Source: an uncultured Roseicyclus sp. (GTDB lineage Bacteria; Pseudomonadota; Alphaproteobacteria; Rhodobacterales; Rhodobacteraceae). From it: a stretch of 64,000 nt of DNA. The notes beneath the pieces are model-generated. The model was not told the origin of the DNA. It saw nothing but the letters and a program-made list of their open reading frames with translations, and ran no database searches. Shown piece after piece: positions 1 through 64,000 of this stretch (within the stretch, counting starts at the first letter, position 1; each line of letters begins with the position of its first letter). Both the position numbers and the translations under genes were made by a program. Location: assembly GCA_964578115.1 (NCBI GenBank), contig CAZOBK010000005.1, forward strand, positions 19,637 through 83,636, in the 5' to 3' direction.

Positions 1-2
1 CC

Positions 3-308
3 TGGTATCAGCCCTGGACCTTCGTCCGGCCCTGGGTGCGCGGCTTCATCGGCTATTCGCCCTCGGAGATGGTCGAGACAGCGGAGGGGTCGGACATCTA
101 CGTGGTGCAGCTCAGGCGGCAGGAACGCTGGCAGCCGCAGATGGTGCTGCCGAACATCGTCGATTGCGAGGGCGGACGGCGCGCCGATATCCTGCCGGAT
201 ACCGAGTTTTCCGAAACCGGCGAGCCGGTCGGCGTAACCTGGCGCGAGGTGCCCGATGACGACCCGATCCTGAGTGCCGTCTGCGGTGGAGGAGCTGCGG
301 CCGGCTGA
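3..308 (+). CDS. 3' end of an unidentified protein-coding gene (5' end lies outside the window)
   Basis: The frame is open from the window edge (WYQPWTFVRPWVRGF...) to TGA at 306-308. Codon position 3 is strongly G/C. No family recognised. Confidence 0.4.
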   Translation, partial: WYQPWTFVRPWVRGFIGYSPSEMVETAEGSDIYVVQLRRQERWQPQMVLPNIVDCEGGRRADILPDTEFSETGEPVGVTWREVPDDDPILSAVCGGGAAAG

Positions 309-383
309 CGAGCCCTGCCCATCCGGCGCTGCGCGACCGCCGGACCGGGCCAAGACCAAGGGGCAAGGAGGAGGCCCCGCTAC

Positions 384-2402
384 ATGTTCAAGACACTGTC
401 CCTGCGTCTGCGCATATTCCTGTTCTTCGCCTTTCTGGCCTGCGCCACATCGGGCCTCGCCACAGCGGGGCTCGTCCTTGGCTACTTGCGGCTGGGCGAG
501 GACCACGCGCTGTCGGCCTTCGTCATCGCGGGCGCCGTCGCCGTTCTGGCGATCTTCGCGCTGACCACATGGGTCTGGGTCATGTTCGATGAAAACGTCG
601 CCAAACCGGTGGAACGGCTGGCCGCCGAGATGCGGGCGCGGGCCCATGCCGATGTGGACGACGAGATCGACCACGCGCCGGCGAGGTATCTGGGCGATCT
701 GGGCACGGCGGCGGCGGCGGTGACGTCGAACCTGACGGAGACGCGCAACGCGATGGCGCTTGCGGTCGGCCGGGAAACCGCGCGTCTGACCAGCGAGAAG
801 ACACGTCTGGAGACACTGCTGTCCGAAGTGCCGGACGGCGTCCTGTTCTGCACACCCCGGCACGCCATCGCGCTTTATAACGGCAATGCACGCGACATAC
901 TCGATGGTTCCGAGGCGTTGGGGCTCAACCGTCCGGTACGCGGCCTTTTGCGCATGGCGCCGATCACACAGGCTTATGAGCGGCTCGTGGCGAAGGGGAA
1001 TGGCAGCGATGACGAAGGCGGCACCGACGTTCTGGTCACGACCCGCGACGGCGCACGCCTGCTGGAGGCGCGCATGCGTCTGCTGCGGCTGGAGGGACAG
1101 GAGACCGAGCGCCCGGGTTATGTCCTGACACTCCGCGACGTGACCACGGACATGGCGACGCATCTGGAACGCACGCATCTGCTGGAGGCGTTGCTCAGCG
1201 GTGTGAAGGAGACGGTTGCCGCTCTGCCCGAAGGCGAGGCGGCAGATGCGCTGGCCAAGCTGGCCGCGGAGACCGAACGCAGGAAACGCGACACCGACAC
1301 GGGCTGGTGGCCGATGGAAAACCTCGTGTCAGAGGATCTCGGCGCGGCGCTCGAGGCGCGGCTGGCGCGCAAAGGCGTGGCACTGGCCTGCGAACTTGGG
1401 CCGACGATCCTTCGCTGCGACGGGTTCGCGGTGACGCGGCTGTTGGAGCGGTTGGCGCTCGACTGGGCGGCCGGGGGCGCGGCGGAGCTGACGCTGACGC
1501 TCGCCTCCGAAGGCGCAGAGGAGGCGGTCGTGAGCCTGGAGGCGCGTGGCGACATTCCTGACGACGCGTCGGTCGCAGGCTGGCTGGCCGAACCGCTGTC
1601 GCCGGGCATGACGGGCTTCACCGGCGCGGCCGTCTGCGTCGCCCATGGCACGTCGGTCGCCCCCGAACCCGCCGGGCCCGGCCGCGCCGCGTTGCGCTTC
1701 GCCCTGCCGCTGGCCCGCCCGGAACCCAGCCGCCCTTACCGAACCGTCCTTTACGATTTCGACCTGCTGAACGCCGACATCCCCGAGGATCTGGCCGCGG
1801 CCCGCCTGCGGGGCCTTTCCTTCGTGGTATTCGACACCGAGACCACCGGCCTGAACCCGCAGGTGGACGAGGTCTGCCAGATCGCCGCCGTGCGCGTGGT
1901 CAACGGCAAGCTCGTGGAGGCCGAGCGGTTCGACATGCTGGTCAATCCGGGCCGCAAGATCCCCGCCGCCTCCACCGCCGTGCACCAGATCACCGACGCG
2001 ATGGTGGCCGACGCCCCCGGCGTGACCGAGGCGCTGGCGCGGTTTCACACCTTCGCCGACGGGGCGGTGCTGGTGGCCCATAATGCGCCCTTCGACATGG
2101 CGTTCCTGAGGCGGCGCGAGCGCGAGATCGGGCGGCGCTTCGACCAGCCCATCCTCGACACCGTGCTCTGTTCGGCGATCCTCTTCGGGCAGTCGGCCGA
2201 ACATACGCTGGACGCGCTCTGCGAGCGGCTCGGCATTGCCATCCCGGAGGCCGACAGGCACACCGCGATCGGCGACGCTGTTGGCACGGGCGAGGCATTC
2301 CGCAAGATGATCCCGATGCTCGAAGCGGCAGAACTGCCCAATCTGGGGGCACTCATCAAGGCTTTCGATCGTCATTCGCGATTGATCGAACACCTCAATT
2401 GA
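384..2402 (+). CDS. Membrane-anchored sensor protein (2 TM, HAMP-like, PAS-like, degenerate His-kinase-like core) fused to a C-terminal DnaQ/RNase T-type DEDDh 3'-5' exonuclease domain
   Basis: AAGGAGGAGG RBS about 10 nt upstream of ATG 384. Two hydrophobic helices at aa ~10-33 and ~43-66. PAS-like segment at aa ~140-255. Exonuclease motifs FVVFDTETTGL (Exo I), VAHNAPFDMAFL (Exo II) and HTAIGDA (Exo III, H-x4-D) at aa ~480-631. Confidence 0.8.
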   Translation: MFKTLSLRLRIFLFFAFLACATSGLATAGLVLGYLRLGEDHALSAFVIAGAVAVLAIFALTTWVWVMFDENVAKPVERLAAEMRARAHADVDDEIDHAPARYLGDLGTAAAAVTSNLTETRNAMALAVGRETARLTSEKTRLETLLSEVPDGVLFCTPRHAIALYNGNARDILDGSEALGLNRPVRGLLRMAPITQAYERLVAKGNGSDDEGGTDVLVTTRDGARLLEARMRLLRLEGQETERPGYVLTLRDVTTDMATHLERTHLLEALLSGVKETVAALPEGEAADALAKLAAETERRKRDTDTGWWPMENLVSEDLGAALEARLARKGVALACELGPTILRCDGFAVTRLLERLALDWAAGGAAELTLTLASEGAEEAVVSLEARGDIPDDASVAGWLAEPLSPGMTGFTGAAVCVAHGTSVAPEPAGPGRAALRFALPLARPEPSRPYRTVLYDFDLLNADIPEDLAAARLRGLSFVVFDTETTGLNPQVDEVCQIAAVRVVNGKLVEAERFDMLVNPGRKIPAASTAVHQITDAMVADAPGVTEALARFHTFADGAVLVAHNAPFDMAFLRRREREIGRRFDQPILDTVLCSAILFGQSAEHTLDALCERLGIAIPEADRHTAIGDAVGTGEAFRKMIPMLEAAELPNLGALIKAFDRHSRLIEHLN

Positions 2403-2458
2403 CCCCGCGCGCGATCAGGCGCAGGGATTTCCCATAGAAGAACAGGAACGCCAGGACC

Positions 2459-3142
2459 ATGGCCCGCACGCCGCTCTACAAGGCCACAGAAACCGAAATG
2501 ATCCGGCGAATCGAAACCGGTGAATGGGAGGTCGGCACACGCCTGCCCAACGAATTCGTGCTGGCCGAGGAATTCAAGGTCAGCCAGGGCACCATGCGCC
2601 GCGCGCTGATCACGCTGGAGGGGATGGGGCTGTTGAGCCGCAAGCCCGGGCGCGGAACGATCGTCGCCCGGACGGGCAAGGCCCCTGCCGGGCCAGAAGG
2701 TGCGTCCACGGGGCAGTTGATGTTCGAAGGGTCCCCCGTGGAGTTCGGGATTCACCGCGCGAAATCCGGCCTGAGGGGGGCGACCGACGCGGAAATGGCG
2801 CTGTTCGGCACCGGCCGCCTGTCGAGCGTCGAGCGATTGCTGAAACGCGGCGGCGCGCGGGCCGGGATCGAGGATATCGCGATCCCCGAAAGCCTCGCCC
2901 CCGCATTGGACGAGGACGCGCCGCTGTCGCTGGACGACTTCCTGTCGGCCCACGGGCTGGAGGCGGCCAGCATGACGGAAACCGTGCGCGCCGACATCAC
3001 GTCACTGCCGGAGTCGGTCACGCTGTCCTGCGACCGGCACACGCCCCTTCTGGTGATCACCCGGACGGCCCGTGACAAGGGCGGCGCGGCGATCGCGCGG
3101 CAGGTCATGCGCCTGATCGGTGACGGACTGACCTACGGTTAG
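2459..3142 (+). CDS. GntR-family (HutC/UTRA-type) transcriptional regulator
   Basis: N-terminal winged-helix signature LPNEFVLAEEFKVSQGTMRRALITLEGMGLLSRKPGRGTIV, followed by a ~150-aa effector-binding domain. Confidence 0.85.
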   Translation: MARTPLYKATETEMIRRIETGEWEVGTRLPNEFVLAEEFKVSQGTMRRALITLEGMGLLSRKPGRGTIVARTGKAPAGPEGASTGQLMFEGSPVEFGIHRAKSGLRGATDAEMALFGTGRLSSVERLLKRGGARAGIEDIAIPESLAPALDEDAPLSLDDFLSAHGLEAASMTETVRADITSLPESVTLSCDRHTPLLVITRTARDKGGAAIARQVMRLIGDGLTYG

Positions 3143-4590
3143 ATTCCGTCGATGCAGACGTATTTCGTGTCGAGATAATCCTCGAGACCCTGACTGCCGC
3201 CTTCCTTGCCCATGCCGCTTTCCTTGAGGCCGCCAAAGGGTGCCTCGACCGTGGTGATCAGGCCCGAGTTGATGCCGATCATGCCATATTGCAGTGCATC
3301 GTTCAGGCGGAACGCGCGTCCGAGGTCGCGGGTGTAGACGTAGGAGGCGAGGCCGAAGACGGTGTCATTCGCCATGCCGATAGCCTCCTCCTCGGTCTCG
3401 AAGCGGAAGACGGGGGCAAGCGGGCCGAAGATCTCCTCGGTGGCGAAGGCCATGTCCTGTGTGGCGCCGGTCAGGACGGTGGGCTGAAAGAACGTGCCGC
3501 CCAGCTGGTGGCGCGATCCGCCCAGCGCGACCTCGGCTCCCTTTGCCTTGGCGTCGTCCAGAAGCTCCTCGACCTTGGCGACAGCGTCGGCGTCGATCAG
3601 CGGGCCCTGTGCCACGCCATCCTCGCGTCCGTCACCGACCTTGAGTTCGCGGGTTTTCGCCACCAGCTTCTCGACGAAGGCGTCATAGACCCCGGCCTGC
3701 ACGTACATGCGGTTGGCGCAGACGCAGGTCTGGCCGGAATTGCGGTATTTCGAGACGATGGCGCCCTCGGCCGCCGCATCCAGATCGGCGTCGTCGAAGA
3801 CGATGAAGGGCGCGTTGCCGCCCAGTTCCATCGACACTTTCTTCACCGTATCGGCGGATTGGCGGATCAGTTCCTTGCCGACCTCGGTGGAGCCGGTGAA
3901 GGTGATCTTGCGCACCTCGCCACGCGCCATCATCGCACCCGCGATGGCGCGGGCCGACCCCGTCACCACGTTCACCGCGCCCTTGGGGTATCCGACCTCT
4001 TCGGCCAGGGCCGCCCAGGCGAGGCCCGAATAGGGCGTTGCAGTGGCGGGCTTCGCCACGATGGTGCAGCCCACGGCCAGCGCGGGCGCAAGTTTGCGGG
4101 CCAGCATGGAGGACGGGAAATTCCATGGCGTGATCATGCCCACGACGCCGACGGGATGGCGCGTCACGAGGATGCGACGGCCGTTCACGCCGGGGGGAAC
4201 GATTTCCCCTTTTGCGCGTCGGGCTTCCTCGGCGAACCAGCGCACGTATTGCGCGCCGATGGCGATCTCGCCCTTCGCCTCGGCCAGCGGCTTGCCCATC
4301 TCGACAGTCAGAAGCTCGGCCAGCGCCGCCTGGTTGTCCATGAGCGCATCGTGCAGCTTCCACAGGAGGCCCACGCGCGTCATCAGGTCCATGCCGGCGA
4401 GTTCGGGGAAGGCCGCGGCCGCCGCGTCGATGGCGCGCATGGTCTCGGCTTCGCCACAGGCGGGGACCGTGCCGATCACCTCGCCCGTCGCCGGGTTCGT
4501 GACGTCGATGGTCTGCCCGCCGTCGGCGCCAATCCACTCGCCCGCGACGTAATTCGCCTGTTTCATCCAGGTCTGCCAGTCGGCCATCAT
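3139..4590 (-). CDS. gabD: NAD(P)+-dependent succinate-semialdehyde dehydrogenase
   Basis: ALDH superfamily with MELGGNAP and NSGQTCVCANR catalytic motifs and overall GabD-like sequence. Start placed at ATGATG (4590) behind a GGGGAGGG RBS, not at the longer ORF-track start 4677. Confidence 0.85.
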   Translation of the reverse strand: MMADWQTWMKQANYVAGEWIGADGGQTIDVTNPATGEVIGTVPACGEAETMRAIDAAAAAFPELAGMDLMTRVGLLWKLHDALMDNQAALAELLTVEMGKPLAEAKGEIAIGAQYVRWFAEEARRAKGEIVPPGVNGRRILVTRHPVGVVGMITPWNFPSSMLARKLAPALAVGCTIVAKPATATPYSGLAWAALAEEVGYPKGAVNVVTGSARAIAGAMMARGEVRKITFTGSTEVGKELIRQSADTVKKVSMELGGNAPFIVFDDADLDAAAEGAIVSKYRNSGQTCVCANRMYVQAGVYDAFVEKLVAKTRELKVGDGREDGVAQGPLIDADAVAKVEELLDDAKAKGAEVALGGSRHQLGGTFFQPTVLTGATQDMAFATEEIFGPLAPVFRFETEEEAIGMANDTVFGLASYVYTRDLGRAFRLNDALQYGMIGINSGLITTVEAPFGGLKESGMGKEGGSQGLEDYLDTKYVCIDGI

Positions 4591-4707
4591 TCCCTCCCCT
4601 TCGCGATGCAAGACACGTCGAGCGCTGTTTGGCACTCGCCACGAAGCGCCGCAAGGTCCGCTTCCGTTTCCCCGCACGATCCAAACCGTTATGCGAATGC
4701 GTTGTTC

Positions 4708-4725
4708 CCAAAAGCGCGCTTTTGG
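4708..4725. promoter_or_regulatory. Perfect 18-bp palindrome CCAAAAGCGCGCTTTTGG in the gabD-ugd divergent region
   Basis: Read directly from the sequence. The region lies between two divergent starts, so a terminator role is unlikely. Confidence 0.4.
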
Positions 4726-4836
4726 ACTAAGCAGCCTCCGCGGTGAAATATTATTTGCTGCGGTGCAGCTTGCACCGGTACATTATGCGACACTGGCGCG
4801 GACCGCACAGCGCCCAGTCATTTCCGGAGTTCCTTC

Positions 4837-6180
4837 ATGAAGATCACGATGATTGGTACGGGATATGTCGGCCTCGTGTCCGGCGTCTGTTTCTCCGATT
4901 TTGGCCACGACGTGGTCTGCGTCGACAAGGACCCCCGCAAGATCGAGATGCTGAACGCGGGCGAGGTGCCGATCTATGAGCCCGGCCTCGATCAGTTGAT
5001 GGCCAAGAACGTCGAGGCGGGTCGCCTGTCCTTCACCACCGACCTGCCCAGCGCGGTCGCGGGCGCCGACGCCGTATTCATCGCCGTCGGCACACCGACA
5101 CGGCGCGGTGACGGCCATGCCGACCTGACCTTCGTGATGGCCGCCGCTGAGGAGGTCGCGCGCGCATTGACGGGCTATGCCGTCATCGTCACCAAGTCGA
5201 CCGTGCCCGTGGGCACCAACCGCAAGGTGAAACACACGATTTCCAAGGCCAATCCGGCGGCTGAGTTCGACGTCGCCTCCAACCCCGAATTCCTGCGCGA
5301 GGGCGCGGCCATCGACGATTTCATGCGCCCGGACCGCGTCGTGGTCGGTGTGCAGACCGAACGTGCGGCCGACGTGATGGCGGATGTATACCGTCCCCTT
5401 TTCCTCCGCGATTTCCCGATCATCACGACCGATCTGGAAAGCGCCGAGATGATCAAATACGCCGCGAATGCCTTTCTCGCGACCAAGATCACATTCATCA
5501 ACGAGATCGCCGCGCTGTGTGAACGCGTGGGCGCCGACGTCAAGGAAGTGTCCAAGGGCATGGGCCTTGACGGGCGGATCGGGAACAAGTTCCTGCATGC
5601 AGGTCCGGGCTATGGCGGCTCGTGCTTTCCCAAGGACACCAGCGCGCTCGCGCGGATCGGGCAGGAACATGCCGTGCCGCAAAGTATCGTCGAGACGGTC
5701 ATCCGCGTGAATGACGGCGTGAAGTCCCGGATGATCGCAAAGCTGCGCGATCTCTGCGACGGGTCGTTCAACGGCAAGACGATCGCCGTCCTCGGTGTGA
5801 CGTTCAAACCCAACACCGACGACATGCGCGACGCGCCCTCGCTGACCATCGTGCCGGCGCTTGTGGGCGGTGGCGCGAAGGTGCGCGTCGTCGATCCGCA
5901 GGGCGAACGCGAAGGTCGCACGCTCCTGCCCGGGGTGCAGTGGAACGACGACCCCTACAAGGCCGCGCAGAACGCCGATCTGGTGGTGATCCTGACCGAG
6001 TGGAACGAGTTCCGCGCGCTCGACCTCAAGCGGCTGGCCAAAAAGATGGCGACGCCACGCATGGCGGATCTGCGCAACATCTACTCGTCCCGGGACGCGC
6101 GCCGCGCGGGCTTCGAGGCCTATGATGCCGTTGGCCGCGGCGGGCTGGAGCCCGACAGCAGCAAGCTTGCCGCCGAGTGA
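4837..6180 (+). CDS. ugd: UDP-glucose 6-dehydrogenase
   Basis: Rossmann motif MKITMIGTGYVGLVSG, catalytic GGSCFPKD motif, and full-length UDP-glucose/GDP-mannose dehydrogenase architecture. Confidence 0.9.
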   Translation: MKITMIGTGYVGLVSGVCFSDFGHDVVCVDKDPRKIEMLNAGEVPIYEPGLDQLMAKNVEAGRLSFTTDLPSAVAGADAVFIAVGTPTRRGDGHADLTFVMAAAEEVARALTGYAVIVTKSTVPVGTNRKVKHTISKANPAAEFDVASNPEFLREGAAIDDFMRPDRVVVGVQTERAADVMADVYRPLFLRDFPIITTDLESAEMIKYAANAFLATKITFINEIAALCERVGADVKEVSKGMGLDGRIGNKFLHAGPGYGGSCFPKDTSALARIGQEHAVPQSIVETVIRVNDGVKSRMIAKLRDLCDGSFNGKTIAVLGVTFKPNTDDMRDAPSLTIVPALVGGGAKVRVVDPQGEREGRTLLPGVQWNDDPYKAAQNADLVVILTEWNEFRALDLKRLAKKMATPRMADLRNIYSSRDARRAGFEAYDAVGRGGLEPDSSKLAAE

Positions 6181-6181
6181 G

Positions 6182-6385
6182 CTAGTCGGCGTAGGACCGC
6201 GCGGTTTTCAGCAGGTCCCGCACCGTGTCGGCATCGCCGATCCGGTTGGCCATCAACAGGACGAGCCGCGCGTTGAGCGCGTGGCTCTCCGCCTCGCTCA
6301 GCCCCTCATGTGCGTCCAGAAGCGCGGCATAGATATCGTCGCCGCGGCCGGCGAAGCCGCTTGCGTGGATGGTGCGTTCCGCCAT
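6182..6385 (-). CDS. Small DUF2783-type protein, candidate coupling subunit of the adjacent hydroxylase (MhaB-like)
   Basis: 67 aa. Its ATG overlaps the stop of the upstream monooxygenase (TGATG at 6383-6387). Coding-type codon bias. The sequence resembles the small proteins that accompany MhpA-like hydroxylases. Confidence 0.65.
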   Translation of the reverse strand: MAERTIHASGFAGRGDDIYAALLDAHEGLSEAESHALNARLVLLMANRIGDADTVRDLLKTARSYAD

Positions 6386-8004
6386 CAGACCGCCTCCGAC
6401 AAGACAGGCTTGCGGCCGAGCGCCCGGTCCCGCGCCGCCGCGACACCGGCGGCGGTCGGCGTGGCGAAGACGGCCGCCACATGGCCGTCGGGCCGGAACA
6501 GGTACGCCTGCCCCATCCCGTAGCGGCCCAGCGCATAGCCCTCCATATCGCCGAAGCAGGGATAGTCATCCGTCCGCTGCGCGACCCCGATCCGGCGCAC
6601 ACCCGGCACATCCGGCAGGCGCACGCCGCCGAACCCCACGAGCGTGAAATCCCCCTGCACCCGCGAGATCAGCCATGTGTCACCGACGGGCGCGTCGATG
6701 ATGGCCGTGCCCGGGCGCACATGCCCCGCCGCGCTGTCGGTCTGCAAAGGGAACCCCGCGAGCGAACAGGGCCGGGAAAGACGCCCGGAATTGATCAGCT
6801 CGCGCGCGAAGGGCTGGTCATGGGCCATGCGCAGCGTCTCGGCGCGGAACAGCGCCTCGATTGGGGATTTCGGCGTCATGAAGCCGGTCGCGCGGGCGGA
6901 GTTGAGGATGTTCTCCTCCGCGCCGTGGCGGCGTTCCTCGTCGTAGCTGTCGATCAGGGCGCGCGGTGCCTCGCCCTTCACCACCGCAGCCAGTTTCCAT
7001 CCGAGGTTGTCCACGTCCTGTATCCCGCCATTGCCGCCCCGCGCCCCGAAGGGCGATACCACATGCGCGCTGTCGCCCACGAAGATGACCCGGCCATGCA
7101 CGAAGCGGTCCAGCATCATGCAGCGGAAGCGGTAGACCGACAGCCAGTCGATGCGGAACGGCTTGTCGCCCACGATGGCGCGGATGCGAGGCAACACGCG
7201 GTCCTCGGTGCCTTCGGCCTCGGGGTCCGCGCCCGGGTCGAGTTGCAGGTCGATGCGGTAGATGTTGTCCGGCTGCTTGTGCAGCAGCGCCGACTTGCCG
7301 GGGTGGAACGGCGGGTCGAACCAGAACCAGCGTTCCGGCGTGTCGCGGTCGCCGAAGGGGCTTTCCTCCATCTCGATATCGCAGATGAGGAACCGCTCCT
7401 CGAAGGTCTGGCCGTTGAAATCGAGGCCCATGCGCGTGCGCGTGGGCGAATTCGCGCCATCGCAGGCCAGCATGTAGTCGGCGTCGAGCGTATATGGCCC
7501 TTCCGGCGTCTCGACGGTCAGCCGGACGCCCTCGCCCCGGTCCTCGTGACCCGTGACCTTGGACAAGAAGCGGATGTCGATCAGGTCGGGAAACTCCCGC
7601 GCGCGGTCGAGCAGGTAGTCCTCGACGTAGTATTGCTGCAGGTTCACGAAAGCCGGGTACTTGTGCCCGTCTTCGGGCAGAAGATCGAAGGCGTAAACCT
7701 GCTCGGACCCGTGGAAATTGCGGCCCACCTTCCAGGTGACGCCCTTCTCCAGCATCCGCTCGCCCACGCCGAGCCGGTCGAAGATCTCGAGCGTCCGCTT
7801 GGCCCAGCAGATCGCGCGGGAGCCCACGGAGACCACGTTGTTGTCGTCGAGAACCACGCTCGCCACGCCCCGCTGCGCAAGGTCGATCGCCATTGCCAGC
7901 CCGATGGGCCCCGCGCCCACGATCGCGACGGGCGCTTCGGTCTTGCCACCGTCGAGTTCCGGCGGACGGACGAAGGGTTGCTCGGTATAGGCGTAGGCTG
8001 TCAT
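6385..8004 (-). CDS. Class A FAD-dependent aromatic monooxygenase (MhpA/PheA-like; candidate 3-hydroxyphenylacetate 6-hydroxylase large subunit)
   Basis: FAD fingerprint VAIVGAGPIGLAMAIDLAQRGV, plus ACDGANSPTR and FVGDSAHVVSPFGARGGNGGIQD motifs. GGAGGAG RBS upstream of ATG 8004. Confidence 0.85.
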   Translation of the reverse strand: MTAYAYTEQPFVRPPELDGGKTEAPVAIVGAGPIGLAMAIDLAQRGVASVVLDDNNVVSVGSRAICWAKRTLEIFDRLGVGERMLEKGVTWKVGRNFHGSEQVYAFDLLPEDGHKYPAFVNLQQYYVEDYLLDRAREFPDLIDIRFLSKVTGHEDRGEGVRLTVETPEGPYTLDADYMLACDGANSPTRTRMGLDFNGQTFEERFLICDIEMEESPFGDRDTPERWFWFDPPFHPGKSALLHKQPDNIYRIDLQLDPGADPEAEGTEDRVLPRIRAIVGDKPFRIDWLSVYRFRCMMLDRFVHGRVIFVGDSAHVVSPFGARGGNGGIQDVDNLGWKLAAVVKGEAPRALIDSYDEERRHGAEENILNSARATGFMTPKSPIEALFRAETLRMAHDQPFARELINSGRLSRPCSLAGFPLQTDSAAGHVRPGTAIIDAPVGDTWLISRVQGDFTLVGFGGVRLPDVPGVRRIGVAQRTDDYPCFGDMEGYALGRYGMGQAYLFRPDGHVAAVFATPTAAGVAAARDRALGRKPVLSEAV

Positions 8005-8028
8005 CGTCTCCTCCCCCTTGGTCGCGCG

Positions 8029-8544
8029 TTATCGCGGGTAGTCCCGTGCCGATGGCACGCGACCGTATTCCAGAAAGAAATCGTCCAGCTGCGGCGGATC
8101 GACCCCGGCATGCTGAAGCTGCACATGCGCCTGCCCGCGGTGGTGCACCTGATGCTGAAAGAGATGCGGCAGGAGGTCGCCGATCGTCTCGGTCGCGGTC
8201 CCCTCGCGGCGCTCCGTCACCACCCGGCGCGAAAGGTCCGCATCGGTCAGGCCGAGGCAGAATTCGAGCAGGCGGACATCAGAGGCGGCCTGCGCGGCGC
8301 CCAGCGTTTCGGGGTCGTGGATATCGTCACGGTCAAAGACCGACAGGCCCAGTCCGGCCTCGGTCAGCGCGTCGATGTAGTAGAGATCGACCTCGTAGAT
8401 GTGGTTCAGCGTGGCCGAGAGCGACGGAAAGAACCCGGGCCGCTCCGCGGTGAAAACCTCCTCGGACAATCCCGCCGTCGCGCCGTAGAGCGTCCGGTTG
8501 GCCCATGCGTTGTTGGATGCGCAGGCGACGAAGGGATGGCTCAT
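8029..8544 (-). CDS. DinB-family protein (metal-dependent four-helix bundle; possible thiol-dependent isomerase or transferase)
   Basis: 171 aa with a DinB-like pattern (NNAWANRTLY..., LNHIYEVDLYY, HLFQHQVHHRGQAH). AGGAG RBS. Confidence 0.75.
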   Translation of the reverse strand: MSHPFVACASNNAWANRTLYGATAGLSEEVFTAERPGFFPSLSATLNHIYEVDLYYIDALTEAGLGLSVFDRDDIHDPETLGAAQAASDVRLLEFCLGLTDADLSRRVVTERREGTATETIGDLLPHLFQHQVHHRGQAHVQLQHAGVDPPQLDDFFLEYGRVPSARDYPR

Positions 8545-8550
8545 CTGCCG

Positions 8551-9501
8551 TTACTCCTGCAGCGCCGCCCACATCTCGGCGTCCCGTTGGGCCGTCCAGA
8601 TGCGCGGCGTGTCGATGCCGCGCGCCTCGTCATAGGCGCGGGACACGTTGAAAGGCAGGCAATGCTCGTAGATCGCGTAATCGGCGAATTTCGGATCGCA
8701 GGCGGCGCGCACGGCCTCCCATGCGTCCTTGAGGCTGCCGCCGCGTGCCGCGACGCGGGCGGCGGGCGCGTAGGTGGAGGCCACGAAATCCCGCGTGTTC
8801 TCGATGGCGGCGGTCACCATTTCGGGCCCGACCAGCGCGTCACCGCGACCGGGCGCGATGGCCTTGGGATCGACATCGGCGATCACGTCGAGCGTGCCGC
8901 CCCAGTCCTGCAGGTGCCCGTCACCGCAATAGCAGGCCGAGTGGTATTCGACGATGTCACCGGTGAACATGACCTCTGCATCCGGCACCCAGACCACGGC
9001 GTCCCCCGCCGTATGGGCACGCCCGGGGCAGAAGATGTCCACGCGGCGATTGCCGAGATAGACCGTCATCGCCTCCGAAAAGGTCGTGGTGGGCCATGTT
9101 AGGCCGGGGATTTCCTCATGCCCCTCGAAAAGGCGCGGGAAGCGGGCGAACTCGCTCTCCCAATCCTCCTGTCCGCGCTCGGCCACCATGGCCCGCGCCG
9201 TTTCGGACATGATGATCTGCCCCGCGCCATAGGCCGAGGCGCCCAGGACGCGCACGGCGTGGTAATGCGTCAGCATGAGGTGGCTGATGGGCTTGTCCGT
9301 CACCGACCGCACGCAGTCGATGACCTTTCGCGCAAGGCGGGGCGTGGCCTGTGCCTCGACGATCATCACGCTCTCGGCGCCGATGATGACGCCGGTGTTC
9401 GGGTCGCCCTCGGCGGTGAAGGCATAAAGCCCCGGGCCGATCTCGTCGAAGCTGATGGTCTTCTCGGTCATGTCGCCCGCGCTGGCGAAAGCCTTGCTCA
9501 T
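8551..9501 (-). CDS. MBL-fold metallo-hydrolase superfamily protein with an atypical metal-binding motif
   Basis: MBL-like order of motifs, but LTHYHAVRVLG replaces the canonical HxHxDH and PGRG replaces the usual PGHG. GRAHTAGD and FTGD are retained. GGGAGAG RBS. Confidence 0.75.
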   Translation of the reverse strand: MSKAFASAGDMTEKTISFDEIGPGLYAFTAEGDPNTGVIIGAESVMIVEAQATPRLARKVIDCVRSVTDKPISHLMLTHYHAVRVLGASAYGAGQIIMSETARAMVAERGQEDWESEFARFPRLFEGHEEIPGLTWPTTTFSEAMTVYLGNRRVDIFCPGRAHTAGDAVVWVPDAEVMFTGDIVEYHSACYCGDGHLQDWGGTLDVIADVDPKAIAPGRGDALVGPEMVTAAIENTRDFVASTYAPAARVAARGGSLKDAWEAVRAACDPKFADYAIYEHCLPFNVSRAYDEARGIDTPRIWTAQRDAEMWAALQE

Positions 9502-9569
9502 CTCGTCTCTCCCTTGGCGCCGGAACAGCCGGCTCTTCCGTCACGGATTTGCCGGCAAATCCGGCGCGC

Positions 9570-10931
9570 TCATTTCTTCCCGGGCGTGCCGTCGAACTTC
9601 TTTTCCAGCGAGGTCCAGCAGTCGATGTAATCGTCCTGCAAGGGCGCCTCCTTCGCGGCGAACTCCGTCAGGTGCTGCGGAAAGCGCGTCTCGAACATGA
9701 AGGACATCGTGTCCTCGAGCTTGTGGGGTTGCAGATCGGCATTCGACGCGCCTTCGAACGCCTCCCGGTCGGGGCCGTGCGGCAGCATCATGTTGTGCAA
9801 GGACATGCCCCCCGGCACGAAGCCCTGCGGTTTCGCGTCGTACTGGCCGTAGATGTTGCCCATGAGCTCCGACATGATGTTCTTGTGATACCACGGCGGG
9901 CGGAACGTGTCCTCCGCCACCATCCAGCGCTCCCGGAACAGCACGAAGTCGATATTGGCCGTGCCCGGCACGCCGGAGGGCGCGGTCAGCACGGTGAAGA
10001 TCGACGGGTCGGGATGGTCGAAGAGGATCGCGCCCACCGGGCAGTAGGTCGTGAGGTCGTATTTCACCGGCGCGTAGTTGCCGTGCCAGGCCACCACGTC
10101 GAGGGGCGAATGCCCGATCTCGGTCTCGTGGAACTGCCCGCACCATTTCACAGTGACGGTCGAGGGCACCTCCCGGTCCTCGAAGGCCGCGACCGGCGTC
10201 TTGAAGTCCCGCCGGTTCGCCATGCAGTTGGCCCCGATCGGCCCGCGCCCCGGAAGCTCGAACTTCTGGCCGTAATTCTCGCAGACGAAGCCGCGCGCGG
10301 GACCTTCCACGAGCTCGACGCGATAAAGCAGCCCGCGCGGGACGATGGCGATCTCCTGCGGCTTCAGATCGATGATCCCGAGCTCGGTGAAGAACCTGAG
10401 CCTGCCCTCCTGCGGCACGATCAGAAGCTCGCTGTCGGCCGAGTAAAAATAGGCGTCCTCCATCGAGGCGGTGACGAGGTAAATATGGCTGGCCATGCCG
10501 ACTTGCGTGTTCACATCGCCCGCCGTGGTCATGGTGCGCATCCCTGTCAGCCAGTTCAGCGGCTGGTCGGTGTGCGGCACGGGGTCCCAGCGGTACTGTC
10601 CGAGCGAGATCACGTCCTCGGGGATATGGGGGGCGCTTTTCCAGTAGGGCAGGTCGATCCTGCGGTAACGGCGGGAATGCTTGACCGAGGGGCGGATGCG
10701 ATAGCACCACGTCCGCTCGTTCTGATGCGAGGGCGCGGTGAAGGCGGTACCCGAGAGCTGCTCGCCATAGAGGCCGTAGTTGCATTTCTGGGGCGAGTTC
10801 ATCCCCTGCGGCAATGCATCGGGGAGCGCCTCCGTCTCGAAGTCGTTTCCGAAGCCCGGCATGTAACCGGGATGGGTGCACTGGCTGCGTTGGTCCTGAA
10901 CCATCGGGCGCGAAGGGGATTGATCCGTCAT
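9570..10931 (-). CDS. hmgA: Homogentisate 1,2-dioxygenase
   Basis: 453 aa. Characteristic [42 protein letters not shown] and [14 protein letters not shown] segments. AGGAGAGG RBS. Confidence 0.93.
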
Positions 10932-10977
10932 CTCGGCCTCTCCTGTTGGCAGACGCGTTTGCGACAGGTGATGTGTA

Positions 10978-10995
10978 TGGTTACTTTTGTAACCA
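10978..10995. promoter_or_regulatory. Candidate MarR operator in the hmgA-marR divergent intergenic region
   Basis: Inverted repeat TGGTTAC-TTTT-GTAACCA with perfect 7-bp arms. It sits 26 nt before the marR ATG and 47 nt before the hmgA ATG. Confidence 0.55.
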
Positions 10996-11020
10996 ACAAG
11001 CCCGGCGGAAGCAAAAACCC

Positions 11021-11452
11021 ATGTCCGAAGATCCGGAATTCGAGCTGACCGAGTTCACGCCCTACCTGCTCAATGCCGCCGCCGAGGCGCAGTCCCTGCG
11101 CTTTTCGAGGGTCTACAAGGACCGGTACGGCATGCTGCGGACGGAATGGCGGGTGCTGTTCCATCTGGGCCGCCATGGTGCGATGTCGGCGCGGGAAATC
11201 TCGCAGAGGGCGAGCATCCACAAGACCAAGGTCTCGCGCGCCGTCGCGGCGCTGGAACGCAAGCGGTTCCTGCAAAGGCGGCCAAGCGCACAGGACCGGC
11301 GGGTCGAGATACTGGAGCTGCGCGGCCCGGGACAGGAGGCCTTCGCCGATCTTTCAAGGGCCGCCGCCGCCCATGAACGCGCCCTTGAAGAACGATTGGG
11401 CGCGGGCGCAGTGACCGAGTTGCGCGCCATGCTTCGCACGCTTGCCTCTTAG
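11021..11452 (+). CDS. MarR-family transcriptional regulator (divergent from hmgA)
   Basis: Winged [44 protein letters not shown]. Start moved to the internal ATG at 11021 because the upstream part of the 212-aa ORF overlaps hmgA and reads as junk. Confidence 0.85.
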
Positions 11453-11467
11453 GGCGGCGACCTTGTC

Positions 11468-12394
11468 TCACCCGCCGGCGAGCAAGACGTCGATCTCGGC
11501 CCGGCTCGGCATCGACGGCGCAGTTCCCGCGCGCGTGACCGAGATCGCGGCCGTCGCCGTGGCGAAACGCAGGGCGTCCTTTCGCGAAAGGCCACGGGCC
11601 AGGGCCGCCGCGAAGCCGCCGTTGAAGGCGTCGCCGGCGCCCGTCGTCTCAACCACCGGACCCGCCCGCATCGCCGGAACATGGCCCTCGGCCGTGCCGT
11701 CCGACCAGACGCATCCCTGATCCCCAAGTGTCACGATACAAGCCTTGCCGACACCGCGCGATACGATGTGCCGTGCGGCGGCGGCGGCGCTGTCGATGCC
11801 AGACACATGAATACCGCTCAGCGCTGCGGCCTCCGTCTCGTTGGGGGTCACGTAATCGCAAAGCGCCAGCATATCGTCGGGAAGGTCAGAGGCCGGTGCG
11901 GGATTGAGGATCGTCGCCACACCGTTTGCCCGCGCGATCTCGAGGCCCCGCAGCGCGGCCTCCACCGGTTGCTCCAGTTGCGTGACGAAGACCCGGGCCG
12001 CTGCGATATGGCTTTCCTGCCGGTCGATGTCGGCGGGCGAGATCGTGGCGGCGACGCCGGGGCTGATGATGATCGCGTTGTCGCCCGTGGCATCATCGAT
12101 GAAGATGAAGGCGGAACCGGTCGGATGGTCGCCATGCCGTGTCGCCAGCGCCTCGATCCCGGCCTCGGCCCAGAGCTTCGACGCCATGTCGCCGAAGGCG
12201 TCCTCGCCCAGCCGCGTGACGAAGCCCACGCGCGCGCCCGCCTTTGCCGCCGCGACCGCCTGGTTCGACCCCTTGCCACCGGGGCCGAGCGCAAAGGACG
12301 TGCCGCGGATCGTTTCTCCCATGCGCGGCATCCGGCTGGCGCGATGCGAGGTGTCGACCATGAAGACGCCGAGTATGACGACATCGAGTGTCAT
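11468..12394 (-). CDS. rbsK: Ribokinase-like PfkB-family sugar kinase
   Basis: GPGGKGSNQAVAAAKAG and TTGAGDAFNGGF signatures. Start at ATG 12394 (GAGGAA upstream). The alternative start 12427 cannot be excluded. Confidence 0.75.
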   Translation of the reverse strand: MTLDVVILGVFMVDTSHRASRMPRMGETIRGTSFALGPGGKGSNQAVAAAKAGARVGFVTRLGEDAFGDMASKLWAEAGIEALATRHGDHPTGSAFIFIDDATGDNAIIISPGVAATISPADIDRQESHIAAARVFVTQLEQPVEAALRGLEIARANGVATILNPAPASDLPDDMLALCDYVTPNETEAAALSGIHVSGIDSAAAAARHIVSRGVGKACIVTLGDQGCVWSDGTAEGHVPAMRAGPVVETTGAGDAFNGGFAAALARGLSRKDALRFATATAAISVTRAGTAPSMPSRAEIDVLLAGG

Positions 12395-12579
12395 GTCTTT
12401 TTCCCATTCCTCATGCAATGCGGACACGTGGCCGCCGAGGCAGCATGTCGCCGCGACCGGGCGCTTGCAACCGCCTGCGCGGCCATGCCCGTTCGGAACG
12501 CCGGCGGGCGCGGCCCTGATTGAACGCAGGCCAAGGTCGTGCTTTGAGGAACCGGATCAGAAAACCGGGAGAGACTGGG

Positions 12580-13512
12580 ATGAGGCTGGACGGACCGATC
12601 GTCGCCGTCGGCGAATGCATGATCGAACTCAGCGATCTCGACCCGGCGGACGGTCGGGTCCGGCTCGGGTTTGCCGGTGACACCTGCAACACGGCGATCT
12701 ACCTGTCGCGTCTTCTGGGACCGGACGGACCGCGCGTCAGCTACGCCACGGCGCTGGGTGACGACGCGCTGTCAGCGCGCATGATCGACGCCTTGCGGGC
12801 CGAAGGCCTCGACACCGATCTGATCGCGCGTCTGCACGGCAAGCTGCCGGGGATCTATGCCATCGAGGTCGATACGCAAGGCGAGCGGAGCTTCCGCTAC
12901 TGGCGCGAGGCCTCCGCCGCGCGCGAGATGCTCTCGGACGGCGGAATAGACCCGGAAAAGCTCATGGCCTGTGGGATGCTTTACCTTTCGGGGATCACTC
13001 TGGCGATCCTGTCGGACGGCCAGCGGGATCATCTTGTCAAGCAGATGCGGCGCCTCAAGGACGCGGGCCGGCAGGTGGTCTTTGACGGGAACTATCGCCC
13101 GAGGCTCTGGACCTCACCCGATGAGGCGCGTCACTGGACGACGCAGGCGCTTGAGGCCTCGACCATCGCGCTGCCGTCCATCGACGACGAACTTGCGCTT
13201 TGCGCGGACGCGGATGAGGCGGCGGCCCTCGACAGGCTCGCGGCCTCGGGCCCGTCGGAAATCGTGCTCAAACGCGGCAGTCGCGGCCCGGTCGTTGCCG
13301 TCTCCGGAGAGCGGAACGCTCCGCCCTGCCCGGAGGCGGAGCGCATCGTCGACACGACCGCCGCGGGCGACAGTTTCAACGCAGGCTATCTTGCGGCACG
13401 CCTGCGCGGGGCCGGGCCGCTCGAGGCCGCGCGGTCGGGCCATGCACTTGCCTGCCAGGTCATCGGGCATGTGGGCGCGATCCTGCCGCGCGGCGTGACG
13501 CTGGCGCGCTAG
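12580..13512 (+). CDS. kdgK: 2-dehydro-3-deoxygluconokinase-like PfkB sugar kinase
   Basis: PfkB family with DTTAAGDSFNAGYL. GGGAGAG RBS before ATG 12580. The N-terminus VAVGECMIEL is typical of KdgK. Confidence 0.75.
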   Translation: MRLDGPIVAVGECMIELSDLDPADGRVRLGFAGDTCNTAIYLSRLLGPDGPRVSYATALGDDALSARMIDALRAEGLDTDLIARLHGKLPGIYAIEVDTQGERSFRYWREASAAREMLSDGGIDPEKLMACGMLYLSGITLAILSDGQRDHLVKQMRRLKDAGRQVVFDGNYRPRLWTSPDEARHWTTQALEASTIALPSIDDELALCADADEAAALDRLAASGPSEIVLKRGSRGPVVAVSGERNAPPCPEAERIVDTTAAGDSFNAGYLAARLRGAGPLEAARSGHALACQVIGHVGAILPRGVTLAR

Positions 13513-14783
13513 GCCGGGCCGGTCTCGGGCGCGGGCAGGATCGTTCCCACGCAGGTACCAAACCCGATCCGGTAGGGCCCGTTGCACTGTCCCGTCAGCG
13601 TGACGGTGTCCCCATCCTCCAGGAATGTCCGCGTGCCCCCGTCCACCGCGATGGGCTCCGTCCCGTTCCAGGTCAGTTCCAGCAGTGAGCCGCAACTGTC
13701 CCGTGTGGGGCCCGATATGGTGCCGGACCCCAGAAGATCGCCCGTTTCCATCCTGCAGCCCGACAGGGTGTGATGCGCAAGCTGCTGCGCCGCCGAGTAG
13801 TAGAGCCCGCTGGCGTTGGTGCGAAGGATCTGCACCGGGACCCCACCGCTCGGCGCGAGGGTCGCGGTGATCTCGATGTCGAGATTGTTGGGCGTGGCCT
13901 CCCGCAGGTAGGGGAGAAGCGGCCTCTCACGCTCGGGCGCATCCCGCCGGAAAGGCTCCAGCGCCGCGCTCGTGACGACCCACGGGCTGATCGTGGTCGC
14001 GAAGGCCTTCGACAGGAACGGGCCCAGCGGCTGGTATTCCCACACCTGGATGTCCCGCGCGGACCAGTCGTTGAGCAGAACGTAGCCGAAGATGCTGTCC
14101 TGCGCCTCCGCCGTGCCGATGGGGCGGCCCATCTGCGTGGGCATGCCCACAAGCGCGCCCAGTTCCACCTCGATGTCCAGTTTTCGCGACGGGCCGACGC
14201 TGGGCGCCTCGGCATCCGGCGCCTTCAACTGCCCCAGCGGGCGCGTGACCGGCGTGCCCGAGGCCACGACAGTCGAGGCACGGCCATTGTAGCCGATGGG
14301 GATGTGCAGCCAGTTCGGCAAAAGCGCGTTCTGCGGATCGCGGAACATGCTGCCCACATTGGTGGCGTGTTCCCGCGAGGCGTAGAAATCGGTGAAACCG
14401 CCGACCCGGACAGGCAGATGCATGTCCACCTTGGACCGTGCGACCAGCGGCAGGTCGGGATCGGTCGCTCGGGCGTCGAGCATCCGCGCAAGTTCGGCCC
14501 TCAGCTGTGTCCACTCACTGCGTGGCCGGGCCATGAAGGGGTTGAGACTGCCCCCGGCGAAAACGGGCGCGTCTCCGGACGCGATGCGCCCCTGCGCCTC
14601 GAGGGCCGTCAGGTCGAGGATCAGCTCGCCGATGGCCACGCCCACGCGCCTTTCGCCGCCGCTTTCCGAGAACACGCCGAAGGGAAGGTTCTGGATCGGG
14701 AAATCGCCATCGGGCGCGTTTGCGCTGTCGATCCAGCTGCGCCTGGCAGGATCGTGGGTTTCATCCAGAACCGGGCCGGTCAT
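13509..14783 (-). CDS. fahA: Fumarylacetoacetase (fumarylacetoacetate hydrolase)
   Basis: 424 aa. N-terminal FAH domain motif DFPIQNLPFGVF followed by the C-terminal FAA-hydrolase fold. ATG 14783 overlaps the TGA of the upstream membrane subunit (ATGA). Confidence 0.9.
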   Translation of the reverse strand: MTGPVLDETHDPARRSWIDSANAPDGDFPIQNLPFGVFSESGGERRVGVAIGELILDLTALEAQGRIASGDAPVFAGGSLNPFMARPRSEWTQLRAELARMLDARATDPDLPLVARSKVDMHLPVRVGGFTDFYASREHATNVGSMFRDPQNALLPNWLHIPIGYNGRASTVVASGTPVTRPLGQLKAPDAEAPSVGPSRKLDIEVELGALVGMPTQMGRPIGTAEAQDSIFGYVLLNDWSARDIQVWEYQPLGPFLSKAFATTISPWVVTSAALEPFRRDAPERERPLLPYLREATPNNLDIEITATLAPSGGVPVQILRTNASGLYYSAAQQLAHHTLSGCRMETGDLLGSGTISGPTRDSCGSLLELTWNGTEPIAVDGGTRTFLEDGDTVTLTGQCNGPYRIGFGTCVGTILPAPETGPA

Positions 14784-15742
14784 CGGGCCGCGGCCTCCGT
14801 CCCGCCGAGCGCCGCACCGTAGTAAAGCATCGATACATGCCGCGCCTCGGCGAAGAACAGCCAGCGCTCGACCAGGACGCCCGCCCCGGCCGACAGGAGC
14901 GCCAGCGGCAAGGCGATCAGCGACAGGACCGGCACGAGCGCCGCGATCACCACGGCCACGAGCGGCAGGGCGAAAAGCAGCGCCAGCGCCCAGCGGCGGA
15001 GACGGCCCGCATGACGCCGCCCGACGGCATAGCCCATCTCGCGCATCACGAAATTGGGTTGCGTGTGTGGCGGGTCCAGCGGGCGAATGGCGGACGCGCC
15101 GGGGATACCGATGGCCTGTTCCAGCGTGTAGGGCGCGGGGGCGCCGTCGATGCGCTGCCAATAGGTCCATTTCATGAGTGCTGCGGCCAGAAGCGCCGCC
15201 GCCGCGACAAGCAGCAGGGCCTCCGACCGCTGCCCGAAACCCGCGTCGATGGTGGCAAGCAGAAGCGCGCCCGTGGCGGCGGCAAGAGCGATGTAGTTCG
15301 CCGGAACCAGCCCGTGGTTCCATTCCGGCACCGTGCGCAGCGAGGCGTAGATCATGCCGGTGCACCAGAGCGTTGCCAGCGCGCCCAAGACCATGAGCGC
15401 CGCGAACAGCCCCGCGCCCGGCAGCGCACCGGGAAAAAGGAAGGCGAGGAACAGCGCCCCGACGGGCAGATAGGTGGCCAGTGCCGCCACGCCTTCGCGC
15501 GAGAGCCATGAGCTTCGCCACTGGCTGAAGGCCCGCCAGGCCCGTTCGGGATGTCCGAGATGGAAGGTCGATGACAGAAGGCCGAGCGTCACCAGAACGC
15601 CGCCCAGCACCAGCGCAGTGACACCGGGTGCCGCGCGGTCCGGGATGCCGTCCAGCAAGGTCCGAAGACCCAGCCAGATCCAGAGCCCATAGCCCGCGCC
15701 GGAGGCTGTGGTGAAGAAGATGACGGAATAGGCCGGATGCAT
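14780..15742 (-). CDS. soeC: NrfD/DmsC-type integral membrane quinone-interacting anchor subunit (SoeC-like)
   Basis: 320 aa and highly hydrophobic with multiple TM helices. N-terminus MHPAYSVIFFTTASGAGYG is typical of DmsC-like anchors. Last subunit of the A-B-C gene order. Confidence 0.7.
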   Translation of the reverse strand: MHPAYSVIFFTTASGAGYGLWIWLGLRTLLDGIPDRAAPGVTALVLGGVLVTLGLLSSTFHLGHPERAWRAFSQWRSSWLSREGVAALATYLPVGALFLAFLFPGALPGAGLFAALMVLGALATLWCTGMIYASLRTVPEWNHGLVPANYIALAAATGALLLATIDAGFGQRSEALLLVAAAALLAAALMKWTYWQRIDGAPAPYTLEQAIGIPGASAIRPLDPPHTQPNFVMREMGYAVGRRHAGRLRRWALALLFALPLVAVVIAALVPVLSLIALPLALLSAGAGVLVERWLFFAEARHVSMLYYGAALGGTEAAAR

Positions 15743-15749
15743 GCTTGCC

Positions 15750-16496
15750 TCAGTCGCTCAGCCGGTCGTCGATCCAGGCGAAGAGCCGCTCCAGCCGGTC
15801 GCGGGGCGCGCCGATCCGTTCCTCGGGCACGGGCGCCGGGGTGATGCCGGCCGTCGCGGGATCGCGCGGCGGAAGGTACTTGTTGACCGGCTTGTAGCCG
15901 AATTCTTGCAGAAGATCGAAACCGCCCCGTTCGGCCACGTTTCGGGACACGGCACTGTCGGGATCGGCCAGATCGCCGAAGGCGCGCGCACCGGTGGGAC
16001 AAGCCTTGACGCAGGCGGGTTCGCGGTCTTCCTCCGGCAGGGTCTCGTTGTAGATACGGTCCACGCAGAGCGTGCATTTCTTCATCACGCCGTCGTCATG
16101 GTCGTATTCCCGCGCGCCATAGGGGCAGGCCCAGGAACAGAGCTTGCAGCCGATGCAGGTGTCAGGATTGACCAGGACGATCCCGTCCTCGGCGCGCTTG
16201 TAGCTGGCGCCCGTGGGGCAGACGGTGACGCAGTCGGGTTCCTCGCAATGCAGGCAGGAGCGCGGGAAATGCACCGTGCGGCCACGGCCATCGATCTCCA
16301 TCTCGAAACTGTGCACGCGGTTGAGGAAAGCGCCGGAGGGATCGGCGCCGTAAGGATCGTGATCCGTGAGCGGCGCGGAATAGCCGCCGGTGTTCCATTC
16401 CTTGCACGACGTCACGCAGGCATGGCAGCCGACGCAGGTGTCGAGGTCGATCACCAGGCCGAGCTTTTTAGGCGTGTCGGCTGGAAGGCTGGTCAT
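15750..16496 (-). CDS. soeB: 4Fe-4S ferredoxin-type electron-transfer subunit (SoeB-like)
   Basis: Four Cys clusters: CVGCHACVTSC, CLHCEEPDCVTVCP, CIGCKLCSWACP and CTLC...CVKACP. ATG 16496 overlaps the TGA of the catalytic subunit (ATGA). Confidence 0.8.
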   Translation of the reverse strand: MTSLPADTPKKLGLVIDLDTCVGCHACVTSCKEWNTGGYSAPLTDHDPYGADPSGAFLNRVHSFEMEIDGRGRTVHFPRSCLHCEEPDCVTVCPTGASYKRAEDGIVLVNPDTCIGCKLCSWACPYGAREYDHDDGVMKKCTLCVDRIYNETLPEEDREPACVKACPTGARAFGDLADPDSAVSRNVAERGGFDLLQEFGYKPVNKYLPPRDPATAGITPAPVPEERIGAPRDRLERLFAWIDDRLSD

Positions 16497-19360
16497 GTGC
16501 GCTCCACCTCGGGTTTTCCATAGGCGAGTTTCGACGGCGCGTCCGGCAATCCGCCACGACCGAACGCCTCGAAGCTCGGCTCGGTTTCGCCCGCGCCATC
16601 GGCCCTTTCGATGGACACGCGAAGGTCGAACCATGCTGCCTGCCCGGTGATGGGGTCGGAGTTCGAATAGCGATAGCCGCCCCCGCCATCAGGAAGAAGT
16701 TCTGATATAAGATGGTTGAGCAGGAATCCCTTCTTGGCCTCGGGCGCGTCGTCGTCGAGACCCCAGGCACCCTTGCGCTTGCCGATGGCGTTCCACGTCC
16801 AGACCGTATGCGGGTTCACCCCGTCCATCAGGCGGACCTGGCACTTCACCCGCCCGAGATGAGAGGCGATCCAGACCCAGTCGTCGTCCACGACACCGAT
16901 CCGCGCGCCGAGATCGCGGTGAATGTAGAGCCGGTTCTCCGCCGTGATCTGCCTCAGCCACGCGTTCTGCGAGCCCCAGGAATGGTACATGTGCATCGGG
17001 CGCTGCGTGATGGCGTGCAGGGGGAAGGCCGCGCCATCCACCATCTCGCCCTCGAAGGGCGGATACCAGAAGGGCAGCGGGTCGAAATGGGTCTCGATCC
17101 GGTCACGGGCACGCTCGGGCGGCTGGCGGTCTCCATGGCCCCGCGCGGCCAGCCGGAAGCGCTGCAACGGTTCACAGTAGAGCTGGAAGATCGTGGGCTC
17201 GGGCGACAGCCGGATGCCCTTCTCGATGCCCCAATCGAGATAGCCGCGATTGGCGTGCTTGAAATAGGCGTGTTCCGGCGCGATGGGCTGCACGTGAAAG
17301 GCGCCGTTTTCGATGTAGCGCTGCAACTGATCGGGATTGGGTGCGCCGACGCAGGTCTCGGTCCCATCCGCCCCGCGCCAGCCCGAAAGCGGGCCGATGC
17401 CCGGCTTGCGCTCGTGGTTGACCATGTAATCGGGGTAGCCGCCGGGATAGGCGGGGCTGCCGTCGTCCTTGATGAACCCCGGCAGGCCCAGCCGCGCGCC
17501 AAGGTCGATCAGCACGTCTTGGAACCCGCGCACATCCCGATCGGGCGGGACCACCGGCTGCCGGATCGCGTCGGCGATCATGTCGGGCTCGGATATCGGG
17601 CGATCGAGCAATGAGATGCAGTCCCACCGTTCCAGATAGGTGGTATCGGGCAGGATCAGGTCGGCATAGGGCACCGTCTCGGAATAGTAGGCGTCCGAAT
17701 AGATGATCTTTGGTATCAAATAGTCGCCGCTCTCGTCCCTGGCGGTCAGCGCCTCGAGCGTCCCCGGCACGTTCATCGACGAATTCCACGCCATGTTCGC
17801 CATGTAGAGGAACAGGACATCGATGCCGTAAGGGTCCTTCTTCGCCGCGTTGTTCAGCACCATGTGCATCAGCCCGTGGGCCGACATCGGCGCGTCCCAT
17901 GAAAACCCCTTGTCGAGGCGCGACGGCGTTCCGTCCTCCCCGATCAGAAGGTGCTGCGGCCCGTGCGGGAAGCCCAGATGCGGGCCGCCCAGCGGCATCT
18001 CCGGCTGGATGTCCTGCGGCAGACCGTGAGGCAGGAGGTTAGGCGGCGTCTGTTTGGGATAGGGCGGCTTGTAGCGGAAACCGCCGGGGCAATCGATGGA
18101 GCCGAGCAGGATCTGCAGCACATGGATCATCCGGCAGGTCTGAAACCCGTTGGAATGGGCCGAGATGCCGCGCATCGCGTGCATGGAGACCGGGCGCCCG
18201 ATCATCTTGTCGTGCTTGCGGCCCCACGCATCCGTCCATGGCCGGTCGAGCGTGATCTCTTCCTTGAAGGCCACATGGGCCATCTCGGCGGCGATGCGGC
18301 GGATCTGGTCGGCCGGGATGCCCGTCGCCCCGGCCACGGCCTCCGGCGTGTAGTCATCGCCCAGGTAGCGCTCGGCCATCAGTTCGAAGACCGGACGCGC
18401 GCAGCGCCCGTCGGGCAGGTCCCTTGCACCCGTAAGCGTGACAGACAGGTCGCCCGCCTTCCCGCTCACCAGCCCGCCCGCGTCGCGCGACCAGGCCTGC
18501 GGATTGCCCTCCGCGTCCCGCGCGAAAAGCCCGTCCTCGGCCGTTCCCGGCGCGTCGATCACCAGCCAGGGCGCGTTGGTGTAGCGGATCAGGTAATCGA
18601 GATCGATCTGCTGCGTCCGGAACAACTCATGGATCAGCGCGCCCACGAAAAGGCCATCCGTTCCCGGCTGCACGCCCACCCATTCGTCGGCGACCGCGTT
18701 GTAGCCCGTGCGCACCGGATTGATCGACACGATCTTGGCGCCGCGTTCCTTAAGCTTGCCGATGCCCATCTTGATGGGGTTGGAGGCGTGATCCTCCGCC
18801 ACGCCGAACAGCAGGAAATACTTCGTATGCTCCCAGTCGGGATCGCCGAATTCCCAGAACGCACCGCCGAAGGTGTAAAGCCCGCCGGCGGCCATGTTCA
18901 CCGAACAGAACCCGCCATGGGCTGCGAAATTGGGGGTGCCGAACTTCATCGCCCAGAAGCCCGTCAGGCTCTGGCTCTGGTCGCGCCCGGTGAAGAAGGC
19001 GAGCCGCTTGGGGTCGGTCTTGCGGACCGTGCCCATCCACTCGGTCGCGAGGCTCAGCGCCTCTTCCCAGCTGATTTCCTGAAACTCGCCCGAGCCCCTT
19101 GGCCCAACCCGCTTCATCGGCGCGCGCAACCGCGCGGGGGAGCAGTGCTGCATGATGCCCGACGCGCCCTTGCCGCAGATCACGCCCTTGTTGAGCGGAT
19201 GATCGCGATTGCCATCAATATAGCGCACGTCGGCCCGCCCGCCTGGCACGTCGCGCAGATGCACGTCGATGCCGCAGCGGCAGGCGCACATGTAGCACGT
19301 GGTCTTGGCGACGCGGTCGCCGACCGGCGCGTTCAGATCGATATCGGGCTGCGCTGACAT
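16493..19360 (-). CDS. soeA: Bis-MGD molybdopterin oxidoreductase catalytic subunit without a Tat signal (SoeA-like cytoplasm-facing sulfite dehydrogenase candidate)
   Basis: 955 aa from ATG 19360 (GGAGGAG RBS). FS0 cluster motif C-x2-C-x3-C (CYMCACRC) plus ICGKG. No RRxFLK twin-arginine motif at the N-terminus (MSAQPDIDLNAPVGDR...). Subunit sizes 955/248/320 aa fit SoeABC better than DmsABC. Confidence 0.65.
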   Translation of the reverse strand: MSAQPDIDLNAPVGDRVAKTTCYMCACRCGIDVHLRDVPGGRADVRYIDGNRDHPLNKGVICGKGASGIMQHCSPARLRAPMKRVGPRGSGEFQEISWEEALSLATEWMGTVRKTDPKRLAFFTGRDQSQSLTGFWAMKFGTPNFAAHGGFCSVNMAAGGLYTFGGAFWEFGDPDWEHTKYFLLFGVAEDHASNPIKMGIGKLKERGAKIVSINPVRTGYNAVADEWVGVQPGTDGLFVGALIHELFRTQQIDLDYLIRYTNAPWLVIDAPGTAEDGLFARDAEGNPQAWSRDAGGLVSGKAGDLSVTLTGARDLPDGRCARPVFELMAERYLGDDYTPEAVAGATGIPADQIRRIAAEMAHVAFKEEITLDRPWTDAWGRKHDKMIGRPVSMHAMRGISAHSNGFQTCRMIHVLQILLGSIDCPGGFRYKPPYPKQTPPNLLPHGLPQDIQPEMPLGGPHLGFPHGPQHLLIGEDGTPSRLDKGFSWDAPMSAHGLMHMVLNNAAKKDPYGIDVLFLYMANMAWNSSMNVPGTLEALTARDESGDYLIPKIIYSDAYYSETVPYADLILPDTTYLERWDCISLLDRPISEPDMIADAIRQPVVPPDRDVRGFQDVLIDLGARLGLPGFIKDDGSPAYPGGYPDYMVNHERKPGIGPLSGWRGADGTETCVGAPNPDQLQRYIENGAFHVQPIAPEHAYFKHANRGYLDWGIEKGIRLSPEPTIFQLYCEPLQRFRLAARGHGDRQPPERARDRIETHFDPLPFWYPPFEGEMVDGAAFPLHAITQRPMHMYHSWGSQNAWLRQITAENRLYIHRDLGARIGVVDDDWVWIASHLGRVKCQVRLMDGVNPHTVWTWNAIGKRKGAWGLDDDAPEAKKGFLLNHLISELLPDGGGGYRYSNSDPITGQAAWFDLRVSIERADGAGETEPSFEAFGRGGLPDAPSKLAYGKPEVERT

Positions 19361-19413
19361 ACGGCGCGCCACTCCTCCCCTTGTCGGGCCGCGGGTAAAA
19401 CGCCCCCCTCGTG

Positions 19414-20319
19414 TCACGTTAGCGGCGCTTTTCCGAATGCGCGAGGGGGGATTGTTGCGACCTGAGGCTGCCCGGCCTCGAGATGGGCGCGCAGCGCCTT
19501 GAGCGCCTGCCGATAGGGCCCGCGATGCCGGTTGCGCAGATGGACGCAGGCATAGACCGGCTGCGCGATGACCGGCGCGCCCGACACGCGCCGGGCCAGT
19601 CCCGCGCGCCCCAGTTCCATCGCCGTCTGCAGAAGGACATAGGCGCTGCCCCCGAAGGCGGTGAGCAGCCCGCGCACAACGGCATTCTGCCCGCCAGACA
19701 CCGCGCCCACCGACAAGGCCGGCAGAAGTGCGGCATGCGCGACCGAGAAGGCCGGCGCGTAATTGGCAAGGATGTAGCTGTCCGCGCGCACCTCCGAGAG
19801 GCGCTCGGCCTCGGTCGAGACCATCACATAGGCGATCTCGCCCAGCGTTTCGAAATGCAGGTCGGGCTGTGGTTTCGGCGTGTAGAAGATCGCGAGGTCG
19901 AGCGCGCCGTTCGCGACATCGGAACACATCTGCGCGGAATAATCCGCCTCGACGTAAAGCGCGGTCTGCGGCAAGGCGCCTTGCAGGACCCGGACCCACT
20001 CGGCCACGCTGTCGCCCAGAAGATCGTGCTGGATGCCGATGCGCGCAGTACGTGCGGCACTTCCCGCACCTTGCGCATCCTGCAGCCCCGCGCGCCATGC
20101 CAGCCGCATGGCGCGGGCGTGCGGCTCGAACCTCAGCCCCTCGGTCGTCAGCGCGGTTCCGGCGCGGCTGCGCTCCAGCAGGCGGCAGTTCAGCGCGGTC
20201 TCGAGCGCCCTGAGCCGCCCGGAGACAGTCGACTGCGTGACGCCAAGCCGTTCGGCCGTGCGGTTGAAACTGCGCGTGTCGCAGAGGTCGAGGAAGGTTT
20301 CGATCTGTTCGATGTTCAT
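19414..20319 (-). CDS. LysR-family transcriptional regulator
   Basis: N-terminal HTH IEQIETFLDLCDTRSFNRTAERLGVTQSTVSGRLRALE, followed by an LysR substrate-binding domain. Confidence 0.9.
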   Translation of the reverse strand: MNIEQIETFLDLCDTRSFNRTAERLGVTQSTVSGRLRALETALNCRLLERSRAGTALTTEGLRFEPHARAMRLAWRAGLQDAQGAGSAARTARIGIQHDLLGDSVAEWVRVLQGALPQTALYVEADYSAQMCSDVANGALDLAIFYTPKPQPDLHFETLGEIAYVMVSTEAERLSEVRADSYILANYAPAFSVAHAALLPALSVGAVSGGQNAVVRGLLTAFGGSAYVLLQTAMELGRAGLARRVSGAPVIAQPVYACVHLRNRHRGPYRQALKALRAHLEAGQPQVATIPPRAFGKAPLT

Positions 20320-20330
20320 GGCCGCACCCT

Positions 20331-20347
20331 GATCGGAATTCCCGATC
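20331..20347. promoter_or_regulatory. LysR-type (T-N11-A) box GATCGG-AATTC-CCGATC
   Basis: Perfect 6-bp arms containing ATC-N9-GAT. It lies 12 nt upstream of the LysR start, in the region divergent from the DMGDH-like operon. Confidence 0.55.
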
Positions 20348-20437
20348 TAAACACATTCAACATCGCGATTGAAGCCCGCCCGTACCGTGGGAATAGTCAA
20401 CCTGAAAAAGATCGTCCGTCACCGTGGGAGGACAGTC

Positions 20438-22885
20438 ATGGCCGACATTCCAGGGCATGCACGCGTGGTCATCATCGGTGGCGGGGTGGTCGGCGTCTCG
20501 GCGCTTTATCATCTGGCCAAAGCCGGCTGGACCGACTGCGTTCTTCTTGAAAAGAACGAACTGACGGCGGGCTCGACATGGCATGCGGCCGGCAACGTGC
20601 CGACCTTCTCGACCTCCTGGTCGATCATGAACATGCAGCGCTATTCGACCGAGCTTTATCGCGGACTTGGCGACGCGGTCGATTACGCCATGAACTACCA
20701 TGTGACCGGGTCGATCAGGCTGGGTCATTCGGACGAGCGCATGCAGGAATTCGCACGCGCCCGCGGCATGGGTCTCCACCAGGGGATGAGCCTCGAGGTC
20801 CTCGCGCCGGACGAGATCAAGGACAAGTATCCCTTCATCGAGACCCATGACATCAAGGGCGCGCTTTACGATCCTGCCGATGGCGACATCGACCCCGCGC
20901 AGCTGACGCAGGCGCTGGCCAAGGGCGCGCGCGATCTGGGCGCCATGATCCAGCGCTTCTGCCCCGCGACGGGGGTCAGCCGCGAGAATGGCGAGTGGAT
21001 CGTCCACACGGAAAAGGGCGACATCCGTTGCGAGATCGTGGTGAACGCCGCCGGTTACTACGCCCAGCGCGTCGGCGAGTGGTTCAAGCCCTATGGCGGG
21101 CGCACGGTGCCGATGATGGTGATGAGCCACCAGTACCTGATCTTCGACGAGGTGCCGGCGGTCCGCGACTGGTCGGAAAAGGTCGGCCACAAGCTGCCGC
21201 TGCTGCGCGACGTGGACGTGTCCTACTACCTGAGGCAGGAGAAGAACGGCTTCAACCTCGGCCCGTACGAGCGGACCTGCAAGGCGCACTGGGCCGATCC
21301 CTCCGACCCGATGCCGGAGGATTTCAGCTTTCAGCTCTACCCCGACGCGCTGGACCGCCTGTCCGTGCAGATCGAGGACAGCATGGCCCGCGTGCCGGTG
21401 CTGGCCGAGGCAGGGCTGGCGAAAACGATCAACGGCCCGATCCCCTACACGCCGGATGGCAACCCGCTTCTGGGGCCCATGCCGGGCGTGCCGAACGCCT
21501 TCGAGGCCTGCGTCTTCACCTTCGGCATCGCGCAGGGCGGCGGCGCGGGCAAGGTGCTGGCGGAGTGGATCACCGAAGGCGCGACCGAGTGGGACATGTG
21601 GTCCTGCGATCCGCGCCGCTTCACCGGCTATACCGATCACGAGTACTGCGTTCAGAAGGGGATGGAGGTCTACGCCCATGAATACGGCATGCATTTCCCG
21701 TGGCACCGCTGGCCCGCCGCGCCGGATCGCAGGGTCTCCCTGGTCCAAGATCTTGTAAAGGAACTTGGCGGTCAGATGGGCGCCTATGCCGGCTGGGAAC
21801 GCGCGAACTGGTTCGCGAAACCCGGCGACGACACGTCCGAGGAAGCGACACAGACCTGGAACCGAGCCGGCCCGTGGGAGCCGCGCATCCGCAAGGAATG
21901 CGAGGCGGTGCGCGACGGCGTGGGCGTGCTGGACCTGCCCGGGTTTTCGCGCTTCCACCTGACCGGCGAGGGCGCGGGCGAATGGCTGCTGGGCAAGATC
22001 GCGGGCGGACTGCCCAAACCCGGCCGCATCGCGCTGGCCTATTTCCCGGATCATCGCGGCCGCATCGTCACGGAGATGACCATCGCCTGCAACGGCGAGG
22101 ATGATTTCACGCTGATCACCGCGGCGACCGCGCAGTGGCACGATTACGAATGGCTGGCGCGCGACCTGTCCGAGGGATTGTCGCTTGCCGATCTTTCCGG
22201 CGATCTTTCGACACTGATCGTGACGGGTCCGCAAGCGCGCGATCTCTTCCATCAGGTGGGCACAGAAGCCGACCTTCACTTGCCGTGGCTCACCCACCAG
22301 TCGGCCATGGTGGCCGGGCGGCCCTGCACGCTGGCCCGCGTCAGTTTCGCCGGGGAACTGGGCTGGGAGGTACACGCCGCCAACTCGGAGATCCCCGCGC
22401 TTTACGGGGCGATCCTCGGCGCGGGGGCGAAGCCCTTCGGGATGTTCGCGCTGAACTCACTACGCATCGAAAAGGGCTACCGCGCGTGGAAGGGCGATCT
22501 TTCCACCGATTACAGCCTGTTCGAAGGCGGGCTCGACCGGTTCATCCGGTTCGACAAGCCGCAGGATTTCCCCGGCAAGGCGGCGCTTCTGGCAGAGAAG
22601 CAGCGCGGCGTGACGAAGCGTTTCGTGACGCTGACCGTGGACGCGGGCGCCGCCGACGCGCCCTACATGTCGACGCTCTGGCATGATGGCGCCGTGGTGG
22701 GCGAGACCACCTCGGGCGCATGGGGCTATCGCGTCGGAAGCTCCATCGCACTCGGCATGCTGCGCGCCGATCTGGCGGTGCCGGGAAATGCGCTGGAGGT
22801 CGACATCTTCGGCGACCGCCGCCCCGCCATCGTGCAGCCCGACGGCCCGCTGTGGGACCCCGGCAATGACCGGCTGAGGGCCTGA
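20438..22885 (+). CDS. FAD-dependent oxidoreductase with a C-terminal GcvT/THF-binding domain (dimethylglycine/sarcosine dehydrogenase family), paralogue 1
   Basis: 815 aa. VVIIGGGVVGVSALYHL FAD fold, STWHAAG (the covalent-flavin His context of DMGDH/SARDH), and a C-terminal aminomethyltransferase-like domain. GGGAGG RBS before ATG 20438. Confidence 0.85.
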   Translation: MADIPGHARVVIIGGGVVGVSALYHLAKAGWTDCVLLEKNELTAGSTWHAAGNVPTFSTSWSIMNMQRYSTELYRGLGDAVDYAMNYHVTGSIRLGHSDERMQEFARARGMGLHQGMSLEVLAPDEIKDKYPFIETHDIKGALYDPADGDIDPAQLTQALAKGARDLGAMIQRFCPATGVSRENGEWIVHTEKGDIRCEIVVNAAGYYAQRVGEWFKPYGGRTVPMMVMSHQYLIFDEVPAVRDWSEKVGHKLPLLRDVDVSYYLRQEKNGFNLGPYERTCKAHWADPSDPMPEDFSFQLYPDALDRLSVQIEDSMARVPVLAEAGLAKTINGPIPYTPDGNPLLGPMPGVPNAFEACVFTFGIAQGGGAGKVLAEWITEGATEWDMWSCDPRRFTGYTDHEYCVQKGMEVYAHEYGMHFPWHRWPAAPDRRVSLVQDLVKELGGQMGAYAGWERANWFAKPGDDTSEEATQTWNRAGPWEPRIRKECEAVRDGVGVLDLPGFSRFHLTGEGAGEWLLGKIAGGLPKPGRIALAYFPDHRGRIVTEMTIACNGEDDFTLITAATAQWHDYEWLARDLSEGLSLADLSGDLSTLIVTGPQARDLFHQVGTEADLHLPWLTHQSAMVAGRPCTLARVSFAGELGWEVHAANSEIPALYGAILGAGAKPFGMFALNSLRIEKGYRAWKGDLSTDYSLFEGGLDRFIRFDKPQDFPGKAALLAEKQRGVTKRFVTLTVDAGAADAPYMSTLWHDGAVVGETTSGAWGYRVGSSIALGMLRADLAVPGNALEVDIFGDRRPAIVQPDGPLWDPGNDRLRA

Positions 22886-22889
22886 GCCC

Positions 22890-25334
22890 ATGGCCGACCT
22901 CCCCACTCACGCCCGCGCCGTCATCATCGGTGGCGGCGTCTCGGGCTGTTCGGTCGCCTATCACCTGGCGAAACTCGGCTGGACCGACATCGTCCTTCTT
23001 GAACGCAGACAGCTGACCTGCGGCACCACGTGGCACGCCGCCGGTCTGGTGGGTCAGTTGCGCGGCACCCAGAACATGACGCGGCTGGCGAAGTACTCCG
23101 CCGATCTCTACGTCCGGCTCGAAGAGGAAACCGGCGTCGCCACCGGCATGCGGCAGGTGGGGTCCATCTCGCTTGGCCTGACCGCCGACCGGCGGGAAGA
23201 ATTGCTTCGTCAGGCCACGCTCGCCCGCGCCTTCGATGTGGAGGTGGGCGAGATTTCCACCGCCGAGGTCAAGGCGATGTATCCCCATGTGGAGGTCGGA
23301 GACATCACCTGCGCCGTGCACCTTCCCGGCGACGGGCAGTGCGACCCGGCCAATATCGCCATGGCGCTGGCCAAGGGCGCGCGGATGCGCGGCGCGCAGA
23401 TCTTCGAGGGCGTGAAGGTCACCGCCGTCAAGGACGATGGGAAGCGCGTCACCGGCGTCGACTGGGAGGCGAGCGGCGAGACCGGTCACATCGCGGCCGA
23501 CATCGTCATCAACTGCGGCGGCATGTGGGGCCGTGACCTGGCCGCGGGGTCCGGCGTGAGCCTGCCGCTTCATGCCTGCGAGCATTTCTATCTTGTAACA
23601 GAACCCATCGATGGCCTCGGGCATCTGCCGGTGCTCCGCGTCCCCGACGAATGCGCCTATTACAAGTCCGACGCAGGCAAAATGATGCTGGGCGCCTTCG
23701 AGCCGCGCGCGAAACCCTGGGGCATGTCGGGCATCCCCGAGGATTTCTGCTTCGATGCCCTTCCGGAAGATTTCGAGCATTTCGAGCCGATCCTCGACAT
23801 GGCCACCCGCCGCATGCCGATGTTCGAGACGGCGGGCATCCATACCTTCTTCAACGGCCCCGAAAGCTTCACCCCCGACGACCGCTACTACCTCGGAGAG
23901 GCGCCGGAGCTTGGCGGCTACTGGGTCGCGGCCGGCTACAACTCCATCGGCATCGTCTCCTCGGGGGGCGCGGGCATGGCGCTGGCGCAATGGATCGTGG
24001 ACGGCGAGGCGCCCTTCGACCTGTGGGAGGTCGACATCCGCCGCGCGCAACCCTTCCAGCGAAACCTGCGTTACCTGAAGGAACGCGTGACGGAAACCCT
24101 TGGCCTTCTCTACGCCGACCACTGGCCTTACCGGCAGGTCGAGACCGCGCGCGGCGTGCGCCGCAGCCCGGTCCATGAGCACCTGAAGCAGGCCGGCGCT
24201 GTCTTCGGCGAGGTCGCGGGGTGGGAGCGTGCGAACTGGTTCGCGGATCCGGGGCAGGCGCGCGAATACCGCTACGGCTGGCACCGGCAGAACTGGTTCG
24301 AGAACTCGCGGGCCGAGCATATGGCCGTGCGGCAGGGCGTGGGCCTTTTCGACATGACCTCCTTCGGCAAGATCCGGGTGGAAGGGCGCGACGCCGCCGC
24401 CTTCCTCAACCATGTCTGCGCCAACGAGGTCGGCGTGCCCGCCGGCCGCGTCGTTTACACCCAGATGCTCAACGCGAAAGGCGGGATCGAAAGCGACCTG
24501 ACCGTCACGCGGTTGAGCGAGACCGCCTTCCTGCTCGTCGTGCCCGGAGCGACGCTGCGCCGCGATCAGGCTTGGCTTCGTGCGCATGTCGGGAACCGTT
24601 TCGTGACGATCACCGACATGACCGCAGCCGAGGCCGTATTCTGCGTGATGGGGCCGAAGGCGCGAGATCTTCTACAGGATGCCAGCCCCGATGACCTGAC
24701 GAACGCCGCCTTCCCCTTCGGCACGGCACGCGAGATCGAGATCGGCATGGGGCTGGCCCGCGCCCACCGCATCTCCTACGTGGGCGAACTCGGTTGGGAG
24801 CTTTACGTCTCGACCGATCAGGCGGCGCATGTGTTCGAGGCTCTGACCGAGGCCGGAACGGATCACGGGCTCAAGCTCTGCGGTCTCCATGCGCTCGACA
24901 GTTGCCGTATCGAGAAGGCGTTCCGCCATTTCGGCCATGACATCACCGACGAGGATCACGTGCTGGAGGCAGGCCTCGGTTTCGCCGTGCGCACGCAGAA
25001 GCCCGATTTCATCGGCCGCGACGCGGTGCTGCGCAAGCGGGAGGCGGGGCTCGCCCGCCGCATGCTCCAGTTCCGGCTGACCGACCCCGAGCCGATGCTC
25101 TTTCACAACGAAGCCGTGGTTCGCGACGGAAAGATCGTCTCGATCGTGACCTCGGGAAATTACGGCCACGCGCTCGGCGGTGCGATCGGGATGGGCTACG
25201 TGCCCTGCTCCGGCGAAAGCGCCGAGGACGTGCTGGGCTCCACCTACGAGATCGAAGTGGCCGGCGTGCGCCACGCGGCGGAGGCCAGCCTGGCGCCGCT
25301 TTACGATCCGAAATCGGAAAGGGTGCGGATGTGA
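22890..25334 (+). CDS. FAD-dependent oxidoreductase with a C-terminal GcvT/THF-binding domain (dimethylglycine/sarcosine dehydrogenase family), paralogue 2
   Basis: 814 aa. AVIIGGGVSGCSVAYHL, TTWHAAG, and a GcvT-like C-terminal half. Starts 4 nt after the stop of paralogue 1. Confidence 0.85.
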   Translation: MADLPTHARAVIIGGGVSGCSVAYHLAKLGWTDIVLLERRQLTCGTTWHAAGLVGQLRGTQNMTRLAKYSADLYVRLEEETGVATGMRQVGSISLGLTADRREELLRQATLARAFDVEVGEISTAEVKAMYPHVEVGDITCAVHLPGDGQCDPANIAMALAKGARMRGAQIFEGVKVTAVKDDGKRVTGVDWEASGETGHIAADIVINCGGMWGRDLAAGSGVSLPLHACEHFYLVTEPIDGLGHLPVLRVPDECAYYKSDAGKMMLGAFEPRAKPWGMSGIPEDFCFDALPEDFEHFEPILDMATRRMPMFETAGIHTFFNGPESFTPDDRYYLGEAPELGGYWVAAGYNSIGIVSSGGAGMALAQWIVDGEAPFDLWEVDIRRAQPFQRNLRYLKERVTETLGLLYADHWPYRQVETARGVRRSPVHEHLKQAGAVFGEVAGWERANWFADPGQAREYRYGWHRQNWFENSRAEHMAVRQGVGLFDMTSFGKIRVEGRDAAAFLNHVCANEVGVPAGRVVYTQMLNAKGGIESDLTVTRLSETAFLLVVPGATLRRDQAWLRAHVGNRFVTITDMTAAEAVFCVMGPKARDLLQDASPDDLTNAAFPFGTAREIEIGMGLARAHRISYVGELGWELYVSTDQAAHVFEALTEAGTDHGLKLCGLHALDSCRIEKAFRHFGHDITDEDHVLEAGLGFAVRTQKPDFIGRDAVLRKREAGLARRMLQFRLTDPEPMLFHNEAVVRDGKIVSIVTSGNYGHALGGAIGMGYVPCSGESAEDVLGSTYEIEVAGVRHAAEASLAPLYDPKSERVRM

Positions 25335-26875
25335 CGACCGAGGTCGAAATCAAGAAAAGCCGCCGCGGCGGCGGGCGGGCGGCCCGTGTCGCCCTGCGCG
25401 CGGCCCCGCTGGCCGAGGACAAGCGCCCCGTGCGCCCCGGTCTGCAGGGCGGGCAATACGCGCCCCTGACCGAGGCCGGTGTCGCGCGCATCCATTGCGC
25501 CGCGATGGACGCGCTGGAGGTGGTCGGCCTGTCGCAAGCCCCTGAAAGCGGGGTCGAGATCATGACCGGGGCGGGCGCGATCCTCGGCGATGACGGGCGG
25601 CTGCGGTTTCCCCGAACGCTGGTCGAGGACATGGTCGACAAGGCGGCGAAGGCCTTTCCCCTCTACGGGCGCGATACGCGCCATCATCTCGATCTGTCCG
25701 GCACCCGTGTCCATTATGGCACTGCCGGCGCGGCGGTGAATGTCGTGGATATCGAAACGCAGAGCTATCGCCCCTCCACCGCGCGGGACCTCTACGACGC
25801 CGCGCGGCTGGCGCAGAACCTCGACAACATCCATTTCTTCCAGCGCACCATGGTCTGCTGCGAGATCCCGGATCTGGTGGAGATGGACATCAACACGCTG
25901 TATGCCTGTCTCGCCGGCACCACGAAACACGTGGGCACGTCCTTCTCCGATCCCGCCTCCGTCGATCCGGGAATGGATCTGATCCACATGGTCGCCGGCG
26001 GCGAGGAGGCCTGGCGCGCGATGCCCTTCGTGTCGCTGTCCAACTGCTTCGTCGTGCCTCCGATGAAATTCGCGACCGAAAGCTGCCTGACGATGGAGGC
26101 CTGCATCCGCGCTGGCATGCCGATCCTGCTACTGTCGGCCGGACAGGCCGGGGCCACCGCCCCCGCCCCGATCGCGGCGGCCATCGTGCAGGCGGTCGCC
26201 GAATGCCTCGCGGGCGTCGTCTATGTCAACGCCATGGCGCCCGGCCATCCGGCGGTCTTCGGAACATGGCCCTTCGTGTCCGACCTGCGCACAGGCGCCA
26301 TGTCCGGCGGGTCGGCGGAACAGGCACTCCTGTCGGCGGGCTGCGCGCAGATGCACCGGTTCTACGGCATCCCGGGCGGTGCGGCGGGCGGCATGACCGA
26401 CAGCAAGCTGCCGGACATGCAGGCCGGTTGGGAACAGGGCATCATCAACGTGCTGAGCGGCTTGTCCGGCCTCAACATGGTCTACGAATCCGTTGGCATG
26501 TATGCCTCGCTCATGGGCTTCTCGCCCGAGGGGATGGTTCTGGGCAACGACCTGATCGGACAGGCGCAACGCTGCGTGCGCGGTATCGACGTGACCGAGG
26601 ATTCCGTGTCGCTCGACGTGATGAAGGCCGTCTGCCTCGATGGCGGGCCGGGGCATTACCTCGGCTCCGACCAGACGCTCGCGCTGATGCAGACGGAGTA
26701 TCTTTACCCCGAGATCGGCAACCGCATGACGCCGAAGGATTGGGTTGAGGCGGACAAGCCGGACCTGATCGCGGCGGCGCGGCGGCGGATGGACAGCATC
26801 CTGCAACAGGCACCCTGCCAAGTACCGGTCGACGTGGACGCCGCTATCCGCGCAAGGTTCCCCATCAGATTCTGA
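25331..26875 (+). CDS. Non-pyrrolysine MttB-superfamily (trimethylamine methyltransferase family) protein, candidate quaternary-amine methyltransferase
   Basis: 514 aa. The N-terminal RRGGGRAARVALRAAP...RPGLQGGQYAPLTEAGVARIHCAAMDALE pattern is typical of proteobacterial MttB homologues. No in-frame TAG. The GTG start overlaps the upstream TGA (GTGA). Confidence 0.8.
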   Translation: MTTEVEIKKSRRGGGRAARVALRAAPLAEDKRPVRPGLQGGQYAPLTEAGVARIHCAAMDALEVVGLSQAPESGVEIMTGAGAILGDDGRLRFPRTLVEDMVDKAAKAFPLYGRDTRHHLDLSGTRVHYGTAGAAVNVVDIETQSYRPSTARDLYDAARLAQNLDNIHFFQRTMVCCEIPDLVEMDINTLYACLAGTTKHVGTSFSDPASVDPGMDLIHMVAGGEEAWRAMPFVSLSNCFVVPPMKFATESCLTMEACIRAGMPILLLSAGQAGATAPAPIAAAIVQAVAECLAGVVYVNAMAPGHPAVFGTWPFVSDLRTGAMSGGSAEQALLSAGCAQMHRFYGIPGGAAGGMTDSKLPDMQAGWEQGIINVLSGLSGLNMVYESVGMYASLMGFSPEGMVLGNDLIGQAQRCVRGIDVTEDSVSLDVMKAVCLDGGPGHYLGSDQTLALMQTEYLYPEIGNRMTPKDWVEADKPDLIAAARRRMDSILQQAPCQVPVDVDAAIRARFPIRF

Positions 26876-26893
26876 AAAGCGAAAGGACAGCCC

Positions 26894-27847
26894 ATGAAGG
26901 TCGCATTCATCGGCTTGGGCAACGTGGGCGGCAAGCTCGCCGGAAGCCTGCTGCGCAATGGCGCGGATCTTGCCATCCATGACCTCGACGCAAATCTTGT
27001 AACGGATTTCGTCGCGCGCGGCGCCACAGCGGGCGCCGACCCCGCCGCGATCATGCAGGCCGCCGATGTGGTCATCACCTGCCTGCCCTCGCCGGCCGCC
27101 TCGGACGCCGTCGTCACCGCGATGCTGCCCCATGTCGGCCCCGGCAAGACCTGGATGGAGATGTCGACGACTGATGCCGGGGAGGTCATGCGCCTCGGCG
27201 CCATGGTGGAGGCGGCCGGCGGCCGGGCGGTGGAATGCCCCGTCTCGGGCGGCTGCCACCGCGCCGATACCGGCAATATCTCGATCTTCGCAGGCGGCTC
27301 GCGCGAGGCGGTGGACCATGTCCTGCCGCTTCTGAAGCATCTCGGGCGGCGCATCCTGCACACCGGGCCGCTGGGCAGCGCGTCTAAGCTCAAGGTCATG
27401 ACCAACTACCTCGCCACGGTGAACCTCGTTTCGCTGTGCGAGGCGATGACCGTGATGAAGGCGGCAGGGATCGACCTCGCCACGACCTACGAGGCGATCC
27501 GCATCAGCTCGGGCACCTCCTTCGTGCACGAGACCGAGAGCCAGTTGATCCTGTCGGGCGCCCGGGACGTCAACTTCACCATGGACCTCGTCCAGAAGGA
27601 TATCGGTCTCTTTCAGAAGCTTGCCGATGACCATGCCGTGCCGCTGGAGATGTCGCCGCTGCTGATCGACATCATCGCCGACGGGCAGCGCCGTTATGGA
27701 GACCGCGCGCAATCCGATCGCATCATCGAACGGCTGGAGGAGGCGACGGGGCTTCAGATCCGGGCTGACGGTTTCCCCGAATTTCTTGTAGACTTGGAAC
27801 CTGAGGAAGAAGGCTACGAGGTTTTCAGGGGGTCGGATGAACGCTGA
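26894..27847 (+). CDS. NAD(P)-dependent 3-hydroxyisobutyrate / beta-hydroxyacid dehydrogenase-family oxidoreductase
   Basis: Rossmann motif MKVAFIGLGNVGG. 6PGDH-NAD-binding/HIBADH architecture with a ~30-aa acidic C-terminal tail. Confidence 0.8.
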   Translation: MKVAFIGLGNVGGKLAGSLLRNGADLAIHDLDANLVTDFVARGATAGADPAAIMQAADVVITCLPSPAASDAVVTAMLPHVGPGKTWMEMSTTDAGEVMRLGAMVEAAGGRAVECPVSGGCHRADTGNISIFAGGSREAVDHVLPLLKHLGRRILHTGPLGSASKLKVMTNYLATVNLVSLCEAMTVMKAAGIDLATTYEAIRISSGTSFVHETESQLILSGARDVNFTMDLVQKDIGLFQKLADDHAVPLEMSPLLIDIIADGQRRYGDRAQSDRIIERLEEATGLQIRADGFPEFLVDLEPEEEGYEVFRGSDER

Positions 27848-29264
27848 CAGGTTCTATATCGACGGCGAATGGGTGGGCCCGAGCGGTGCGGCGACCATGC
27901 CGATCATGGACCCGTCCATGGACGAACAGGTCGGCACGGTCGCGCTGGGGCGTCTGCAGGATGTGGACCACGCGGTGCAGGCGGCCCGCGCGGCCTTCGA
28001 TGGCTTCGGGCGGTGGCCCAAGGCGGATCGGCTCGCGCTGCTGCGGCGCATCCGGCAGGGGACAAAGGACCGCCTCGAAGACCTCGCGCAGGCCATGAGC
28101 CTCGAGATGGGCGCACCGATCGGCATGGCGCGCGAGGTACAGGCCGAGGCGGGCATCGGCCATGCCGACGGCTTCATCGAAGCGCTGGAGGCTCAGGAAG
28201 AGCGCTGGACGCTTTCCAATGGCGACACGCTGCTGCGCGAACCGATCGGACCCGCCGGAATGATCACACCGTGGAACTGGCCGATCAACCAGATCGCGCT
28301 CAAGGTCCTGCCCGCGCTCGCCACCGGCTGTCCCGCGATCCTCAAACCCTCCGAGTACACCCCGCTCTCGGCGCAGATCTATGCGCAGATCCTGCATGAC
28401 GCGGGCGTACCGCCGGGGGCCTTCGCGCTGATCCACGGCACCGGGGCGGAAGTGGGCGACGCGCTGGCCCGCCACCCCGAGCTTGCTATGGTGTCCTTCA
28501 CCGGATCGACCCGCGCCGGCATCTCGGTGACCAAGGCAGCAGCGGAATCCGTCAAGCGTGTGACGCTGGAACTGGGCGGCAAGTCCCCCAACCTGATCTT
28601 CGCCGATTGCGGCGCGGCGCTGGAGGACCGCGTGCGCGCCTCCGTGGCCGAGTGTTTCCTCAACACCGGACAGTCCTGCGACGCGCCCACGCGAATGATC
28701 GTCGAGGCGGCTTGCTACGATCGCGTCGTCGAAATCGCGCGCGATGCGGCCGAGACGACGAAGGTCGGCGATCCGAGGGCCGAGGGCGACCATATCGGCC
28801 CACTCTTCGACGAGATCCAGTGGCACCGCGTGCAGACCATGATCGCCACCGGCATCGAGGAAGGCGCGCGGCTTGTCGCCGGGGGGCCGGGCAAGCCGCC
28901 GGGCATGAACCGCGGCTGGTACGTGCGCCCCACCGTCTTTGCCGATGTCACCAACGACATGGCCATCGCCCGGAAGGAGATCTTCGGCCCGGTCCTCAGC
29001 ATCCTGAGGGCCGAGGATGAGGCCGAGGCCATCCGCATCGCCAATGACACCGAGTACGGGCTGGCCGCCTTCATCCAGACCGGCGACACGGAACGCGCCG
29101 AGCGGGTCGCGGCCCGCCTGCGCGCGGGCGCCGTGCATGTCAACGGTGGCGGCATCGGCTGGGGCACGCCCTTCGGCGGCTACAAGGCCTCGGGCAACGG
29201 GCGCGAGGGCGGCGCGATGGGGCTGGAAGACTACCAGGAGATCAAGAGCCTGCATTTCGGTTGA
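27837..29264 (+). CDS. NAD(P)+ aldehyde dehydrogenase family protein
   Basis: 475 aa. LELGGKSP and NTGQSCDAPTR (catalytic Glu and Cys contexts). Overlaps the preceding gene by 11 nt. Confidence 0.88.
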   Translation: MNADRFYIDGEWVGPSGAATMPIMDPSMDEQVGTVALGRLQDVDHAVQAARAAFDGFGRWPKADRLALLRRIRQGTKDRLEDLAQAMSLEMGAPIGMAREVQAEAGIGHADGFIEALEAQEERWTLSNGDTLLREPIGPAGMITPWNWPINQIALKVLPALATGCPAILKPSEYTPLSAQIYAQILHDAGVPPGAFALIHGTGAEVGDALARHPELAMVSFTGSTRAGISVTKAAAESVKRVTLELGGKSPNLIFADCGAALEDRVRASVAECFLNTGQSCDAPTRMIVEAACYDRVVEIARDAAETTKVGDPRAEGDHIGPLFDEIQWHRVQTMIATGIEEGARLVAGGPGKPPGMNRGWYVRPTVFADVTNDMAIARKEIFGPVLSILRAEDEAEAIRIANDTEYGLAAFIQTGDTERAERVAARLRAGAVHVNGGGIGWGTPFGGYKASGNGREGGAMGLEDYQEIKSLHFG

Positions 29265-29270
29265 CGCCGA

Positions 29271-30692
29271 TCAGCCCCGTGGCTGGTTCAGCACCAGACG
29301 CGAGGGCCGCTCATGCGCCTGATGCGCGGCGACAAGCGCGCTTGCCCGGTCCGCCACCACGCCCTCGGGCGCCACGACGCGGCGGCTGGACAGGTCCACG
29401 TGCAGCAGCAGCGTCTCCATGGTCGCGGCAGGTGTCTCGCCGCCGGTCCAGAACCTGTGCAGCAGATGCAGCTTGCGCCCATCCCCACCCAGCGCCTGCG
29501 TGGTCACGGTGATGCTGTCGCCGATATCGATCTCGGCGAGGTAGCGGATGTGGTTCTCGGCCGTGAAATAGCTGAGCCCGCCCGCGATGTAATCCGCGTC
29601 CGCCCCGATCATCTCCATCAAGCGGTCCGAGGCCCGCGCGCCGACCTCCAGATACGGCGCCTCGTTCATGTGCCCGTTATAGTCGACGAAGGAGGTAGGC
29701 ACCTGCATCTCCAGGGTGACGGGCAAGCCGTCCGGTCCGGCGTCGGGCACACTCAGGGTTTTCTCATGGGCCGCGATCACGCCGCCCGCGCCGCTGCCGG
29801 TGCGCTTGAGCGCGCGCATCATCGCCACGAGGTTCTCGTCGCGCAGACGCTCCAGCGCGCGGATGCTCAGATGGCCCGATTGCGCGTCCGACTGCCCCGC
29901 GATCAGGTCGACAAGCGCGTCGTCGAACTCCGGCACGTCCATGAGCTTGGTCCAGGGCCATGTCAGGCAGGGACCGAACTGTTCGAGGAAATGGCGCATG
30001 CCCGCCTCGCCGCCCGCGATGCGGTAAGTCTCGAAAAGGCCCATCTGCGCCCAGCGCAGGCCGAAGCCCATGCGGATCGCCTCGTCGATCTCGGCGGTCG
30101 TCGCCACGCCGTCCTTCACCAGCCACAGCGCCTCGCGCCAGACAGCCTCGAGGAAACGGTCGGCGATATGGGCGTCGATCTCCTTGCGGACGGTCAGGGG
30201 GAACATGCCGATCCCGCGCAGGATGTCGGCGGCGCGCGCCGTCTCGCCCGCGTCGCCCACCAGCTCCACCAGCGGGAGCAGGTAGACCGGGTTGAACGGA
30301 TGCGCCACGATCACGCGGGCGCCGGTCCGGTTCAGCTCTGACGGTTTGAAACCCGAGGTGGAGGAGCCGATCACCGCATCGGCCGGGGCGGTGGCCGCGA
30401 TCTCGTCGTATACGGCATGCTTGATTTCAAGCCGCTCGGGCACGCTTTCCTGTATCCAGTCGGCGCCGGAGACAGCCTCGGCGATGGTCGTGTGCAAGCT
30501 CAGCGCGCCCTCGGCCGGCAAGGGCCGTTCGTAGAGCCCCGGCAGAGCGCGCCGCGCATTGGCCAGCACTTCGCGGATCTTGCGCTCCGCGTCCGGGTCG
30601 GGGTCGCAGACCGCCACGTCCCAGCCGTTGAGCAGGAACCGCGCGGCCCAGCCGCCGCCGATGACACCGCCGCCGATGATCGCTGCCTTCAT
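29271..30692 (-). CDS. lcdH: L-carnitine dehydrogenase with a fused C-terminal hotdog thioesterase domain
   Basis: 473 aa. 3-hydroxyacyl-CoA-dehydrogenase-type N-terminus MKAAIIGGGVIGGGWAARFL, plus a C-terminal ~150-aa thioesterase-like domain (VDYNGHMNEAPYL...). AAGGAG RBS. ATGA overlap with the upstream gene. Confidence 0.8.
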   Translation of the reverse strand: MKAAIIGGGVIGGGWAARFLLNGWDVAVCDPDPDAERKIREVLANARRALPGLYERPLPAEGALSLHTTIAEAVSGADWIQESVPERLEIKHAVYDEIAATAPADAVIGSSTSGFKPSELNRTGARVIVAHPFNPVYLLPLVELVGDAGETARAADILRGIGMFPLTVRKEIDAHIADRFLEAVWREALWLVKDGVATTAEIDEAIRMGFGLRWAQMGLFETYRIAGGEAGMRHFLEQFGPCLTWPWTKLMDVPEFDDALVDLIAGQSDAQSGHLSIRALERLRDENLVAMMRALKRTGSGAGGVIAAHEKTLSVPDAGPDGLPVTLEMQVPTSFVDYNGHMNEAPYLEVGARASDRLMEMIGADADYIAGGLSYFTAENHIRYLAEIDIGDSITVTTQALGGDGRKLHLLHRFWTGGETPAATMETLLLHVDLSSRRVVAPEGVVADRASALVAAHQAHERPSRLVLNQPRG

Positions 30693-31219
30693 GGTGATAT
30701 GCTCCTTTCGAGCCGCGCAAGGTCGTAGCCGTTGAAATCCAGAACCTCGCGCGCGGCGATCAGGCGATCCCGAGGGATCACAGGGTCGCGGTTCAGGATC
30801 CAGCCCGCGCGCCCGTCGGGCTGGCCCACGACGGCGGTACGATAGCCCTCGTCGATCCAGAGCACCCAGTAGGGCGCTGCGACGGGAACGCCGTCGAGCC
30901 GCACCGACAGCCGCCCGGGCCCGACCACCCGCGCGGTGCCGGCGATCTCGTCGATGACGTCTCCGTTGGCGTCGAGGCAGGTGTTCCGAACGAGGATTTC
31001 GCCGCCCTCGCCTTGCGCGTAGTCGACGACCGCGCCCGCGCAGCGCGCCTGAAACGGGTTGGGATAGCGCGCGACCTCGTACCAGCGGCCGAGGTAGCGG
31101 GCGGGGTCGAAATTGGCACTCGACGCGATGGTGACGGAGCGGTCGCGATAGCTGGGCGCGATGGCGCCGCACGCCGCAAGAAGGCCCGCGAGGCCGAGCG
31201 CAAGGAGCGTTCTGATCAT
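30689..31219 (-). CDS. blc: Bacterial lipocalin (Blc-like) lipoprotein
   Basis: 176 aa. Lipobox LLAAC after a signal peptide. Lipocalin motif RYLGRWYEVARYPNPFQ. ATGA overlaps at both ends. Confidence 0.85.
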   Translation of the reverse strand: MIRTLLALGLAGLLAACGAIAPSYRDRSVTIASSANFDPARYLGRWYEVARYPNPFQARCAGAVVDYAQGEGGEILVRNTCLDANGDVIDEIAGTARVVGPGRLSVRLDGVPVAAPYWVLWIDEGYRTAVVGQPDGRAGWILNRDPVIPRDRLIAAREVLDFNGYDLARLERSISP

Positions 31220-31980
31220 GGCGCGAGTGTCTCCGTATGTCCGTCGATGCATAGCGTCTGGCCCGAGATCTTCGCGCCTGCGGGCGAAGAAAGGTAATGC
31301 ACCATGTTGGCGACGTCCTCGGCATCGACCCAGCTGCGCAGCGACACACCCTTGACGTAGAGCGCGCGGATCTCTTCCTCCGGGCGGCCCTGCGCCTGGG
31401 CCTCCATCGCCACGACGCGGTCCATGCGCGGCCCCTGCACGGCGCCCGGCGCAAGCGCGTTCACACGCACGCCTGCCGGTCCCAGTTCCATCGCAAGCGT
31501 CTTCATCAGCCCGATGATCGCCCATTTCGAGGCGGAATAGGGGCTGCGGAACGGGTAGCCCGCGATCCCGGCGGTCGACGAGGTCAGCGTGATCAGCCCA
31601 TGCCCCTGAGCCCGCATCAAACGCGCCGCCCAGCGGCAGGTCAGGAACGCGCCATTCAGGTTGACCGCGACGCAGTCCTGCCACGCGCCGTAATCCAGCG
31701 TCTCGATCAACCCGGCGGGCCCGCCCGTGCCGGCATTGGCGCAGACCACATCGACCCGGTCCCAACTGGCCTCCACCAGCGAAAGGAACGCGTCAACATC
31801 GGCCTCGCGCGTGACATCCGCGACCCGCGCGATGGCGGCGGGATGGGCGCTCGCGAAATCCGCGACCGCATCCACGTCCACGTCGCAGATCGCGACCTCG
31901 GCGCCTTCGATGAGGAAGCGTTCGGCGATGGCGCGCCCGATGCCAGAGGCGCCGGCGGTGACGAGGACGCGCTTTGTCAT
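31216..31980 (-). CDS. Short-chain dehydrogenase/reductase (SDR) family oxidoreductase
   Basis: 254 aa. TAGASGIGRAIA cofactor motif and YSASK catalytic motif. ATGA overlaps at both ends. Confidence 0.85.
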   Translation of the reverse strand: MTKRVLVTAGASGIGRAIAERFLIEGAEVAICDVDVDAVADFASAHPAAIARVADVTREADVDAFLSLVEASWDRVDVVCANAGTGGPAGLIETLDYGAWQDCVAVNLNGAFLTCRWAARLMRAQGHGLITLTSSTAGIAGYPFRSPYSASKWAIIGLMKTLAMELGPAGVRVNALAPGAVQGPRMDRVVAMEAQAQGRPEEEIRALYVKGVSLRSWVDAEDVANMVHYLSSPAGAKISGQTLCIDGHTETLAP

Positions 31981-32891
31981 GCGGCGGGCGCGCGTTTGGT
32001 CAGGCCGAGCTTTTCGCGCACCTCCTGCGGCCCCATCACCCGCGCGCCCATGCCCTCGACCACGCCCACGGCGCGCTCCACCAGCTGCGCATTGGTCGCC
32101 AGCACGCCCTTCTCGAGCCACAGGTTGTCCTCCAGCCCCACGCGCACGTGCCCGCCTGCCAGCACGGCGGCGGCGGCATAGGCCATCTGGTGCCGCCCCA
32201 GTGAGAAGGCCGAGAATGTCCAGTCATCCGGCACGTTGTTGACCATCGCCATGAAGGTGTTGAGGTCGTCCGGCGCGCCCCACGGCACGCCCATGCAAAG
32301 CTGCACAAGCGCGGGTGCCTCCAGCACGCCCTCCTTCACCAGTTCCTTGGCGAACCAGAGGTGCCCGGTATCAAAGGCCTCGATCTCGGGCTTCACGCCC
32401 AGATGCGTCATCATCCGACCCATCGCACGCAGCATGCCCGGCGTGTTGGTCATGACGTAATCGGCCTCGGCGAAGTTCATCGTGCCGCAGTCGAGCGTGC
32501 AGATCTCGGGCAGGCACCGGGCGATATGTTCGACCCGTTCGGCCGCGCCGATCATGTCGGTGCCCGCCTCGTTCAGCGGCAGGGGCCGTTCGGTCGGGCC
32601 GAAGGTGATGTCGCCGCCCATGCCCGCGGTCAGGTTGAGGACCACGTCCACCTCCGCGTCGCGGATCCGGTCGGTGACCTCGCGGTAGAAGTCGAGCCGG
32701 CGGGACGGCGCGCCCGTCTCGGGATCGCGCACGTGGCAATGGACGATGGCGGCCCCTGCCTTGGCCGCGTCGATGGCGCTGTCGGCGATCTGCTGCGGGC
32801 TGCGCGGCACATGGGGGCTGCGGTCCTGCGTGCCGCCCGAGCCCGTCACCGCGCAGGTAATGAAGACCTCGCGGCTCATTTGAAGTGGCAT
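31977..32891 (-). CDS. BKACE-family (DUF849, 3-keto-5-aminohexanoate cleavage enzyme-like) beta-keto acid cleavage enzyme, candidate dehydrocarnitine cleavage enzyme
   Basis: 304 aa. FITCAVTGSGGTQDRSPHVP and IVHCHVRDPETG motifs of the BKACE TIM-barrel family. GGGAGA RBS before ATG 32891. Confidence 0.8.
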   Translation of the reverse strand: MPLQMSREVFITCAVTGSGGTQDRSPHVPRSPQQIADSAIDAAKAGAAIVHCHVRDPETGAPSRRLDFYREVTDRIRDAEVDVVLNLTAGMGGDITFGPTERPLPLNEAGTDMIGAAERVEHIARCLPEICTLDCGTMNFAEADYVMTNTPGMLRAMGRMMTHLGVKPEIEAFDTGHLWFAKELVKEGVLEAPALVQLCMGVPWGAPDDLNTFMAMVNNVPDDWTFSAFSLGRHQMAYAAAAVLAGGHVRVGLEDNLWLEKGVLATNAQLVERAVGVVEGMGARVMGPQEVREKLGLTKRAPAA

Positions 32892-32913
32892 GTCGTCTCC
32901 CTTTCCTTCGATC

Positions 32914-32954
32914 TTTCGTACGAAAAAACGCACGTGTGAATTTTCGTACGAAAA
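32914..32954. promoter_or_regulatory. Two copies of the palindrome TTTCGTACGAAA (candidate tandem operator) upstream of the BKACE operon
   Basis: TTTCGTACGAAA at 32914-32925 and TTTTCGTACGAAAA at 32941-32954, with centres 28 bp apart, in the AT-rich 67-bp gap between the caiD stop and the BKACE start. Confidence 0.6.
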
Positions 32955-32958
32955 TTCG

Positions 32959-33744
32959 CTATCGTCCCTTCCAGACCGGATCGCGGCCCTCGGCGAAGGC
33001 GCGCGCGCCCTCCAGCTGATCCTCCGAGCGATACAACCGTTCCACGGTCTCGAACTGGCTGCGCGTGATCCGGTTCAGCGCGTCATTGAACTTCATCGCC
33101 TCCGCCTCGCGCACGATCTCCTTGATCGCGGCGAAAACCAGCGGCGGCCCGGCGGCCAGATCATCGGCCATCTTCCGCGCGGCGTCCATCAACTCGGCCC
33201 CGGGCACGACCCGGTTCACAAGGCCCCAGCGCGCGGCCTCCTCCGCGTCGAACCAACGGCCGGTGAACAGAAGCTCCATGGCGATGTGATAGGGAATCCG
33301 CTTCGGCAGCTTGATCGAGGCCGCATCGGCCACCGTCCCGGACCGGATTTCCGGCAAGGCGAATGTCGCGTGCTCGGCGACGAGGATGATGTCGGCGCAC
33401 AGCGCCAGTTCCAGCCCGCCGCCGCAGGCGATCCCGTTCACCGCCGCGATGACGGGTTTGTTGAGGCCGCGCAGCTCCTGCAACCCGCCGAAGCCGCCCA
33501 CGCCGTAATCGCTGTCCGGCGCCTCGCCCCCGGCGGCGGCCTTCAGATCCCATCCGGGGCAGAAGAACTTTTCGCCCGCCCCGGTCAGAATGGCGACCCG
33601 CAACTCCGGGTCGTCGCGGAATTCGGTGAAGACCTCGCCCATGATCCGGCTGGTCGGCGCGTCGATGGCGTTGGCCTTGGGCCGGTCCAACGTGACCTCC
33701 AGCACCGCGCCGCGGCGCGTCGTCTTGACGGGGGTATCGGTCAT
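32959..33744 (-). CDS. caiD: Carnitinyl-CoA dehydratase / crotonobetainyl-CoA hydratase (crotonase family)
   Basis: 261 aa. Collinear with my recollection of E. coli CaiD (LDRPKANAIDA..., AGEKFFCPGWDLKAAA, C-terminal AFAEGRDPVWKGR). ATGA overlap with the upstream ligase. Confidence 0.85.
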   Translation of the reverse strand: MTDTPVKTTRRGAVLEVTLDRPKANAIDAPTSRIMGEVFTEFRDDPELRVAILTGAGEKFFCPGWDLKAAAGGEAPDSDYGVGGFGGLQELRGLNKPVIAAVNGIACGGGLELALCADIILVAEHATFALPEIRSGTVADAASIKLPKRIPYHIAMELLFTGRWFDAEEAARWGLVNRVVPGAELMDAARKMADDLAAGPPLVFAAIKEIVREAEAMKFNDALNRITRSQFETVERLYRSEDQLEGARAFAEGRDPVWKGR

Positions 33745-35780
33745 GGCATCTCTCCAAGTCTGATCAGGGCATCGACCGCAACGGCGCGGTCGGGCGTCAC
33801 GATGAGCGGGTTGACCTCCAGCTCGGTAAGCGTGTCGGCATGGGCCGTGGCACAATCCTGCACCGCAAGGATGGCCGCGACCAGCGCCGCGCGATCCGCG
33901 GCTGGCCGCCCGCGATAGCCGCCCAGAAGCGGCGCGATACGCAGCAGGTCGAGCGCGGCGTCGATCTCGGCCCCCGTCGCGGGCAAAAGCAGGGACACGG
34001 TGTCGTCCAGCATTTCGGCCAGCACACCGCCCGCGCCCAGCGTCAGGACGAAACCATGCGCCGGGTCGCGCAGAATGCCGACGATGATCTCGGCCACGCC
34101 GTCCGTGATCATCTCCTCGACAAGGTATCGCGTGCCGCCCATCCGCTCCGCCGCCGCCCCGACCGTCTCGGCATCGGCGAGGTTCAGCGCCACCGCGCCC
34201 GCCTCGGTCTTGTGCGCGAGGCCCAGCGCCTTGACCACGACGGGAAAGCCGATCTCGGCGGCGCGGGCCGCCGCCTCGGCGGGGCTCGCCGCCTCCGCCC
34301 CTTGCGGCACGGGCACGCCATGTCCGGCGAGCAGCGCCTTGCCCTCGGCCTCGCTCAGAAGACGCGCCGCCACCGGTTCGGGGCCGGGGACCAGTGGGGC
34401 GGCCGCCGCGTCCACCCGCCCAAGCCGCACAGCGGCCTCCAGCGCGGCCAGCCCCTCGGCGAACCCCGAGAGGGGCACGACGCCGCGCGCCAGCATCGCC
34501 TGCGCGATCGCCTCCGGCATGGTCTCGGTCAGGCTCGACAGGATCGCCATGGGAATGCCCGTCTCGGCGGTCGCATCCGCGCAGGCATCGATCACGATCT
34601 CCCATGCGCTCGGGTCGCAGCGGTCGGGCCGCGGAAAGTCGATGACCGCGACACCGATGGCGATATGCGGCGCCAGCATCGCGGTAAAGACCCGCGCCAG
34701 CGCCGCCCGGTCGCCCCAGATGTAGGTGTGGTAATCCAGCGGGTTGGCCAGGGCCACCTTGGGTCCCAGCGCCACGCGCAGGCCCGTGCGCTGTTCCTCG
34801 GTCAGCGGCGGGCATTCCAGCGCGCAACCCGCCACCATGTCCGAGATGATCCCCGCCTCGCCGCCCGAGCTCGACAGGACGCCGATGCGGCCCGAGGGCA
34901 ACGGGCCCATGCCGTGCAGAAGCTTCAGCGCCTCCAGCATCTCGGCGGGGCTTTTCACCCGCGCCATGCCCAGCCGGTCGAACAGCGCACGTGCGCCCGC
35001 ATCGCTGCCGGCAAGCGAGCCGGTATGCGACAGCGCCGCCGCGCGCGCGCCCTCCGACACGCCGGATTTCAGCACCACTATGGGCTTGCCCAACGCGCGG
35101 GCCCGCTCGGCCATGGCGATGAAGGCGGCAAGGTCGCCCACGCCCTCGACATGCAGGCCGAGTGCCGTGACGCGCGTGTCCTCAAGAAGTCCCTCGGCGA
35201 TCTCGGGCAGGCCGGTCTGCGCCTGGTTGCCGACCGTCACGACATAGGCCAGCGGCAGGCCGCGCGCCTGCATCGTCAGGTTCAGCGCGAGGTTCGAGGA
35301 TTGCGTGACGATGGCGACACCCCGCTCGACACGCTCGCCGCCGTGCTGGTCCGGCCAGAGCGCCGCCCCGTCAAGCAGGTTCAGGAATCCGTAGCAGTTC
35401 GGCCCGAGGATGCGCATGTCGCCCGCCGCCGCGACCAGTGCCGCCTCGAGCGCGGGTCCGTCCCCGGTCTCCGAAACCGACTCGCGGAATCCAGACGCGA
35501 AGCAGACGGCACCCCCCGCGCCCATGGCCGAAAGCCCGTGCATGACCTCGATGCTTGTCTCCCGGTTCACGCCAATGAAGGCCGCGTCCGGCGCCTCGGG
35601 CAGCGCGTCGACCGATGGAAACGCCGCAACGCCAGCCAGTTCGCCCTTCGTCGGGTGCACCGGCCAGACCGGCCCGGCATAGCCTACCCGCCGGCAGCCC
35701 TCGACAACTGCGGCGCACCACGTTCCGCCGCCGACCACGGCGATGGAACGCGGACGCAGAAGGCGCGACAGCGGCTGCAT
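33741..35780 (-). CDS. ADP-forming acyl-CoA synthetase (CoA-binding, succinyl-CoA-ligase-like and ATP-grasp domains); candidate gamma-butyrobetaine/crotonobetaine-CoA ligase
   Basis: 679 aa. CoA-binding N-terminus PRSIAVVGGG...VWPVHP. C-terminal ATP-grasp segment (EAEGKALLAGHGVPVP...GFPVVVKALGLAHKTEAG). Start ATG 35780 lies 1 nt after the upstream stop. Confidence 0.8.
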   Translation of the reverse strand: MQPLSRLLRPRSIAVVGGGTWCAAVVEGCRRVGYAGPVWPVHPTKGELAGVAAFPSVDALPEAPDAAFIGVNRETSIEVMHGLSAMGAGGAVCFASGFRESVSETGDGPALEAALVAAAGDMRILGPNCYGFLNLLDGAALWPDQHGGERVERGVAIVTQSSNLALNLTMQARGLPLAYVVTVGNQAQTGLPEIAEGLLEDTRVTALGLHVEGVGDLAAFIAMAERARALGKPIVVLKSGVSEGARAAALSHTGSLAGSDAGARALFDRLGMARVKSPAEMLEALKLLHGMGPLPSGRIGVLSSSGGEAGIISDMVAGCALECPPLTEEQRTGLRVALGPKVALANPLDYHTYIWGDRAALARVFTAMLAPHIAIGVAVIDFPRPDRCDPSAWEIVIDACADATAETGIPMAILSSLTETMPEAIAQAMLARGVVPLSGFAEGLAALEAAVRLGRVDAAAAPLVPGPEPVAARLLSEAEGKALLAGHGVPVPQGAEAASPAEAAARAAEIGFPVVVKALGLAHKTEAGAVALNLADAETVGAAAERMGGTRYLVEEMITDGVAEIIVGILRDPAHGFVLTLGAGGVLAEMLDDTVSLLLPATGAEIDAALDLLRIAPLLGGYRGRPAADRAALVAAILAVQDCATAHADTLTELEVNPLIVTPDRAVAVDALIRLGEMP

Positions 35781-35781
35781 C

Positions 35782-36942
35782 TCAGGCGCCGAGCGGCCGG
35801 AAGAGCTCGCGGCCGATGATATGGCGCTGAATCTCGGACGTGCCGTCCCAGATCCGCTCGACCCGCGCATCCCGCCAGAACCGTTCGATCGGAAAGTCCG
35901 ACATGAGCCCCATGCCACCGAAAATCTGCAGCGTGGTGTCGGTGACCCGCGCCAGCATCTCGCTGGCGTAAAGCTTGGCACTCGCGATCTCCCGGTTCGC
36001 GGGCAGGGCCTGATCCAGCCGCCACGCGGCGGACAGCGTGAGCCAGTCGGCGGCGTCGATCTCGGTGATCATGTCGGCGACCTGGAAGCTCACGCCCTGG
36101 AACTTCGCGATGGGCTGGCCGAACTGCTTGCGCTCGGCGGCATGGGCGACGGCGTGATCGAAGCAGCGCCGCGCCCGGCCCACGGAATTGGCCGCGACGG
36201 TCAGGCGCGTCGCGTAAAGCCAGGTGTTCATCACATCGAACCCGCCATCGACCTCGCCCAGCACCTGGGCGTCGGGCAAACGACAATCATCGAATTCGAG
36301 GATGCAGTTCTTGTATCCCCGGTGGCTGACCGAGGCATAGCCGTCGCGGATGGTGAACCCGGGATGCCCGCGATCCACGAGGAAACAGGTGATGCGCTTC
36401 TTCGGGCCCTTGGGAGTGTCGTCCACGCCGGTGGCCACGAAGACGATGACGAAATCGGCATGGTTCGCGCCCGAGATGAAGTGCTTCGTGCCGTTGACGA
36501 CCCAGTCGCCGCCATCGCGCACGGCCGTGCAGGCCATGCCGCGCACGTCCGATCCCGCCTGCGGCTCGGTCATGGCGAGCGCGTCCATCCGCTCCCCGCG
36601 CACGGCGGGGAAAAGGTAACGCTCCTTCTGGTCGCCCTCGCAGGCCATGAGGATGTTCTGCGGCCGCCCGAAGAAATGCGTGAGCGCCATCGACCCTCGC
36701 CCAAGCTCCCGTTCGACCAGCGTGAAGTCGAGTTGGCCCAATCCCCCGCCGCCGACCTCCTCGGGAAAGTTGCAGGCGTAGAAGCCCATCTCGATGACCT
36801 TGCGCTTGATCTCCTGCGCGAGCTCTTCGGGCACCTCGCCGGTGCGCTCGACCATGTCCTCATGGGGGTAGATCTCCGTCTCGACGAAGTCGCGGACCGT
36901 CGTGACGATCATCTCCTGTTCCGGGCTCAGCGCGAAATCCAT
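35782..36942 (-). CDS. Acyl-CoA dehydrogenase (candidate gamma-butyrobetainyl-CoA dehydrogenase)
   Basis: 386 aa with ACAD N-terminal, middle and C-terminal domain order (AMTEPQAGSD, ...IWDGTSEIQR). Start at ATG 36942 behind a GGGAGGA RBS, not at the TTG at 36963. Confidence 0.85.
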   Translation of the reverse strand: MDFALSPEQEMIVTTVRDFVETEIYPHEDMVERTGEVPEELAQEIKRKVIEMGFYACNFPEEVGGGGLGQLDFTLVERELGRGSMALTHFFGRPQNILMACEGDQKERYLFPAVRGERMDALAMTEPQAGSDVRGMACTAVRDGGDWVVNGTKHFISGANHADFVIVFVATGVDDTPKGPKKRITCFLVDRGHPGFTIRDGYASVSHRGYKNCILEFDDCRLPDAQVLGEVDGGFDVMNTWLYATRLTVAANSVGRARRCFDHAVAHAAERKQFGQPIAKFQGVSFQVADMITEIDAADWLTLSAAWRLDQALPANREIASAKLYASEMLARVTDTTLQIFGGMGLMSDFPIERFWRDARVERIWDGTSEIQRHIIGRELFRPLGA

Positions 36943-37152
36943 GGCATCCTCCCTGTTGGTCAAAGTGCTATGCCCGACCCGTTGCCCTTATCATGCAGCA
37001 ATGCACGCTGATCATGCAGAAATCGCAGATTTTGATCGCGGCGCAAGCCCGTGGTGATCACGTCGCGCAAAGAACCGGCAAAGATCGTTTTCCGGTTCCA
37101 TCCCGTGCTCCTGCGGATTTCGCAATCGCGTGTTTGCAGCTATGTCGAAGGG

Positions 37153-39687
37153 ATGGATATCGTCCTCATCACCACGATCATCGCCTCACTCTTCGTCGTC
37201 ATCGGCATCGCCGAGCCGTTGGCGGCGCGCATGCGGCTGCCGCTGAGCGTGATCCTCGCCGTGCTGGGCGTGATGATCGGCACCGGCGCGCTGTTCTTCC
37301 TGCGCACGGAGTTGACGGATGCGCTGAACCCCGTTGCCGAGGCGATCCTCGGGCTGCCGATCCGGTCCAACGTCTTTCTCTACGTCTTCCTGCCGACGCT
37401 GCTCTTTCAGGCGACGCTGGGGATGAACCTGCGGCGGATGCTGGACGACTGGGTGCCGATCCTGATGCTGGCCATCGTCGCGGTGGTCGTGGCGACGCTT
37501 GGCGTGGGATACGCGCTGTCCTGGGCCTCCGCGCTGCCGCTGGCGGCCTGTCTGCTCATCGGCGCCATCGTGTCCACGACGGACCCCTCGGCGGTGGTCT
37601 CGATCTTCCGCTCGATCTCGGCGCCGCGCAGGCTCGCGCGGATTATCGAGGGAGAGAGCCTTCTGAACGACGCCGCGGCCATCGCGCTCTTCGGCCTGTT
37701 CATGGGATTCGTCATGCTGGGCGTGCCGGACCCGAGCCTCGGCGACGCGCTGGCGCGATTCCCGCTCCTGCTGGCGGGCGGGGCGTTCACGGGATGGCTG
37801 GCGGCGCGCATCGCCGTGTGGATGATGGCGCTCTTCCGACGGCACGAATTGGCGCAGATCTCGATCTCGGTGGCGCTGCCTTACCTCGCCTTCATCGTGG
37901 CCGAACAGACCGTCGGCGCCTCGGGGGTGATCGCCGTCGTCGTCTCGGGCCTGACGCTGAACCTGACGGCACCGGGCCGCCTGCCGCCGCAGGCCTGGGC
38001 CAACCTCCGCGAGGTCTGGGACGTGCTGGCCCATTGGGCGGGCGCCCTGATCTTCATCCTCGCCGCCCTCCTGATCCCGCGCCTTCTGGAAGAAGTCCGC
38101 GTCGGCGATTTCCTTCTGGTCGGCGTCGTGATCCTCGCCGCCATCGCCGCGCGCGCGGTGATCCTCTTCGGTCTCCTGCCGCTCCTGACGATGATCAAGC
38201 TGTCGCCACCGGTGGAGCGGCCCTACCGGGTCGCGATCCTCTGGGGTGGCCTGCGGGGCGCGGTGACGCTGGCGCTGGCGCTTGCCGTGACCGAAAGCTT
38301 CCGGGTGCCGGACGGCATCCAGCGGGTGGTTGGCATCCTCGCCACGGGCTTCACGCTGTTCACGCTGATCGTGCAGGGCACGACGCTCAGATGGATGATC
38401 GCGCGGCTGGGGCTCGACCGGCTGTCGCCCATCGACGAGGCGCTCTCGCGGCAGGTCGTGGCGGTGTCGCTGCAGACCGTGCGCGAGGACGTGGCGCGCA
38501 CGACCGAGAATTACGAGCTGAGCCACGACACCGTCCGCTCCGAGGCCAAGCAGTTCGGCGAGCGGCTGGACGAGGCGGTCAGGACGGCCGAGGCAAGCGC
38601 CGACATCCTCGACCGGGACCGCGTCACGCTGGGCCTGATCGCGCTGGCGGGGCACGAACGCGACACGATCCTTGCCCGCGTTCGGGAACGCACGATCTCG
38701 GCCCGGATGGCCGAACAGGTGCTGTCGGACGCAGATCGGCTGATCGAGGGCGCGCGCAGCGGCGGCCGCAGCGGCTATCAGCGCGCGGCCCGCAAAAGCG
38801 TCGCCTATGGCCTGTCCTTTCGCGCCGCCGTCCGGCTGAACGGGCGCCTTGGCGTGTCCTGGCCTTTGGCGCGCCTGACGGCGGACCGGTTCGAACTGCT
38901 GCTGTCGCAACGGCTGATCCTGCGCGATCTGGGCAGATTCATCGACGGGCGCATCCGGCGCATTCACGGGCGCCGCGTGGCGGAACTGCTGCACGAACTT
39001 CTGTCGCGGCGGATCGAGACCGTGGAGACCGCCCTCGAGGGGATGCGCCTGCAATACCCCGGCTACGCGGAAGAACTTCAGCGCCGTTTCATCCGACGCA
39101 CCGCGCTGAGGCTGGAGGAACGCGAATACACCGCGATGCGCGAAGACGGACTGATCGGAGCGGAGGTCTACACCACCCTGATGCAGGATCTCGACGCCCG
39201 CCGCGCCGCCGCCGAGGAGCGTCCCCGCCTCGACATCGTACTCAGGCGTACCGAGATCGTGCGGCAGTTCCCGCTCTTCGCCGGTCTCGACGACACCGCG
39301 CTCAACCGTCTCGGCCGGGCGCTCAAGACACGCTACGTCAATGCCGGCGACCTGATCCTGCGCAAGGACATTGCCGTGCGGAACGTGTTCTTCATCGCCT
39401 CGGGCGCGGTGGAGTTGGAAGTCGCAGGCCAGACCTGGCGGCTTGGCCGGGGCGAGATGTTCGGCCAGATGGCGATCCTGATGAACAAGGCCCGCCGCGC
39501 CGAGGTGCGCGCCATCGCGCCCTCGACGCTCCTGGTGCTGGACGAGGCACGCTTCCGACGCCTGCTGACCCGCAGCACCGCGCTTCAGGAGGCAGTGCGC
39601 GCCGGCGCGGAAAAGCGCGGGGTCGACCCCGACGACCTGTTCCCGGAACCGCCCGCCAAACCAGAGGCGGCAGCAGCGCAGGCCTAG
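37153..39687 (+). CDS. CPA1-family Na+/H+ (cation/proton) antiporter with a C-terminal cyclic-nucleotide-binding domain
   Basis: 844 aa. ~400-aa polytopic exchanger domain (AIVSTTDPSAVVSIF, ESLLNDAAAIALF), a long helical linker, and a cNMP-binding beta-barrel (FPLFAGLDD...GEMFGQMAIL...RRAEVRA) at about nt 39267-39570. Confidence 0.85.
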   Translation: MDIVLITTIIASLFVVIGIAEPLAARMRLPLSVILAVLGVMIGTGALFFLRTELTDALNPVAEAILGLPIRSNVFLYVFLPTLLFQATLGMNLRRMLDDWVPILMLAIVAVVVATLGVGYALSWASALPLAACLLIGAIVSTTDPSAVVSIFRSISAPRRLARIIEGESLLNDAAAIALFGLFMGFVMLGVPDPSLGDALARFPLLLAGGAFTGWLAARIAVWMMALFRRHELAQISISVALPYLAFIVAEQTVGASGVIAVVVSGLTLNLTAPGRLPPQAWANLREVWDVLAHWAGALIFILAALLIPRLLEEVRVGDFLLVGVVILAAIAARAVILFGLLPLLTMIKLSPPVERPYRVAILWGGLRGAVTLALALAVTESFRVPDGIQRVVGILATGFTLFTLIVQGTTLRWMIARLGLDRLSPIDEALSRQVVAVSLQTVREDVARTTENYELSHDTVRSEAKQFGERLDEAVRTAEASADILDRDRVTLGLIALAGHERDTILARVRERTISARMAEQVLSDADRLIEGARSGGRSGYQRAARKSVAYGLSFRAAVRLNGRLGVSWPLARLTADRFELLLSQRLILRDLGRFIDGRIRRIHGRRVAELLHELLSRRIETVETALEGMRLQYPGYAEELQRRFIRRTALRLEEREYTAMREDGLIGAEVYTTLMQDLDARRAAAEERPRLDIVLRRTEIVRQFPLFAGLDDTALNRLGRALKTRYVNAGDLILRKDIAVRNVFFIASGAVELEVAGQTWRLGRGEMFGQMAILMNKARRAEVRAIAPSTLLVLDEARFRRLLTRSTALQEAVRAGAEKRGVDPDDLFPEPPAKPEAAAAQA

Positions 39688-39798
39688 CCGCGCACGACGG
39701 CAACGCGACAGCCAGCCGGCTATTTGGAGGTTTGAGAGCGAACCGGAGGCCGAGCTTCGATCTTGACGTCCGGTTCAGCGACTCAGTTCGGGATAAAA

Positions 39799-39875
39799 TG
39801 GTAGCGGAGGAGGGACTTGAACCCCCGACACGCGGATTATGATTCCGCTGCTCTAACCAACTGAGCTACTCCGCC
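39799..39875 (-). tRNA. tRNA-Met (anticodon CAU), elongator type, with encoded CCA
   Basis: The reverse complement reads GGCGGAGTAGCTCAGTTGGTTAGAGCAGCGGAATCATAATCCGCGTGTCGGGGGTTCAAGTCCCTCCTCCGCTACCA. It folds as a cloverleaf with the anticodon loop AATCATAAT. It lacks the three consecutive G-C pairs in the anticodon stem expected of an initiator. A lysidine-modified tRNA-Ile2 cannot be formally excluded. Confidence 0.9.
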
Positions 39876-39934
39876 ACGAGCGCCGTGGGACGTATGCCAA
39901 GCGCCCCCGCGCGTCAACCTCAAATCACGTGGGC

Positions 39935-40351
39935 CTATGGCGAAGGCAGACGTGCGGCGGCGACCTCGACCTCGACCTTGAACTCCGGACGCGTGAAGCC
40001 CGAGACGATCACCAGCGTGGAGGCCGGCAGACGGGCCATTCCGGCGCACCAGCGGTCGCGCGCGGCCATGTAGCCGGCCATATGCGCCCGGTCGGTGACG
40101 AAGGCGTTGAGGCGTACCGCATCGCCGCGACCGAAGCCCGCCTCAGCGAGGATGGCGTCGATGGACGCGAAACAGATATCCGCCTGCGCCTCGGCCTCGG
40201 GCGGGATCACGTCATCGGGATCGATGCCCAGCTGCCCGGAGGTAAAGACCCACTCGGCCCCTGCGGGAACGTGGGTTCCGTGGGAGTAACCGGCGAAAGG
40301 CTTCCGCACGGATACGGGGGTCAGCGCACTCAGGCGGGGGCGATGATCCAT
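39935..40351 (-). CDS. RidA/YjgF-family reactive-intermediate (enamine/imine) deaminase-like protein
   Basis: 138 aa from ATG 40351. GYSHGTHVPAGAEWVFTSGQLGI and the C-terminal beta-strand pattern are typical of the family. The upstream part of the 195-aa ORF is low-quality sequence. Confidence 0.75.
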   Translation of the reverse strand: MDHRPRLSALTPVSVRKPFAGYSHGTHVPAGAEWVFTSGQLGIDPDDVIPPEAEAQADICFASIDAILAEAGFGRGDAVRLNAFVTDRAHMAGYMAARDRWCAGMARLPASTLVIVSGFTRPEFKVEVEVAAARLPSP

Positions 40352-40591
40352 GGTCTGGCTCCGGGTTTGATCGATCCAATTGGGACGATGCGGCCGGGCC
40401 CATCGCCTGTCCAGAGGGCAACCAGCGCGCTTGGCGGGCCGCTCAATTATCAGGCAGTCCGCCCGCTGAAGTGGCGAAATCAGCGGACATCTTGCAAAGC
40501 GCCACCGCCGTGAGACGCGCACGCCTTACATGCCCTGCCGTCCGATCTAGGGTCGCGCCATGACCAATTACCTTCGGGGAGACCTAAAATA

Positions 40592-41593
40592 ATGCTTCGC
40601 ACGTCCCTTGTCGCACTGGCCGCCGCTCTTTCGGCCGGCAGTGCCGGCGCCGATGCCCACCTGACCTCTGTCACCTTCGGCACCAACTGGCTGGCCCAGG
40701 CCGAGCATGGCGGCTTCTACCAGTCCGTCGCGGACGGCACCTACGAGGCGTGCGGCCTCGATGTCGAGATCATCTCGGGCGGACCGCAGGTGAACAACCG
40801 CGCGCTGCTTTTGGCCGACCGCATCCAGTTCCACATGGGCGGCGACCTGCTGCAGGCCTTCAACGCGGCGGCCGAGGAAATCCCCGTCGTGAACGTTGCG
40901 GCGATCTTTCAGAAGCATCCGCAGGTGATCCTCGCCCATCCGGGCGTCGCGGACAGCTGGGAAGAGCTCAAGGATCTTACGCTTCTGATCGGCGACAACG
41001 GCTTCACCTCCTATTACCAGTGGATGATCACGGCGCACGGCTTTACCGTGGACCAACGCCAGCCCTACACGTTCAACCCGGCGCCGTTCCTTGCCGATGA
41101 CCAGCTCGGCATGCAGGGCTACCTGTCCTCGGAGCCCTACGTGGTCGAGACAACGGGCGGTTTCGTGCCGAATGTCTTCCTGATCGCCGATGCCGGTTTT
41201 TCATCCTACGCCACCACGATCGAGACGATGCAGGCCACCATCGACGAAAGCCCCGAGGTCGTGGAGTGCTTTGTCAGCGGCTCGATCCTGGGCTGGTACA
41301 ACTACCTCTATGGCGACAATGCCGCCGCCAACGCCATGATCCTTGAAGCCAACGCCGACATGACCCAGGACAAGATCGACTTCGCCATCGGCAAGATGAT
41401 CGAATGGGGCATCGTCGATTCCGGTGACGCTCTCGAGATGGGCATCGGTGCGTTGACCGAAGAGGTCGTGGCAGGGTTCTACGAGGACATGGTCGCCGCC
41501 GGCGTGGTCGAGGCCGGGCTGGACTGGTCGACCACGATCGACACGTCCTTCGTCAACCAGGGTCTCGGGATGGAGCTTCGCCCAGCCGATTGA
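40592..41593 (+). CDS. ABC transporter periplasmic substrate-binding protein, NMT1/THI5-like (NitT/TauT family)
   Basis: Signal peptide MLRTSLVALAAALSAGSAGADA. TFGTNWLAQAEHGGFYQ motif typical of NMT1/ThiY-like binding proteins. Confidence 0.85.
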   Translation: MLRTSLVALAAALSAGSAGADAHLTSVTFGTNWLAQAEHGGFYQSVADGTYEACGLDVEIISGGPQVNNRALLLADRIQFHMGGDLLQAFNAAAEEIPVVNVAAIFQKHPQVILAHPGVADSWEELKDLTLLIGDNGFTSYYQWMITAHGFTVDQRQPYTFNPAPFLADDQLGMQGYLSSEPYVVETTGGFVPNVFLIADAGFSSYATTIETMQATIDESPEVVECFVSGSILGWYNYLYGDNAAANAMILEANADMTQDKIDFAIGKMIEWGIVDSGDALEMGIGALTEEVVAGFYEDMVAAGVVEAGLDWSTTIDTSFVNQGLGMELRPAD

Positions 41594-41600
41594 TCCGTGT

Positions 41601-41632
41601 CGGCGCGGGTGGGGGTTGCCCCGTCCGCGCCG
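41601..41632 (+). other. Stem-loop CGGCGCGG...CCGCGCCG after the NMT1-like SBP gene
   Basis: 8-bp outer stem with an inner GGGG/CCCC extension, in the 101-nt gap between the SBP and ATPase genes. Confidence 0.45.
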
Positions 41633-41694
41633 GACCCAACAAGGTGGCGGCGGGGCATGTCCCGCCCTGCGCGTCCTTTCAGCGTCCGTGAGCC

Positions 41695-42489
41695 ATGGCT
41701 GTCCAACACCACACAACCCTCCCGCTCGACCAGCGCCCGCCGTTGCTGCGCCTGAACCATGTCGACAAGGTTTTCTCCGGCGATGTCGTGGCACTCAGGG
41801 ACATGACCCTGCAGGTGAACCAGGGCGACTTCATATCGCTTCTCGGCCCCTCGGGCTGCGGCAAATCCACGGCGCTCCGGATCATTTCCGACCTGATGTA
41901 CCCCACCCGAGGGTCCATCGACTGGGAGGGCGGTCACGGTCGCGGCGATCTGGGTGTCGTGTTCCAGGAACCCACGCTGATGCCCTGGGCCACGGTGGCG
42001 CAGAATGTCTGGCTGCCGTTCCGGCTGGCCGGCAAGAGCTATGCCGAGGTGAAGGACGATGTTCTCGAGGTGCTGCGCCTTGTGGGTCTCGAGAAGTTCC
42101 AGAATTCCTACCCGCGGGAGCTTTCGGGCGGCATGAAGATGCGCGTCTCGATCGCGCGGGCCATCGTCACGAACCCGCGGCTGATCCTGATGGACGAACC
42201 CTTTGCCGCGCTCGACGAGATCACGCGTCACAAGCTCAACCACGACCTGCTCGAGCTGAAGACCAAGATCGGCTGCACGGTCATCTTCGTGACCCACTCG
42301 GTCTTCGAAAGCGTCTTTCTGTCCGACCGGATCGTGGTCATGGCCGCGCGCCCCGGCCGTGTCATGGCCGAACTCGAGGTGGACGAACCATACCCCCGTG
42401 GCGAGGACTTCCGCACCTCGGCCGATTACGCCGCCCACGCGCGACGCGCCTCGGAGGCGCTGAAGGAAGCCATGGGAGAACCCGCATGA
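41695..42489 (+). CDS. ABC transporter ATP-binding protein (NitT/TauT family)
   Basis: Walker A GPSGCGKST, signature LSGGMKMR, Walker B LILMDEPF. Confidence 0.9.
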   Translation: MAVQHHTTLPLDQRPPLLRLNHVDKVFSGDVVALRDMTLQVNQGDFISLLGPSGCGKSTALRIISDLMYPTRGSIDWEGGHGRGDLGVVFQEPTLMPWATVAQNVWLPFRLAGKSYAEVKDDVLEVLRLVGLEKFQNSYPRELSGGMKMRVSIARAIVTNPRLILMDEPFAALDEITRHKLNHDLLELKTKIGCTVIFVTHSVFESVFLSDRIVVMAARPGRVMAELEVDEPYPRGEDFRTSADYAAHARRASEALKEAMGEPA

Positions 42490-43349
42490 GCCTTGCCGAC
42501 GAACAGCCCATCGGAGCCACGGCGGCGCGCGACGAGGACGAGATCCGCCGTGCCCGCGCCGCGCGGATCGAGAGCCTGGCGAAATGGGTCCTGCCCGTGG
42601 CGATCATGGCGCTCGCGATCCTCGGCTGGGCCTGGATCGTGACCGCCAACGAGATCCCGCACTACATCCTGCCGGGTCCCGATCGGGTCTGGGACAGCCT
42701 CGTCAACGATTGGGGCATGCTGATCGATGCGGCCTACCTGACCGGTCGGATCACGCTCTTGGCGCTGGTCCTTGCCGTGATCGGAGGCGCGGGCCTTGCC
42801 ATCCTGTTCAACCAGTCGAAGATGCTGGAGCTGTCGTTCTACCCCTACGCAGTGATCTTGCAGGTCACGCCGGTGGTCTCCATCGCACCGCTGATCTTCA
42901 TCTACGTGGACAGCAAGGTGGCGGGGATGCTGCTCTGCGCGTGGATCGTGGCGTTCTTCCCGGTGCTGAGTTCCACCACGCTCGGCCTGAATTCCGTCGA
43001 TCACAACCTGCGCGACCTTTTCCGCATCTACGGCGCCACGCGCTGGCAGCGGCTGCGGTTCCTGCAACTGCCCTCGGCGCTGCCCTATTTCCTCGGCGGC
43101 CTCAAGATCGCGGGTGGCCTCAGCCTGATCGGCGCCGTCGTGGCCGAGCTTGTGGCGGGCACGGGCGGTATCGGCTCGGGCCTCGCCTTCCGCATTCAGG
43201 AGGCGGGCTATCGCCTGAATATCGCGCGGATGTTCGCCGCGCTGGCCATGGTGGCCGCAATGGGTGTCTTCATCTTCGCAGCCCTTAGCGTGCTATCCCA
43301 CCTTCTGCTCAGGAAGTGGCACGAAAGCGCCATCAGCCGCGAAACCTGA
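42486..43349 (+). CDS. ABC transporter permease (NitT/TauT family)
   Basis: 287 aa from ATG 42486 (ATGA overlap with the ATPase stop). Multiple TM helices and a BPD-transporter EAA-like loop (...ATRWQRLRFLQLPSALPY). Confidence 0.85.
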   Translation: MSLADEQPIGATAARDEDEIRRARAARIESLAKWVLPVAIMALAILGWAWIVTANEIPHYILPGPDRVWDSLVNDWGMLIDAAYLTGRITLLALVLAVIGGAGLAILFNQSKMLELSFYPYAVILQVTPVVSIAPLIFIYVDSKVAGMLLCAWIVAFFPVLSSTTLGLNSVDHNLRDLFRIYGATRWQRLRFLQLPSALPYFLGGLKIAGGLSLIGAVVAELVAGTGGIGSGLAFRIQEAGYRLNIARMFAALAMVAAMGVFIFAALSVLSHLLLRKWHESAISRET

Positions 43350-44626
43350 TGGACTTCCGGACGATCCCCCAAGGCAGCGTCACGTTGTCCAACGTGACGA
43401 TCCCGGCCTGCCTTCTGGGGCGGCCGGGCGACCTCGTGCGCACCGACATCTCCATCGCCGACGGCCGCATCGCGGAGGCACAGGCCATCGCCATCGACAT
43501 GGGCGGCGCGATGGTCTTTCCGGCCTTCATCGACATGCACACCCATCTCGACAAGGGGCATATCTGGCCGCGCAGCCCCAACCCCGACGGCAGCTTCACG
43601 GGCGCGCTGAACACCGTGCGCGCCGACAGCGCCGCCCGCTGGAGCGCCGAGGACCTGCGCGCGCGCATGGAATTTTCCCTCCGCTCCGCCTATGCCCACG
43701 GCACAAGGGCGATCCGCACCCATCTCGACTCCGTTACGCCGCAGGACGACATCACATGGCCCGTTTTCCGCGAGCTTCAGGCGGATTGGGCGGACCGGAT
43801 CGACCTTCAGGCCGCGTGCCTGATCGGATGCGACACGTGGACGGATGACGACGGTCCCTTCGGCCACACTGCCGACCTCGTGGCCGAGACCCGGGGCGGC
43901 GTGCTCGGCATGGTGACCTACCCGATGCCGGACCTGCGCGACCGGGTGAGGGGCTTTTTCGCACAAGGCGCCGCGCGCGGGCTCGACGCGGATTTCCACG
44001 TCGACGAGACCATGGACCCGAGCGTCGAGACCCTGCGCGACATCGCGGAGCTGAAGATCGAGACCGGCTTTGAGGGCCGGGTCGTCGTCGGGCATTGCTG
44101 CTCGCTGTCTGCGCAGGACGAGGCGCGGGCGATGGACACGCTCGACCTGGTGGCCAGGGCCGGTATCGACGTGGTCAGCCTGCCGATGTGCAACCTCTAC
44201 CTGCAGGACCGCACGCCGGAGGGCACCGCCCGCACGCCGCGCAGGCGCGGCATCACGCTGGCCCACGAGATGCGCGAACGCGGCATCCGGGTCAGCTTCG
44301 CCTCCGACAACACGCGCGATCCGTTCTACGCCTATGGCGACATGGACATGCTCGAGGTGATGCGCGAGGCCACGCGGATCGGCCATCTCGACCATTCCCG
44401 CCACGACTGGACGGAGGCCTTTCTGACCGCACCCGCCGCTACCTGCGGGTTCGATGCGCCCTCTCTCGCGCCCGGCGCGCCCGCCGATCTGGTGATCGTG
44501 AAGGCGCGCAGCTGGACCGAGCTTTTCTCCCGCCCGCAATCCGACCGCATCGTGCTGAGACATGGGCTGCGCATCGACCGCACTCTGCCTGACTATGCGG
44601 AGCTCGACCATCTGATGACGACCTGA
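43349..44626 (+). CDS. Cytosine-deaminase-like amidohydrolase-superfamily deaminase (substrate unknown)
   Basis: 425 aa. The metal-binding motif FIDMHTHLDKGH and later H/D motifs occur in the order expected for the cytosine deaminase subgroup. The ATG shares one nt with the permease stop (TGATG). Confidence 0.75.
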   Translation: MDFRTIPQGSVTLSNVTIPACLLGRPGDLVRTDISIADGRIAEAQAIAIDMGGAMVFPAFIDMHTHLDKGHIWPRSPNPDGSFTGALNTVRADSAARWSAEDLRARMEFSLRSAYAHGTRAIRTHLDSVTPQDDITWPVFRELQADWADRIDLQAACLIGCDTWTDDDGPFGHTADLVAETRGGVLGMVTYPMPDLRDRVRGFFAQGAARGLDADFHVDETMDPSVETLRDIAELKIETGFEGRVVVGHCCSLSAQDEARAMDTLDLVARAGIDVVSLPMCNLYLQDRTPEGTARTPRRRGITLAHEMRERGIRVSFASDNTRDPFYAYGDMDMLEVMREATRIGHLDHSRHDWTEAFLTAPAATCGFDAPSLAPGAPADLVIVKARSWTELFSRPQSDRIVLRHGLRIDRTLPDYAELDHLMTT

Positions 44627-44651
44627 CCGAAGACGACCTGACGAGGATCAC

Positions 44652-46067
44652 ATGCACCCGAATGTAGCTGCCGCCAAAGCCGCCCTTGCCCATATCGAAC
44701 AGGACGAAAACCCGGCCACGATCCGCTCGAAAAGCCGCGATTTCTTCTGGTATTCGCCGGTTCTGAAGGCGGCGATGGACCACCTCGAGGCCGATTTCGT
44801 CGTGAACCCGAAATCGGAGGAGGAGGTAATCGAGATCATGCGTGTCTGCTATGCGCATGACGTTCCGGTCACCACGCGCGGCGCGGGCACCGGCAACTAC
44901 GGACAGGCCATGCCGATGCGGGGTGGCTGCGTGATGCACATGAAGAACATGGCCTCGGTCAAGGAAATCGCGCCGGGCCGCGTCGTGGCCGAGCCCGGGA
45001 TCGTCATCAAGGAACTCGACGCCCAGACCCGCGCCCATTCGGGTCAGGAGTTGCGCATGATGCCATCGACCTTCGCGACCGCCAGCATCGGCGGCTTCGT
45101 CGCGGGCGGCTCGGGTGGCATCGGCTCCTGCACCTGGGGCGCGCTGCGCGACTTCGGCAACATCATCCGTCTGCGCGTCGTCACGATGGAGGAAGAGCCG
45201 CGCGTGCTCGACCTGACCGGGGACGAGCTGCCGCGCGTCAGCCACGCCTTCGGCACCAACGGGATCATCACCGAGATCGAGATGCCGCTGGCGCCCGCCT
45301 ATGACTGGACGGAGCTTCTGGTGGCCTTCGACGATTTCACCGCCGCCGCCACCTTCGCGCAAGACGTGGCCAACGAGGACGGCATCCTCATCAAGCTGGC
45401 CACCGTGTTCGAGGCGCCCATCGGCAAGACCTACTTCCAGCGCATCGCGCCGCATGTGGAGGAAGGCACGAACCTCGTGATCCTGCTGGTGGCCCCACAT
45501 TCCTTCGAGGGGCTCAAGACCTTCATGAAGGCCACCGATTGCACCGGTGAGATCCTCTACAACTCGGCCGACAACGACTGGCCCAAGACGCCCGGCGCTC
45601 TGGGGGAGTACACCTGGAACCACACCACACTGCGCGCGCTCAAGGTGGATCCGTCGATCACCTACCTGCAGGTCCGCTACCGGTATCCCGATCACATGGA
45701 ACTGATAGAGAAGGTGCGCGAGACCTTCGGCGCGGAGGTCCTGCAGCATCTCGAGGTGATGCGCGAGAACGGCAAGGTCATGTTCGCGGGCCTGCCGATC
45801 GTGGCCTTCTCGACGCCCGAACGGCTCGACGAGATCGTGGCGATCCACGAGGAGATGGGCTGCATGATCTTCAACCCGCATCGCTACACGCTGGAGGAAG
45901 GCGGGCGGCAGTCGACCGACGCGCGGCAGCTGAACTTCAAGCGCGAGGCCGATCCCAAGGGGCTGCTCAATCCCGGAAAGATGGTTGCCTGGGACGCGCC
46001 GGATTTCGACTATTCCACGATGTACACCTATCCCGGCATGACGCCCAAACCGGAGGCGGCCGAGTGA
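44652..46067 (+). CDS. FAD-linked oxidase (PCMH-type FAD-binding domain) oxidoreductase
   Basis: 471 aa. FAD-binding segment PKSEEEVIEIMRVCYAHDVPVTTRGAGTGNYGQA. GAGGA RBS. Confidence 0.8.
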   Translation: MHPNVAAAKAALAHIEQDENPATIRSKSRDFFWYSPVLKAAMDHLEADFVVNPKSEEEVIEIMRVCYAHDVPVTTRGAGTGNYGQAMPMRGGCVMHMKNMASVKEIAPGRVVAEPGIVIKELDAQTRAHSGQELRMMPSTFATASIGGFVAGGSGGIGSCTWGALRDFGNIIRLRVVTMEEEPRVLDLTGDELPRVSHAFGTNGIITEIEMPLAPAYDWTELLVAFDDFTAAATFAQDVANEDGILIKLATVFEAPIGKTYFQRIAPHVEEGTNLVILLVAPHSFEGLKTFMKATDCTGEILYNSADNDWPKTPGALGEYTWNHTTLRALKVDPSITYLQVRYRYPDHMELIEKVRETFGAEVLQHLEVMRENGKVMFAGLPIVAFSTPERLDEIVAIHEEMGCMIFNPHRYTLEEGGRQSTDARQLNFKREADPKGLLNPGKMVAWDAPDFDYSTMYTYPGMTPKPEAAE

Positions 46068-46133
46068 GAGGCTTCGTTGCCTTCGGCGACAACGGTTTCA
46101 GGCGTGTCTCGCCGCGCAAGCGCGACGACCGCG

Positions 46134-46185
46134 CCGGGGGGCGGGCCCCCCGGACCCCCCGTGCGTATTTCTGGAAAGATGAAGG
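46134..46185 (+). repeat. Intergenic repeat element copy A: GC hairpin CCGGGGGG-CGGG-CCCCCCGG followed by GCGTATTTCTGGAAAGATGAAGG
   Basis: The 23-mer at 46163-46185 matches 60850-60872 at 22 of 23 positions. Both copies are preceded by a perfect GC-rich hairpin ending in ...CCGGAC. Confidence 0.65.
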
Positions 46186-46194
46186 AGGGGCACG

Positions 46195-46776
46195 GTGAAA
46201 CGGGCGCTCGTGCTCTTTGCCCATCCCTGCCCCGAAAGCTTTTCGGCGGCGCTCCATGGGCAGGTGGTCGCCCGCCTGTCCGCCGGAGGCTGGGCCGTCG
46301 ATGATTGCGACCTGAACGCCGAAGGCTTCGACCCCGTCCTGAGCGAGGCGGAGCGGCGCGGCTATCACGAGGAGCCCGCGAATATCATACCCGTCGCGCC
46401 CTATGTCGAACGCGTACGGGCGGCGGATGCGCTGGTCATGGTCTTCCCGGTCTGGAATTTCGGCTATCCCGCGATCCTCAAGGGCTTTCTCGACCGCGTC
46501 TTCCTGCCGGGCGTGTCCTTCCGGCTGGAGGATGGCAAGGTGAAACCGAACCTCACGCAGATCCGGAAGCTCGCGGCGGTGACGACCTATGGCGGAAGCC
46601 GTACGCGCGCGCTTCTTGTGGGCGACCCGCCGCGCAAATGCGTCACAAGGGCGGTCTGGCATGTCTGCCGTCCCGAGAAGATGAAATACCTCGCGCTCTA
46701 CGATATGAATCGGGCCGATGAGGCCAAGCGGGCCGCGTTTCTCGACAAGGTCGGCCGCGAGATGGAGGTGTTCTGA
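46195..46776 (+). CDS. Flavodoxin-like fold NAD(P)H dehydrogenase (quinone)-family protein, copy 1
   Basis: 193 aa. LVLFAHPCPESF and VFPVWNFGYPAILKGFLDRV motifs. GTG start behind a GAAGGAGGGG RBS. Confidence 0.8.
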   Translation: MKRALVLFAHPCPESFSAALHGQVVARLSAGGWAVDDCDLNAEGFDPVLSEAERRGYHEEPANIIPVAPYVERVRAADALVMVFPVWNFGYPAILKGFLDRVFLPGVSFRLEDGKVKPNLTQIRKLAAVTTYGGSRTRALLVGDPPRKCVTRAVWHVCRPEKMKYLALYDMNRADEAKRAAFLDKVGREMEVF

Positions 46777-46779
46777 CCC

Positions 46780-47412
46780 ATGCGGGCACTGGTGATCTAT
46801 TGCCACCCCCGGCAGGGCAGCTTCACCGAAGCCGTGCGCGATGTGGTTCTGGCGAAGCTGAACACCGTCGGCGCCGAGGTCCGCCTGAGAGACCTTTACG
46901 CAGAAGGCTTCGATCCGGTGCTGAGCGGGCGGGAGCACGAGATCTACGAGGACGAGGCGCTGAACCGCGATCCCGTCGCCTCTCATTGCGCGGACCTTGC
47001 GTGGTGCGACACGCTGATCTTCGTCTATCCGACCTGGTGGTACGGGCTGCCCGCGATGATCAAGGGCTGGCTTGACCGGGTGCTGGTGCCCGGCCTTGCC
47101 TTCCTCATGCCGGACGAGGCGAACACCGACATCCGTCCGGGCCTGACACATATCCGGCGGCTCGGCGTCTTCACCACCTGCGGCGCGAGTTTCTGGCTGA
47201 CAAGGATGATCGGCGCGCCGGGCAAGCGCACGCTTCTGCGCGGCCTGCGCCTGCTTTGCGGCAGGAATTGCAAAACGGTCTTCGCGGCGCATTACCTGAT
47301 GGACAGCTCGACCGCAGAAAGCCGGGCAAAGCACCTTAGGCGCGTCGCCGCCAAGATGGACCGCCTCGTTGGAAAGACACCCGCCACCCGCAGGGCGGAG
47401 GCCGCCGCATGA
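46780..47412 (+). CDS. Flavodoxin-like fold NAD(P)H dehydrogenase (quinone)-family protein, copy 2 (tandem paralogue)
   Basis: 210 aa. LVIYCHPRQGSF and VYPTWWYGLPAMIKGWLDRV motifs, parallel to copy 1. Confidence 0.8.
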   Translation: MRALVIYCHPRQGSFTEAVRDVVLAKLNTVGAEVRLRDLYAEGFDPVLSGREHEIYEDEALNRDPVASHCADLAWCDTLIFVYPTWWYGLPAMIKGWLDRVLVPGLAFLMPDEANTDIRPGLTHIRRLGVFTTCGASFWLTRMIGAPGKRTLLRGLRLLCGRNCKTVFAAHYLMDSSTAESRAKHLRRVAAKMDRLVGKTPATRRAEAAA

Positions 47413-48335
47413 TCCCGGTTCTCGATTTCAGCCGTTTCTCGCAGGGCACGGATCGCGCGGGCTTCGTGGCCGACCTCGGCGCCGCGGCGCGGGGTCCGGG
47501 CTTCTTCCTGCTGAAGGGGCACGCGGTCGACCCGGACCTGCAGGCGGAGGTCTTTGCGCAGGCTGAACGCTTCTTCGCGCTGCCCCTGGAGGCGAAGGAA
47601 AGCGTGTCGATCCTCAAGACGCCGCATTACCGCGGATGGGCCCATGACGGGCTGGAAAGCCTCGACGAGACCTCGGGCCTCAAGGACCGCAAGGAGAGCT
47701 TCAATATCGGCTTCGACCTGCCACAGGACGACCCCCGCGTGATCGCGGGCGAGCCGTTTCGCGGCGTCAACCAGTGGCCCGATCTGCCCGGGTTCCGGGA
47801 CACGATGCTGGCCTATTACGACGCCGCGCTCGATCTGGGCGTGCGGCTTGCCCGTGCCATCGCGCTCGATCTCGGGCTGCCCGAGGACCATTTCGACTGC
47901 GCCTTTCACGAGCCTCTGGCGGCGCTGCGGGTGCTTCATTACCCGGCGGCGACCGGTGCCGCGGACGAGATCGGGGCGGGCGCGCATTCCGACTACGGCG
48001 TCGTCACGCTGTTGATGACGGATGGCGAGCCGGGGCTTCAGGTCAGGCCGAGGGGCGGCGACTGGACGGATGTGCCGCATGTGCCGGGCGCCTATGTGGT
48101 CAATATCGGCGATTGCCTGATGCGCTGGACCAACGACATCTATGTCTCGACCCCGCACCGGGTCCTGCCGCCCAGACGCGTGCGCCGCTCCGTCGCGATG
48201 TTCGTGGAGGCGAACCCGGATGTCGTGGTCAAGGCGCTGCCGGGAACGGGCGGCCCGAAATACGCGGCGATCCGCGCGGCCGACTACCTGCAGAGCCGCC
48301 TTGACGCCACATATAACGAGACCGTGGGCGGCTAG
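47409..48335 (+). CDS. 2-oxoglutarate/Fe(II)-dependent oxygenase (isopenicillin N synthase-like family)
   Basis: 308 aa. MIPVLDFS N-terminus, HSDYG (H-x-D) and STPHRV facial-triad motifs. ATGA overlap with the preceding gene. Confidence 0.85.
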   Translation: MIPVLDFSRFSQGTDRAGFVADLGAAARGPGFFLLKGHAVDPDLQAEVFAQAERFFALPLEAKESVSILKTPHYRGWAHDGLESLDETSGLKDRKESFNIGFDLPQDDPRVIAGEPFRGVNQWPDLPGFRDTMLAYYDAALDLGVRLARAIALDLGLPEDHFDCAFHEPLAALRVLHYPAATGAADEIGAGAHSDYGVVTLLMTDGEPGLQVRPRGGDWTDVPHVPGAYVVNIGDCLMRWTNDIYVSTPHRVLPPRRVRRSVAMFVEANPDVVVKALPGTGGPKYAAIRAADYLQSRLDATYNETVGG

Positions 48336-48339
48336 GGTC

Positions 48340-50238
48340 TTACCACGACACGCCTGCAGGCGGCAGCACGCGGCCGTCGAATTCGACAGGCTCGGGCCCG
48401 TGGTTGAAGACGAAGCGCGTGGACCCGCTTTGCCGGATCCGGATATCGGGCGGCAGGTCGAGGGTGGCGACGCCGGCCTCGGCGCAGGCGCGCAACAGGA
48501 TATGGCGAAGGAACCGTGGATCGGGCCACCCCCCCAGATAGGTGAGGTTTGCCGCGCGCACCGTGACCGGTCTGCCATCGGCGTCCTTGTCCAGCACCGT
48601 CGCGCCGGTTTCGAGATCCTCGCGCCAATGGGTGACCTCTCCGACCTGCGCCATGGGCACGGGCATGTCGGGGCGCAGCGTCTCGACCCGGCTCACCGTG
48701 ACGTCGAGGCCGGGGATCGCCGGCGGCAAGGGCACCGGGATCGACAGCGACGGGGTCTTGGCCCCCGTGCGCGGGCCGAGGATGACTTGTGCTTTCGTCC
48801 GGGTGATGGCGTCGATGAGCGCGGCGGGCGGCGCGACGATGCCCGGGATCAGGACCAGCCGGTAGGCGCCGAGATCGCCGGTGTCGGGCGGCAGGATGTC
48901 GACCGACAGGCCCAGCTTGCGCAACCCGCGATAGACCTCGAAGACGAGGCGGAAGTAGTCGCACCCCCTGCCTTGCGGCTGAACCGTCCAGGCCCAGGCG
49001 GAGGCGTAGTCGAACACCAGCGCCACCGGCGCGGGCGTCTCCTCGACCGTCGGCAACTCGGCCAGTTCCGCCGCCACCTGTTCGGCCTCGGCGAATGCCG
49101 GAGCCGCGACGCTGTCGGGGCGCAGCAGGCCCGCGTGATATTGCTCCTGCGCGAAGGGCGCCTGCCGCCAGCGGAAGTAACTCACGACCTCCGCGCCGTG
49201 GGCGAAGGCCTCCCACGTCCAGAAGCGCACCATGCCCGGCAGCGGCGCGGGGTTGTAGGGCGCCCAGTTCACCGGGCCGGGCTGCTGTTCCATCACCCAC
49301 CAGCGGCCATGGCCCACGGTGCGGTAGAGGTCATGGTGGAAGGCCTGGAAATCCGGGTCACCCTGCCGCGCATAGCGCCGCTTTTGATCGGCGGAGTCCT
49401 CCAGCCGATCCTCCAGAAAGCCCAAGGGGTAGCTGTCCCATGTGGCGATCTCCATCTGCGCGCCAAGCGCGAAATGGTCGAAATCCAGCGTCCGGCCCAT
49501 GTAATTGTGCGAGATCGGCGCGTCCGACCGCGCGCGAATCGCGGCGACCTGGCCCGCGTTGAACCGCGCGACCTGGTCCGAGGCGAAGCGGCGGAAATCC
49601 AGCGCGTGCGAAGGGTTCGGTTCGGTGACCGTCAGGTGGGGCAGATCGACTTGGTCGAAGCTGGCATATTCCATCGACCAGAAGACGTTCCCCCAGGCCC
49701 GGTTGAGTGCATCCACACTCTGGTAGCGCTGCGCCAGCCAGTCGCGGAACGCGGCCCGCGCGGCGTCGGAGTAGCTCAGCACCGTGTCGTGGCAGGCGTA
49801 TTCGTTGTCCGTCTGCCATGCGCCGAGGCCGGGGTGACGCCCGTAACGCTCGGCCAGCGCAGCGGTGATGCGGATCGCCTCGGCCCGGTAGCCGTCATGC
49901 GAGAAACAGTAGTGACGGCGCGACCCGAAGCCGCGCGGCCGCCCCTCGGCGTCGACGGCCAGCATGTTGGGATGCCGGTCGAGCATCCAGCGCGGCGGCG
50001 TGGCTGTGGGCGTTCCAAGCACCACCTTGAGGCCGGCCCCCGTCAGCACGTCGAAGGCCCGGTCCATCCAGCCCCAGTCGAAGCGGCCGGCTTCCGGCTC
50101 CAGCCGGGACCACGCGAATTCGCCGATGCGCACCCATGTCAGGCCAAGCTCCGCCATGCATCGTGCGTCATCCGCCCAGATCTCTTCCGGCCAGTGTTCG
50201 GGATAATAACAGGTGCCGAGCGCGCGTTTCAGGGTCAC
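48340..50238 (-). CDS. Glycoside hydrolase family 42 beta-galactosidase
   Basis: 632 aa. N-terminal LGTCYYPEHWPEEIW and the GH42 catalytic-domain pattern (WQTDNEY). GTG start at 50238 overlaps the upstream TGA (GTGA). Confidence 0.85.
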   Translation of the reverse strand: MTLKRALGTCYYPEHWPEEIWADDARCMAELGLTWVRIGEFAWSRLEPEAGRFDWGWMDRAFDVLTGAGLKVVLGTPTATPPRWMLDRHPNMLAVDAEGRPRGFGSRRHYCFSHDGYRAEAIRITAALAERYGRHPGLGAWQTDNEYACHDTVLSYSDAARAAFRDWLAQRYQSVDALNRAWGNVFWSMEYASFDQVDLPHLTVTEPNPSHALDFRRFASDQVARFNAGQVAAIRARSDAPISHNYMGRTLDFDHFALGAQMEIATWDSYPLGFLEDRLEDSADQKRRYARQGDPDFQAFHHDLYRTVGHGRWWVMEQQPGPVNWAPYNPAPLPGMVRFWTWEAFAHGAEVVSYFRWRQAPFAQEQYHAGLLRPDSVAAPAFAEAEQVAAELAELPTVEETPAPVALVFDYASAWAWTVQPQGRGCDYFRLVFEVYRGLRKLGLSVDILPPDTGDLGAYRLVLIPGIVAPPAALIDAITRTKAQVILGPRTGAKTPSLSIPVPLPPAIPGLDVTVSRVETLRPDMPVPMAQVGEVTHWREDLETGATVLDKDADGRPVTVRAANLTYLGGWPDPRFLRHILLRACAEAGVATLDLPPDIRIRQSGSTRFVFNHGPEPVEFDGRVLPPAGVSW

Positions 50239-51095
50239 AGGATCACCCGGTGTTCGGGTTGGCCGCGCACGGGCGCGGCGACGCACAGGGTCATTCCGGA
50301 CCGGGGCGCGCCGTCCATTGCGTCGCTCGGCAGACCCTGGCGCGCAGAGGTGACGTAGAGCGTGCGCATGTCCGACCCGCCGAAGGCCGGGCAGGTGGGT
50401 TGCGGCACGTCGAGCGCCACTTCGTCTACAAGATTGCCTTCCACATCGTAGCGACCGACACGCGCACCGCCCCATTCCGCGCACCAGAAACCGCCCTCGG
50501 CATCCACTACCGCGCCGTCGGGATTGATCCCGCTTTCGCGATGATCGAGCCAGACCTCCCAATCGCCGTCGGGCCAGCCCTCGGCATCAAGCGGGATGCG
50601 CCAGACGATGTGTTCCGCAGTATCGGCGAAAAAGGCATGCCGCACGTCCGGCGCGAAACAGGTGGCGTTGGGGATGGTGATCCCGTCGCGCAGTTGCACG
50701 ACCTCCCCCCGGTAGAACCGGTAGAGCGCGCCCGCGCCCGCCTCGGCGTTCTTGCCCATGGTCCCGATCCAGAAGCCGCCGAAGGGATCGGCGCGCCCGT
50801 CATTGGACCGGGTGACGGCGTTGCCCTCTTCCAGCGGCGCGACATGCTCCTGCGCGCCCGTGCCGAGGTCGAAGCGGAACAGGTCCGTCTCGCTGGCCAC
50901 CAGCAACGTGTCGCGATCGACCCAGCCCGCAGCGCTGACGTGACGGTCGAAGGTCCAGTCCGTCGCCCCGTCCTCCGACCGCGTCAGCAGGCGCTTTCCC
51001 ATGATGTCGAACCAGAACAGCTGCCCCCGCTCGGGATGCCAGAGCGGCCCTTCGCCCAAGACGCAGGCGCGGTCGTCATAGGTCGCGACACTCAT
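50235..51095 (-). CDS. SMP-30/gluconolactonase/LRE-family lactonase (candidate galactonolactonase)
   Basis: 286 aa. [22 protein letters not shown]-terminus and beta-propeller repeats. ATGA overlaps at both ends. Confidence 0.85.
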
Positions 51096-51709
51096 ACCGC
51101 GACGCCTTTCACCGCCGTATCATAAGCTTCGACGATCCGGAGCGCCCGGCCCGCGACCTCCGCCACGGACAGGCCCGGCGTGTAGAGTGCCGTCCCGATG
51201 CCGAACCCGTCCGCGCCCGCCGCGATCCAGTCGCCGAAGTTCCCGGCCCCGGCGCCGCCGACGGCGTAGATTTTCGTTCCGTGCGGAAGCACCGCGCGCA
51301 TTGCCTTGAGTCCCTCCGGCCCGGCGAGCGTGGCTGGAAACAGCTTCAGCCCGTCGGCGCCGGCCTTGAGCGCCGCGAAGGCCTCGGTCGGGGTGAAGAT
51401 GCCGGGGAAGGATTGCAGGCCAAGGCGTTTCGTTTCCGCCACCACCGCCGCATCGAAATTCGGCGACACGATCAGGCGCCCGCCCGCATCGGCCACTTCG
51501 CGCACCTCGTCCGGGGCCGTGACGGTGCCCGCGCCGATCAGCGCATGTTCCCCGAAGTCATGGACCATCGCCCCGATGCTCTCCAGCGGATCGGGCGAGT
51601 TCAACGGCACTTCGATCCGGTCGATCCCGGCGGCGATCAGCGCCTCGGCGACGGGGGAGGCCTCGGCCGGTTTCAGCCCACGCAGGATGGCGATGATCGG
51701 ACGGCTCAT
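51092..51709 (-). CDS. dgoA: 2-dehydro-3-deoxy-6-phosphogalactonate aldolase
   Basis: 205 aa. KDPG/KDPGal aldolase family ([10 protein letters not shown]..., [14 protein letters not shown]). Confidence 0.85.
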
Positions 51710-52623
51710 GACGCGCTTTCCTTCAGGGTTGATCGCGCACGCATCAGACCCAGCCGCGTTAGCGGGTCGGCGTCGCTGGTTCGGACGGTCACGCCCTGCG
51801 TGGCCAGCGCCATCGCGTAGGATTGCGCCAGTGCCGGCGCGCCCGCGATGACCACGTCCTGACCGAGCCAATAGGGACGCGCGGCGGCCAGTTCGGCGCC
51901 GATCAGATAACCCGAGAGCCGTGCCCGCGCCGTCTGCCCGCTCATCCCCTCGAGCAACTGGCCCGCGCGGATCGAGAACAGCCTTTGCGCCAGCATTTCC
52001 GGTTTCGACAGCGTCTCGGACACGACCTCCCGGAAAGCATCGTCATCGCTGCCGTCCCCGGCGACCGAGTGACGCAGCACGGAGTGCCCGGCCAGCAGGT
52101 CGAACAACTCCCCAGTCATGAAGGTGCGGAAACTCACCACCTCCTCGGCACTGATCTGGACCCATTTCGAATGGGTGCCCGGCATGCAGAGGATCCCGTC
52201 GAAGCCGGGAGCGGCAGCCAGAAACCCGGCGACCTGTGTCTCCTCCCCGCGCATGACATCCGGGGGGCCGCTCTGTTTCAGGCCGGGCAGAATCCACACG
52301 CGCAGGCGGGGATCGTTCGTGGCAACCGGCACCGGAACAAGTTCGGCAGGTTTGGCCGGAACGGATGTATACGGCGCCTCGGCCCAGCCCTGCCGCGAAC
52401 CCACCATGCCGCAGGCCAGAACGTCCATGGTCCCGGCGCCGAGCCACGGCTCGATCAAGGCCAGAAGCGCGGGCTCGAACCCGTCACGACCCAGCCGGCC
52501 CATGCCGTCGTCGGACCGCGCCTCGGCGCGCGGGGTGCCATCGGCGCCCATGGCCCAGGCGCGCAGGTGCGTCGTGCCCCAGTCCACCGCGATCCAGTCG
52601 GCATATCTCGTGTTGCCACTCAT
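51706..52623 (-). CDS. dgoK: 2-dehydro-3-deoxygalactonokinase
   Basis: 305 aa. [14 protein letters not shown]-terminus and [10 protein letters not shown] motif typical of DgoK. ATGA overlaps at both ends. Confidence 0.85.
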
Positions 52624-53390
52624 CCCGTCACCACGACGCCGCCATCGATGACCAGCGCCTGACCCGTCATCATGCGGCTGGCGGATGAGGCGAGAAACAG
52701 CATGCCGCCGGTGATGTCCCAGGGCTTGAGATGCTCCTTCAGGCACATCCGGTCCATATGCGCAGAAAGGTCTTCGGGGCTTGCCCACATCTCGAGCTGC
52801 TTGTCGGTCAGAACCCATCCCGGCATCAGCGCGTTCACCCGGATCCCGTCGGCCCCGAATTCGCGCGCGAGGCTGCGTGTCATCGCGGTGATCCCGCCAT
52901 TGGCCGTCGTGTAGGACGGGTAGCCCGCGTTCCCCATCATGTAGGAGATCGACGAGGTGTTGATGATCGACCCGCCGCCGGCCGCGCGCATGCCCGCGAC
53001 GACGGCCTGCGCCGCGAAGAAATAGGCCTTGAGGTTGATGGCCTGCGACCAGTCCCAGAATTCCTCCGTCACCTCTTCGGTCGTGTGGCGCTTGTCGTTG
53101 GCGGCATTGTTGACGAGGACGGTAATCGGCCCGTGCGCCTCGGCCGCCGTCGCGATAGCGCCCTGCAGGGTCGGGATATCGGTGATGTCGCAGGGCAGGA
53201 ACAGCGGCCGGTTGCCGGTCAGGCTCGCCATCTCCTCGACGAAGGTCGACGCGTCCGAGCGCTGCACGAAGGCGACCTTCGCACCCTGCCGCAGGAACGC
53301 CTCGGTCAGGGCCGCGCCGATGCCCGAGCCGCCGCCGGTGATGAAGACGGACTGGCCGGCGAGATCCGGGAAGGTCGGATCGGTGCTCAT
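52620..53390 (-). CDS. SDR-family oxidoreductase (candidate galactose 1-dehydrogenase of the De Ley-Doudoroff route)
   Basis: 256 aa. TGGGSGIGAAL cofactor motif and YTTANGG active-site region. Function inferred from operon context. Confidence 0.75.
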   Translation of the reverse strand: MSTDPTFPDLAGQSVFITGGGSGIGAALTEAFLRQGAKVAFVQRSDASTFVEEMASLTGNRPLFLPCDITDIPTLQGAIATAAEAHGPITVLVNNAANDKRHTTEEVTEEFWDWSQAINLKAYFFAAQAVVAGMRAAGGGSIINTSSISYMMGNAGYPSYTTANGGITAMTRSLAREFGADGIRVNALMPGWVLTDKQLEMWASPEDLSAHMDRMCLKEHLKPWDITGGMLFLASSASRMMTGQALVIDGGVVVTG

Positions 53391-54727
53391 GCTGCCCTCC
53401 GGGTTCTGGCGAATTCGGGCAGCATGTCGCCATGCGCCGCCAGCAGGTCGGTGACGAGGCTTCTGATCTGCCGCAGGTCAAGCTCGGCGCCCGTGTGCGG
53501 GTCCATGTAGGCGGCGTGGTAGATATGCTCCACGTTCTCCTCGGTGAGCGCGCGGACAACCAGTTCCTGCACGTTGATCTGCGTGCGCATCAGCGCGACC
53601 AGCTGTGGCGGGATATCCGTGACATTCGTGGGCTGGCAGCCCTGCCCGTCCACCAGCGTCGGCGTCTCGACGGCGGCCCCCACGGGCAGCTGCGGCACCT
53701 GCCCCCGGTTGGGCAGGTTGGCATAGGCGACATAGGGCGTATCGGTGACGATGGCGTTCATCATCTCGGCCGCGAATTCATGCGACTTCTCCACGGCGAT
53801 GCCCGACGCGGCCTTCAGGCCACGCGCCTGCTCCGCCCAGCCTTCGGCCTGCTCGACGCAGCGCAGCGGATATTCGTCGAGCGGGATCTTGAATTCTTCT
53901 ATCAGATCATCGCGCCCGTCCTTGATGAACCAGGGAACGTATTCGGCCAGATGCTCGGAACTCTCGGTGCAGAAATGGCCGAGGTGATCCATCACCTCGT
54001 AGCGGACCTTGTTCCAGCAGCGCGGCATCAGAAGCGGCGGCTTGGGCAGGCGGCCCGCACGGTAGCCTTCCCGCAGCATGGGGTAGAGGTCGCGGCCCTC
54101 GTGCTCCAGCGTCAGAAAGAAGGCCACGTGGTTCACGCCCGCGACGCGATAGCGGATGTCATGCGCGGGCAGGTCGAGATCATGGGCGATCTCTTCCACG
54201 GTGTTCTGTACGGAATGGCAGAGGCCGGCCTGCTTGAGCCTCGGAAACCGCTCCGCCAAGGCCCAGGTGTTGATCGCCATCGGGTTCACGTATTGCAGAA
54301 GCAGCGCGTCGGGGCAGAGCCGCGCCATGTCCTCGGCCACGGCCCAGAGATGCGGGACCGTGCGAAGCCCCCGCATGATCCCGCCCACGCCGAGCGTGTC
54401 GGCGATGGTTTGCCGCAGCCCGTATTGTCTGGGGATGTCGAAATCGATGACAGTCGAGGGACGATAACCGCCGATCTGGAAGGCGGTGACGACGAAATCC
54501 GCGCCGTCGAGCGCGCGGGCGCGGTCGGTCGTCGCCTCCACCGTCGAGCCGGTTCCCATCGCCGAGATCATCTTCTCGGCAACGAGGCGGCTGTCCTCGA
54601 GCCGCCTTGCATCGATATCCATCAGCGCGATCTTTGCATCGCGCAGCGCCTCGAAGTGGAGCATGTCGCCCACGATGTTCTTCATGAAGATCGTGGACCC
54701 GGCCCCGATGAAGGCGAGTTTCGTCAT
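53387..54727 (-). CDS. melA: Glycoside hydrolase family 4 alpha-galactosidase
   Basis: 446 aa. N-terminus MTKLAFIGAGSTIFMKNIVGD resembles E. coli MelA. GLCHS motif of NAD+/Mn2+-dependent GH4 enzymes. Confidence 0.8.
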   Translation of the reverse strand: MTKLAFIGAGSTIFMKNIVGDMLHFEALRDAKIALMDIDARRLEDSRLVAEKMISAMGTGSTVEATTDRARALDGADFVVTAFQIGGYRPSTVIDFDIPRQYGLRQTIADTLGVGGIMRGLRTVPHLWAVAEDMARLCPDALLLQYVNPMAINTWALAERFPRLKQAGLCHSVQNTVEEIAHDLDLPAHDIRYRVAGVNHVAFFLTLEHEGRDLYPMLREGYRAGRLPKPPLLMPRCWNKVRYEVMDHLGHFCTESSEHLAEYVPWFIKDGRDDLIEEFKIPLDEYPLRCVEQAEGWAEQARGLKAASGIAVEKSHEFAAEMMNAIVTDTPYVAYANLPNRGQVPQLPVGAAVETPTLVDGQGCQPTNVTDIPPQLVALMRTQINVQELVVRALTEENVEHIYHAAYMDPHTGAELDLRQIRSLVTDLLAAHGDMLPEFARTRRAA

Positions 54728-55572
54728 TTCACGGCTCCGAGTGTGAGGCCGGCGATGAAGTGCCGCTGCATCAGGAAGAACATCAGCACGGGCGGGATGG
54801 CCGCCACGATCGAGCCCGCGCTCATCAGGTGGTACTGCGCCACGAACTGGCTGTTGAAGGACGTGATCCCCGCCGTCACCGGCTGCGCGTTCGGGCCCTG
54901 CGTGAGCACGATGGCCCAGAAATAGTCGTTCCAGATGAAGGTGAAGATCAGCACGCTCAGCGCCGCGATGGCCGGGCGCATCAGCGGCAGCACCACGTAC
55001 CAGAAGATGCGCCATTCCGCGACACCCTCGACGCGGGCGGCTTCGATCAGCTCATAAGGCAGCGCACGGATGAAGTTGCGCATGAAGAGCGTGCAGAACC
55101 CGGTCTGGAACGCGATATGGAAAAGGACGAGGCCCAGCTTGGTGTCATAAAGGCCAAGGCCCAGCGTCAGGTCGCGCACCGGCACCATCAGGATCTGGAA
55201 GGGCACGAAATTGCCCGCAATGAACATGAAGAAGATCAGCAGGTTGCCGCGGAACCGGTAGATGCCCAGCGCGAACCCCGTCATGCAGGACAGCGCCACG
55301 GCGCCGATCACCGTCGGCACCGTGATCAGAACCGAGTTCAGCAGGTAGCGCGGCATGTCGCTGTCGAAGAAGACGCGGCCATAATTGGCGAAAAGCTCGA
55401 AGCTCGACGGCACTCCCCAGTAGTTCCCGGCGCTGAAATCGGCCAGCGGTCGGATGGAGAACAACATCACGGCGATCAGTGGCAGAAGCCACATGATCAG
55501 CGCCAGAGGCAGGAGCGTCTGGTAAGAAATCTGCGCCGCGCGGCTGCGCTTCTGGATCGGGGTCGGGAACAT
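54724..55572 (-). CDS. Carbohydrate ABC transporter permease (MalG-like)
   Basis: 282 aa, six predicted TM helices, and an EAA loop (ELIEAARVEGVAEWRIFWYVVLPL). Confidence 0.9.
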   Translation of the reverse strand: MFPTPIQKRSRAAQISYQTLLPLALIMWLLPLIAVMLFSIRPLADFSAGNYWGVPSSFELFANYGRVFFDSDMPRYLLNSVLITVPTVIGAVALSCMTGFALGIYRFRGNLLIFFMFIAGNFVPFQILMVPVRDLTLGLGLYDTKLGLVLFHIAFQTGFCTLFMRNFIRALPYELIEAARVEGVAEWRIFWYVVLPLMRPAIAALSVLIFTFIWNDYFWAIVLTQGPNAQPVTAGITSFNSQFVAQYHLMSAGSIVAAIPPVLMFFLMQRHFIAGLTLGAVK

Positions 55573-55614
55573 GTCAGAGCGCCTCCCCGCCCGGTGGTGC
55601 GAGTGCCATCCGTC

Positions 55615-56538
55615 TCATCGCCGCGCCTCCCGTTCGTCGTACCACATCTGCCACAGGAAGTAGCCGATGAAGACCAGCATGATCAGGAACAGCACCACCG
55701 CGATGGCCGAGCCATAGCCCATGCGGAAACCGAACTCGGACAGCGCCTTCTCGAACATGTAGAAGCTGAGCACGCGCGTCGACCCGAAGGGCCCGCCATT
55801 GGTCATGATCGAGATCAGGTCGAAGGATCTGAGCGCGCCGATGATCGTCACCACGAAGGCGATGAAGGTCGCGGGCTTGAGCTGTGGCAGGATCACGTAC
55901 CACAGCATCTTCCAGCCCTTGGCACCATCCAGCCGCCCGGCCTCCACCTGCTCGGGATCGACGGCATTCAGGCCGGTCAGGTACAGGATCATGCAATACG
56001 CCGTCTGCGGCCAGAGACCGGCGGCGATGATGCCATAGGTGGCAAGGTCCGGATCGCCCAGCACATTGACGGGCTCCATTCCCAAGAACGTGAGCAGCCC
56101 GTTCAACAGCCCCTCGCGCGGCAGGTAGAACCATGAGAACACGAGGCCCACCACCACCTGGCTGAGGACGAAGGGAAAGAAGAACATCGACTTGTAGACG
56201 CGGATGCCCATGACCGTCTGGTTGAGGAACAGCGCGATGCCAAGGCCCAAGGGGATCGCCAGCAAATAGAGCGCCAGCCACCGCAGGTTGTTCCAAAGCG
56301 AAATCTCGAAGTTCCGGTCGGTCAGAAGCTCTTCGTAATTCGCCAGCCCGATATAGGTCGCCTCCCCAAGACCGTCCCAGCGGTAGAGCGAGATGTTGAA
56401 GGACTGGAAGATCGGGATGACGACGTAGAGACCGAAGAACAGGAGGCCCGGCAGAAGGAACAGGATCGGTGTCACGATCATTCGGTTGCGCTGCAGCCAA
56501 GTGGGCCCGGCGTAGGTCTCGGATGCGGCGACAGCCAT
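55615..56538 (-). CDS. Carbohydrate ABC transporter permease (MalF-like)
   Basis: 307 aa, with an EAA loop (EQVEAGRLDGAKGWKMLWYVILPQL). GGAGGAGG RBS. Confidence 0.9.
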   Translation of the reverse strand: MAVAASETYAGPTWLQRNRMIVTPILFLLPGLLFFGLYVVIPIFQSFNISLYRWDGLGEATYIGLANYEELLTDRNFEISLWNNLRWLALYLLAIPLGLGIALFLNQTVMGIRVYKSMFFFPFVLSQVVVGLVFSWFYLPREGLLNGLLTFLGMEPVNVLGDPDLATYGIIAAGLWPQTAYCMILYLTGLNAVDPEQVEAGRLDGAKGWKMLWYVILPQLKPATFIAFVVTIIGALRSFDLISIMTNGGPFGSTRVLSFYMFEKALSEFGFRMGYGSAIAVVLFLIMLVFIGYFLWQMWYDEREARR

Positions 56539-56540
56539 TG

Positions 56541-57440
56541 TCAGACCTCCTCCAGCACGGGCTCTTCGGCCGCACCATAGCCCAGAAGATGGGCGTAATC
56601 GCCGAAACGGGCGTCGAGCCCTGCGTCGATGACAGCGTCGGCACCGTTCGATGCGGCGAGCGTCATCGCGGCGGTGCGCGCCTCGATCACGGTGGCGACC
56701 TCGGCCTCCGCATGCCCATGCGCCCTGAGGATGGCGGCAAGGTTCGCGGTGATGTCATTGTCCGACAGCCGCGCGTTGACGCGGCCGGGTGCCGTCAGCG
56801 CGTCGAGCAGACCGGGCTGAGCGGGTGCCGCCGTGTGCAGGACAGGCGCCCCCGGAAGCCGGTGCTCCGCATGATAGTCATAGGCCAGAACGCGACCCGA
56901 CACCGTGGTCCGCAGCCGCGTGATGAAGCGGTCGTAGTCGAAGGTGAAGTACCAGTTCCAGAACTGCGCGCCGCCATTGTGACGACCGCTGAAATGCAGC
57001 CCGCCCGAGCGCATGATTTCGAGATACCCCTGCAGCGGATCGAGATGGATGCCGTGTTTCGTCAGCTCCGAGATATGGGAACGGAACGCCTCGGACGGAC
57101 GGCGCAGCGCGGCGGCCCAGATCACCTCGGTGACGCCGGCGTCCCGCGCCTCCGCCTCCATGGCCAGCGCCTTTTGCGGTACATGCAGGACGTAGTCGAG
57201 TTCCTCGCTGGACAGGATTGCAGTGCGCGCCCCGGCCGCGCGTGCCTCCGCGACATAGACCGAAATCGCGCCGGCCTCGCCGCGCAGCAGGCTCCATGCC
57301 TCGTCGTGATGGGCGGGATACCCGTCATGCACGCGCCAGAACACGCCCGCCGCGCCAAGCGTATCCGCATTGTCGCGGCATAGCGTCTGAAACGCCGTCG
57401 AGGCGGTCTTGTGAAGGCCGATATGCAGAATGAGGCGCAT
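56541..57440 (-). CDS. Hypothetical protein with sulfotransferase-fold-like motifs
   Basis: 299 aa with coding-type codon bias. The N-terminus LILHIGLHKTASTAFQ resembles the 5'-phosphosulfate-binding loop, and ALRRPSEAFRSHISEL resembles the 3'-phosphate-binding R-x-P-x7-S motif. The gene lies between the SBP and permease genes. SD is weak. Confidence 0.6.
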   Translation of the reverse strand: MRLILHIGLHKTASTAFQTLCRDNADTLGAAGVFWRVHDGYPAHHDEAWSLLRGEAGAISVYVAEARAAGARTAILSSEELDYVLHVPQKALAMEAEARDAGVTEVIWAAALRRPSEAFRSHISELTKHGIHLDPLQGYLEIMRSGGLHFSGRHNGGAQFWNWYFTFDYDRFITRLRTTVSGRVLAYDYHAEHRLPGAPVLHTAAPAQPGLLDALTAPGRVNARLSDNDITANLAAILRAHGHAEAEVATVIEARTAAMTLAASNGADAVIDAGLDARFGDYAHLLGYGAAEEPVLEEV

Positions 57441-57479
57441 GTGTCAGGCGGTATCGCTTGATGGTTTTCAAACCGTGAA

Positions 57480-57502
57480 CCCCGCCCGGAAACCGGGCGG
57501 GG
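57480..57502 (-). other. Strong intra-operon stem-loop CCCCGCCCGG-AAA-CCGGGCGGGG after the sugar SBP gene
   Basis: Perfect 10-bp GC stem 18 nt downstream of the SBP stop. There is no clean U-tract, so it is more likely an mRNA-stabilising or attenuating hairpin than a full terminator. Confidence 0.5.
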
Positions 57503-57519
57503 CAGGCCGGCCTTGCCGG

Positions 57520-58776
57520 TTACTGGTAGATGCGCTGACGCGCCGCCTCGAGCCGCTCGAGGATGTCGTCGAGATTGTCGGGGAAGACCATGAATTCCTG
57601 CAGGCCCTCCATGCCGATCGACGCCATCTCCGCCGGGAAATCACGGTCGAAGAACTGCGCTATGCCGCCGGTCGCGTTCTCGCTCAGCATCTCGAAACCC
57701 TGCTGGATGAACTTGTCATCCGCAACCGAGGCATTGGCGTTCACCGGCAGCTGGCCCAGACCGTCGGGCCCGTTGATCTCCGTCTGCACCTCGGGCGATG
57801 TTACATAGGCGAGGAACGCACGCGCGGCCTCCACGTTCTGCGCGCCGGAGGCGACATGGAACGTGTCGGTGGGGGCGTCCTCGCCCATCGCGACGTCGGG
57901 ATTGATGGCGGGGAACTGGTAGAAATCCAGTTGGTCGTCGGTCAGGCCGCCATTGCGGAGCTGATCGACGGCGAAATTGCCCATCAGGTAGGCCGTGGCC
58001 TCACCGTTGATCATGAAGGGCAGCGCCTCCTGCCACGAGTAGGTCTGATGGTCGTCGATGAAGGCGCCCATGTCGATCAACTGACGCCAGTTGCCGAAGG
58101 TTTCGCGCACGCGTTCGTCGGTCCAGGGCACCTCGCCGCGGGCAAGCTGCATGTGGAAGTCGAAGCCGTTGGTCCGCATGTTGAGATAATCGAACCAGCC
58201 GCCAGCGGTCCAAAGGAAGCGCGTGCCGATAGTGTAGCACTTGCGGCCCGAATCGATGATCGCCTGACAGTTCGCGATTTCCTCGTCCCACGTGGCGGGC
58301 TCGCTCAGGCCGAGCTCGTCGAAAATGTCCGCGCGGTAATACATGCCCCACTGGTAGTAGGTGTAGGGGATGCCCCACTGACGCTCGTCCTGGGTCAGCG
58401 CGCCACGCACGGATTCGAGGCCCTCGTAATCGCCGGCCTCCCACCAGTCGGTGATGTCCATGAACAGGCCCGCATCGACGAAGGGGGCCATGCGGTTAGC
58501 GGCGTACCAGTTCACCACGTCCGGCGGATTGGCGGAAAGCGCGTTGCGGATCTGGGTCTTCCACGCCTCGCGGTCGACGATGGTCAGGTCCACGGTCAGG
58601 TCCGGATGCATCGCGTCGAAATCGGTGGCGAGCTGTTCCATGACGGCGCGGGGGCCGGGGTTCGACATGTCCGAGATGATGCGCAACTCGCCGCTGAGGT
58701 CCTGCGCGCTGACGGCGCCGGCGAGCAAGGTTGTGGCGGCCAGCGCTGCGGCGCCGGTCTTGGTGATGGATCGCAT
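57520..58776 (-). CDS. Carbohydrate ABC transporter substrate-binding protein (family 1 solute-binding protein)
   Basis: 418 aa from ATG 58776 (GGGAGGA RBS). Signal peptide MRSITKTGAAALAATTLLAGAVSA. Confidence 0.88.
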   Translation of the reverse strand: MRSITKTGAAALAATTLLAGAVSAQDLSGELRIISDMSNPGPRAVMEQLATDFDAMHPDLTVDLTIVDREAWKTQIRNALSANPPDVVNWYAANRMAPFVDAGLFMDITDWWEAGDYEGLESVRGALTQDERQWGIPYTYYQWGMYYRADIFDELGLSEPATWDEEIANCQAIIDSGRKCYTIGTRFLWTAGGWFDYLNMRTNGFDFHMQLARGEVPWTDERVRETFGNWRQLIDMGAFIDDHQTYSWQEALPFMINGEATAYLMGNFAVDQLRNGGLTDDQLDFYQFPAINPDVAMGEDAPTDTFHVASGAQNVEAARAFLAYVTSPEVQTEINGPDGLGQLPVNANASVADDKFIQQGFEMLSENATGGIAQFFDRDFPAEMASIGMEGLQEFMVFPDNLDDILERLEAARQRIYQ

Positions 58777-58810
58777 GGTGTCCTCCCTGGTGATCCTGGT
58801 CGCGATATTC

Positions 58811-58850
58811 AGTTTCATTATTTGAAACTTGGTTTCTTATATTGAAATCC
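58811..58850. promoter_or_regulatory. Candidate IclR operator region: AGTTTCA-TTATT-TGAAACT plus a degenerate second copy
   Basis: Perfect 7-bp arms at 58811-58829, followed by GGTTTCTTATATTGAAATCC (58831-58850). This is the AT-rich core of the divergent SBP-iclR intergenic region. Confidence 0.55.
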
Positions 58851-58908
58851 TACGCCAACTCTGCCTAGCCTTGTCAACAGCATTTCGAGGGGCGGAGGCG
58901 CAAGGCGC

Positions 58909-59706
58909 GTGACGACGGAACCCAGACAGGCCGGTGATGGGACGGTGGCAAAGGCGCTGACCGTGCTGGACGCCGTGGCCGAACACGGCCGGCCCGTGCG
59001 CTTTTCCGAGCTTCTCGAGGACAGCCCTTATCCCAAGGCCACGCTCTATCGCCTCGTGCAGGTCCTGACGCATCAGGGCATGTTGTCCTTCGACCCCGAA
59101 CGACAGACCTACGCGCCCGGCATCAGGCTCGTGCGGCTGGCCCATGCGGCCTGGCAGGCCTCGTCGCTGGCACCCATCGCGCGCCCGCATCTCGACCAGC
59201 TCAGCCGCGAGACCGGCGAGACCGTGCACCTTGCGCAGCTCGACGGGGGGCAGGTGCTTTACGTGGACAAGCGCAACGCGCGGGAACCGGTCGCGATGTA
59301 TTCCCAGGCCGGCAAGGTCGGGCCCGCCTATTGCACCGGCGTCGGCAAGGCGATGCTGGCCTACCTGCCGGAGGCGGAGGTCGCGCCGGTGCTGCAGCAG
59401 CAGTCGTGGCATGCCTTCACGGCCAAGACGATCACCACGGCAGATGCGATGCGTGGTGAGTTGTCCGAGATCCGCGCCCGCGGCCACGCCTTCGACGACG
59501 AAGAGCACGAGCCCGGCATCATCTGCATCGCGGTGCCGATCCTGACCCGGTCGGGGCGGGTTCTGGGCGCGGTCTCGGTGACGTCGACCAGCGCGCGGAC
59601 CGATCTGGACGGCCTCACGCGGCATCTGGCGGTGTTGCGCAGGTCGGTCTCGGCCATTGCGGGCGAAGCGCAGGACTGGCGCTTCCCCGACCAGGCGGCG
59701 GAATAG
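58909..59706 (+). CDS. IclR-family transcriptional regulator
   Basis: 265 aa. HTH region VAKALTVLDAVAEHGRPVRFSELLEDSPYPKATLYRLVQVL and a C-terminal IclR effector domain. GTG start. Confidence 0.88.
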   Translation: MTTEPRQAGDGTVAKALTVLDAVAEHGRPVRFSELLEDSPYPKATLYRLVQVLTHQGMLSFDPERQTYAPGIRLVRLAHAAWQASSLAPIARPHLDQLSRETGETVHLAQLDGGQVLYVDKRNAREPVAMYSQAGKVGPAYCTGVGKAMLAYLPEAEVAPVLQQQSWHAFTAKTITTADAMRGELSEIRARGHAFDDEEHEPGIICIAVPILTRSGRVLGAVSVTSTSARTDLDGLTRHLAVLRRSVSAIAGEAQDWRFPDQAAE

Positions 59707-59730
59707 GACGAGGCAAGAGAGGGAGCGAAG

Positions 59731-60786
59731 ATGTCGGGCCTGAAACTCAACGAAGTGGTCAAGCGCTACGGCGCGACGCAGGTTATCCATGGCGTCGACC
59801 TCGAGATCGAGGATGGCGAGTTCTGCGTCTTCGTGGGCCCTTCGGGCTGCGGGAAATCGACCCTGTTGCGCATGGTCGCGGGGCTGGAGGAAACGACAGG
59901 CGGGCGTATCGCCATTGGCGGGCGCGACGTGACCCATCTCGACCCTGCCGAACGCGGCGTGGCAATGGTGTTCCAGACCTACGCCCTTTACCCGCATATG
60001 ACGGTGGCCGAGAACATGGGCTTCGGCCTGAAGATGACCGGCCATCCCAAGGCGACGATCGAAGCCAAGGTGGCCGAGGCCAGCCGCGTGCTGAAGCTCG
60101 ACGAGTATCTCGCGCGCAAACCCAAGGCGCTGTCGGGCGGTCAGCGTCAGAGGGTGGCCATCGGGCGCGCCATCGTGCGCGGACCCGAGGTGTTCCTGTT
60201 CGACGAGCCCCTGTCCAACCTCGATGCGGAACTGCGCGTGGAGATGCGGGTCGAGATCGCCCGCCTGCATCAGGAAATCGGCGCCACGATGATCTATGTC
60301 ACCCATGACCAGGTCGAGGCGATGACGCTCGCCGACAAGATCGTCGTGCTGCGCGCGGGGCGGGTCGAGCAGGTGGGCGAACCGCTCGATCTCTACAACG
60401 ATCCCGACAACCGCTTCGTGGCGGGTTTCATCGGCAGCCCTGCGATGAACTTCTTCGACGGGCGGATCGAGGGGGGGCATGTCGCGGTTCCGGCGCTCGA
60501 CGGGATGCAGATCGCGGCACCCGCCAGCGCATCCTCGCAGGGCGCGGTCACGGTGGGGCTACGGCCAAACCACCTGCGGCTGGCGCAGGGCGAGACGCAT
60601 GTGGTGGATTTGTCGGAGCGTCTGGGCGGCGTCAGCTACCACTACCTGACTGCACCGGACGGCGCGCGGGTCATCGTCGAGGCCCATGACCAGGTCGCGC
60701 CGCCCCCCGGAAGCCGCACCGGGCTGACCTTCCGCGGCGAGGACGCGCTGTTTTTCGATGCGACGAGCGAGGCGCGGTTGCGCTAG
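59731..60786 (+). CDS. Sugar ABC transporter ATP-binding protein (MalK/UgpC-like)
   Basis: 351 aa. Walker A GPSGCGKST, signature LSGGQRQR, Walker B FLFDEPLSNLD, and a C-terminal TOBE-like regulatory domain. Confidence 0.92.
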   Translation: MSGLKLNEVVKRYGATQVIHGVDLEIEDGEFCVFVGPSGCGKSTLLRMVAGLEETTGGRIAIGGRDVTHLDPAERGVAMVFQTYALYPHMTVAENMGFGLKMTGHPKATIEAKVAEASRVLKLDEYLARKPKALSGGQRQRVAIGRAIVRGPEVFLFDEPLSNLDAELRVEMRVEIARLHQEIGATMIYVTHDQVEAMTLADKIVVLRAGRVEQVGEPLDLYNDPDNRFVAGFIGSPAMNFFDGRIEGGHVAVPALDGMQIAAPASASSQGAVTVGLRPNHLRLAQGETHVVDLSERLGGVSYHYLTAPDGARVIVEAHDQVAPPPGSRTGLTFRGEDALFFDATSEARLR

Positions 60787-60803
60787 CGGTGGGGCAGGCG
60801 CAC

Positions 60804-60872
60804 CCGGGGCGTCGAGCCCCGGACGCGCCTTTTCGCGCGATGCGCGAAGGCGTATTTCGGGAAAGATGAAGG
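60804..60872 (+). repeat. Intergenic repeat element copy B: hairpin CCGGGGC-GTCGA-GCCCCGG, second hairpin TTCGCGC-GAT-GCGCGAA, then GCGTATTTCGGGAAAGATGAAGG
   Basis: Same orientation and same 23-mer as copy A. It lies between the convergent ABC ATPase and cueR genes. Confidence 0.65.
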
Positions 60873-60890
60873 GCCGGGTCGGTGCCCCTC

Positions 60891-61289
60891 TCAGGACGCC
60901 CTGCCCTCTTTCGCGAGGCCCTTGAGGATCGGACAATCGGGCCGGTCATCGCCGGCGCAGGCCTTGACGAGGTCCGACAGCGTGTCGCGCATGTCCGCCA
61001 GTTCGGCCATCTTGCGGTCGATCTCGGCAAGGTGCCGGTTGGCCAGCGCCTTGACGTCCCCCGAAGCGCGGCCACGATCCTCCCACAGCGCGAGGAGCGT
61101 GCGGCAATCCTCGATCGAGAAGCCCAGCGACCGGGCCCGGGCAAGGAAGCCCAGCTTGTGGATATGCGCCGTCTCGAACCGTCTGTAGCCGTTCGCGTCG
61201 CGGTCCGGCGTGACGAGGCCGATCTCCTCGTAATAGCGGATCGTCTTGGCCGGCAGGCCGGTGCGGTCGGACACGTCCCCGATATTCAT
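60891..61289 (-). CDS. cueR: Cu(I)-responsive MerR-family transcriptional regulator
   Basis: 132 aa. HTH MNIGDVSDRTGLPAKTIRYYEEIGLV. C-terminal metal loop C-x7-C (CAGDDRPDC). ATGA overlap with the copA stop. Confidence 0.88.
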   Translation of the reverse strand: MNIGDVSDRTGLPAKTIRYYEEIGLVTPDRDANGYRRFETAHIHKLGFLARARSLGFSIEDCRTLLALWEDRGRASGDVKALANRHLAEIDRKMAELADMRDTLSDLVKACAGDDRPDCPILKGLAKEGRAS

Positions 61290-63733
61290 GCCGCCCTCAT
61301 CGCCTTGAGCCGGAGCGCGTTGGCCACGACGAGGATGGAGCTTGCCGCCATGGCGCCCGCGGCCAGCATCGGGTTGAGGAACGGGCCGCCGAAGATGGCG
61401 AGCCCCCCCGCCGCCACCGGGATCAGCGCGACGTTGTAGCCGAAGGCCCATACGAGGTTCTGCACGATGTTGGCAAGCGTGCGGCGGCTAACCTCGCGTG
61501 CGGTGACCACCGCCGAGGGGCTGCCGGAGACCAGCACCACATGGGCGGCTTCGATGGCGACATCCGTGCCGGTGCCGAGCGCCACGCCCACATCGGCGGC
61601 GGCGAGAACGGGCGCGTCGTTGATCCCGTCGCCCACGAAGGCGACCTTCAGGCCCTCGGCGCGCCACCGCTCCAGCAGGTCCTTCTTGTCGGCGGGAGAC
61701 AGGCCGCCATGGGCCTCGGGGATGCCGAGGGTTTCGCCCATCGCCGCGACCGGACCGGCGCCATCGCCCGAGAGCATGGCCACCCGCACGCCCTGTGCGC
61801 GCAAGGCGGCAACGGCCTCGGCCGCGTCGGGTTTCGGCGGATCGGACAGGTCGATCCGCCCGAGATAGCGGCCGCCCAGAGCCACGTGAACGCGGGTTTC
61901 GGCGCCGGCCGGTTCCTCCGGCACATCGACGCCGGACCCGCGCAGATACCTGGCGGAGCCGGCCTGCACGGAAACACCGTCCATTTGCGCGGCGACGCCG
62001 CCGCCGGTCGTGCTGTCGAAGGCGGACACGGGTTCGACGGTCAGGCCGCGCGCCTCGGCCTCGGCCACGATGGCGCGGGCGAGCGGGTGCTCGGACGCTC
62101 CCTCAACCGCCGCGGCGACGCGCAACAGGTCATCCTCCGCAATGCCGCTCGCGGCGTAGAGCCCCGTGACCTGCGGGCGTCCTTCCGTCAGGGTGCCGGT
62201 CTTGTCGAAGGCGATCAGGTCCACACGACCCATGGATTGCAGCGCGCTGCCCTGCCGGAACAGGACCCCCATCTCGGCCGCGCGCCCCGTGCCGGCGAGA
62301 ATGGAGACCGGCGTGGCGAGGCCCATGGCGCAGGGGCAGGCGATGATCAGGACCGAGACCGTGACCACGAGGGCCTGCGACGGGTCCGGCCCGAGCAGGA
62401 GCCACAGCCCGCCCGCGACCAGCGCGATCACCAGCACCACGGGCACGAAGACCGCCGTCACCCGGTCGATCAGCGATTGCACGGGAAGCCGGGCGGATTG
62501 CGCGTCCTCGACCATGGCCACGATGCGCGAGAGAACCGTGTCGGAGCCCACGGCCGTCGCGCGATAGGTCAGGCTGCCGCTTCCGTTCACCGTGCCGGCC
62601 GTGACGGCGTCGCCGGGGTCCTTGCCGACAGGCAACGGCTCGCCGGTCAGCATCGCCTCGTCCACGTGGCTGCGGCCGTCCTCGACCACGCCGTCGACGG
62701 CCACCCGTGCGCCGGGGCGCAGGAGAAGCCGGTCGCCGGGGACGATCTCGGCCAGGGGCACGTCGCGTGGGGTGCCGTCGGGGTCGAGACGCGGCGCCGT
62801 GTCGGGGCGCAGGGCGATCAGCCCGGCGATGGCCGCCCCGGCCCTGCCGCGCGCGCGCGCCTCCAGCCAGCGGCCCAGAAGGATCAGCGACACGATGACC
62901 GCCGCAGCCTCGAAATAGACATGCCGTCCGCTTTCGGGCACGGCCGTCGGCGCGAAGGTGACAAGCGTCGACCAGGCCCAGGCCGCGCTTGTCCCCAGCA
63001 CCACGAGACTGTTCATGTCCGGTGCGCGGCGCATGAGGGCGGGCACGCCCAGCCGGAAGAAAACGGCCCCCGGCCCGGCGAGGACCAGCGTCGTCAGCAG
63101 GAATTGCGCCACGCGCACGGGCGTCTCGCCGAATGTCATGGCCAGCCAGTGATGGAAGGGCGGAAACACATGTCCGCCCATCTCGGCGATGAAGACCGGC
63201 AGCGTCAGCAGCGCGGCGATGAGGAAGGAACGCCTGTAGGTCGCGATCTCGTCGCGGTCATCCTCGCCCGGCGGGGCGGCGGCCGAGGCGTCCTCGAGCG
63301 GGCGGACCGGGTAGCCCGCGTTCTTCATGTGGCGCGACAGGGCTTCGAAACCGCCCTCCGGCGTGCCGAATATGTCGGCCCGGCCGGTGGCCAGGTTGAC
63401 CCTTGCCCCGGTCACGCCGGGCATATCCGTCAGCGCGGCCTCGGCCCGCGCCACGCAGGACCCGCAGGTGAGGTTTCCGACCTCGACGCGCAGCCGTGTG
63501 GGGTCCGGGCGCTCGGTGACCGGGTAACCCGCGTCGTCCATGGCCGACCCGGCTGCATCCGCGTCGAAATCCGGGCCCACCACGAGATCGGCGCGGCGGG
63601 TGGCGAAATTGACGGTCGCGGAGTGCACGCCGGGAAGCGCTGCGAGCGCGGTTTGCGCACGCGCGGCGCAGCCGCCGCAGTTCAGGTTCGCCACGTCGTA
63701 GCGCAGGGTCATTGGGCTGAGAGTATCGGGCAC
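61286..63733 (-). CDS. copA: Copper-translocating P1B-type ATPase
   Basis: 815 aa. Two N-terminal HMA domains (NCGGCAARA, TCGSCVARA), the CPC transmembrane motif (IIACPCAMGLATP), DKTGTLT and GDGINDAP. GTG 63733 sits behind a GAAGGA RBS. Confidence 0.93.
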   Translation of the reverse strand: MPDTLSPMTLRYDVANLNCGGCAARAQTALAALPGVHSATVNFATRRADLVVGPDFDADAAGSAMDDAGYPVTERPDPTRLRVEVGNLTCGSCVARAEAALTDMPGVTGARVNLATGRADIFGTPEGGFEALSRHMKNAGYPVRPLEDASAAAPPGEDDRDEIATYRRSFLIAALLTLPVFIAEMGGHVFPPFHHWLAMTFGETPVRVAQFLLTTLVLAGPGAVFFRLGVPALMRRAPDMNSLVVLGTSAAWAWSTLVTFAPTAVPESGRHVYFEAAAVIVSLILLGRWLEARARGRAGAAIAGLIALRPDTAPRLDPDGTPRDVPLAEIVPGDRLLLRPGARVAVDGVVEDGRSHVDEAMLTGEPLPVGKDPGDAVTAGTVNGSGSLTYRATAVGSDTVLSRIVAMVEDAQSARLPVQSLIDRVTAVFVPVVLVIALVAGGLWLLLGPDPSQALVVTVSVLIIACPCAMGLATPVSILAGTGRAAEMGVLFRQGSALQSMGRVDLIAFDKTGTLTEGRPQVTGLYAASGIAEDDLLRVAAAVEGASEHPLARAIVAEAEARGLTVEPVSAFDSTTGGGVAAQMDGVSVQAGSARYLRGSGVDVPEEPAGAETRVHVALGGRYLGRIDLSDPPKPDAAEAVAALRAQGVRVAMLSGDGAGPVAAMGETLGIPEAHGGLSPADKKDLLERWRAEGLKVAFVGDGINDAPVLAAADVGVALGTGTDVAIEAAHVVLVSGSPSAVVTAREVSRRTLANIVQNLVWAFGYNVALIPVAAGGLAIFGGPFLNPMLAAGAMAASSILVVANALRLKAMRAA

Positions 63734-63759
63734 GGGTCCTGTCCTTCGATGAGGACCTG

Positions 63760-63790
63760 TACATAGGGCTTCCCGTTACTGGAAGGTCAA
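63760..63790 (-). promoter_or_regulatory. MerR/CueR-type copA promoter: -35 TTGACC, 19-bp spacer carrying the dyad CTTCC-N7-GGAAG, -10 TATGTA
   Basis: The minus strand reads TTGACC-TTCCAGTAACGGGAAGCCC-TATGTA. The 19-bp spacer and the CTTCC/GGAAG inverted repeat (63769-63785) match the architecture of the E. coli copA promoter. It lies 27 nt upstream of the copA start. Confidence 0.75.
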
Positions 63791-64000
63791 GAGGCTATAG
63801 CGGCCGAAGCGACGCACGCCCGCAAGTCGTAGCCATGGGACAGGGCCAGCGCGCCGCAGCGGGTCACCACCGCGTCGCGGTCCGCAGGACCCAGCGCGCT
63901 GCGCCAGAGATCGCGCTCGGGATGCGCGTCGGCCCGCGCGTAGAGGCCCGGTGGCGCAACGATCCCGGCAAATCGCTGGACGCCGGCCATCACCCCCGGC
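63787..64000 (-). CDS. 3' end of an unidentified gene (the reading frame stays open to the window edge)
   Basis: Codon position 3 is strongly G/C. There is no stop between 63790 and the window end. Possible internal starts are GTG 63993 and ATG 63990. No family recognised. Confidence 0.35.
   Translation of the reverse strand, partial: PGVMAGVQRFAGIVAPPGLYARADAHPERDLWRSALGPADRDAVVTRCGALALSHGYDLRACVASAAIAS

Follow-up and report, generated by a model that had tools for sequence, protein, structure and literature searches.

A Rhodobacterales gene island with two convergent operons predicted to take gamma-butyrobetaine and carnitine to glycine

We found that a 64-kb stretch of DNA (henceforth the window) carries a genuine and intact gene island of a Rhodobacterales bacterium, laid out as two convergent, translationally coupled operons for quaternary-amine catabolism, which together should break down gamma-butyrobetaine and carnitine to glycine betaine and then to glycine. 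We put the probability of this explanation as a whole, namely a carnitine operon that would yield glycine betaine and an MttB-family protein that would act with two flavoenzymes to produce glycine, at roughly 0.58. No open reading frame of the island contains an internal stop, and the gene junctions are tight, neighbours overlapping by 4 nt or standing no more than 25 nt apart; the gene content and its intactness, the operon structure and its conservation, and the membership of families and clades are all direct observations. Pfam and NCBIfam profile searches bore out the domain calls and coordinates of an earlier sequence-only reading, which had lined the block up as three steps (formation of carnitinyl-CoA, carnitine to glycine betaine, and dimethylglycine to glycine), and these steps are compatible with the domain content. 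The genes it listed were indeed there, but four others in the block had been overlooked, encoding a HIBADH-family dehydrogenase, an aldehyde dehydrogenase (ALDH), a lipocalin and a short-chain dehydrogenase (SDR). It was also right that the block itself holds no transporter and no regulator beyond a LysR gene. As both halves fit pathways described in other organisms, the island is a tidy further example of described chemistry and not a novel type of system.

The minus-strand operon encodes an acyl-CoA dehydrogenase (ACAD; 35782..36963, with a possible alternative start at 36942; four ACAD domains), a single-polypeptide ADP-forming acyl-CoA ligase (33741..35780; CoA_binding_2, Succ_CoA_lig and ATP-grasp_5), an enoyl-CoA hydratase resembling crotonobetainyl-CoA hydratase (32959..33744; ECH_1, 216 bits), a BKACE protein (31977..32933; PF05853, 337.6 bits), the SDR (31216..31980; adh_short and adh_short_C2), a Blc-like lipocalin (30689..31219; Lipocalin_2, with 62.7 bits to the Blc subfamily) and an L-carnitine 3-dehydrogenase (CDH) fused to a thioesterase of the betainyl-CoA thioesterase type (29271..30692; 3HCDH_N, 3HCDH and 4HBT_2). 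In the pathway that we propose, gamma-butyrobetaine or crotonobetaine would be activated to its CoA ester, which would be dehydrogenated and hydrated to give carnitinyl-CoA and carnitine. Carnitine would then be oxidised to dehydrocarnitine, which the BKACE protein would cleave with acetyl-CoA into acetoacetate and betainyl-CoA, and the latter would be hydrolysed to glycine betaine. The CDH-thioesterase passes the NCBIfam model NF005716 (704.6 bits, cut-off 592), and its gene adjoins that of the BKACE protein in the window, as is also the case on Leisingera and Paracoccus plasmids. The specificities of the other three main enzymes, all under their NCBIfam equivalog cut-offs, were assigned by context: the ACAD (only 187 bits against the CaiA model, cut-off 540) would convert gamma-butyrobetainyl-CoA to crotonobetainyl-CoA, the hydratase has NF002936 (crotonobetainyl-CoA hydratase) as its best NCBIfam match at 347.6 bits (cut-off 500), and the ligase would be a betaine:CoA ligase of the BcoAB type. 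The SDR, which attained no equivalog cut-off, is a candidate 3-hydroxybutyrate or D-carnitine dehydrogenase.

This gene content matches that of a route to glycine betaine in Sinorhizobium meliloti, reportedly set out by Bazire et al. in 2019, in which a BcoAB ligase, an acyl-CoA dehydrogenase, a hydratase, a two-domain CDH/thioesterase and a BKACE protein convert gamma-butyrobetaine through L-carnitine to glycine betaine. The likeness is one of enzyme families grouped in a single cluster and extends to the CDH-thioesterase fusion and the ADP-forming CoA ligase; unlike in S. meliloti, the window ligase is one fused polypeptide, SDR and lipocalin genes are inserted, and the block has neither a transporter nor a dedicated regulator. 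The S. meliloti pathway is also covered in PMC12482172 and PMC8364193, and BcoAB is described as its gamma-butyrobetaine:CoA ligase (PMC8364193). Pseudomonas aeruginosa (cdhCAB, dhcAB, gbcAB, dgcAB, soxBDAG) likewise takes carnitine to glycine via dehydrocarnitine, BKACE and glycine betaine, but its betaine step uses a Rieske oxygenase that releases formaldehyde, with DgcAB and a heterotetrameric sarcosine oxidase for the steps that follow; the window lacks all of these.

The second operon comprises, in order, a LysR gene, two genes for demethylating flavoenzymes (DAO1 and DAO2), the MttB-family gene and the genes for the HIBADH-like protein and ALDH. The LysR-family regulator (19414..20319, minus strand; HTH_1 and LysR_substrate) is divergent from the remaining, plus-strand genes, which it would control, and the intergenic region between it and DAO1 contains a palindrome, GATCGGAATTCCCGATC (20331..20347), read from the sequence as a putative LysR box of the T-N11-A type. 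DAO1 (20438..22885, plus strand), which resembles dimethylglycine dehydrogenase (DMGDH), and DAO2 (22890..25334, plus strand), a second enzyme of the DMGDH/SARDH type, are FAD-GcvT fusions with the four-domain architecture (DAO, FAO_M, GCV_T and GCV_T_C) common to mammalian dimethylglycine and sarcosine dehydrogenases. DAO1 scored 545 bits against the rat and human DMGDH structures (4PAB/5L46), and DAO2 scored 461 bits against DMGDH and 391 bits against dimethylglycine oxidase (1PJ5); either of the two may take dimethylglycine, with sarcosine left to the other. The operon would strip three N-methyl groups: the MttB-family protein would remove the first from a quaternary amine, most likely glycine betaine, and the two flavoenzymes would oxidise dimethylglycine and sarcosine to glycine, passing the C1 units to tetrahydrofolate via their GcvT domains.

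The MttB-family protein (25331..26875, plus strand) is a non-pyrrolysine member of its superfamily, with a full-length PF06253 domain (336.6 bits), methionine (M355) at the pyrrolysine (Pyl) position and a score of 324 bits against the NCBIfam Pyl-MttB equivalog (cut-off 525). Its GTG start overlaps the DAO2 stop by 4 nt. We compared 81 orthologous loci, nearly all from Rhodobacterales, with upstream counts based on the 63 with enough sequence and downstream counts on 69; the plus-strand operon was kept in most of them, a divergent LysR homologue lay upstream in 56 of 63, and the module LysR, DAO, DAO, MttB was conserved in 51 of 63, from Rhodobacterales to Rhizobiaceae. Given this translational coupling to two DMGDH/SARDH-type genes, the earlier proposal that the MttB homologue takes the first demethylation step needs the fewest assumptions. 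Other alphaproteobacterial MttB paralogue clades adjoin a different demethylating flavoenzyme (Oxidored_FMN and Pyr_redox_2), consistent with a general pattern in which MttB takes the first methyl and a flavoprotein the next. To our knowledge, neither an assay nor a deletion of an MttB-family protein has been reported for an aerobe.

Like Desulfitobacterium hafniense MtgB (from the MtgB/MtgC/MtgA system; 2QNE, 9YCE; PMC13080624), the window protein has a full-length TIM-barrel domain and no pyrrolysine, but the two are only 27% identical, and it is equidistant from MtgB and Pyl-MttB (178 vs 177 bits). Its G133, G350, E386 and L394 align with MtgB Y97, R312, H348 and F356, and these four residues are invariant across 240 sequences of its own clade (A) and a sister clade (B). 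All four glycine betaine contacts of the only structurally defined MtgB are thus absent, so that we infer the substrate of the window protein rather than read it from the pocket. All characterised non-Pyl members reportedly keep R312 (PMC13080624). The aligned position is highly variable in the family (Arg in only 5 of 67 aligned full-length representatives), and hence the loss of Arg is no proof of a non-acidic substrate.

A closer parallel is the aerobic, cobalamin-dependent glycine betaine demethylase and split methionine synthase MtgBCD(E) of Ruegeria pomeroyi DSS-3 (Mausz et al. 2025, PMC12478193). The sequence-only reading had called an aerobic operon of this kind a poorly described system, a view overtaken by that publication, which already describes such an MttB, in an aerobe and at the betaine step. 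There, two MttB-family proteins, MtgB1 and MtgB2 (SPO2134), are induced on glycine betaine, choline and carnitine, the support for both being induction and homology; glycine betaine consumption depends on the corrinoid protein MtgC, growth on it requires MtgD as well, and in other marine bacteria the genes for the later demethylations are frequently co-located (PMC12478193). Both systems belong to aerobic Rhodobacterales, include a PF06253 protein for which a betaine:corrinoid methyltransferase role is proposed, and follow a route tied to carnitine/choline catabolism and tetrahydrofolate-dependent later demethylations. The window protein is also 63% identical to clade B (MtgB2-type), which has the same pocket residues and occupies the SPO2133-SPO2134-SPO2136-SPO2140 neighbourhood in Ruegeria. 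Whereas Ruegeria MtgB2 is a solitary gene, the window gene shares an operon with the genes for the two subsequent demethylases, the HIBADH-like protein, the ALDH and the LysR regulator, and abuts the carnitine operon.

The methyl group would be transferred to Co(I) of an MtgC-type corrinoid protein, whose gene would lie at another site in the genome, and from there to tetrahydrofolate (MtgD type) or homocysteine. We found neither a corrinoid protein nor a pterin methyltransferase or RamA activase in the 64-kb window, as in R. pomeroyi, where the corrinoid genes are unlinked from mtgB, but unlike in the anaerobe D. hafniense, where mtgB adjoins its own corrinoid and tetrahydrofolate methyltransferase genes. 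Domain scans of window ORFs and motif scans of all 64 kb in six frames revealed no B12-binding protein and, in agreement with the earlier reading of the block, no BHMT or Rieske oxygenase. A homocysteine S-methyltransferase-like gene is inserted within the operon in two loci (L013 and L015) and a cystathionine gamma-lyase gene terminates it in 24, a link to the methionine/homocysteine node that the published model also has.

The HIBADH-family NAD(P) dehydrogenase of the beta-hydroxyacid type (26894..27847, plus strand; NAD_binding_2 and NAD_binding_11), which attained no NCBIfam equivalog cut-off, and the NAD(P) aldehyde dehydrogenase (27837..29264, plus strand; Aldedh, 487.7 bits) belong to the same operon as MttB. 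A plain route from betaine to glycine leaves both of these conserved partners without a function. The ALDH is near betaine-aldehyde and aminoaldehyde types and an equivalog of neither (394 bits against the BADH model, cut-off 669); it lies downstream of MttB in 32 of 69 loci. Our best guess is that the two are accessory and would form an alcohol-to-aldehyde-to-acid module feeding in a choline-like amino alcohol.

The partners also suggest an unlikely alternative, in which MttB would demethylate not glycine betaine but a quaternary amine without a carboxylate, such as choline, the HIBADH-like protein and ALDH would oxidise dimethylethanolamine to dimethylglycine, the flavoenzymes would finish at glycine, and carnitine-derived betaine would be left to another paralogue. 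Each of the five operon enzymes would then have its own step, and the replacement of MtgB's carboxylate-holding Arg and His by invariant Gly and Glu would be accounted for, the Y97 and R312 positions resembling those of the Pyl-dependent trimethylamine enzyme (G and Y). It would also explain why 57 of 69 loci have a HIBADH-family gene after MttB, including those of the Yoonia-type arrangement LysR-MttB-HIBADH with DAO genes elsewhere. A choline-dehydrogenase-like GMC oxidoreductase lies close to the operon in nine loci. However, clade B has the same pocket and no HIBADH or ALDH neighbour, and its R. pomeroyi member is induced by glycine betaine itself; the rarity of Arg at the R312 position makes its loss indecisive; and in most loci the HIBADH-family genes are only 40-47% identical to the window gene, and so perhaps not orthologues. 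We also know of no aerobic route via dimethylethanolamine.

A second alternative is that the two operons are adjacent by accident and functionally independent, the plus-strand operon serving another methylated amine with no connection to carnitine. They are convergent, with separate promoters and no common regulator, and in 78 of the 81 other loci carnitine genes are missing from the 10 kb around the orthologue. Yet the entire arrangement recurs in a relative with a 91% identical MttB (L001/L002; L001 also has the lipocalin gene and a 386-aa ACAD orthologue), and three other lineages, L004, L009 (where, as in L001, the SDR is kept) and L010, have carnitine genes no further than 10 kb from the MttB orthologue, each time in a different architecture, so that the pairing, found in at least four lineages with differing gene orders, exceeds chance. 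Moreover, one operon would make the compound that the other is expected to consume, and R. pomeroyi induces these protein families together on carnitine and on glycine betaine, which makes an accidental neighbourhood improbable.

Direct demethylation of carnitine or gamma-butyrobetaine by MttB, as by Eubacterium limosum MtcB and MtyB, with the flavoenzymes removing the remaining methyls from nor-compounds and the HIBADH-like protein and ALDH processing the resulting hydroxy or amino acid in parallel to the CoA-dependent route, seems very improbable. The adjoining carnitine operon, a pocket that Gly at both the Y97 and R312 positions would enlarge, and the status of carnitine as a beta-hydroxyacid, the HIBADH-family substrate class, are weighed against the scarcity of carnitine genes near the orthologue (3 of 81 other loci), the retention of R312 in MtcB and MtyB (PMC13080624) but not in the window clade, the closeness of DAO1 to authentic dimethylglycine dehydrogenase, and the duplication of a complete pathway alongside. 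Nothing points to a corrinoid-independent or direct tetrahydrofolate-linked mechanism, and the idea, which takes up the earlier mention of an "aerobic-type" operon, that MttB passes its methyl straight to tetrahydrofolate or homocysteine is hardly credible, for although a B12-binding motif was absent from the 83 related loci checked, as from the window, and L013 and L015 carry the inserted gene described above, all characterised family members methylate a corrinoid and MtgC, genetically required for glycine betaine consumption in R. pomeroyi, is itself encoded apart from the mtgB genes.

Genes in the window, whose G+C ranges from 63 to 72%, were picked by third-position G+C and then checked with Pfam and NCBIfam. 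All ORFs of the block at 20438-36942 are intact, and 4-nt overlaps or gaps of at most 25 nt between neighbours indicate that they form two convergent operons, the stop codons of which lie 6 nt apart. The plus-strand operon opens with two DAO, FAO_M, GcvT and GcvT_C proteins (20438-22885 and 22890-25334; henceforth DAO-GcvT enzymes), which share the four-domain architecture of DMGDH/SARDH and score 545 and 461 bits against DMGDH structures. These are followed by a full-length PF06253 protein of the MttB family (25331-26875; 336.6 bits over residues 12-507 of 514), and a HIBADH-family dehydrogenase (26894-27847) and an ALDH (27837-29264) complete the operon. A LysR gene (19414-20319, minus strand) diverges from the first plus-strand gene, and the 118-nt region between the two holds a perfect palindrome, GATCGGAATTCCCGATC (20331-20347), which is a candidate LysR binding site. 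On the minus strand we found an acyl-CoA dehydrogenase (ACAD; 35782-36963), an ADP-forming acyl-CoA ligase (33741-35780), a crotonase-type hydratase (32959-33744), a BKACE protein (31977-32933; PF05853, 337.6 bits), an SDR (31216-31980), a lipocalin (30689-31219) and a carnitine 3-dehydrogenase/thioesterase fusion (CDH; 29271-30692; domains 3HCDH_N, 3HCDH and 4HBT_2). Every domain call of the sequence-only reading was confirmed by Pfam and NCBIfam; the HIBADH-family, ALDH, lipocalin and SDR genes are four that it did not include. A promoter and terminator scan of the window gave counts at or below shuffle expectation and was uninformative.

By its enzyme families, the minus-strand half matches the S. 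meliloti pathway from gamma-butyrobetaine via carnitine to betaine, reportedly described by Bazire et al. in 2019; as in that system, carnitine dehydrogenase and thioesterase are joined in one two-domain protein, and BKACE stands beside the dehydrogenase in the same operon. The fusion protein scores 704.6 against NF005716 (cut-off 592). The ligase, acyl-CoA dehydrogenase and hydratase belong to the expected domain families and lie in one operon, all three scoring below NCBIfam equivalog cut-offs (e.g., 347.6 bits vs. 500 for the hydratase with the CaiD model, and 187 vs. 540 for the dehydrogenase with the CaiA model). The bifunctional dehydrogenase/thioesterase is confirmed in PMC12482172, and PMC8364193 gives BcoAB as a gamma-butyrobetaine:CoA ligase. 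The pairing of CDH with BKACE also occurs on Leisingera and Paracoccus plasmids; a megablast search of plasmids matched this pair alone, at about 79% identity in Leisingera, in keeping with an origin of the window in Rhodobacterales.

In aerobic R. pomeroyi, consumption of glycine betaine needs the corrinoid protein MtgC (SPO2160; Mausz et al. 2025, PMC12478193), and growth on this substrate also needs the pterin methyltransferase MtgD (SPO1863). Glycine betaine, choline and carnitine induce two PF06253 proteins there, MtgB1 (SPO2108) and MtgB2 (SPO2134), and CDH, DMGDH-type proteins, RamA, DUF1638 and cobalamin synthesis proteins are induced with them; the assignment of MtgB1 and MtgB2 comes from proteomics and homology, the two having been neither deleted nor assayed. 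Genes for the later demethylations often lie near mtgBCD in other marine bacteria (PMC12478193).

The explanation that we favour, with a probability of roughly 0.58, combines this published MtgB2-type mechanism with the pathway of the sequence-only reading, i.e., a gamma-butyrobetaine/carnitine-to-glycine route with MttB at the step from glycine betaine to dimethylglycine. As an MtgB2-type methyltransferase, MttB would carry out the first demethylation of glycine betaine and hand the methyl group to a corrinoid protein whose gene lies elsewhere; the two flavoenzymes would complete the remaining demethylations, and the minus-strand operon would supply betaine from butyrobetaine, crotonobetaine and carnitine; the HIBADH-like protein and ALDH would be accessory, possibly as an alcohol-to-acid feeder module. 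The chemistry proposed earlier is probably right, but since the 2025 paper (PMC12478193) an aerobic system of this type can no longer be called poorly described: the block is an unusually compact arrangement of known kinds of system. As three published pieces (CoA-dependent conversion of butyrobetaine and carnitine to betaine, cobalamin-dependent first demethylation in aerobes, and THF-linked later demethylations) are joined here in one 16.5-kb stretch, it makes a convenient system for testing the MtgB assignment.

The link to MtgB2 comes from gene order. In a search that took in 1.84 billion cluster representatives, the nearest to the window MttB was P0121, with 63% identity. The neighbourhood of P0121 in a Paracoccaceae MAG, and of its orthologue in Ruegeria arenilitoris, runs from an outer-membrane beta-barrel protein through MttB, an EF-hand protein and a B12-dependent ribonucleotide reductase to, further on, a cold-shock protein. 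This order matches SPO2133 (outer membrane protein), SPO2134 (MtgB2), SPO2136 (B12-dependent ribonucleotide reductase) and SPO2140 (cold-shock protein) in Dataset S1 of PMC12478193, and the clade with this neighbourhood (clade B) is thus by synteny the MtgB2 clade. The window MttB and its orthologues form the sister clade (clade A), with a median identity of 67% between the clades and 75% within clade A (61-66% between the window protein and clade B), which, via synteny, places the window protein close to MtgB2, one of the two PF06253 subunits (with MtgB1) by which aerobic MtgBCD systems are recognised. Clade B genes are solitary, whereas those of clade A are embedded in an operon. MtgB1 sits beside guaA; no such neighbour was found in the contexts of the other representatives P0123, P0124, P0126 and P0127, nor any GuaA-like protein in the related loci. 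Two distant paralogue clades, those of P0124 and P0127 (41-44% identical), adjoin Oxidored_FMN and Pyr_redox_2 flavoenzymes (in the genomic contexts L090 and L092), which suggests a general rule whereby each MttB paralogue removes the first methyl and the flavoprotein beside it the next. These two contexts look like further uncharacterised methylated-amine pathways; L092 also holds an AMP-forming ligase, a crotonase and an SDR, and L090 a Rieske oxygenase.

The window MttB is of the non-pyrrolysine type: its gene has no internal stop or in-frame UAG, it scores 324 against the Pyl-MttB equivalog cut-off of 525, and in an alignment with M. barkeri MttB (7XCL) the pyrrolysine residue (X) falls on its M355. 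Public records mostly label these genes as trimethylamine-corrinoid methyltransferase, almost certainly wrongly. Bit scores put the protein at the same distance from MtgB of D. hafniense (178 bits, 27% identity) and from Methanosarcina Pyl-MttB (177 bits). In MtgB, mutagenesis and a ligand-bound structure have established that the quaternary nitrogen of glycine betaine is bound by Y97 and F356 and its carboxylate by R312 and H348, R312 being conserved in every characterised non-Pyl member (Picking et al. 2026, PMC13080624). At the positions of Y97, R312, H348 and F356 the window protein has G133, G350, E386 and L394, none of them the residue of the D. hafniense-type enzyme, and this pocket does not vary among the 74 orthologues from the loci or among the 240 clade A and B sequences from the database. 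Y, R and H are retained in 4YYC, a structure from S. meliloti. Across the family, only 5 of the 67 full-length representatives aligned have Arg at the R312 position, meaning that the pocket is highly variable and that loss of this Arg does not by itself exclude a carboxylate substrate. We infer from context and induction that the aerobic clade acts on glycine betaine.

A different substrate is the alternative that survives best, although we consider it unlikely: MttB would act on a non-carboxylate compound such as choline, and dimethylglycine would be made from the resulting amino alcohol by the HIBADH-like protein and ALDH. All five enzymes of the plus-strand operon would then be in use, and the pocket fits; this reading is weakened by clade B, in which the pocket is the same although HIBADH and ALDH neighbours are lacking. 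We give slightly less credence to the wider proposition that the widespread Rhodobacterales clade, including the window MttB and roseobacter MtgB2, is not a glycine betaine enzyme; its invariant Gly/Gly/Glu/Leu pocket would bind a carboxylate-free methylated amine and, with HIBADH and ALDH, would constitute an undescribed aerobic cobalamin-dependent route to dimethylglycine that bypasses glycine betaine, the substrate of the clade then being choline or another amino alcohol. PDB sequence searches with the HIBADH-like and ALDH proteins returned generic family matches only, and the Rhodovulum plasmid context of an ALDH homologue was uninformative. Trimethylamine was rejected as a substrate: the pocket resembles that of Pyl-MttB, but the partner enzymes would make no sense. 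Trimethylaminoacetone, and a route from gamma-butyrobetaine via GABA to succinate semialdehyde, had nothing beyond chemical plausibility in their favour and were set aside.

Relatives of the window MttB number in the thousands, and those from Rhodobacterales match best (Roseicyclus 84%, Lutimaribacter 82%; closest named protein from Roseicyclus persicicus, 84%), and the whole 16.5-kb arrangement is present in a metagenomic relative (L001/L002) with an MttB 91% identical. A scan of species-representative genomes found 80 orthologous loci (69-84% identity), almost all from Paracoccaceae or Roseobacteraceae, with a few from Rhizobiaceae, Inquilinaceae and Geminicoccaceae; these and one further locus (L003) made up the 81 loci used for mapping, the near-identical L001/L002 being left out. 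Two DAO-GcvT genes lay directly upstream of MttB in 51 and a divergent LysR gene in 56 of the 63 loci with enough sequence, while a HIBADH-family gene was found downstream in 57/69 loci and an ALDH in 32/69. Two leads stand out, namely the divergent pocket without the betaine-binding residues of the anaerobe enzyme and the usual coupling to an unexplained HIBADH-family dehydrogenase, and either could alter the substrate assignment of this gene family, which is very abundant among Rhodobacterales of marine and fresh waters.

The operon also varies between loci. Zn-ADH-like and PEP-mutase/isocitrate-lyase-like genes are each inserted in eight loci, and a choline-dehydrogenase-like GMC oxidoreductase lies near the operon in nine. 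Two loci from Seohaeicola and a related MAG (L013 and L015, 6631-7521) have, between the two DAO-GcvT genes, a gene for a 296-aa homocysteine S-methyltransferase-like protein with a GGCC zinc motif; its score with PRK09485, 139 bits, falls short of the cut-off of that model. At the end of the operon, 24 loci carry a cystathionine gamma-lyase (PRK07582, 510 bits, cut-off 440; e.g., L027 13868-15028, and L031), which is suggestive of a tie to methionine/homocysteine metabolism. Such operons come from freshwater Rhodobacter, Tabrizicola and Gemmobacter-type genomes; in roughly a dozen, the histidine utilisation genes hutF and hutC stand just upstream of the LysR gene. The lyase prompted us to consider homoserine betaine as a substrate, a candidate with chemical plausibility as its sole support, and we rejected it.

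Carnitine genes lay within 10 kb of MttB in only 3 of the 81 loci (L004, L009 and L010). Gene order differs in each of the three, a sign that the juxtaposition has been selected repeatedly, and we regard a fortuitous adjacency of the two operons as improbable. In L001, a DUF1203 gene (15449-15916) separates the CDH gene from the lipocalin gene and is encoded on the other strand; it is absent from the window, indicating that the minus-strand operon was remodelled recently. Direct demethylation of carnitine or butyrobetaine by MttB, compounds that the favoured reading would have the minus-strand operon turn into betaine, is in our judgement very improbable.

Scanning of window ORFs, combined with six-frame motif scans over the whole 64 kb, detected no Rieske oxygenase, BHMT, B12-binding protein, pterin methyltransferase or RamA; none of the ORFs scanned encodes a PF02310 or PF00809 protein, and there was no B12-binding motif in neighbours across the 83 related loci checked. 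The window MttB gene thus does not stand beside corrinoid protein and methyl-corrinoid:THF methyltransferase genes, as in D. hafniense-type systems. The MtgC, MtgD and RamA/DUF1638 genes of R. pomeroyi are likewise unlinked from its mtgB genes (PMC12478193), and we find a corrinoid-independent mechanism for MttB scarcely credible.

Immediately left of the LysR gene lies a DMSO-reductase-family operon (14780-19357, minus strand) with a DmsC-like anchor (14780-15757) and, by synteny with L001, ferredoxin and approximately 955-aa molybdopterin subunits, which may act on DMSO, TMAO or another substrate; the same neighbours occur in L001/L002. On the other side, divergent from the ACAD gene, an 878-aa protein (37051-39687, plus strand) combines a Na+/H+ exchanger domain with a cyclic-nucleotide-binding domain at its C terminus, and has a 79% homologue near the MttB orthologue of Yoonia (L006). 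Further along, an NMT1-type ABC transporter (40592-43349), which shows no link to betaines, is followed by an amidohydrolase and an FAD_binding_4 oxidase (together 40592-46067). Next come two NAD(P)H oxidoreductase genes of the flavodoxin-like fold, in tandem, and a 2OG-Fe(II) oxygenase (46183-48335, plus strand); the oxygenase (47340-48335) was rejected as a butyrobetaine hydroxylase, being of the DIOX_N/PF03171 and not the TauD type. The genes at 40592-48335 are a separate catabolic cluster.

Follow-up and report, generated by a model that had tools for sequence, protein, structure and literature searches.

The closest described relatives of the gene analysed here are methyltransferases of the MttB superfamily. 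In Desulfitobacterium hafniense, the gene for the glycine betaine:corrinoid methyltransferase MtgB is accompanied by mtgC and mtgA. Mutagenesis and a crystal structure established that Y97, R312, H348 and F356 of this enzyme bind glycine betaine, and replacement of H348 by Glu abolishes its activity (PMC13080624). [quoted passage not shown] These enzymes are anaerobic and, by the published description, keep the equivalent of R312 for the acidic group of the substrate (PMC13080624).

In aerobic Alphaproteobacteria several MttB-family modules are served by one set of MtgC, MtgD and RamA, which is encoded distally and is also common to split methionine synthase (PMC12478193; preprint 10.64898/2025.12.19.695462). 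In R. pomeroyi the genes for MtgC (SPO2160), MtgD (SPO1863), RamA (SPO2041) and a DUF1638 protein (SPO2162) show no linkage to SPO2108 and SPO2134, which encode MttB-family proteins, and growth on glycine betaine needs both MtgC and MtgD; a single genome can have as many as seven pfam06253 paralogues (PMC12478193). Genetic work showed that P. inhibens requires mtgB1; mtgB2-4 are called 'related uncharacterized methyltransferases', and mtgBCD was present in 36 of 40 Rhodobacterales genomes (preprint 10.64898/2025.12.19.695462).

The gene described here lies in a window of 64 kb, the whole stretch of DNA that was analysed (Table 1). Its 514-residue product matched PF06253 (MTTB) with 336.6 bits, over residues 12-507 and positions 1-489 of the 500-position profile. 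The MtgB structures 2QNE and 9YCE aligned with ~460 residues (E ~2e-51), the pyrrolysine-containing MttB structure 7XCL with residues 47-503 (E 6e-51) and 4YYC with an E value of 3e-35. Homology to these solved structures is decisive for the predicted TIM-barrel methyltransferase fold. The superfamily, the fold and the alignment over ~460 residues (E 2e-51) are thus common to the product and D. hafniense MtgB, but the two are only 28% identical and the gene has no local partners comparable to mtgC and mtgA. The preliminary description had classed the protein as a non-pyrrolysine member, and this was borne out: the ORF contains no in-frame TAG, Met355 replaces the UAG-encoded pyrrolysine of the trimethylamine methyltransferase MttB (7XCL) of the same Pfam family, and the score of 324 against the pyrrolysine MttB equivalog TIGR02369 fell below the cutoff of 525. 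In lacking pyrrolysine the ORF resembles the E. limosum paralogues.

Table 1. Features of the MttB locus, in window coordinates
Feature	Position	Strand	Basis or remark
Divergent LysR-family regulator	19465..20319	-	Pfam HTH_1 and LysR_substrate; shares 90% identity with the nearest relative's LysR
DH1, DMGDH/SARDH-like flavoenzyme with THF-binding GcvT domain	20438..22885	+	Pfam DAO, FAO_M, GCV_T, GCV_T_C
DH2, second DMGDH/SARDH-like flavoenzyme	22890..25334	+	Pfam DAO, FAO_M, GCV_T, GCV_T_C; ~32% identical to DH1
GTGA overlap of MttB gene start and DH2 stop	25331..25334	+	Read from the sequence; 4-nt overlap in 8 of ~61 orthologue loci
MttB-superfamily methyltransferase gene, non-pyrrolysine (GTG 25331 to TGA 26875)	25331..26875	+	PF06253 E 2e-100; matches to PDB 2QNE, 9YCE and 7XCL
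3-Hydroxyisobutyrate-dehydrogenase-family (beta-hydroxyacid dehydrogenase) gene, HIBDH-like	26894..27847	+	Pfam NAD_binding_2 and NAD_binding_11
Aldehyde dehydrogenase (ALDH), final gene of the operon	27837..29264	+	Pfam Aldedh E 4e-146
Convergent carnitine/gamma-butyrobetaine to glycine betaine cluster	29271..36963	-	Context, outside the conserved operon

Orthologues of the MttB ORF were found in hundreds of species (at least 587 species-level genome matches). Among the matches listed they are 69-96% identical to it and conserve the full-length barrel, and a D-S-K motif beside the pyrrolysine-equivalent position is kept. The GTG start is supported because the first 25 residues are conserved among the orthologues that align from residue 1. 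The GC3 of 0.86 is typical for real genes in this window. A search for RNA data returned the MttB sequence in DNA metagenome runs only.

The operon order of LysR, two DMGDH-like genes, MttB, an optional ALDH and the HIBDH-like gene was kept in ~80% of 80 genomes. Among the 60 orthologue loci that could be evaluated, 54 had a divergent LysR gene upstream; a DH1 homologue was present in 50 of 60. In 53 of 68 loci the gene immediately before the MttB orthologue was a DH2 homologue, and the pairing with a DMGDH-like gene, for which a synteny comparison had been proposed, is therefore conserved. Of 76 loci, 14 had no DH genes beside the orthologue, Yoonia being one example. Of 69 loci, 58 had a HIBDH-like homologue no more than 3 kb downstream and 33 had a downstream ALDH gene; the HIBDH-like homologue was retained even where the DH genes were absent, as in Yoonia. 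The 'two flanking dehydrogenases' of the preliminary description need correction, since both DMGDH-like genes are upstream of the MttB gene and the HIBDH-like and ALDH genes are downstream.

DH1 and DH2 are similar over their full length to mammalian dimethylglycine dehydrogenase (E 3e-162 and 6e-137, respectively); the DH1 ORF opens at 20369, with homology beginning at 20438. Their four-domain architecture is identical to that of mammalian DMGDH/SARDH and of Arthrobacter dimethylglycine oxidase. Unlike these enzymes, they share an operon with an MttB paralogue, and this pairing recurs with other MttB paralogues. No NCBIfam equivalog matched the HIBDH-like protein at cutoff, and the best NCBIfam matches of the ALDH (HpaE and BADH) were all below cutoff. 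The overlap of the MttB start codon with the DH2 stop is present as had been noted, but the co-translation deduced from it was an over-reading, given its low frequency (Table 1). In loci without the 4-nt overlap the two genes were separated by 15-180 bp or by an additional gene.

The convergent cluster downstream contains a carnitine 3-dehydrogenase gene (704 bits versus a cutoff of 592) together with BKACE, SDR, ECH, ADP-forming acyl-CoA synthetase-like and acyl-CoA dehydrogenase genes. As a conserved functional partner this cluster was rejected, its adjacency being confined to the closest relatives and loci L007 and L008. We interpret the hut, purF, radA and cvpA genes that adjoin the operon in the Rhodobacter/Tabrizicola group as a conserved chromosomal neighbourhood outside the pathway.

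We also searched for the components that an MttB-type enzyme would require. Three separate searches of the 64-kb window confirmed the earlier statement that it encodes no corrinoid protein, second methyltransferase or reductive activase. Pfam analysis of ~60 gene candidates gave no match to PF02310/PF02607, PF00809, PF01208, DUF1638 or RamA-like families. A phmmer search of the six-frame ORFs of at least 60 aa, using E. coli MetH domains and Paracoccus MtgC, DUF1638, MtgD and RamA, found no match, and the DxHxxG...SxL...GG signature was absent in all frames. Across 163 orthologue loci, no MtgC, RamA or DUF1638 gene was found within 10 kb; the MetH B12 domain used as phmmer probe on these loci detected nothing, nor did Paracoccus MtgC as replacement probe. 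Of 160 loci, four (L060, L098, L109 and L150) had an MtgD gene 1-2.5 kb from the orthologue. This locus-linked MtgD shares 68% identity with S. meliloti MtgD and scored 406 against NF005719 (cutoff 259). A PF02574 gene found within the operon in 14 of 160 loci was considered as an MtgE orthologue and rejected. It was left out as evidence on corrinoid wiring because its identity to S. meliloti Bmt/MtgE is ~27% and its score is below the MmuM cutoff.

In relatives, corrinoid components are encoded at a distance. We examined five complete replicons on which an orthologue 72-73% identical to the MttB ORF is encoded (S. meliloti, Shinella PSBB067 and Sinorhizobium K101, C101 and M103). In all five an MtgC cluster was located on the same replicon, 245-331 kb from the orthologue. 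The distal cluster of S. meliloti comprises bmt, an MttB-family gene and the genes for MtgC, DUF1638, MetF, MtgD and RamA; the full set of MtgD and RamA/DUF1638 is also found in a Paracoccus methylovorus cluster. Of the two explanations offered earlier for the missing partner, its location elsewhere in the genome is thus supported, both by the published alphaproteobacterial model and by these clusters. By analogy with that model, the lack of a nearby B12 carrier is normal for aerobic bacteria of this group. The orphan state of the gene, for which an undescribed wiring had been suggested, is already covered by the shared-MtgC model, and no new mechanism is opened since that MtgBCDE scheme explains a B12-type methyltransferase that has no nearby carrier. 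Because MtgC, RamA and DUF1638 genes are missing from the window and from the vicinity of all 163 loci, the link to a corrinoid is drawn from co-occurrence and family precedent, and we infer corrinoid dependence of this MttB protein on those grounds.

In order to place the ORF among the alphaproteobacterial enzymes, we took as references the MtgB genes that adjoin MtgC in S. meliloti and Paracoccus methylovorus, as proxies for SPO2108, SPO2134 and P. inhibens mtgB1. The ORF has much in common with the MtgB modules of R. pomeroyi and P. inhibens: it encodes a pyrrolysine-free pfam06253 protein of an aerobic alphaproteobacterium, after which DMGDH-type demethylases would act, and it probably also shares with them a distally encoded single MtgC, MtgD and RamA and several paralogues per genome. 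It differs in that it is only 25-28% identical to the reference MtgB proteins and to D. hafniense MtgB, whereas MtgB adjoining MtgC and D. hafniense MtgB share 42-45% identity. MtgB Y97, R312, H348 and F356 correspond to G133, G350, E386 and L394 of the ORF product. This Gly/Gly/Glu/Leu combination is invariant in 120 orthologues, while MtgB beside MtgC keeps the Tyr, Arg and His, and the clade has Gly where the E. limosum enzymes keep the R312 equivalent. Identity to plasmid paralogues that also lack the glycine-betaine residues is 45-48%. Judged by sequence, the ORF belongs to a clade separate from MtgB; the P. inhibens 'related uncharacterized methyltransferases' are its most likely counterparts. 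Because the clade is separate and keeps none of the four residues that bind glycine betaine, its substrate is probably not glycine betaine; another quaternary amine is the probable substrate. As guesses, homoserine betaine would be compatible with the HIBDH-like, ALDH and cystathionine-gamma-lyase partners, and choline or a carnitine-type hydroxy acid would each be compatible with part of the gene content.

We consider it likely that the MttB ORF is the substrate-binding module (MT1) of an MtgBCD(E)-type system that depends on cobalamin, and that it comes from a non-MtgB clade which probably acts on a quaternary amine other than glycine betaine. The MttB protein would move the first methyl group of a trimethylammonium compound to Co(I) of the corrinoid protein MtgC, which would be encoded elsewhere in the genome and be common to other MttB paralogues and to split methionine synthase. 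MtgD would pass the methyl group from MtgC to THF, and RamA/DUF1638 would hold the cobalt in the reduced state. DH1 and DH2 would then remove the remaining two N-methyl groups by oxidation, and each would load the C1 unit onto THF via its own GcvT domain; we infer this order of demethylation steps. The HIBDH-like enzyme and ALDH would handle the carbon skeleton, and the divergent LysR protein would regulate the whole unit.

A second reading, which we regard as unlikely though deserving of consideration, leaves the distal MtgC wiring unchanged and makes the ORF an aerobic glycine betaine methyltransferase, an MtgB isoform, in an operon that converts glycine betaine via dimethylglycine and sarcosine to glycine. 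Glycine betaine would fit the adjacent cluster that produces it from carnitine and the DMGDH-like partners. The carnitine 3-dehydrogenase/BKACE cluster could feed the operon in this genome and adjoins it in the window, the closest relatives and L007, but most loci have no such adjacency. The operon encodes two full-length DMGDH/SARDH homologues, and DMGDH-type 'aminomethyl transferase family' proteins of R. pomeroyi are induced on glycine betaine (PMC12478193). In addition, the BADH-like ALDH, and a BetA-like GMC oxidoreductase present in 10 loci, could convert choline to glycine betaine. However, all four contact residues are replaced, including the His to Glu change that inactivates D. hafniense MtgB. 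A different mode of binding glycine betaine is possible, as the pocket residues were defined in an enzyme of 28% identity and Arg, His and aromatic residues are invariant in the clade at other barrel sites. S. meliloti and its relatives already own a canonical MtgB beside MtgC with Tyr, Arg and His in place. Finally, the HIBDH-like gene is better conserved than any other neighbour, minimal modules included, and glycine requires no such enzyme.

The other explanation offered in the preliminary description was that the GcvT domains mediate methyl transfer to THF. In such corrinoid-free wiring, THF bound by the GcvT domain of a neighbouring DMGDH-like enzyme would receive the methyl group from the MttB homologue, either directly or within a complex, which if true would be new chemistry for the superfamily. 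The GcvT-family enzyme DmdA transfers a methyl group of an onium compound, DMSP, directly to THF. The lack of a nearby corrinoid protein in all 163 loci and the tight linkage to GcvT-domain enzymes, with the stop/start overlap in the window, agree with this proposal. Nevertheless, the overlap is not conserved, some loci lack DH genes beside the orthologue, the component recruited beside the gene in four loci is the corrinoid-dependent MtgD, and every complete replicon examined has an MtgC cluster. All characterised MttB-superfamily enzymes methylate Co(I) (PMC13080624, PMC12155760, PMC8604678). We believe that the proposal is unsupported and very improbable. That the ORF is not a catabolic demethylase at all, working in reverse or having lost methyltransferase activity for another role in the operon, would agree with the loss of the known substrate-binding residues and seems the most improbable of these readings in view of the strong purifying conservation of the full barrel and D-S-K motif and the consistent catabolic operon context under LysR.

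The clade is well delimited and very widespread, with fixed operon partners and a distinct binding pocket. Identification of its substrate would extend the list of quaternary amines with cobalamin-dependent turnover in soil, saline and marine Alphaproteobacteria. It would also probe whether an MttB paralogue with two DMGDH-like enzymes is a general cassette for three-step demethylation. Paralogous operons on R. pomeroyi and Roseovarius plasmids again combine an MttB gene and two DMGDH-like genes, with different skeleton enzymes.

The MttB gene, which encodes a non-pyrrolysine methyltransferase of the MttB superfamily, starts with GTG at 25331, ends with TGA at 26875 and specifies 514 aa. Gene and start are supported by a GC3 of 0.86 and by an N-terminus that is kept among orthologues. 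The GTG overlaps the stop codon (TGA, 25332-25334) with which the preceding ORF, 22890-25334, ends, and no in-frame TAG is present. In these respects the ORF is as the preliminary description gave it, and the observation of an orphan MttB homologue is confirmed. PF06253 (MTTB) was matched over the full length of the protein (Pfam, E 2e-100), and the structures matched, at E ~2e-51, were Desulfitobacterium hafniense MtgB (2QNE, 9YCE) and Pyl-MttB (7XCL). Met355 is the aligned counterpart of the pyrrolysine position in 7XCL, and the score for the Pyl-MttB equivalog TIGR02369 was 324, with a cutoff of 525.

Features of the window and of the compared loci. The last column gives the number of evaluable loci (those with enough flank, among the best 80 of at least 587 relatives) in which the neighbour is found.
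Feature	Sequence	Position	Strand	Remarks	Loci
DmsC-type anchor	window	14780-15742	-	beside molybdoenzyme	
4Fe-4S subunit	window	15750-16496	-	beside molybdoenzyme	
DMSO-reductase-family molybdoenzyme	window	16499-19360	-		
LysR regulator	window	19465-20319	-	divergent	54/60
DH1	window	20438-22885	+	DAO-FAO_M-GCV_T-GCV_T_C; full-length homologue of mammalian dimethylglycine dehydrogenase, E 3e-162	50/60
DH2	window	22890-25334	+	DAO-FAO_M-GCV_T-GCV_T_C; full-length homologue of mammalian dimethylglycine dehydrogenase, E 6e-137; counted directly upstream of MttB	53/68
MttB gene	window	25331-26875	+	PF06253	
3-Hydroxyisobutyrate-dehydrogenase-family (HIBDH-like) gene	window	26894-27847	+	counted <=3 kb downstream	58/69
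Aldehyde dehydrogenase (ALDH)	window	27837-29264	+		33/69
Carnitine/gamma-butyrobetaine to glycine betaine cluster	window	29271-36963	-	complete; convergent to MttB operon; carnitine 3-dehydrogenase-thioesterase fusion (NF005716), lipocalin, 3-hydroxybutyrate-DH-like SDR, BKACE, enoyl-CoA hydratase, ADP-forming acyl-CoA synthetase-like gene, acyl-CoA dehydrogenase	
Galactoside/galactonate utilisation island	window	48340-60786		GH42 beta-galactosidase, SMP-30 lactonase, KDPGal aldolase, 2-keto-3-deoxygalactonokinase, GH4 enzyme, ABC sugar transporter, IclR regulator	
Cystathionine gamma-lyase equivalog (example)	L053	12543-13679		directly after HIBDH-like gene, same strand	
MtgB-MtgC-DUF1638-MetF-MtgD-RamA cluster	L086, Paracoccus methylovorus plasmid p1	7093-15305		compact; adjoins GlxA-family regulator and IS630 transposase	
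Paralogous operon	L088, R. pomeroyi megaplasmid	7953-18249			
Paralogous operon	L089, Roseovarius indicus plasmid	7914-12914			

The four MtgB residues that hold glycine betaine are known from mutagenesis and a ligand-bound crystal structure (PMC13080624). MttB-family genes lying beside the gene for the corrinoid protein MtgC in S. meliloti and Paracoccus encode proteins with 42-45% identity to D. hafniense MtgB and retain three of the four (Y97, R312 and H348). Identity to these MtgB proteins is only 25-28% for the window protein and its S. meliloti counterpart, in which the four positions are occupied by G133, G350, E386 and L394, a combination invariant in 120/120 orthologues. Other invariant residues (W313, F315, Y385, R172, R414 and R417) are candidates for forming the cation cage or for contacting E386. 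R312 is reportedly also conserved in MtcB, MtyB, MtpB and MthB, where it contacts the acidic group of the substrate, and H348E abolishes MtgB activity (PMC13080624). Since Gly replaces R312 and Glu replaces H348, the window protein, judged by these residues, is not MtgB. A search of the literature library gave no characterisation of the G/G/E/L clade; what remains new is this uncharacterised specificity clade, which has a very wide distribution and keeps its operon.

From the gene map, both genes for dimethylglycine-dehydrogenase (DMGDH)-like flavoenzymes with GcvT domains, DH1 and DH2, lie upstream of the MttB gene and none on its other side; the earlier statement that two dehydrogenases flank the ORF is therefore corrected. 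A scan of species-representative genomes gave at least 587 relatives of the protein, the best 80 of which (69-84% identity) come mainly from Paracoccaceae, plus a few Rhizobiales and other Alphaproteobacteria. Comparison of orthologue neighbourhoods, which had been proposed as a check, showed that the pairing with DMGDH-like genes is conserved. The arrangement of the window is repeated in its closest relatives (JGI contigs Ga0612015_0005, 4.17 Mb, and Ga0076930_100059, 184 kb; MttB proteins 91% and 96% identical, respectively), and in Yoonia and Loktanella the LysR, MttB and HIBDH-like genes alone are retained, amid unrelated genes. The 4-nt start/stop overlap occurs in only 8 of ~61 loci, the others having a gap of 15-180 bp or an inserted gene. 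We therefore take it as a sign of one operon, but as no special evidence of the co-translation that it was earlier said to imply.

Several accessory genes vary among the loci. A PEP-mutase/ICL-family gene stands between DH2 and MttB in ~12-16 loci, and a Zn-ADH/quinone-oxidoreductase-like gene between DH1 and DH2 in others. In 29/80 genome loci there is an equivalog of cystathionine gamma-lyase (508 bits on NF005758, cutoff 440), placed directly behind the HIBDH-like gene and on its strand. A PF02574 homocysteine S-methyltransferase, ~27% identical to S. meliloti Bmt/MtgE, was found in 14/160 loci (L006, L011, L013, L043, L094, L098-L100, L104, L133, L136, L140, L150 and L165), inserted in the operon and usually between DH1 and DH2. 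Its product may serve as an alternative, BHMT-like first demethylase that needs no cobalamin, or else as a link to methionine salvage.

The evidence on glycine betaine as the substrate points both ways. The MttB gene has DMGDH-like partners, the ALDHs are BADH-like, BetA-like GMC oxidoreductases occur in 10 loci, and adjacent to the operon is a bona fide carnitine 3-dehydrogenase/BKACE cluster (704 bits, cutoff 592) whose product is glycine betaine. However, that adjacency is limited to a few close relatives, the glycine-betaine-binding residues are replaced in the window clade, and S. meliloti has a canonical MtgB alongside the orthologue. Moreover, the most faithful partner is the HIBDH-like gene, and glycine needs no extra dehydrogenase. 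From the variable accessory genes we infer a hint of a hydroxylated or homoserine-type skeleton.

The corrinoid partners had been said not to be encoded in the 64 kb, and three tests agree. A Pfam screen of ~60 gene candidates spanning the entire window gave no B12-binding, Pterin_bind, URO-D, DUF1638 or RamA-type domain. Using phmmer with the four modules of E. coli MetH and also MtgC, DUF1638, MetF, MtgD and RamA of the P. methylovorus plasmid cluster as probes, we found no match among the six-frame ORFs of >=60 aa, and the DxHxxG...SxL...GG signature is missing in every frame. Among the 163 loci with an orthologue, of which 80 are from genomes, 80 from metagenome contigs and 3 from contigs of the nearest relative, none had MtgC, RamA or DUF1638 within 10 kb. 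In four loci (L060, L098, L109 and L150), a genuine MtgD (68% identity to S. meliloti MtgD; NF005719 score 406, cutoff 259) is encoded at a distance of 1-2.5 kb from the orthologue.

The plasmid collection includes five complete replicons with an orthologue (72-73% identity), namely the S. meliloti Ak57 chromosome, Shinella PSBB067, and Sinorhizobium K101, C101 and M103. In all five, MtgC (83-85% identity to Paracoccus MtgC) is found 245-331 kb away. The S. meliloti MtgC region, which adjoins a glycine betaine/proline ABC transporter, contains bmt, an MttB-family gene (the MtgB gene LZK74_26795), MtgC, DUF1638, MetF, MtgD and a RamA-type ASKHA protein, and the orthologue (LZK74_28410) is placed apart from it with LysR, DH1 and DH2. 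The aerobic roseobacter Ruegeria pomeroyi has a single corrinoid protein, MtgC (SPO2160); together with MtgD (SPO1863, a bidirectional methyl-THF methyltransferase), RamA (SPO2041) and DUF1638 (SPO2162) it serves glycine betaine demethylation as well as a split methionine synthase; the pfam06253 modules SPO2108 and SPO2134 are located elsewhere in the genome (Mausz et al., PNAS 2025, PMC12478193). Up to seven pfam06253 paralogues occur per genome, probably active on other methylated compounds (PMC12478193). A 2025 preprint reports mtgB1 genetics in P. inhibens, where mtgB2-4 are termed ‘related uncharacterized methyltransferases’; 36/40 Rhodobacterales genomes were found to have mtgBCD (10.64898/2025.12.19.695462). 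In this group, then, it is normal for an MttB homologue to have no corrinoid protein encoded nearby. Of the two options in the preliminary description, these data support the conventional one, a corrinoid partner encoded elsewhere, a principle already published as general. The plasmid-borne cluster of L086 shows that the entire cobalamin-dependent glycine betaine demethylation system can move by plasmid.

The other option, a novel wiring in which the methyl group passes directly into a GcvT domain without a corrinoid, finds no support and is unlikely, because the DH genes are dispensable as neighbours (missing in 14/76 loci), few loci keep the overlap, it is the corrinoid-dependent MtgD that has been recruited beside the MttB gene, and Co(I) is used by every member of the family that has been characterised. 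[quoted passage not shown] DH1 and DH2 would oxidise the other two N-methyl groups, the C1 units being caught on THF via the GcvT domains, and the HIBDH-like enzyme and ALDH would process the carbon skeleton.

The nearest paralogues, encoded on the megaplasmid of R. pomeroyi and on a plasmid of Roseovarius indicus, are 45-48% identical and have G/S/Q-or-E/L at the four positions. Their operons read LysR / MttB / (class-III aminotransferase) / two DMGDH-like genes / (Xsc-like TPP enzyme), the Xsc-like enzyme scoring 401 bits, under the cutoff of 620. An MttB paralogue with two DMGDH-like genes thus seems to be a reusable cassette that removes three N-methyl groups and is coupled to skeleton-specific enzymes. 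The paralogous operons suggest that such a modular cassette would take three N-methyl groups off other quaternary amines.

The molybdoenzyme cluster (14780-19360) retains synteny with the MttB operon in the closest relative. A 1287-aa ORF at 16493-20356 was rejected as an artefact, as it runs across the antisense of the LysR gene. Among the sequencing runs matched by window positions 24000-28000, no RNA runs were found; several soil metagenome runs contained near-identical sequence (0.87-0.95 of sampled 31-mers), and weaker matches came from hypersaline-lake and sediment runs.
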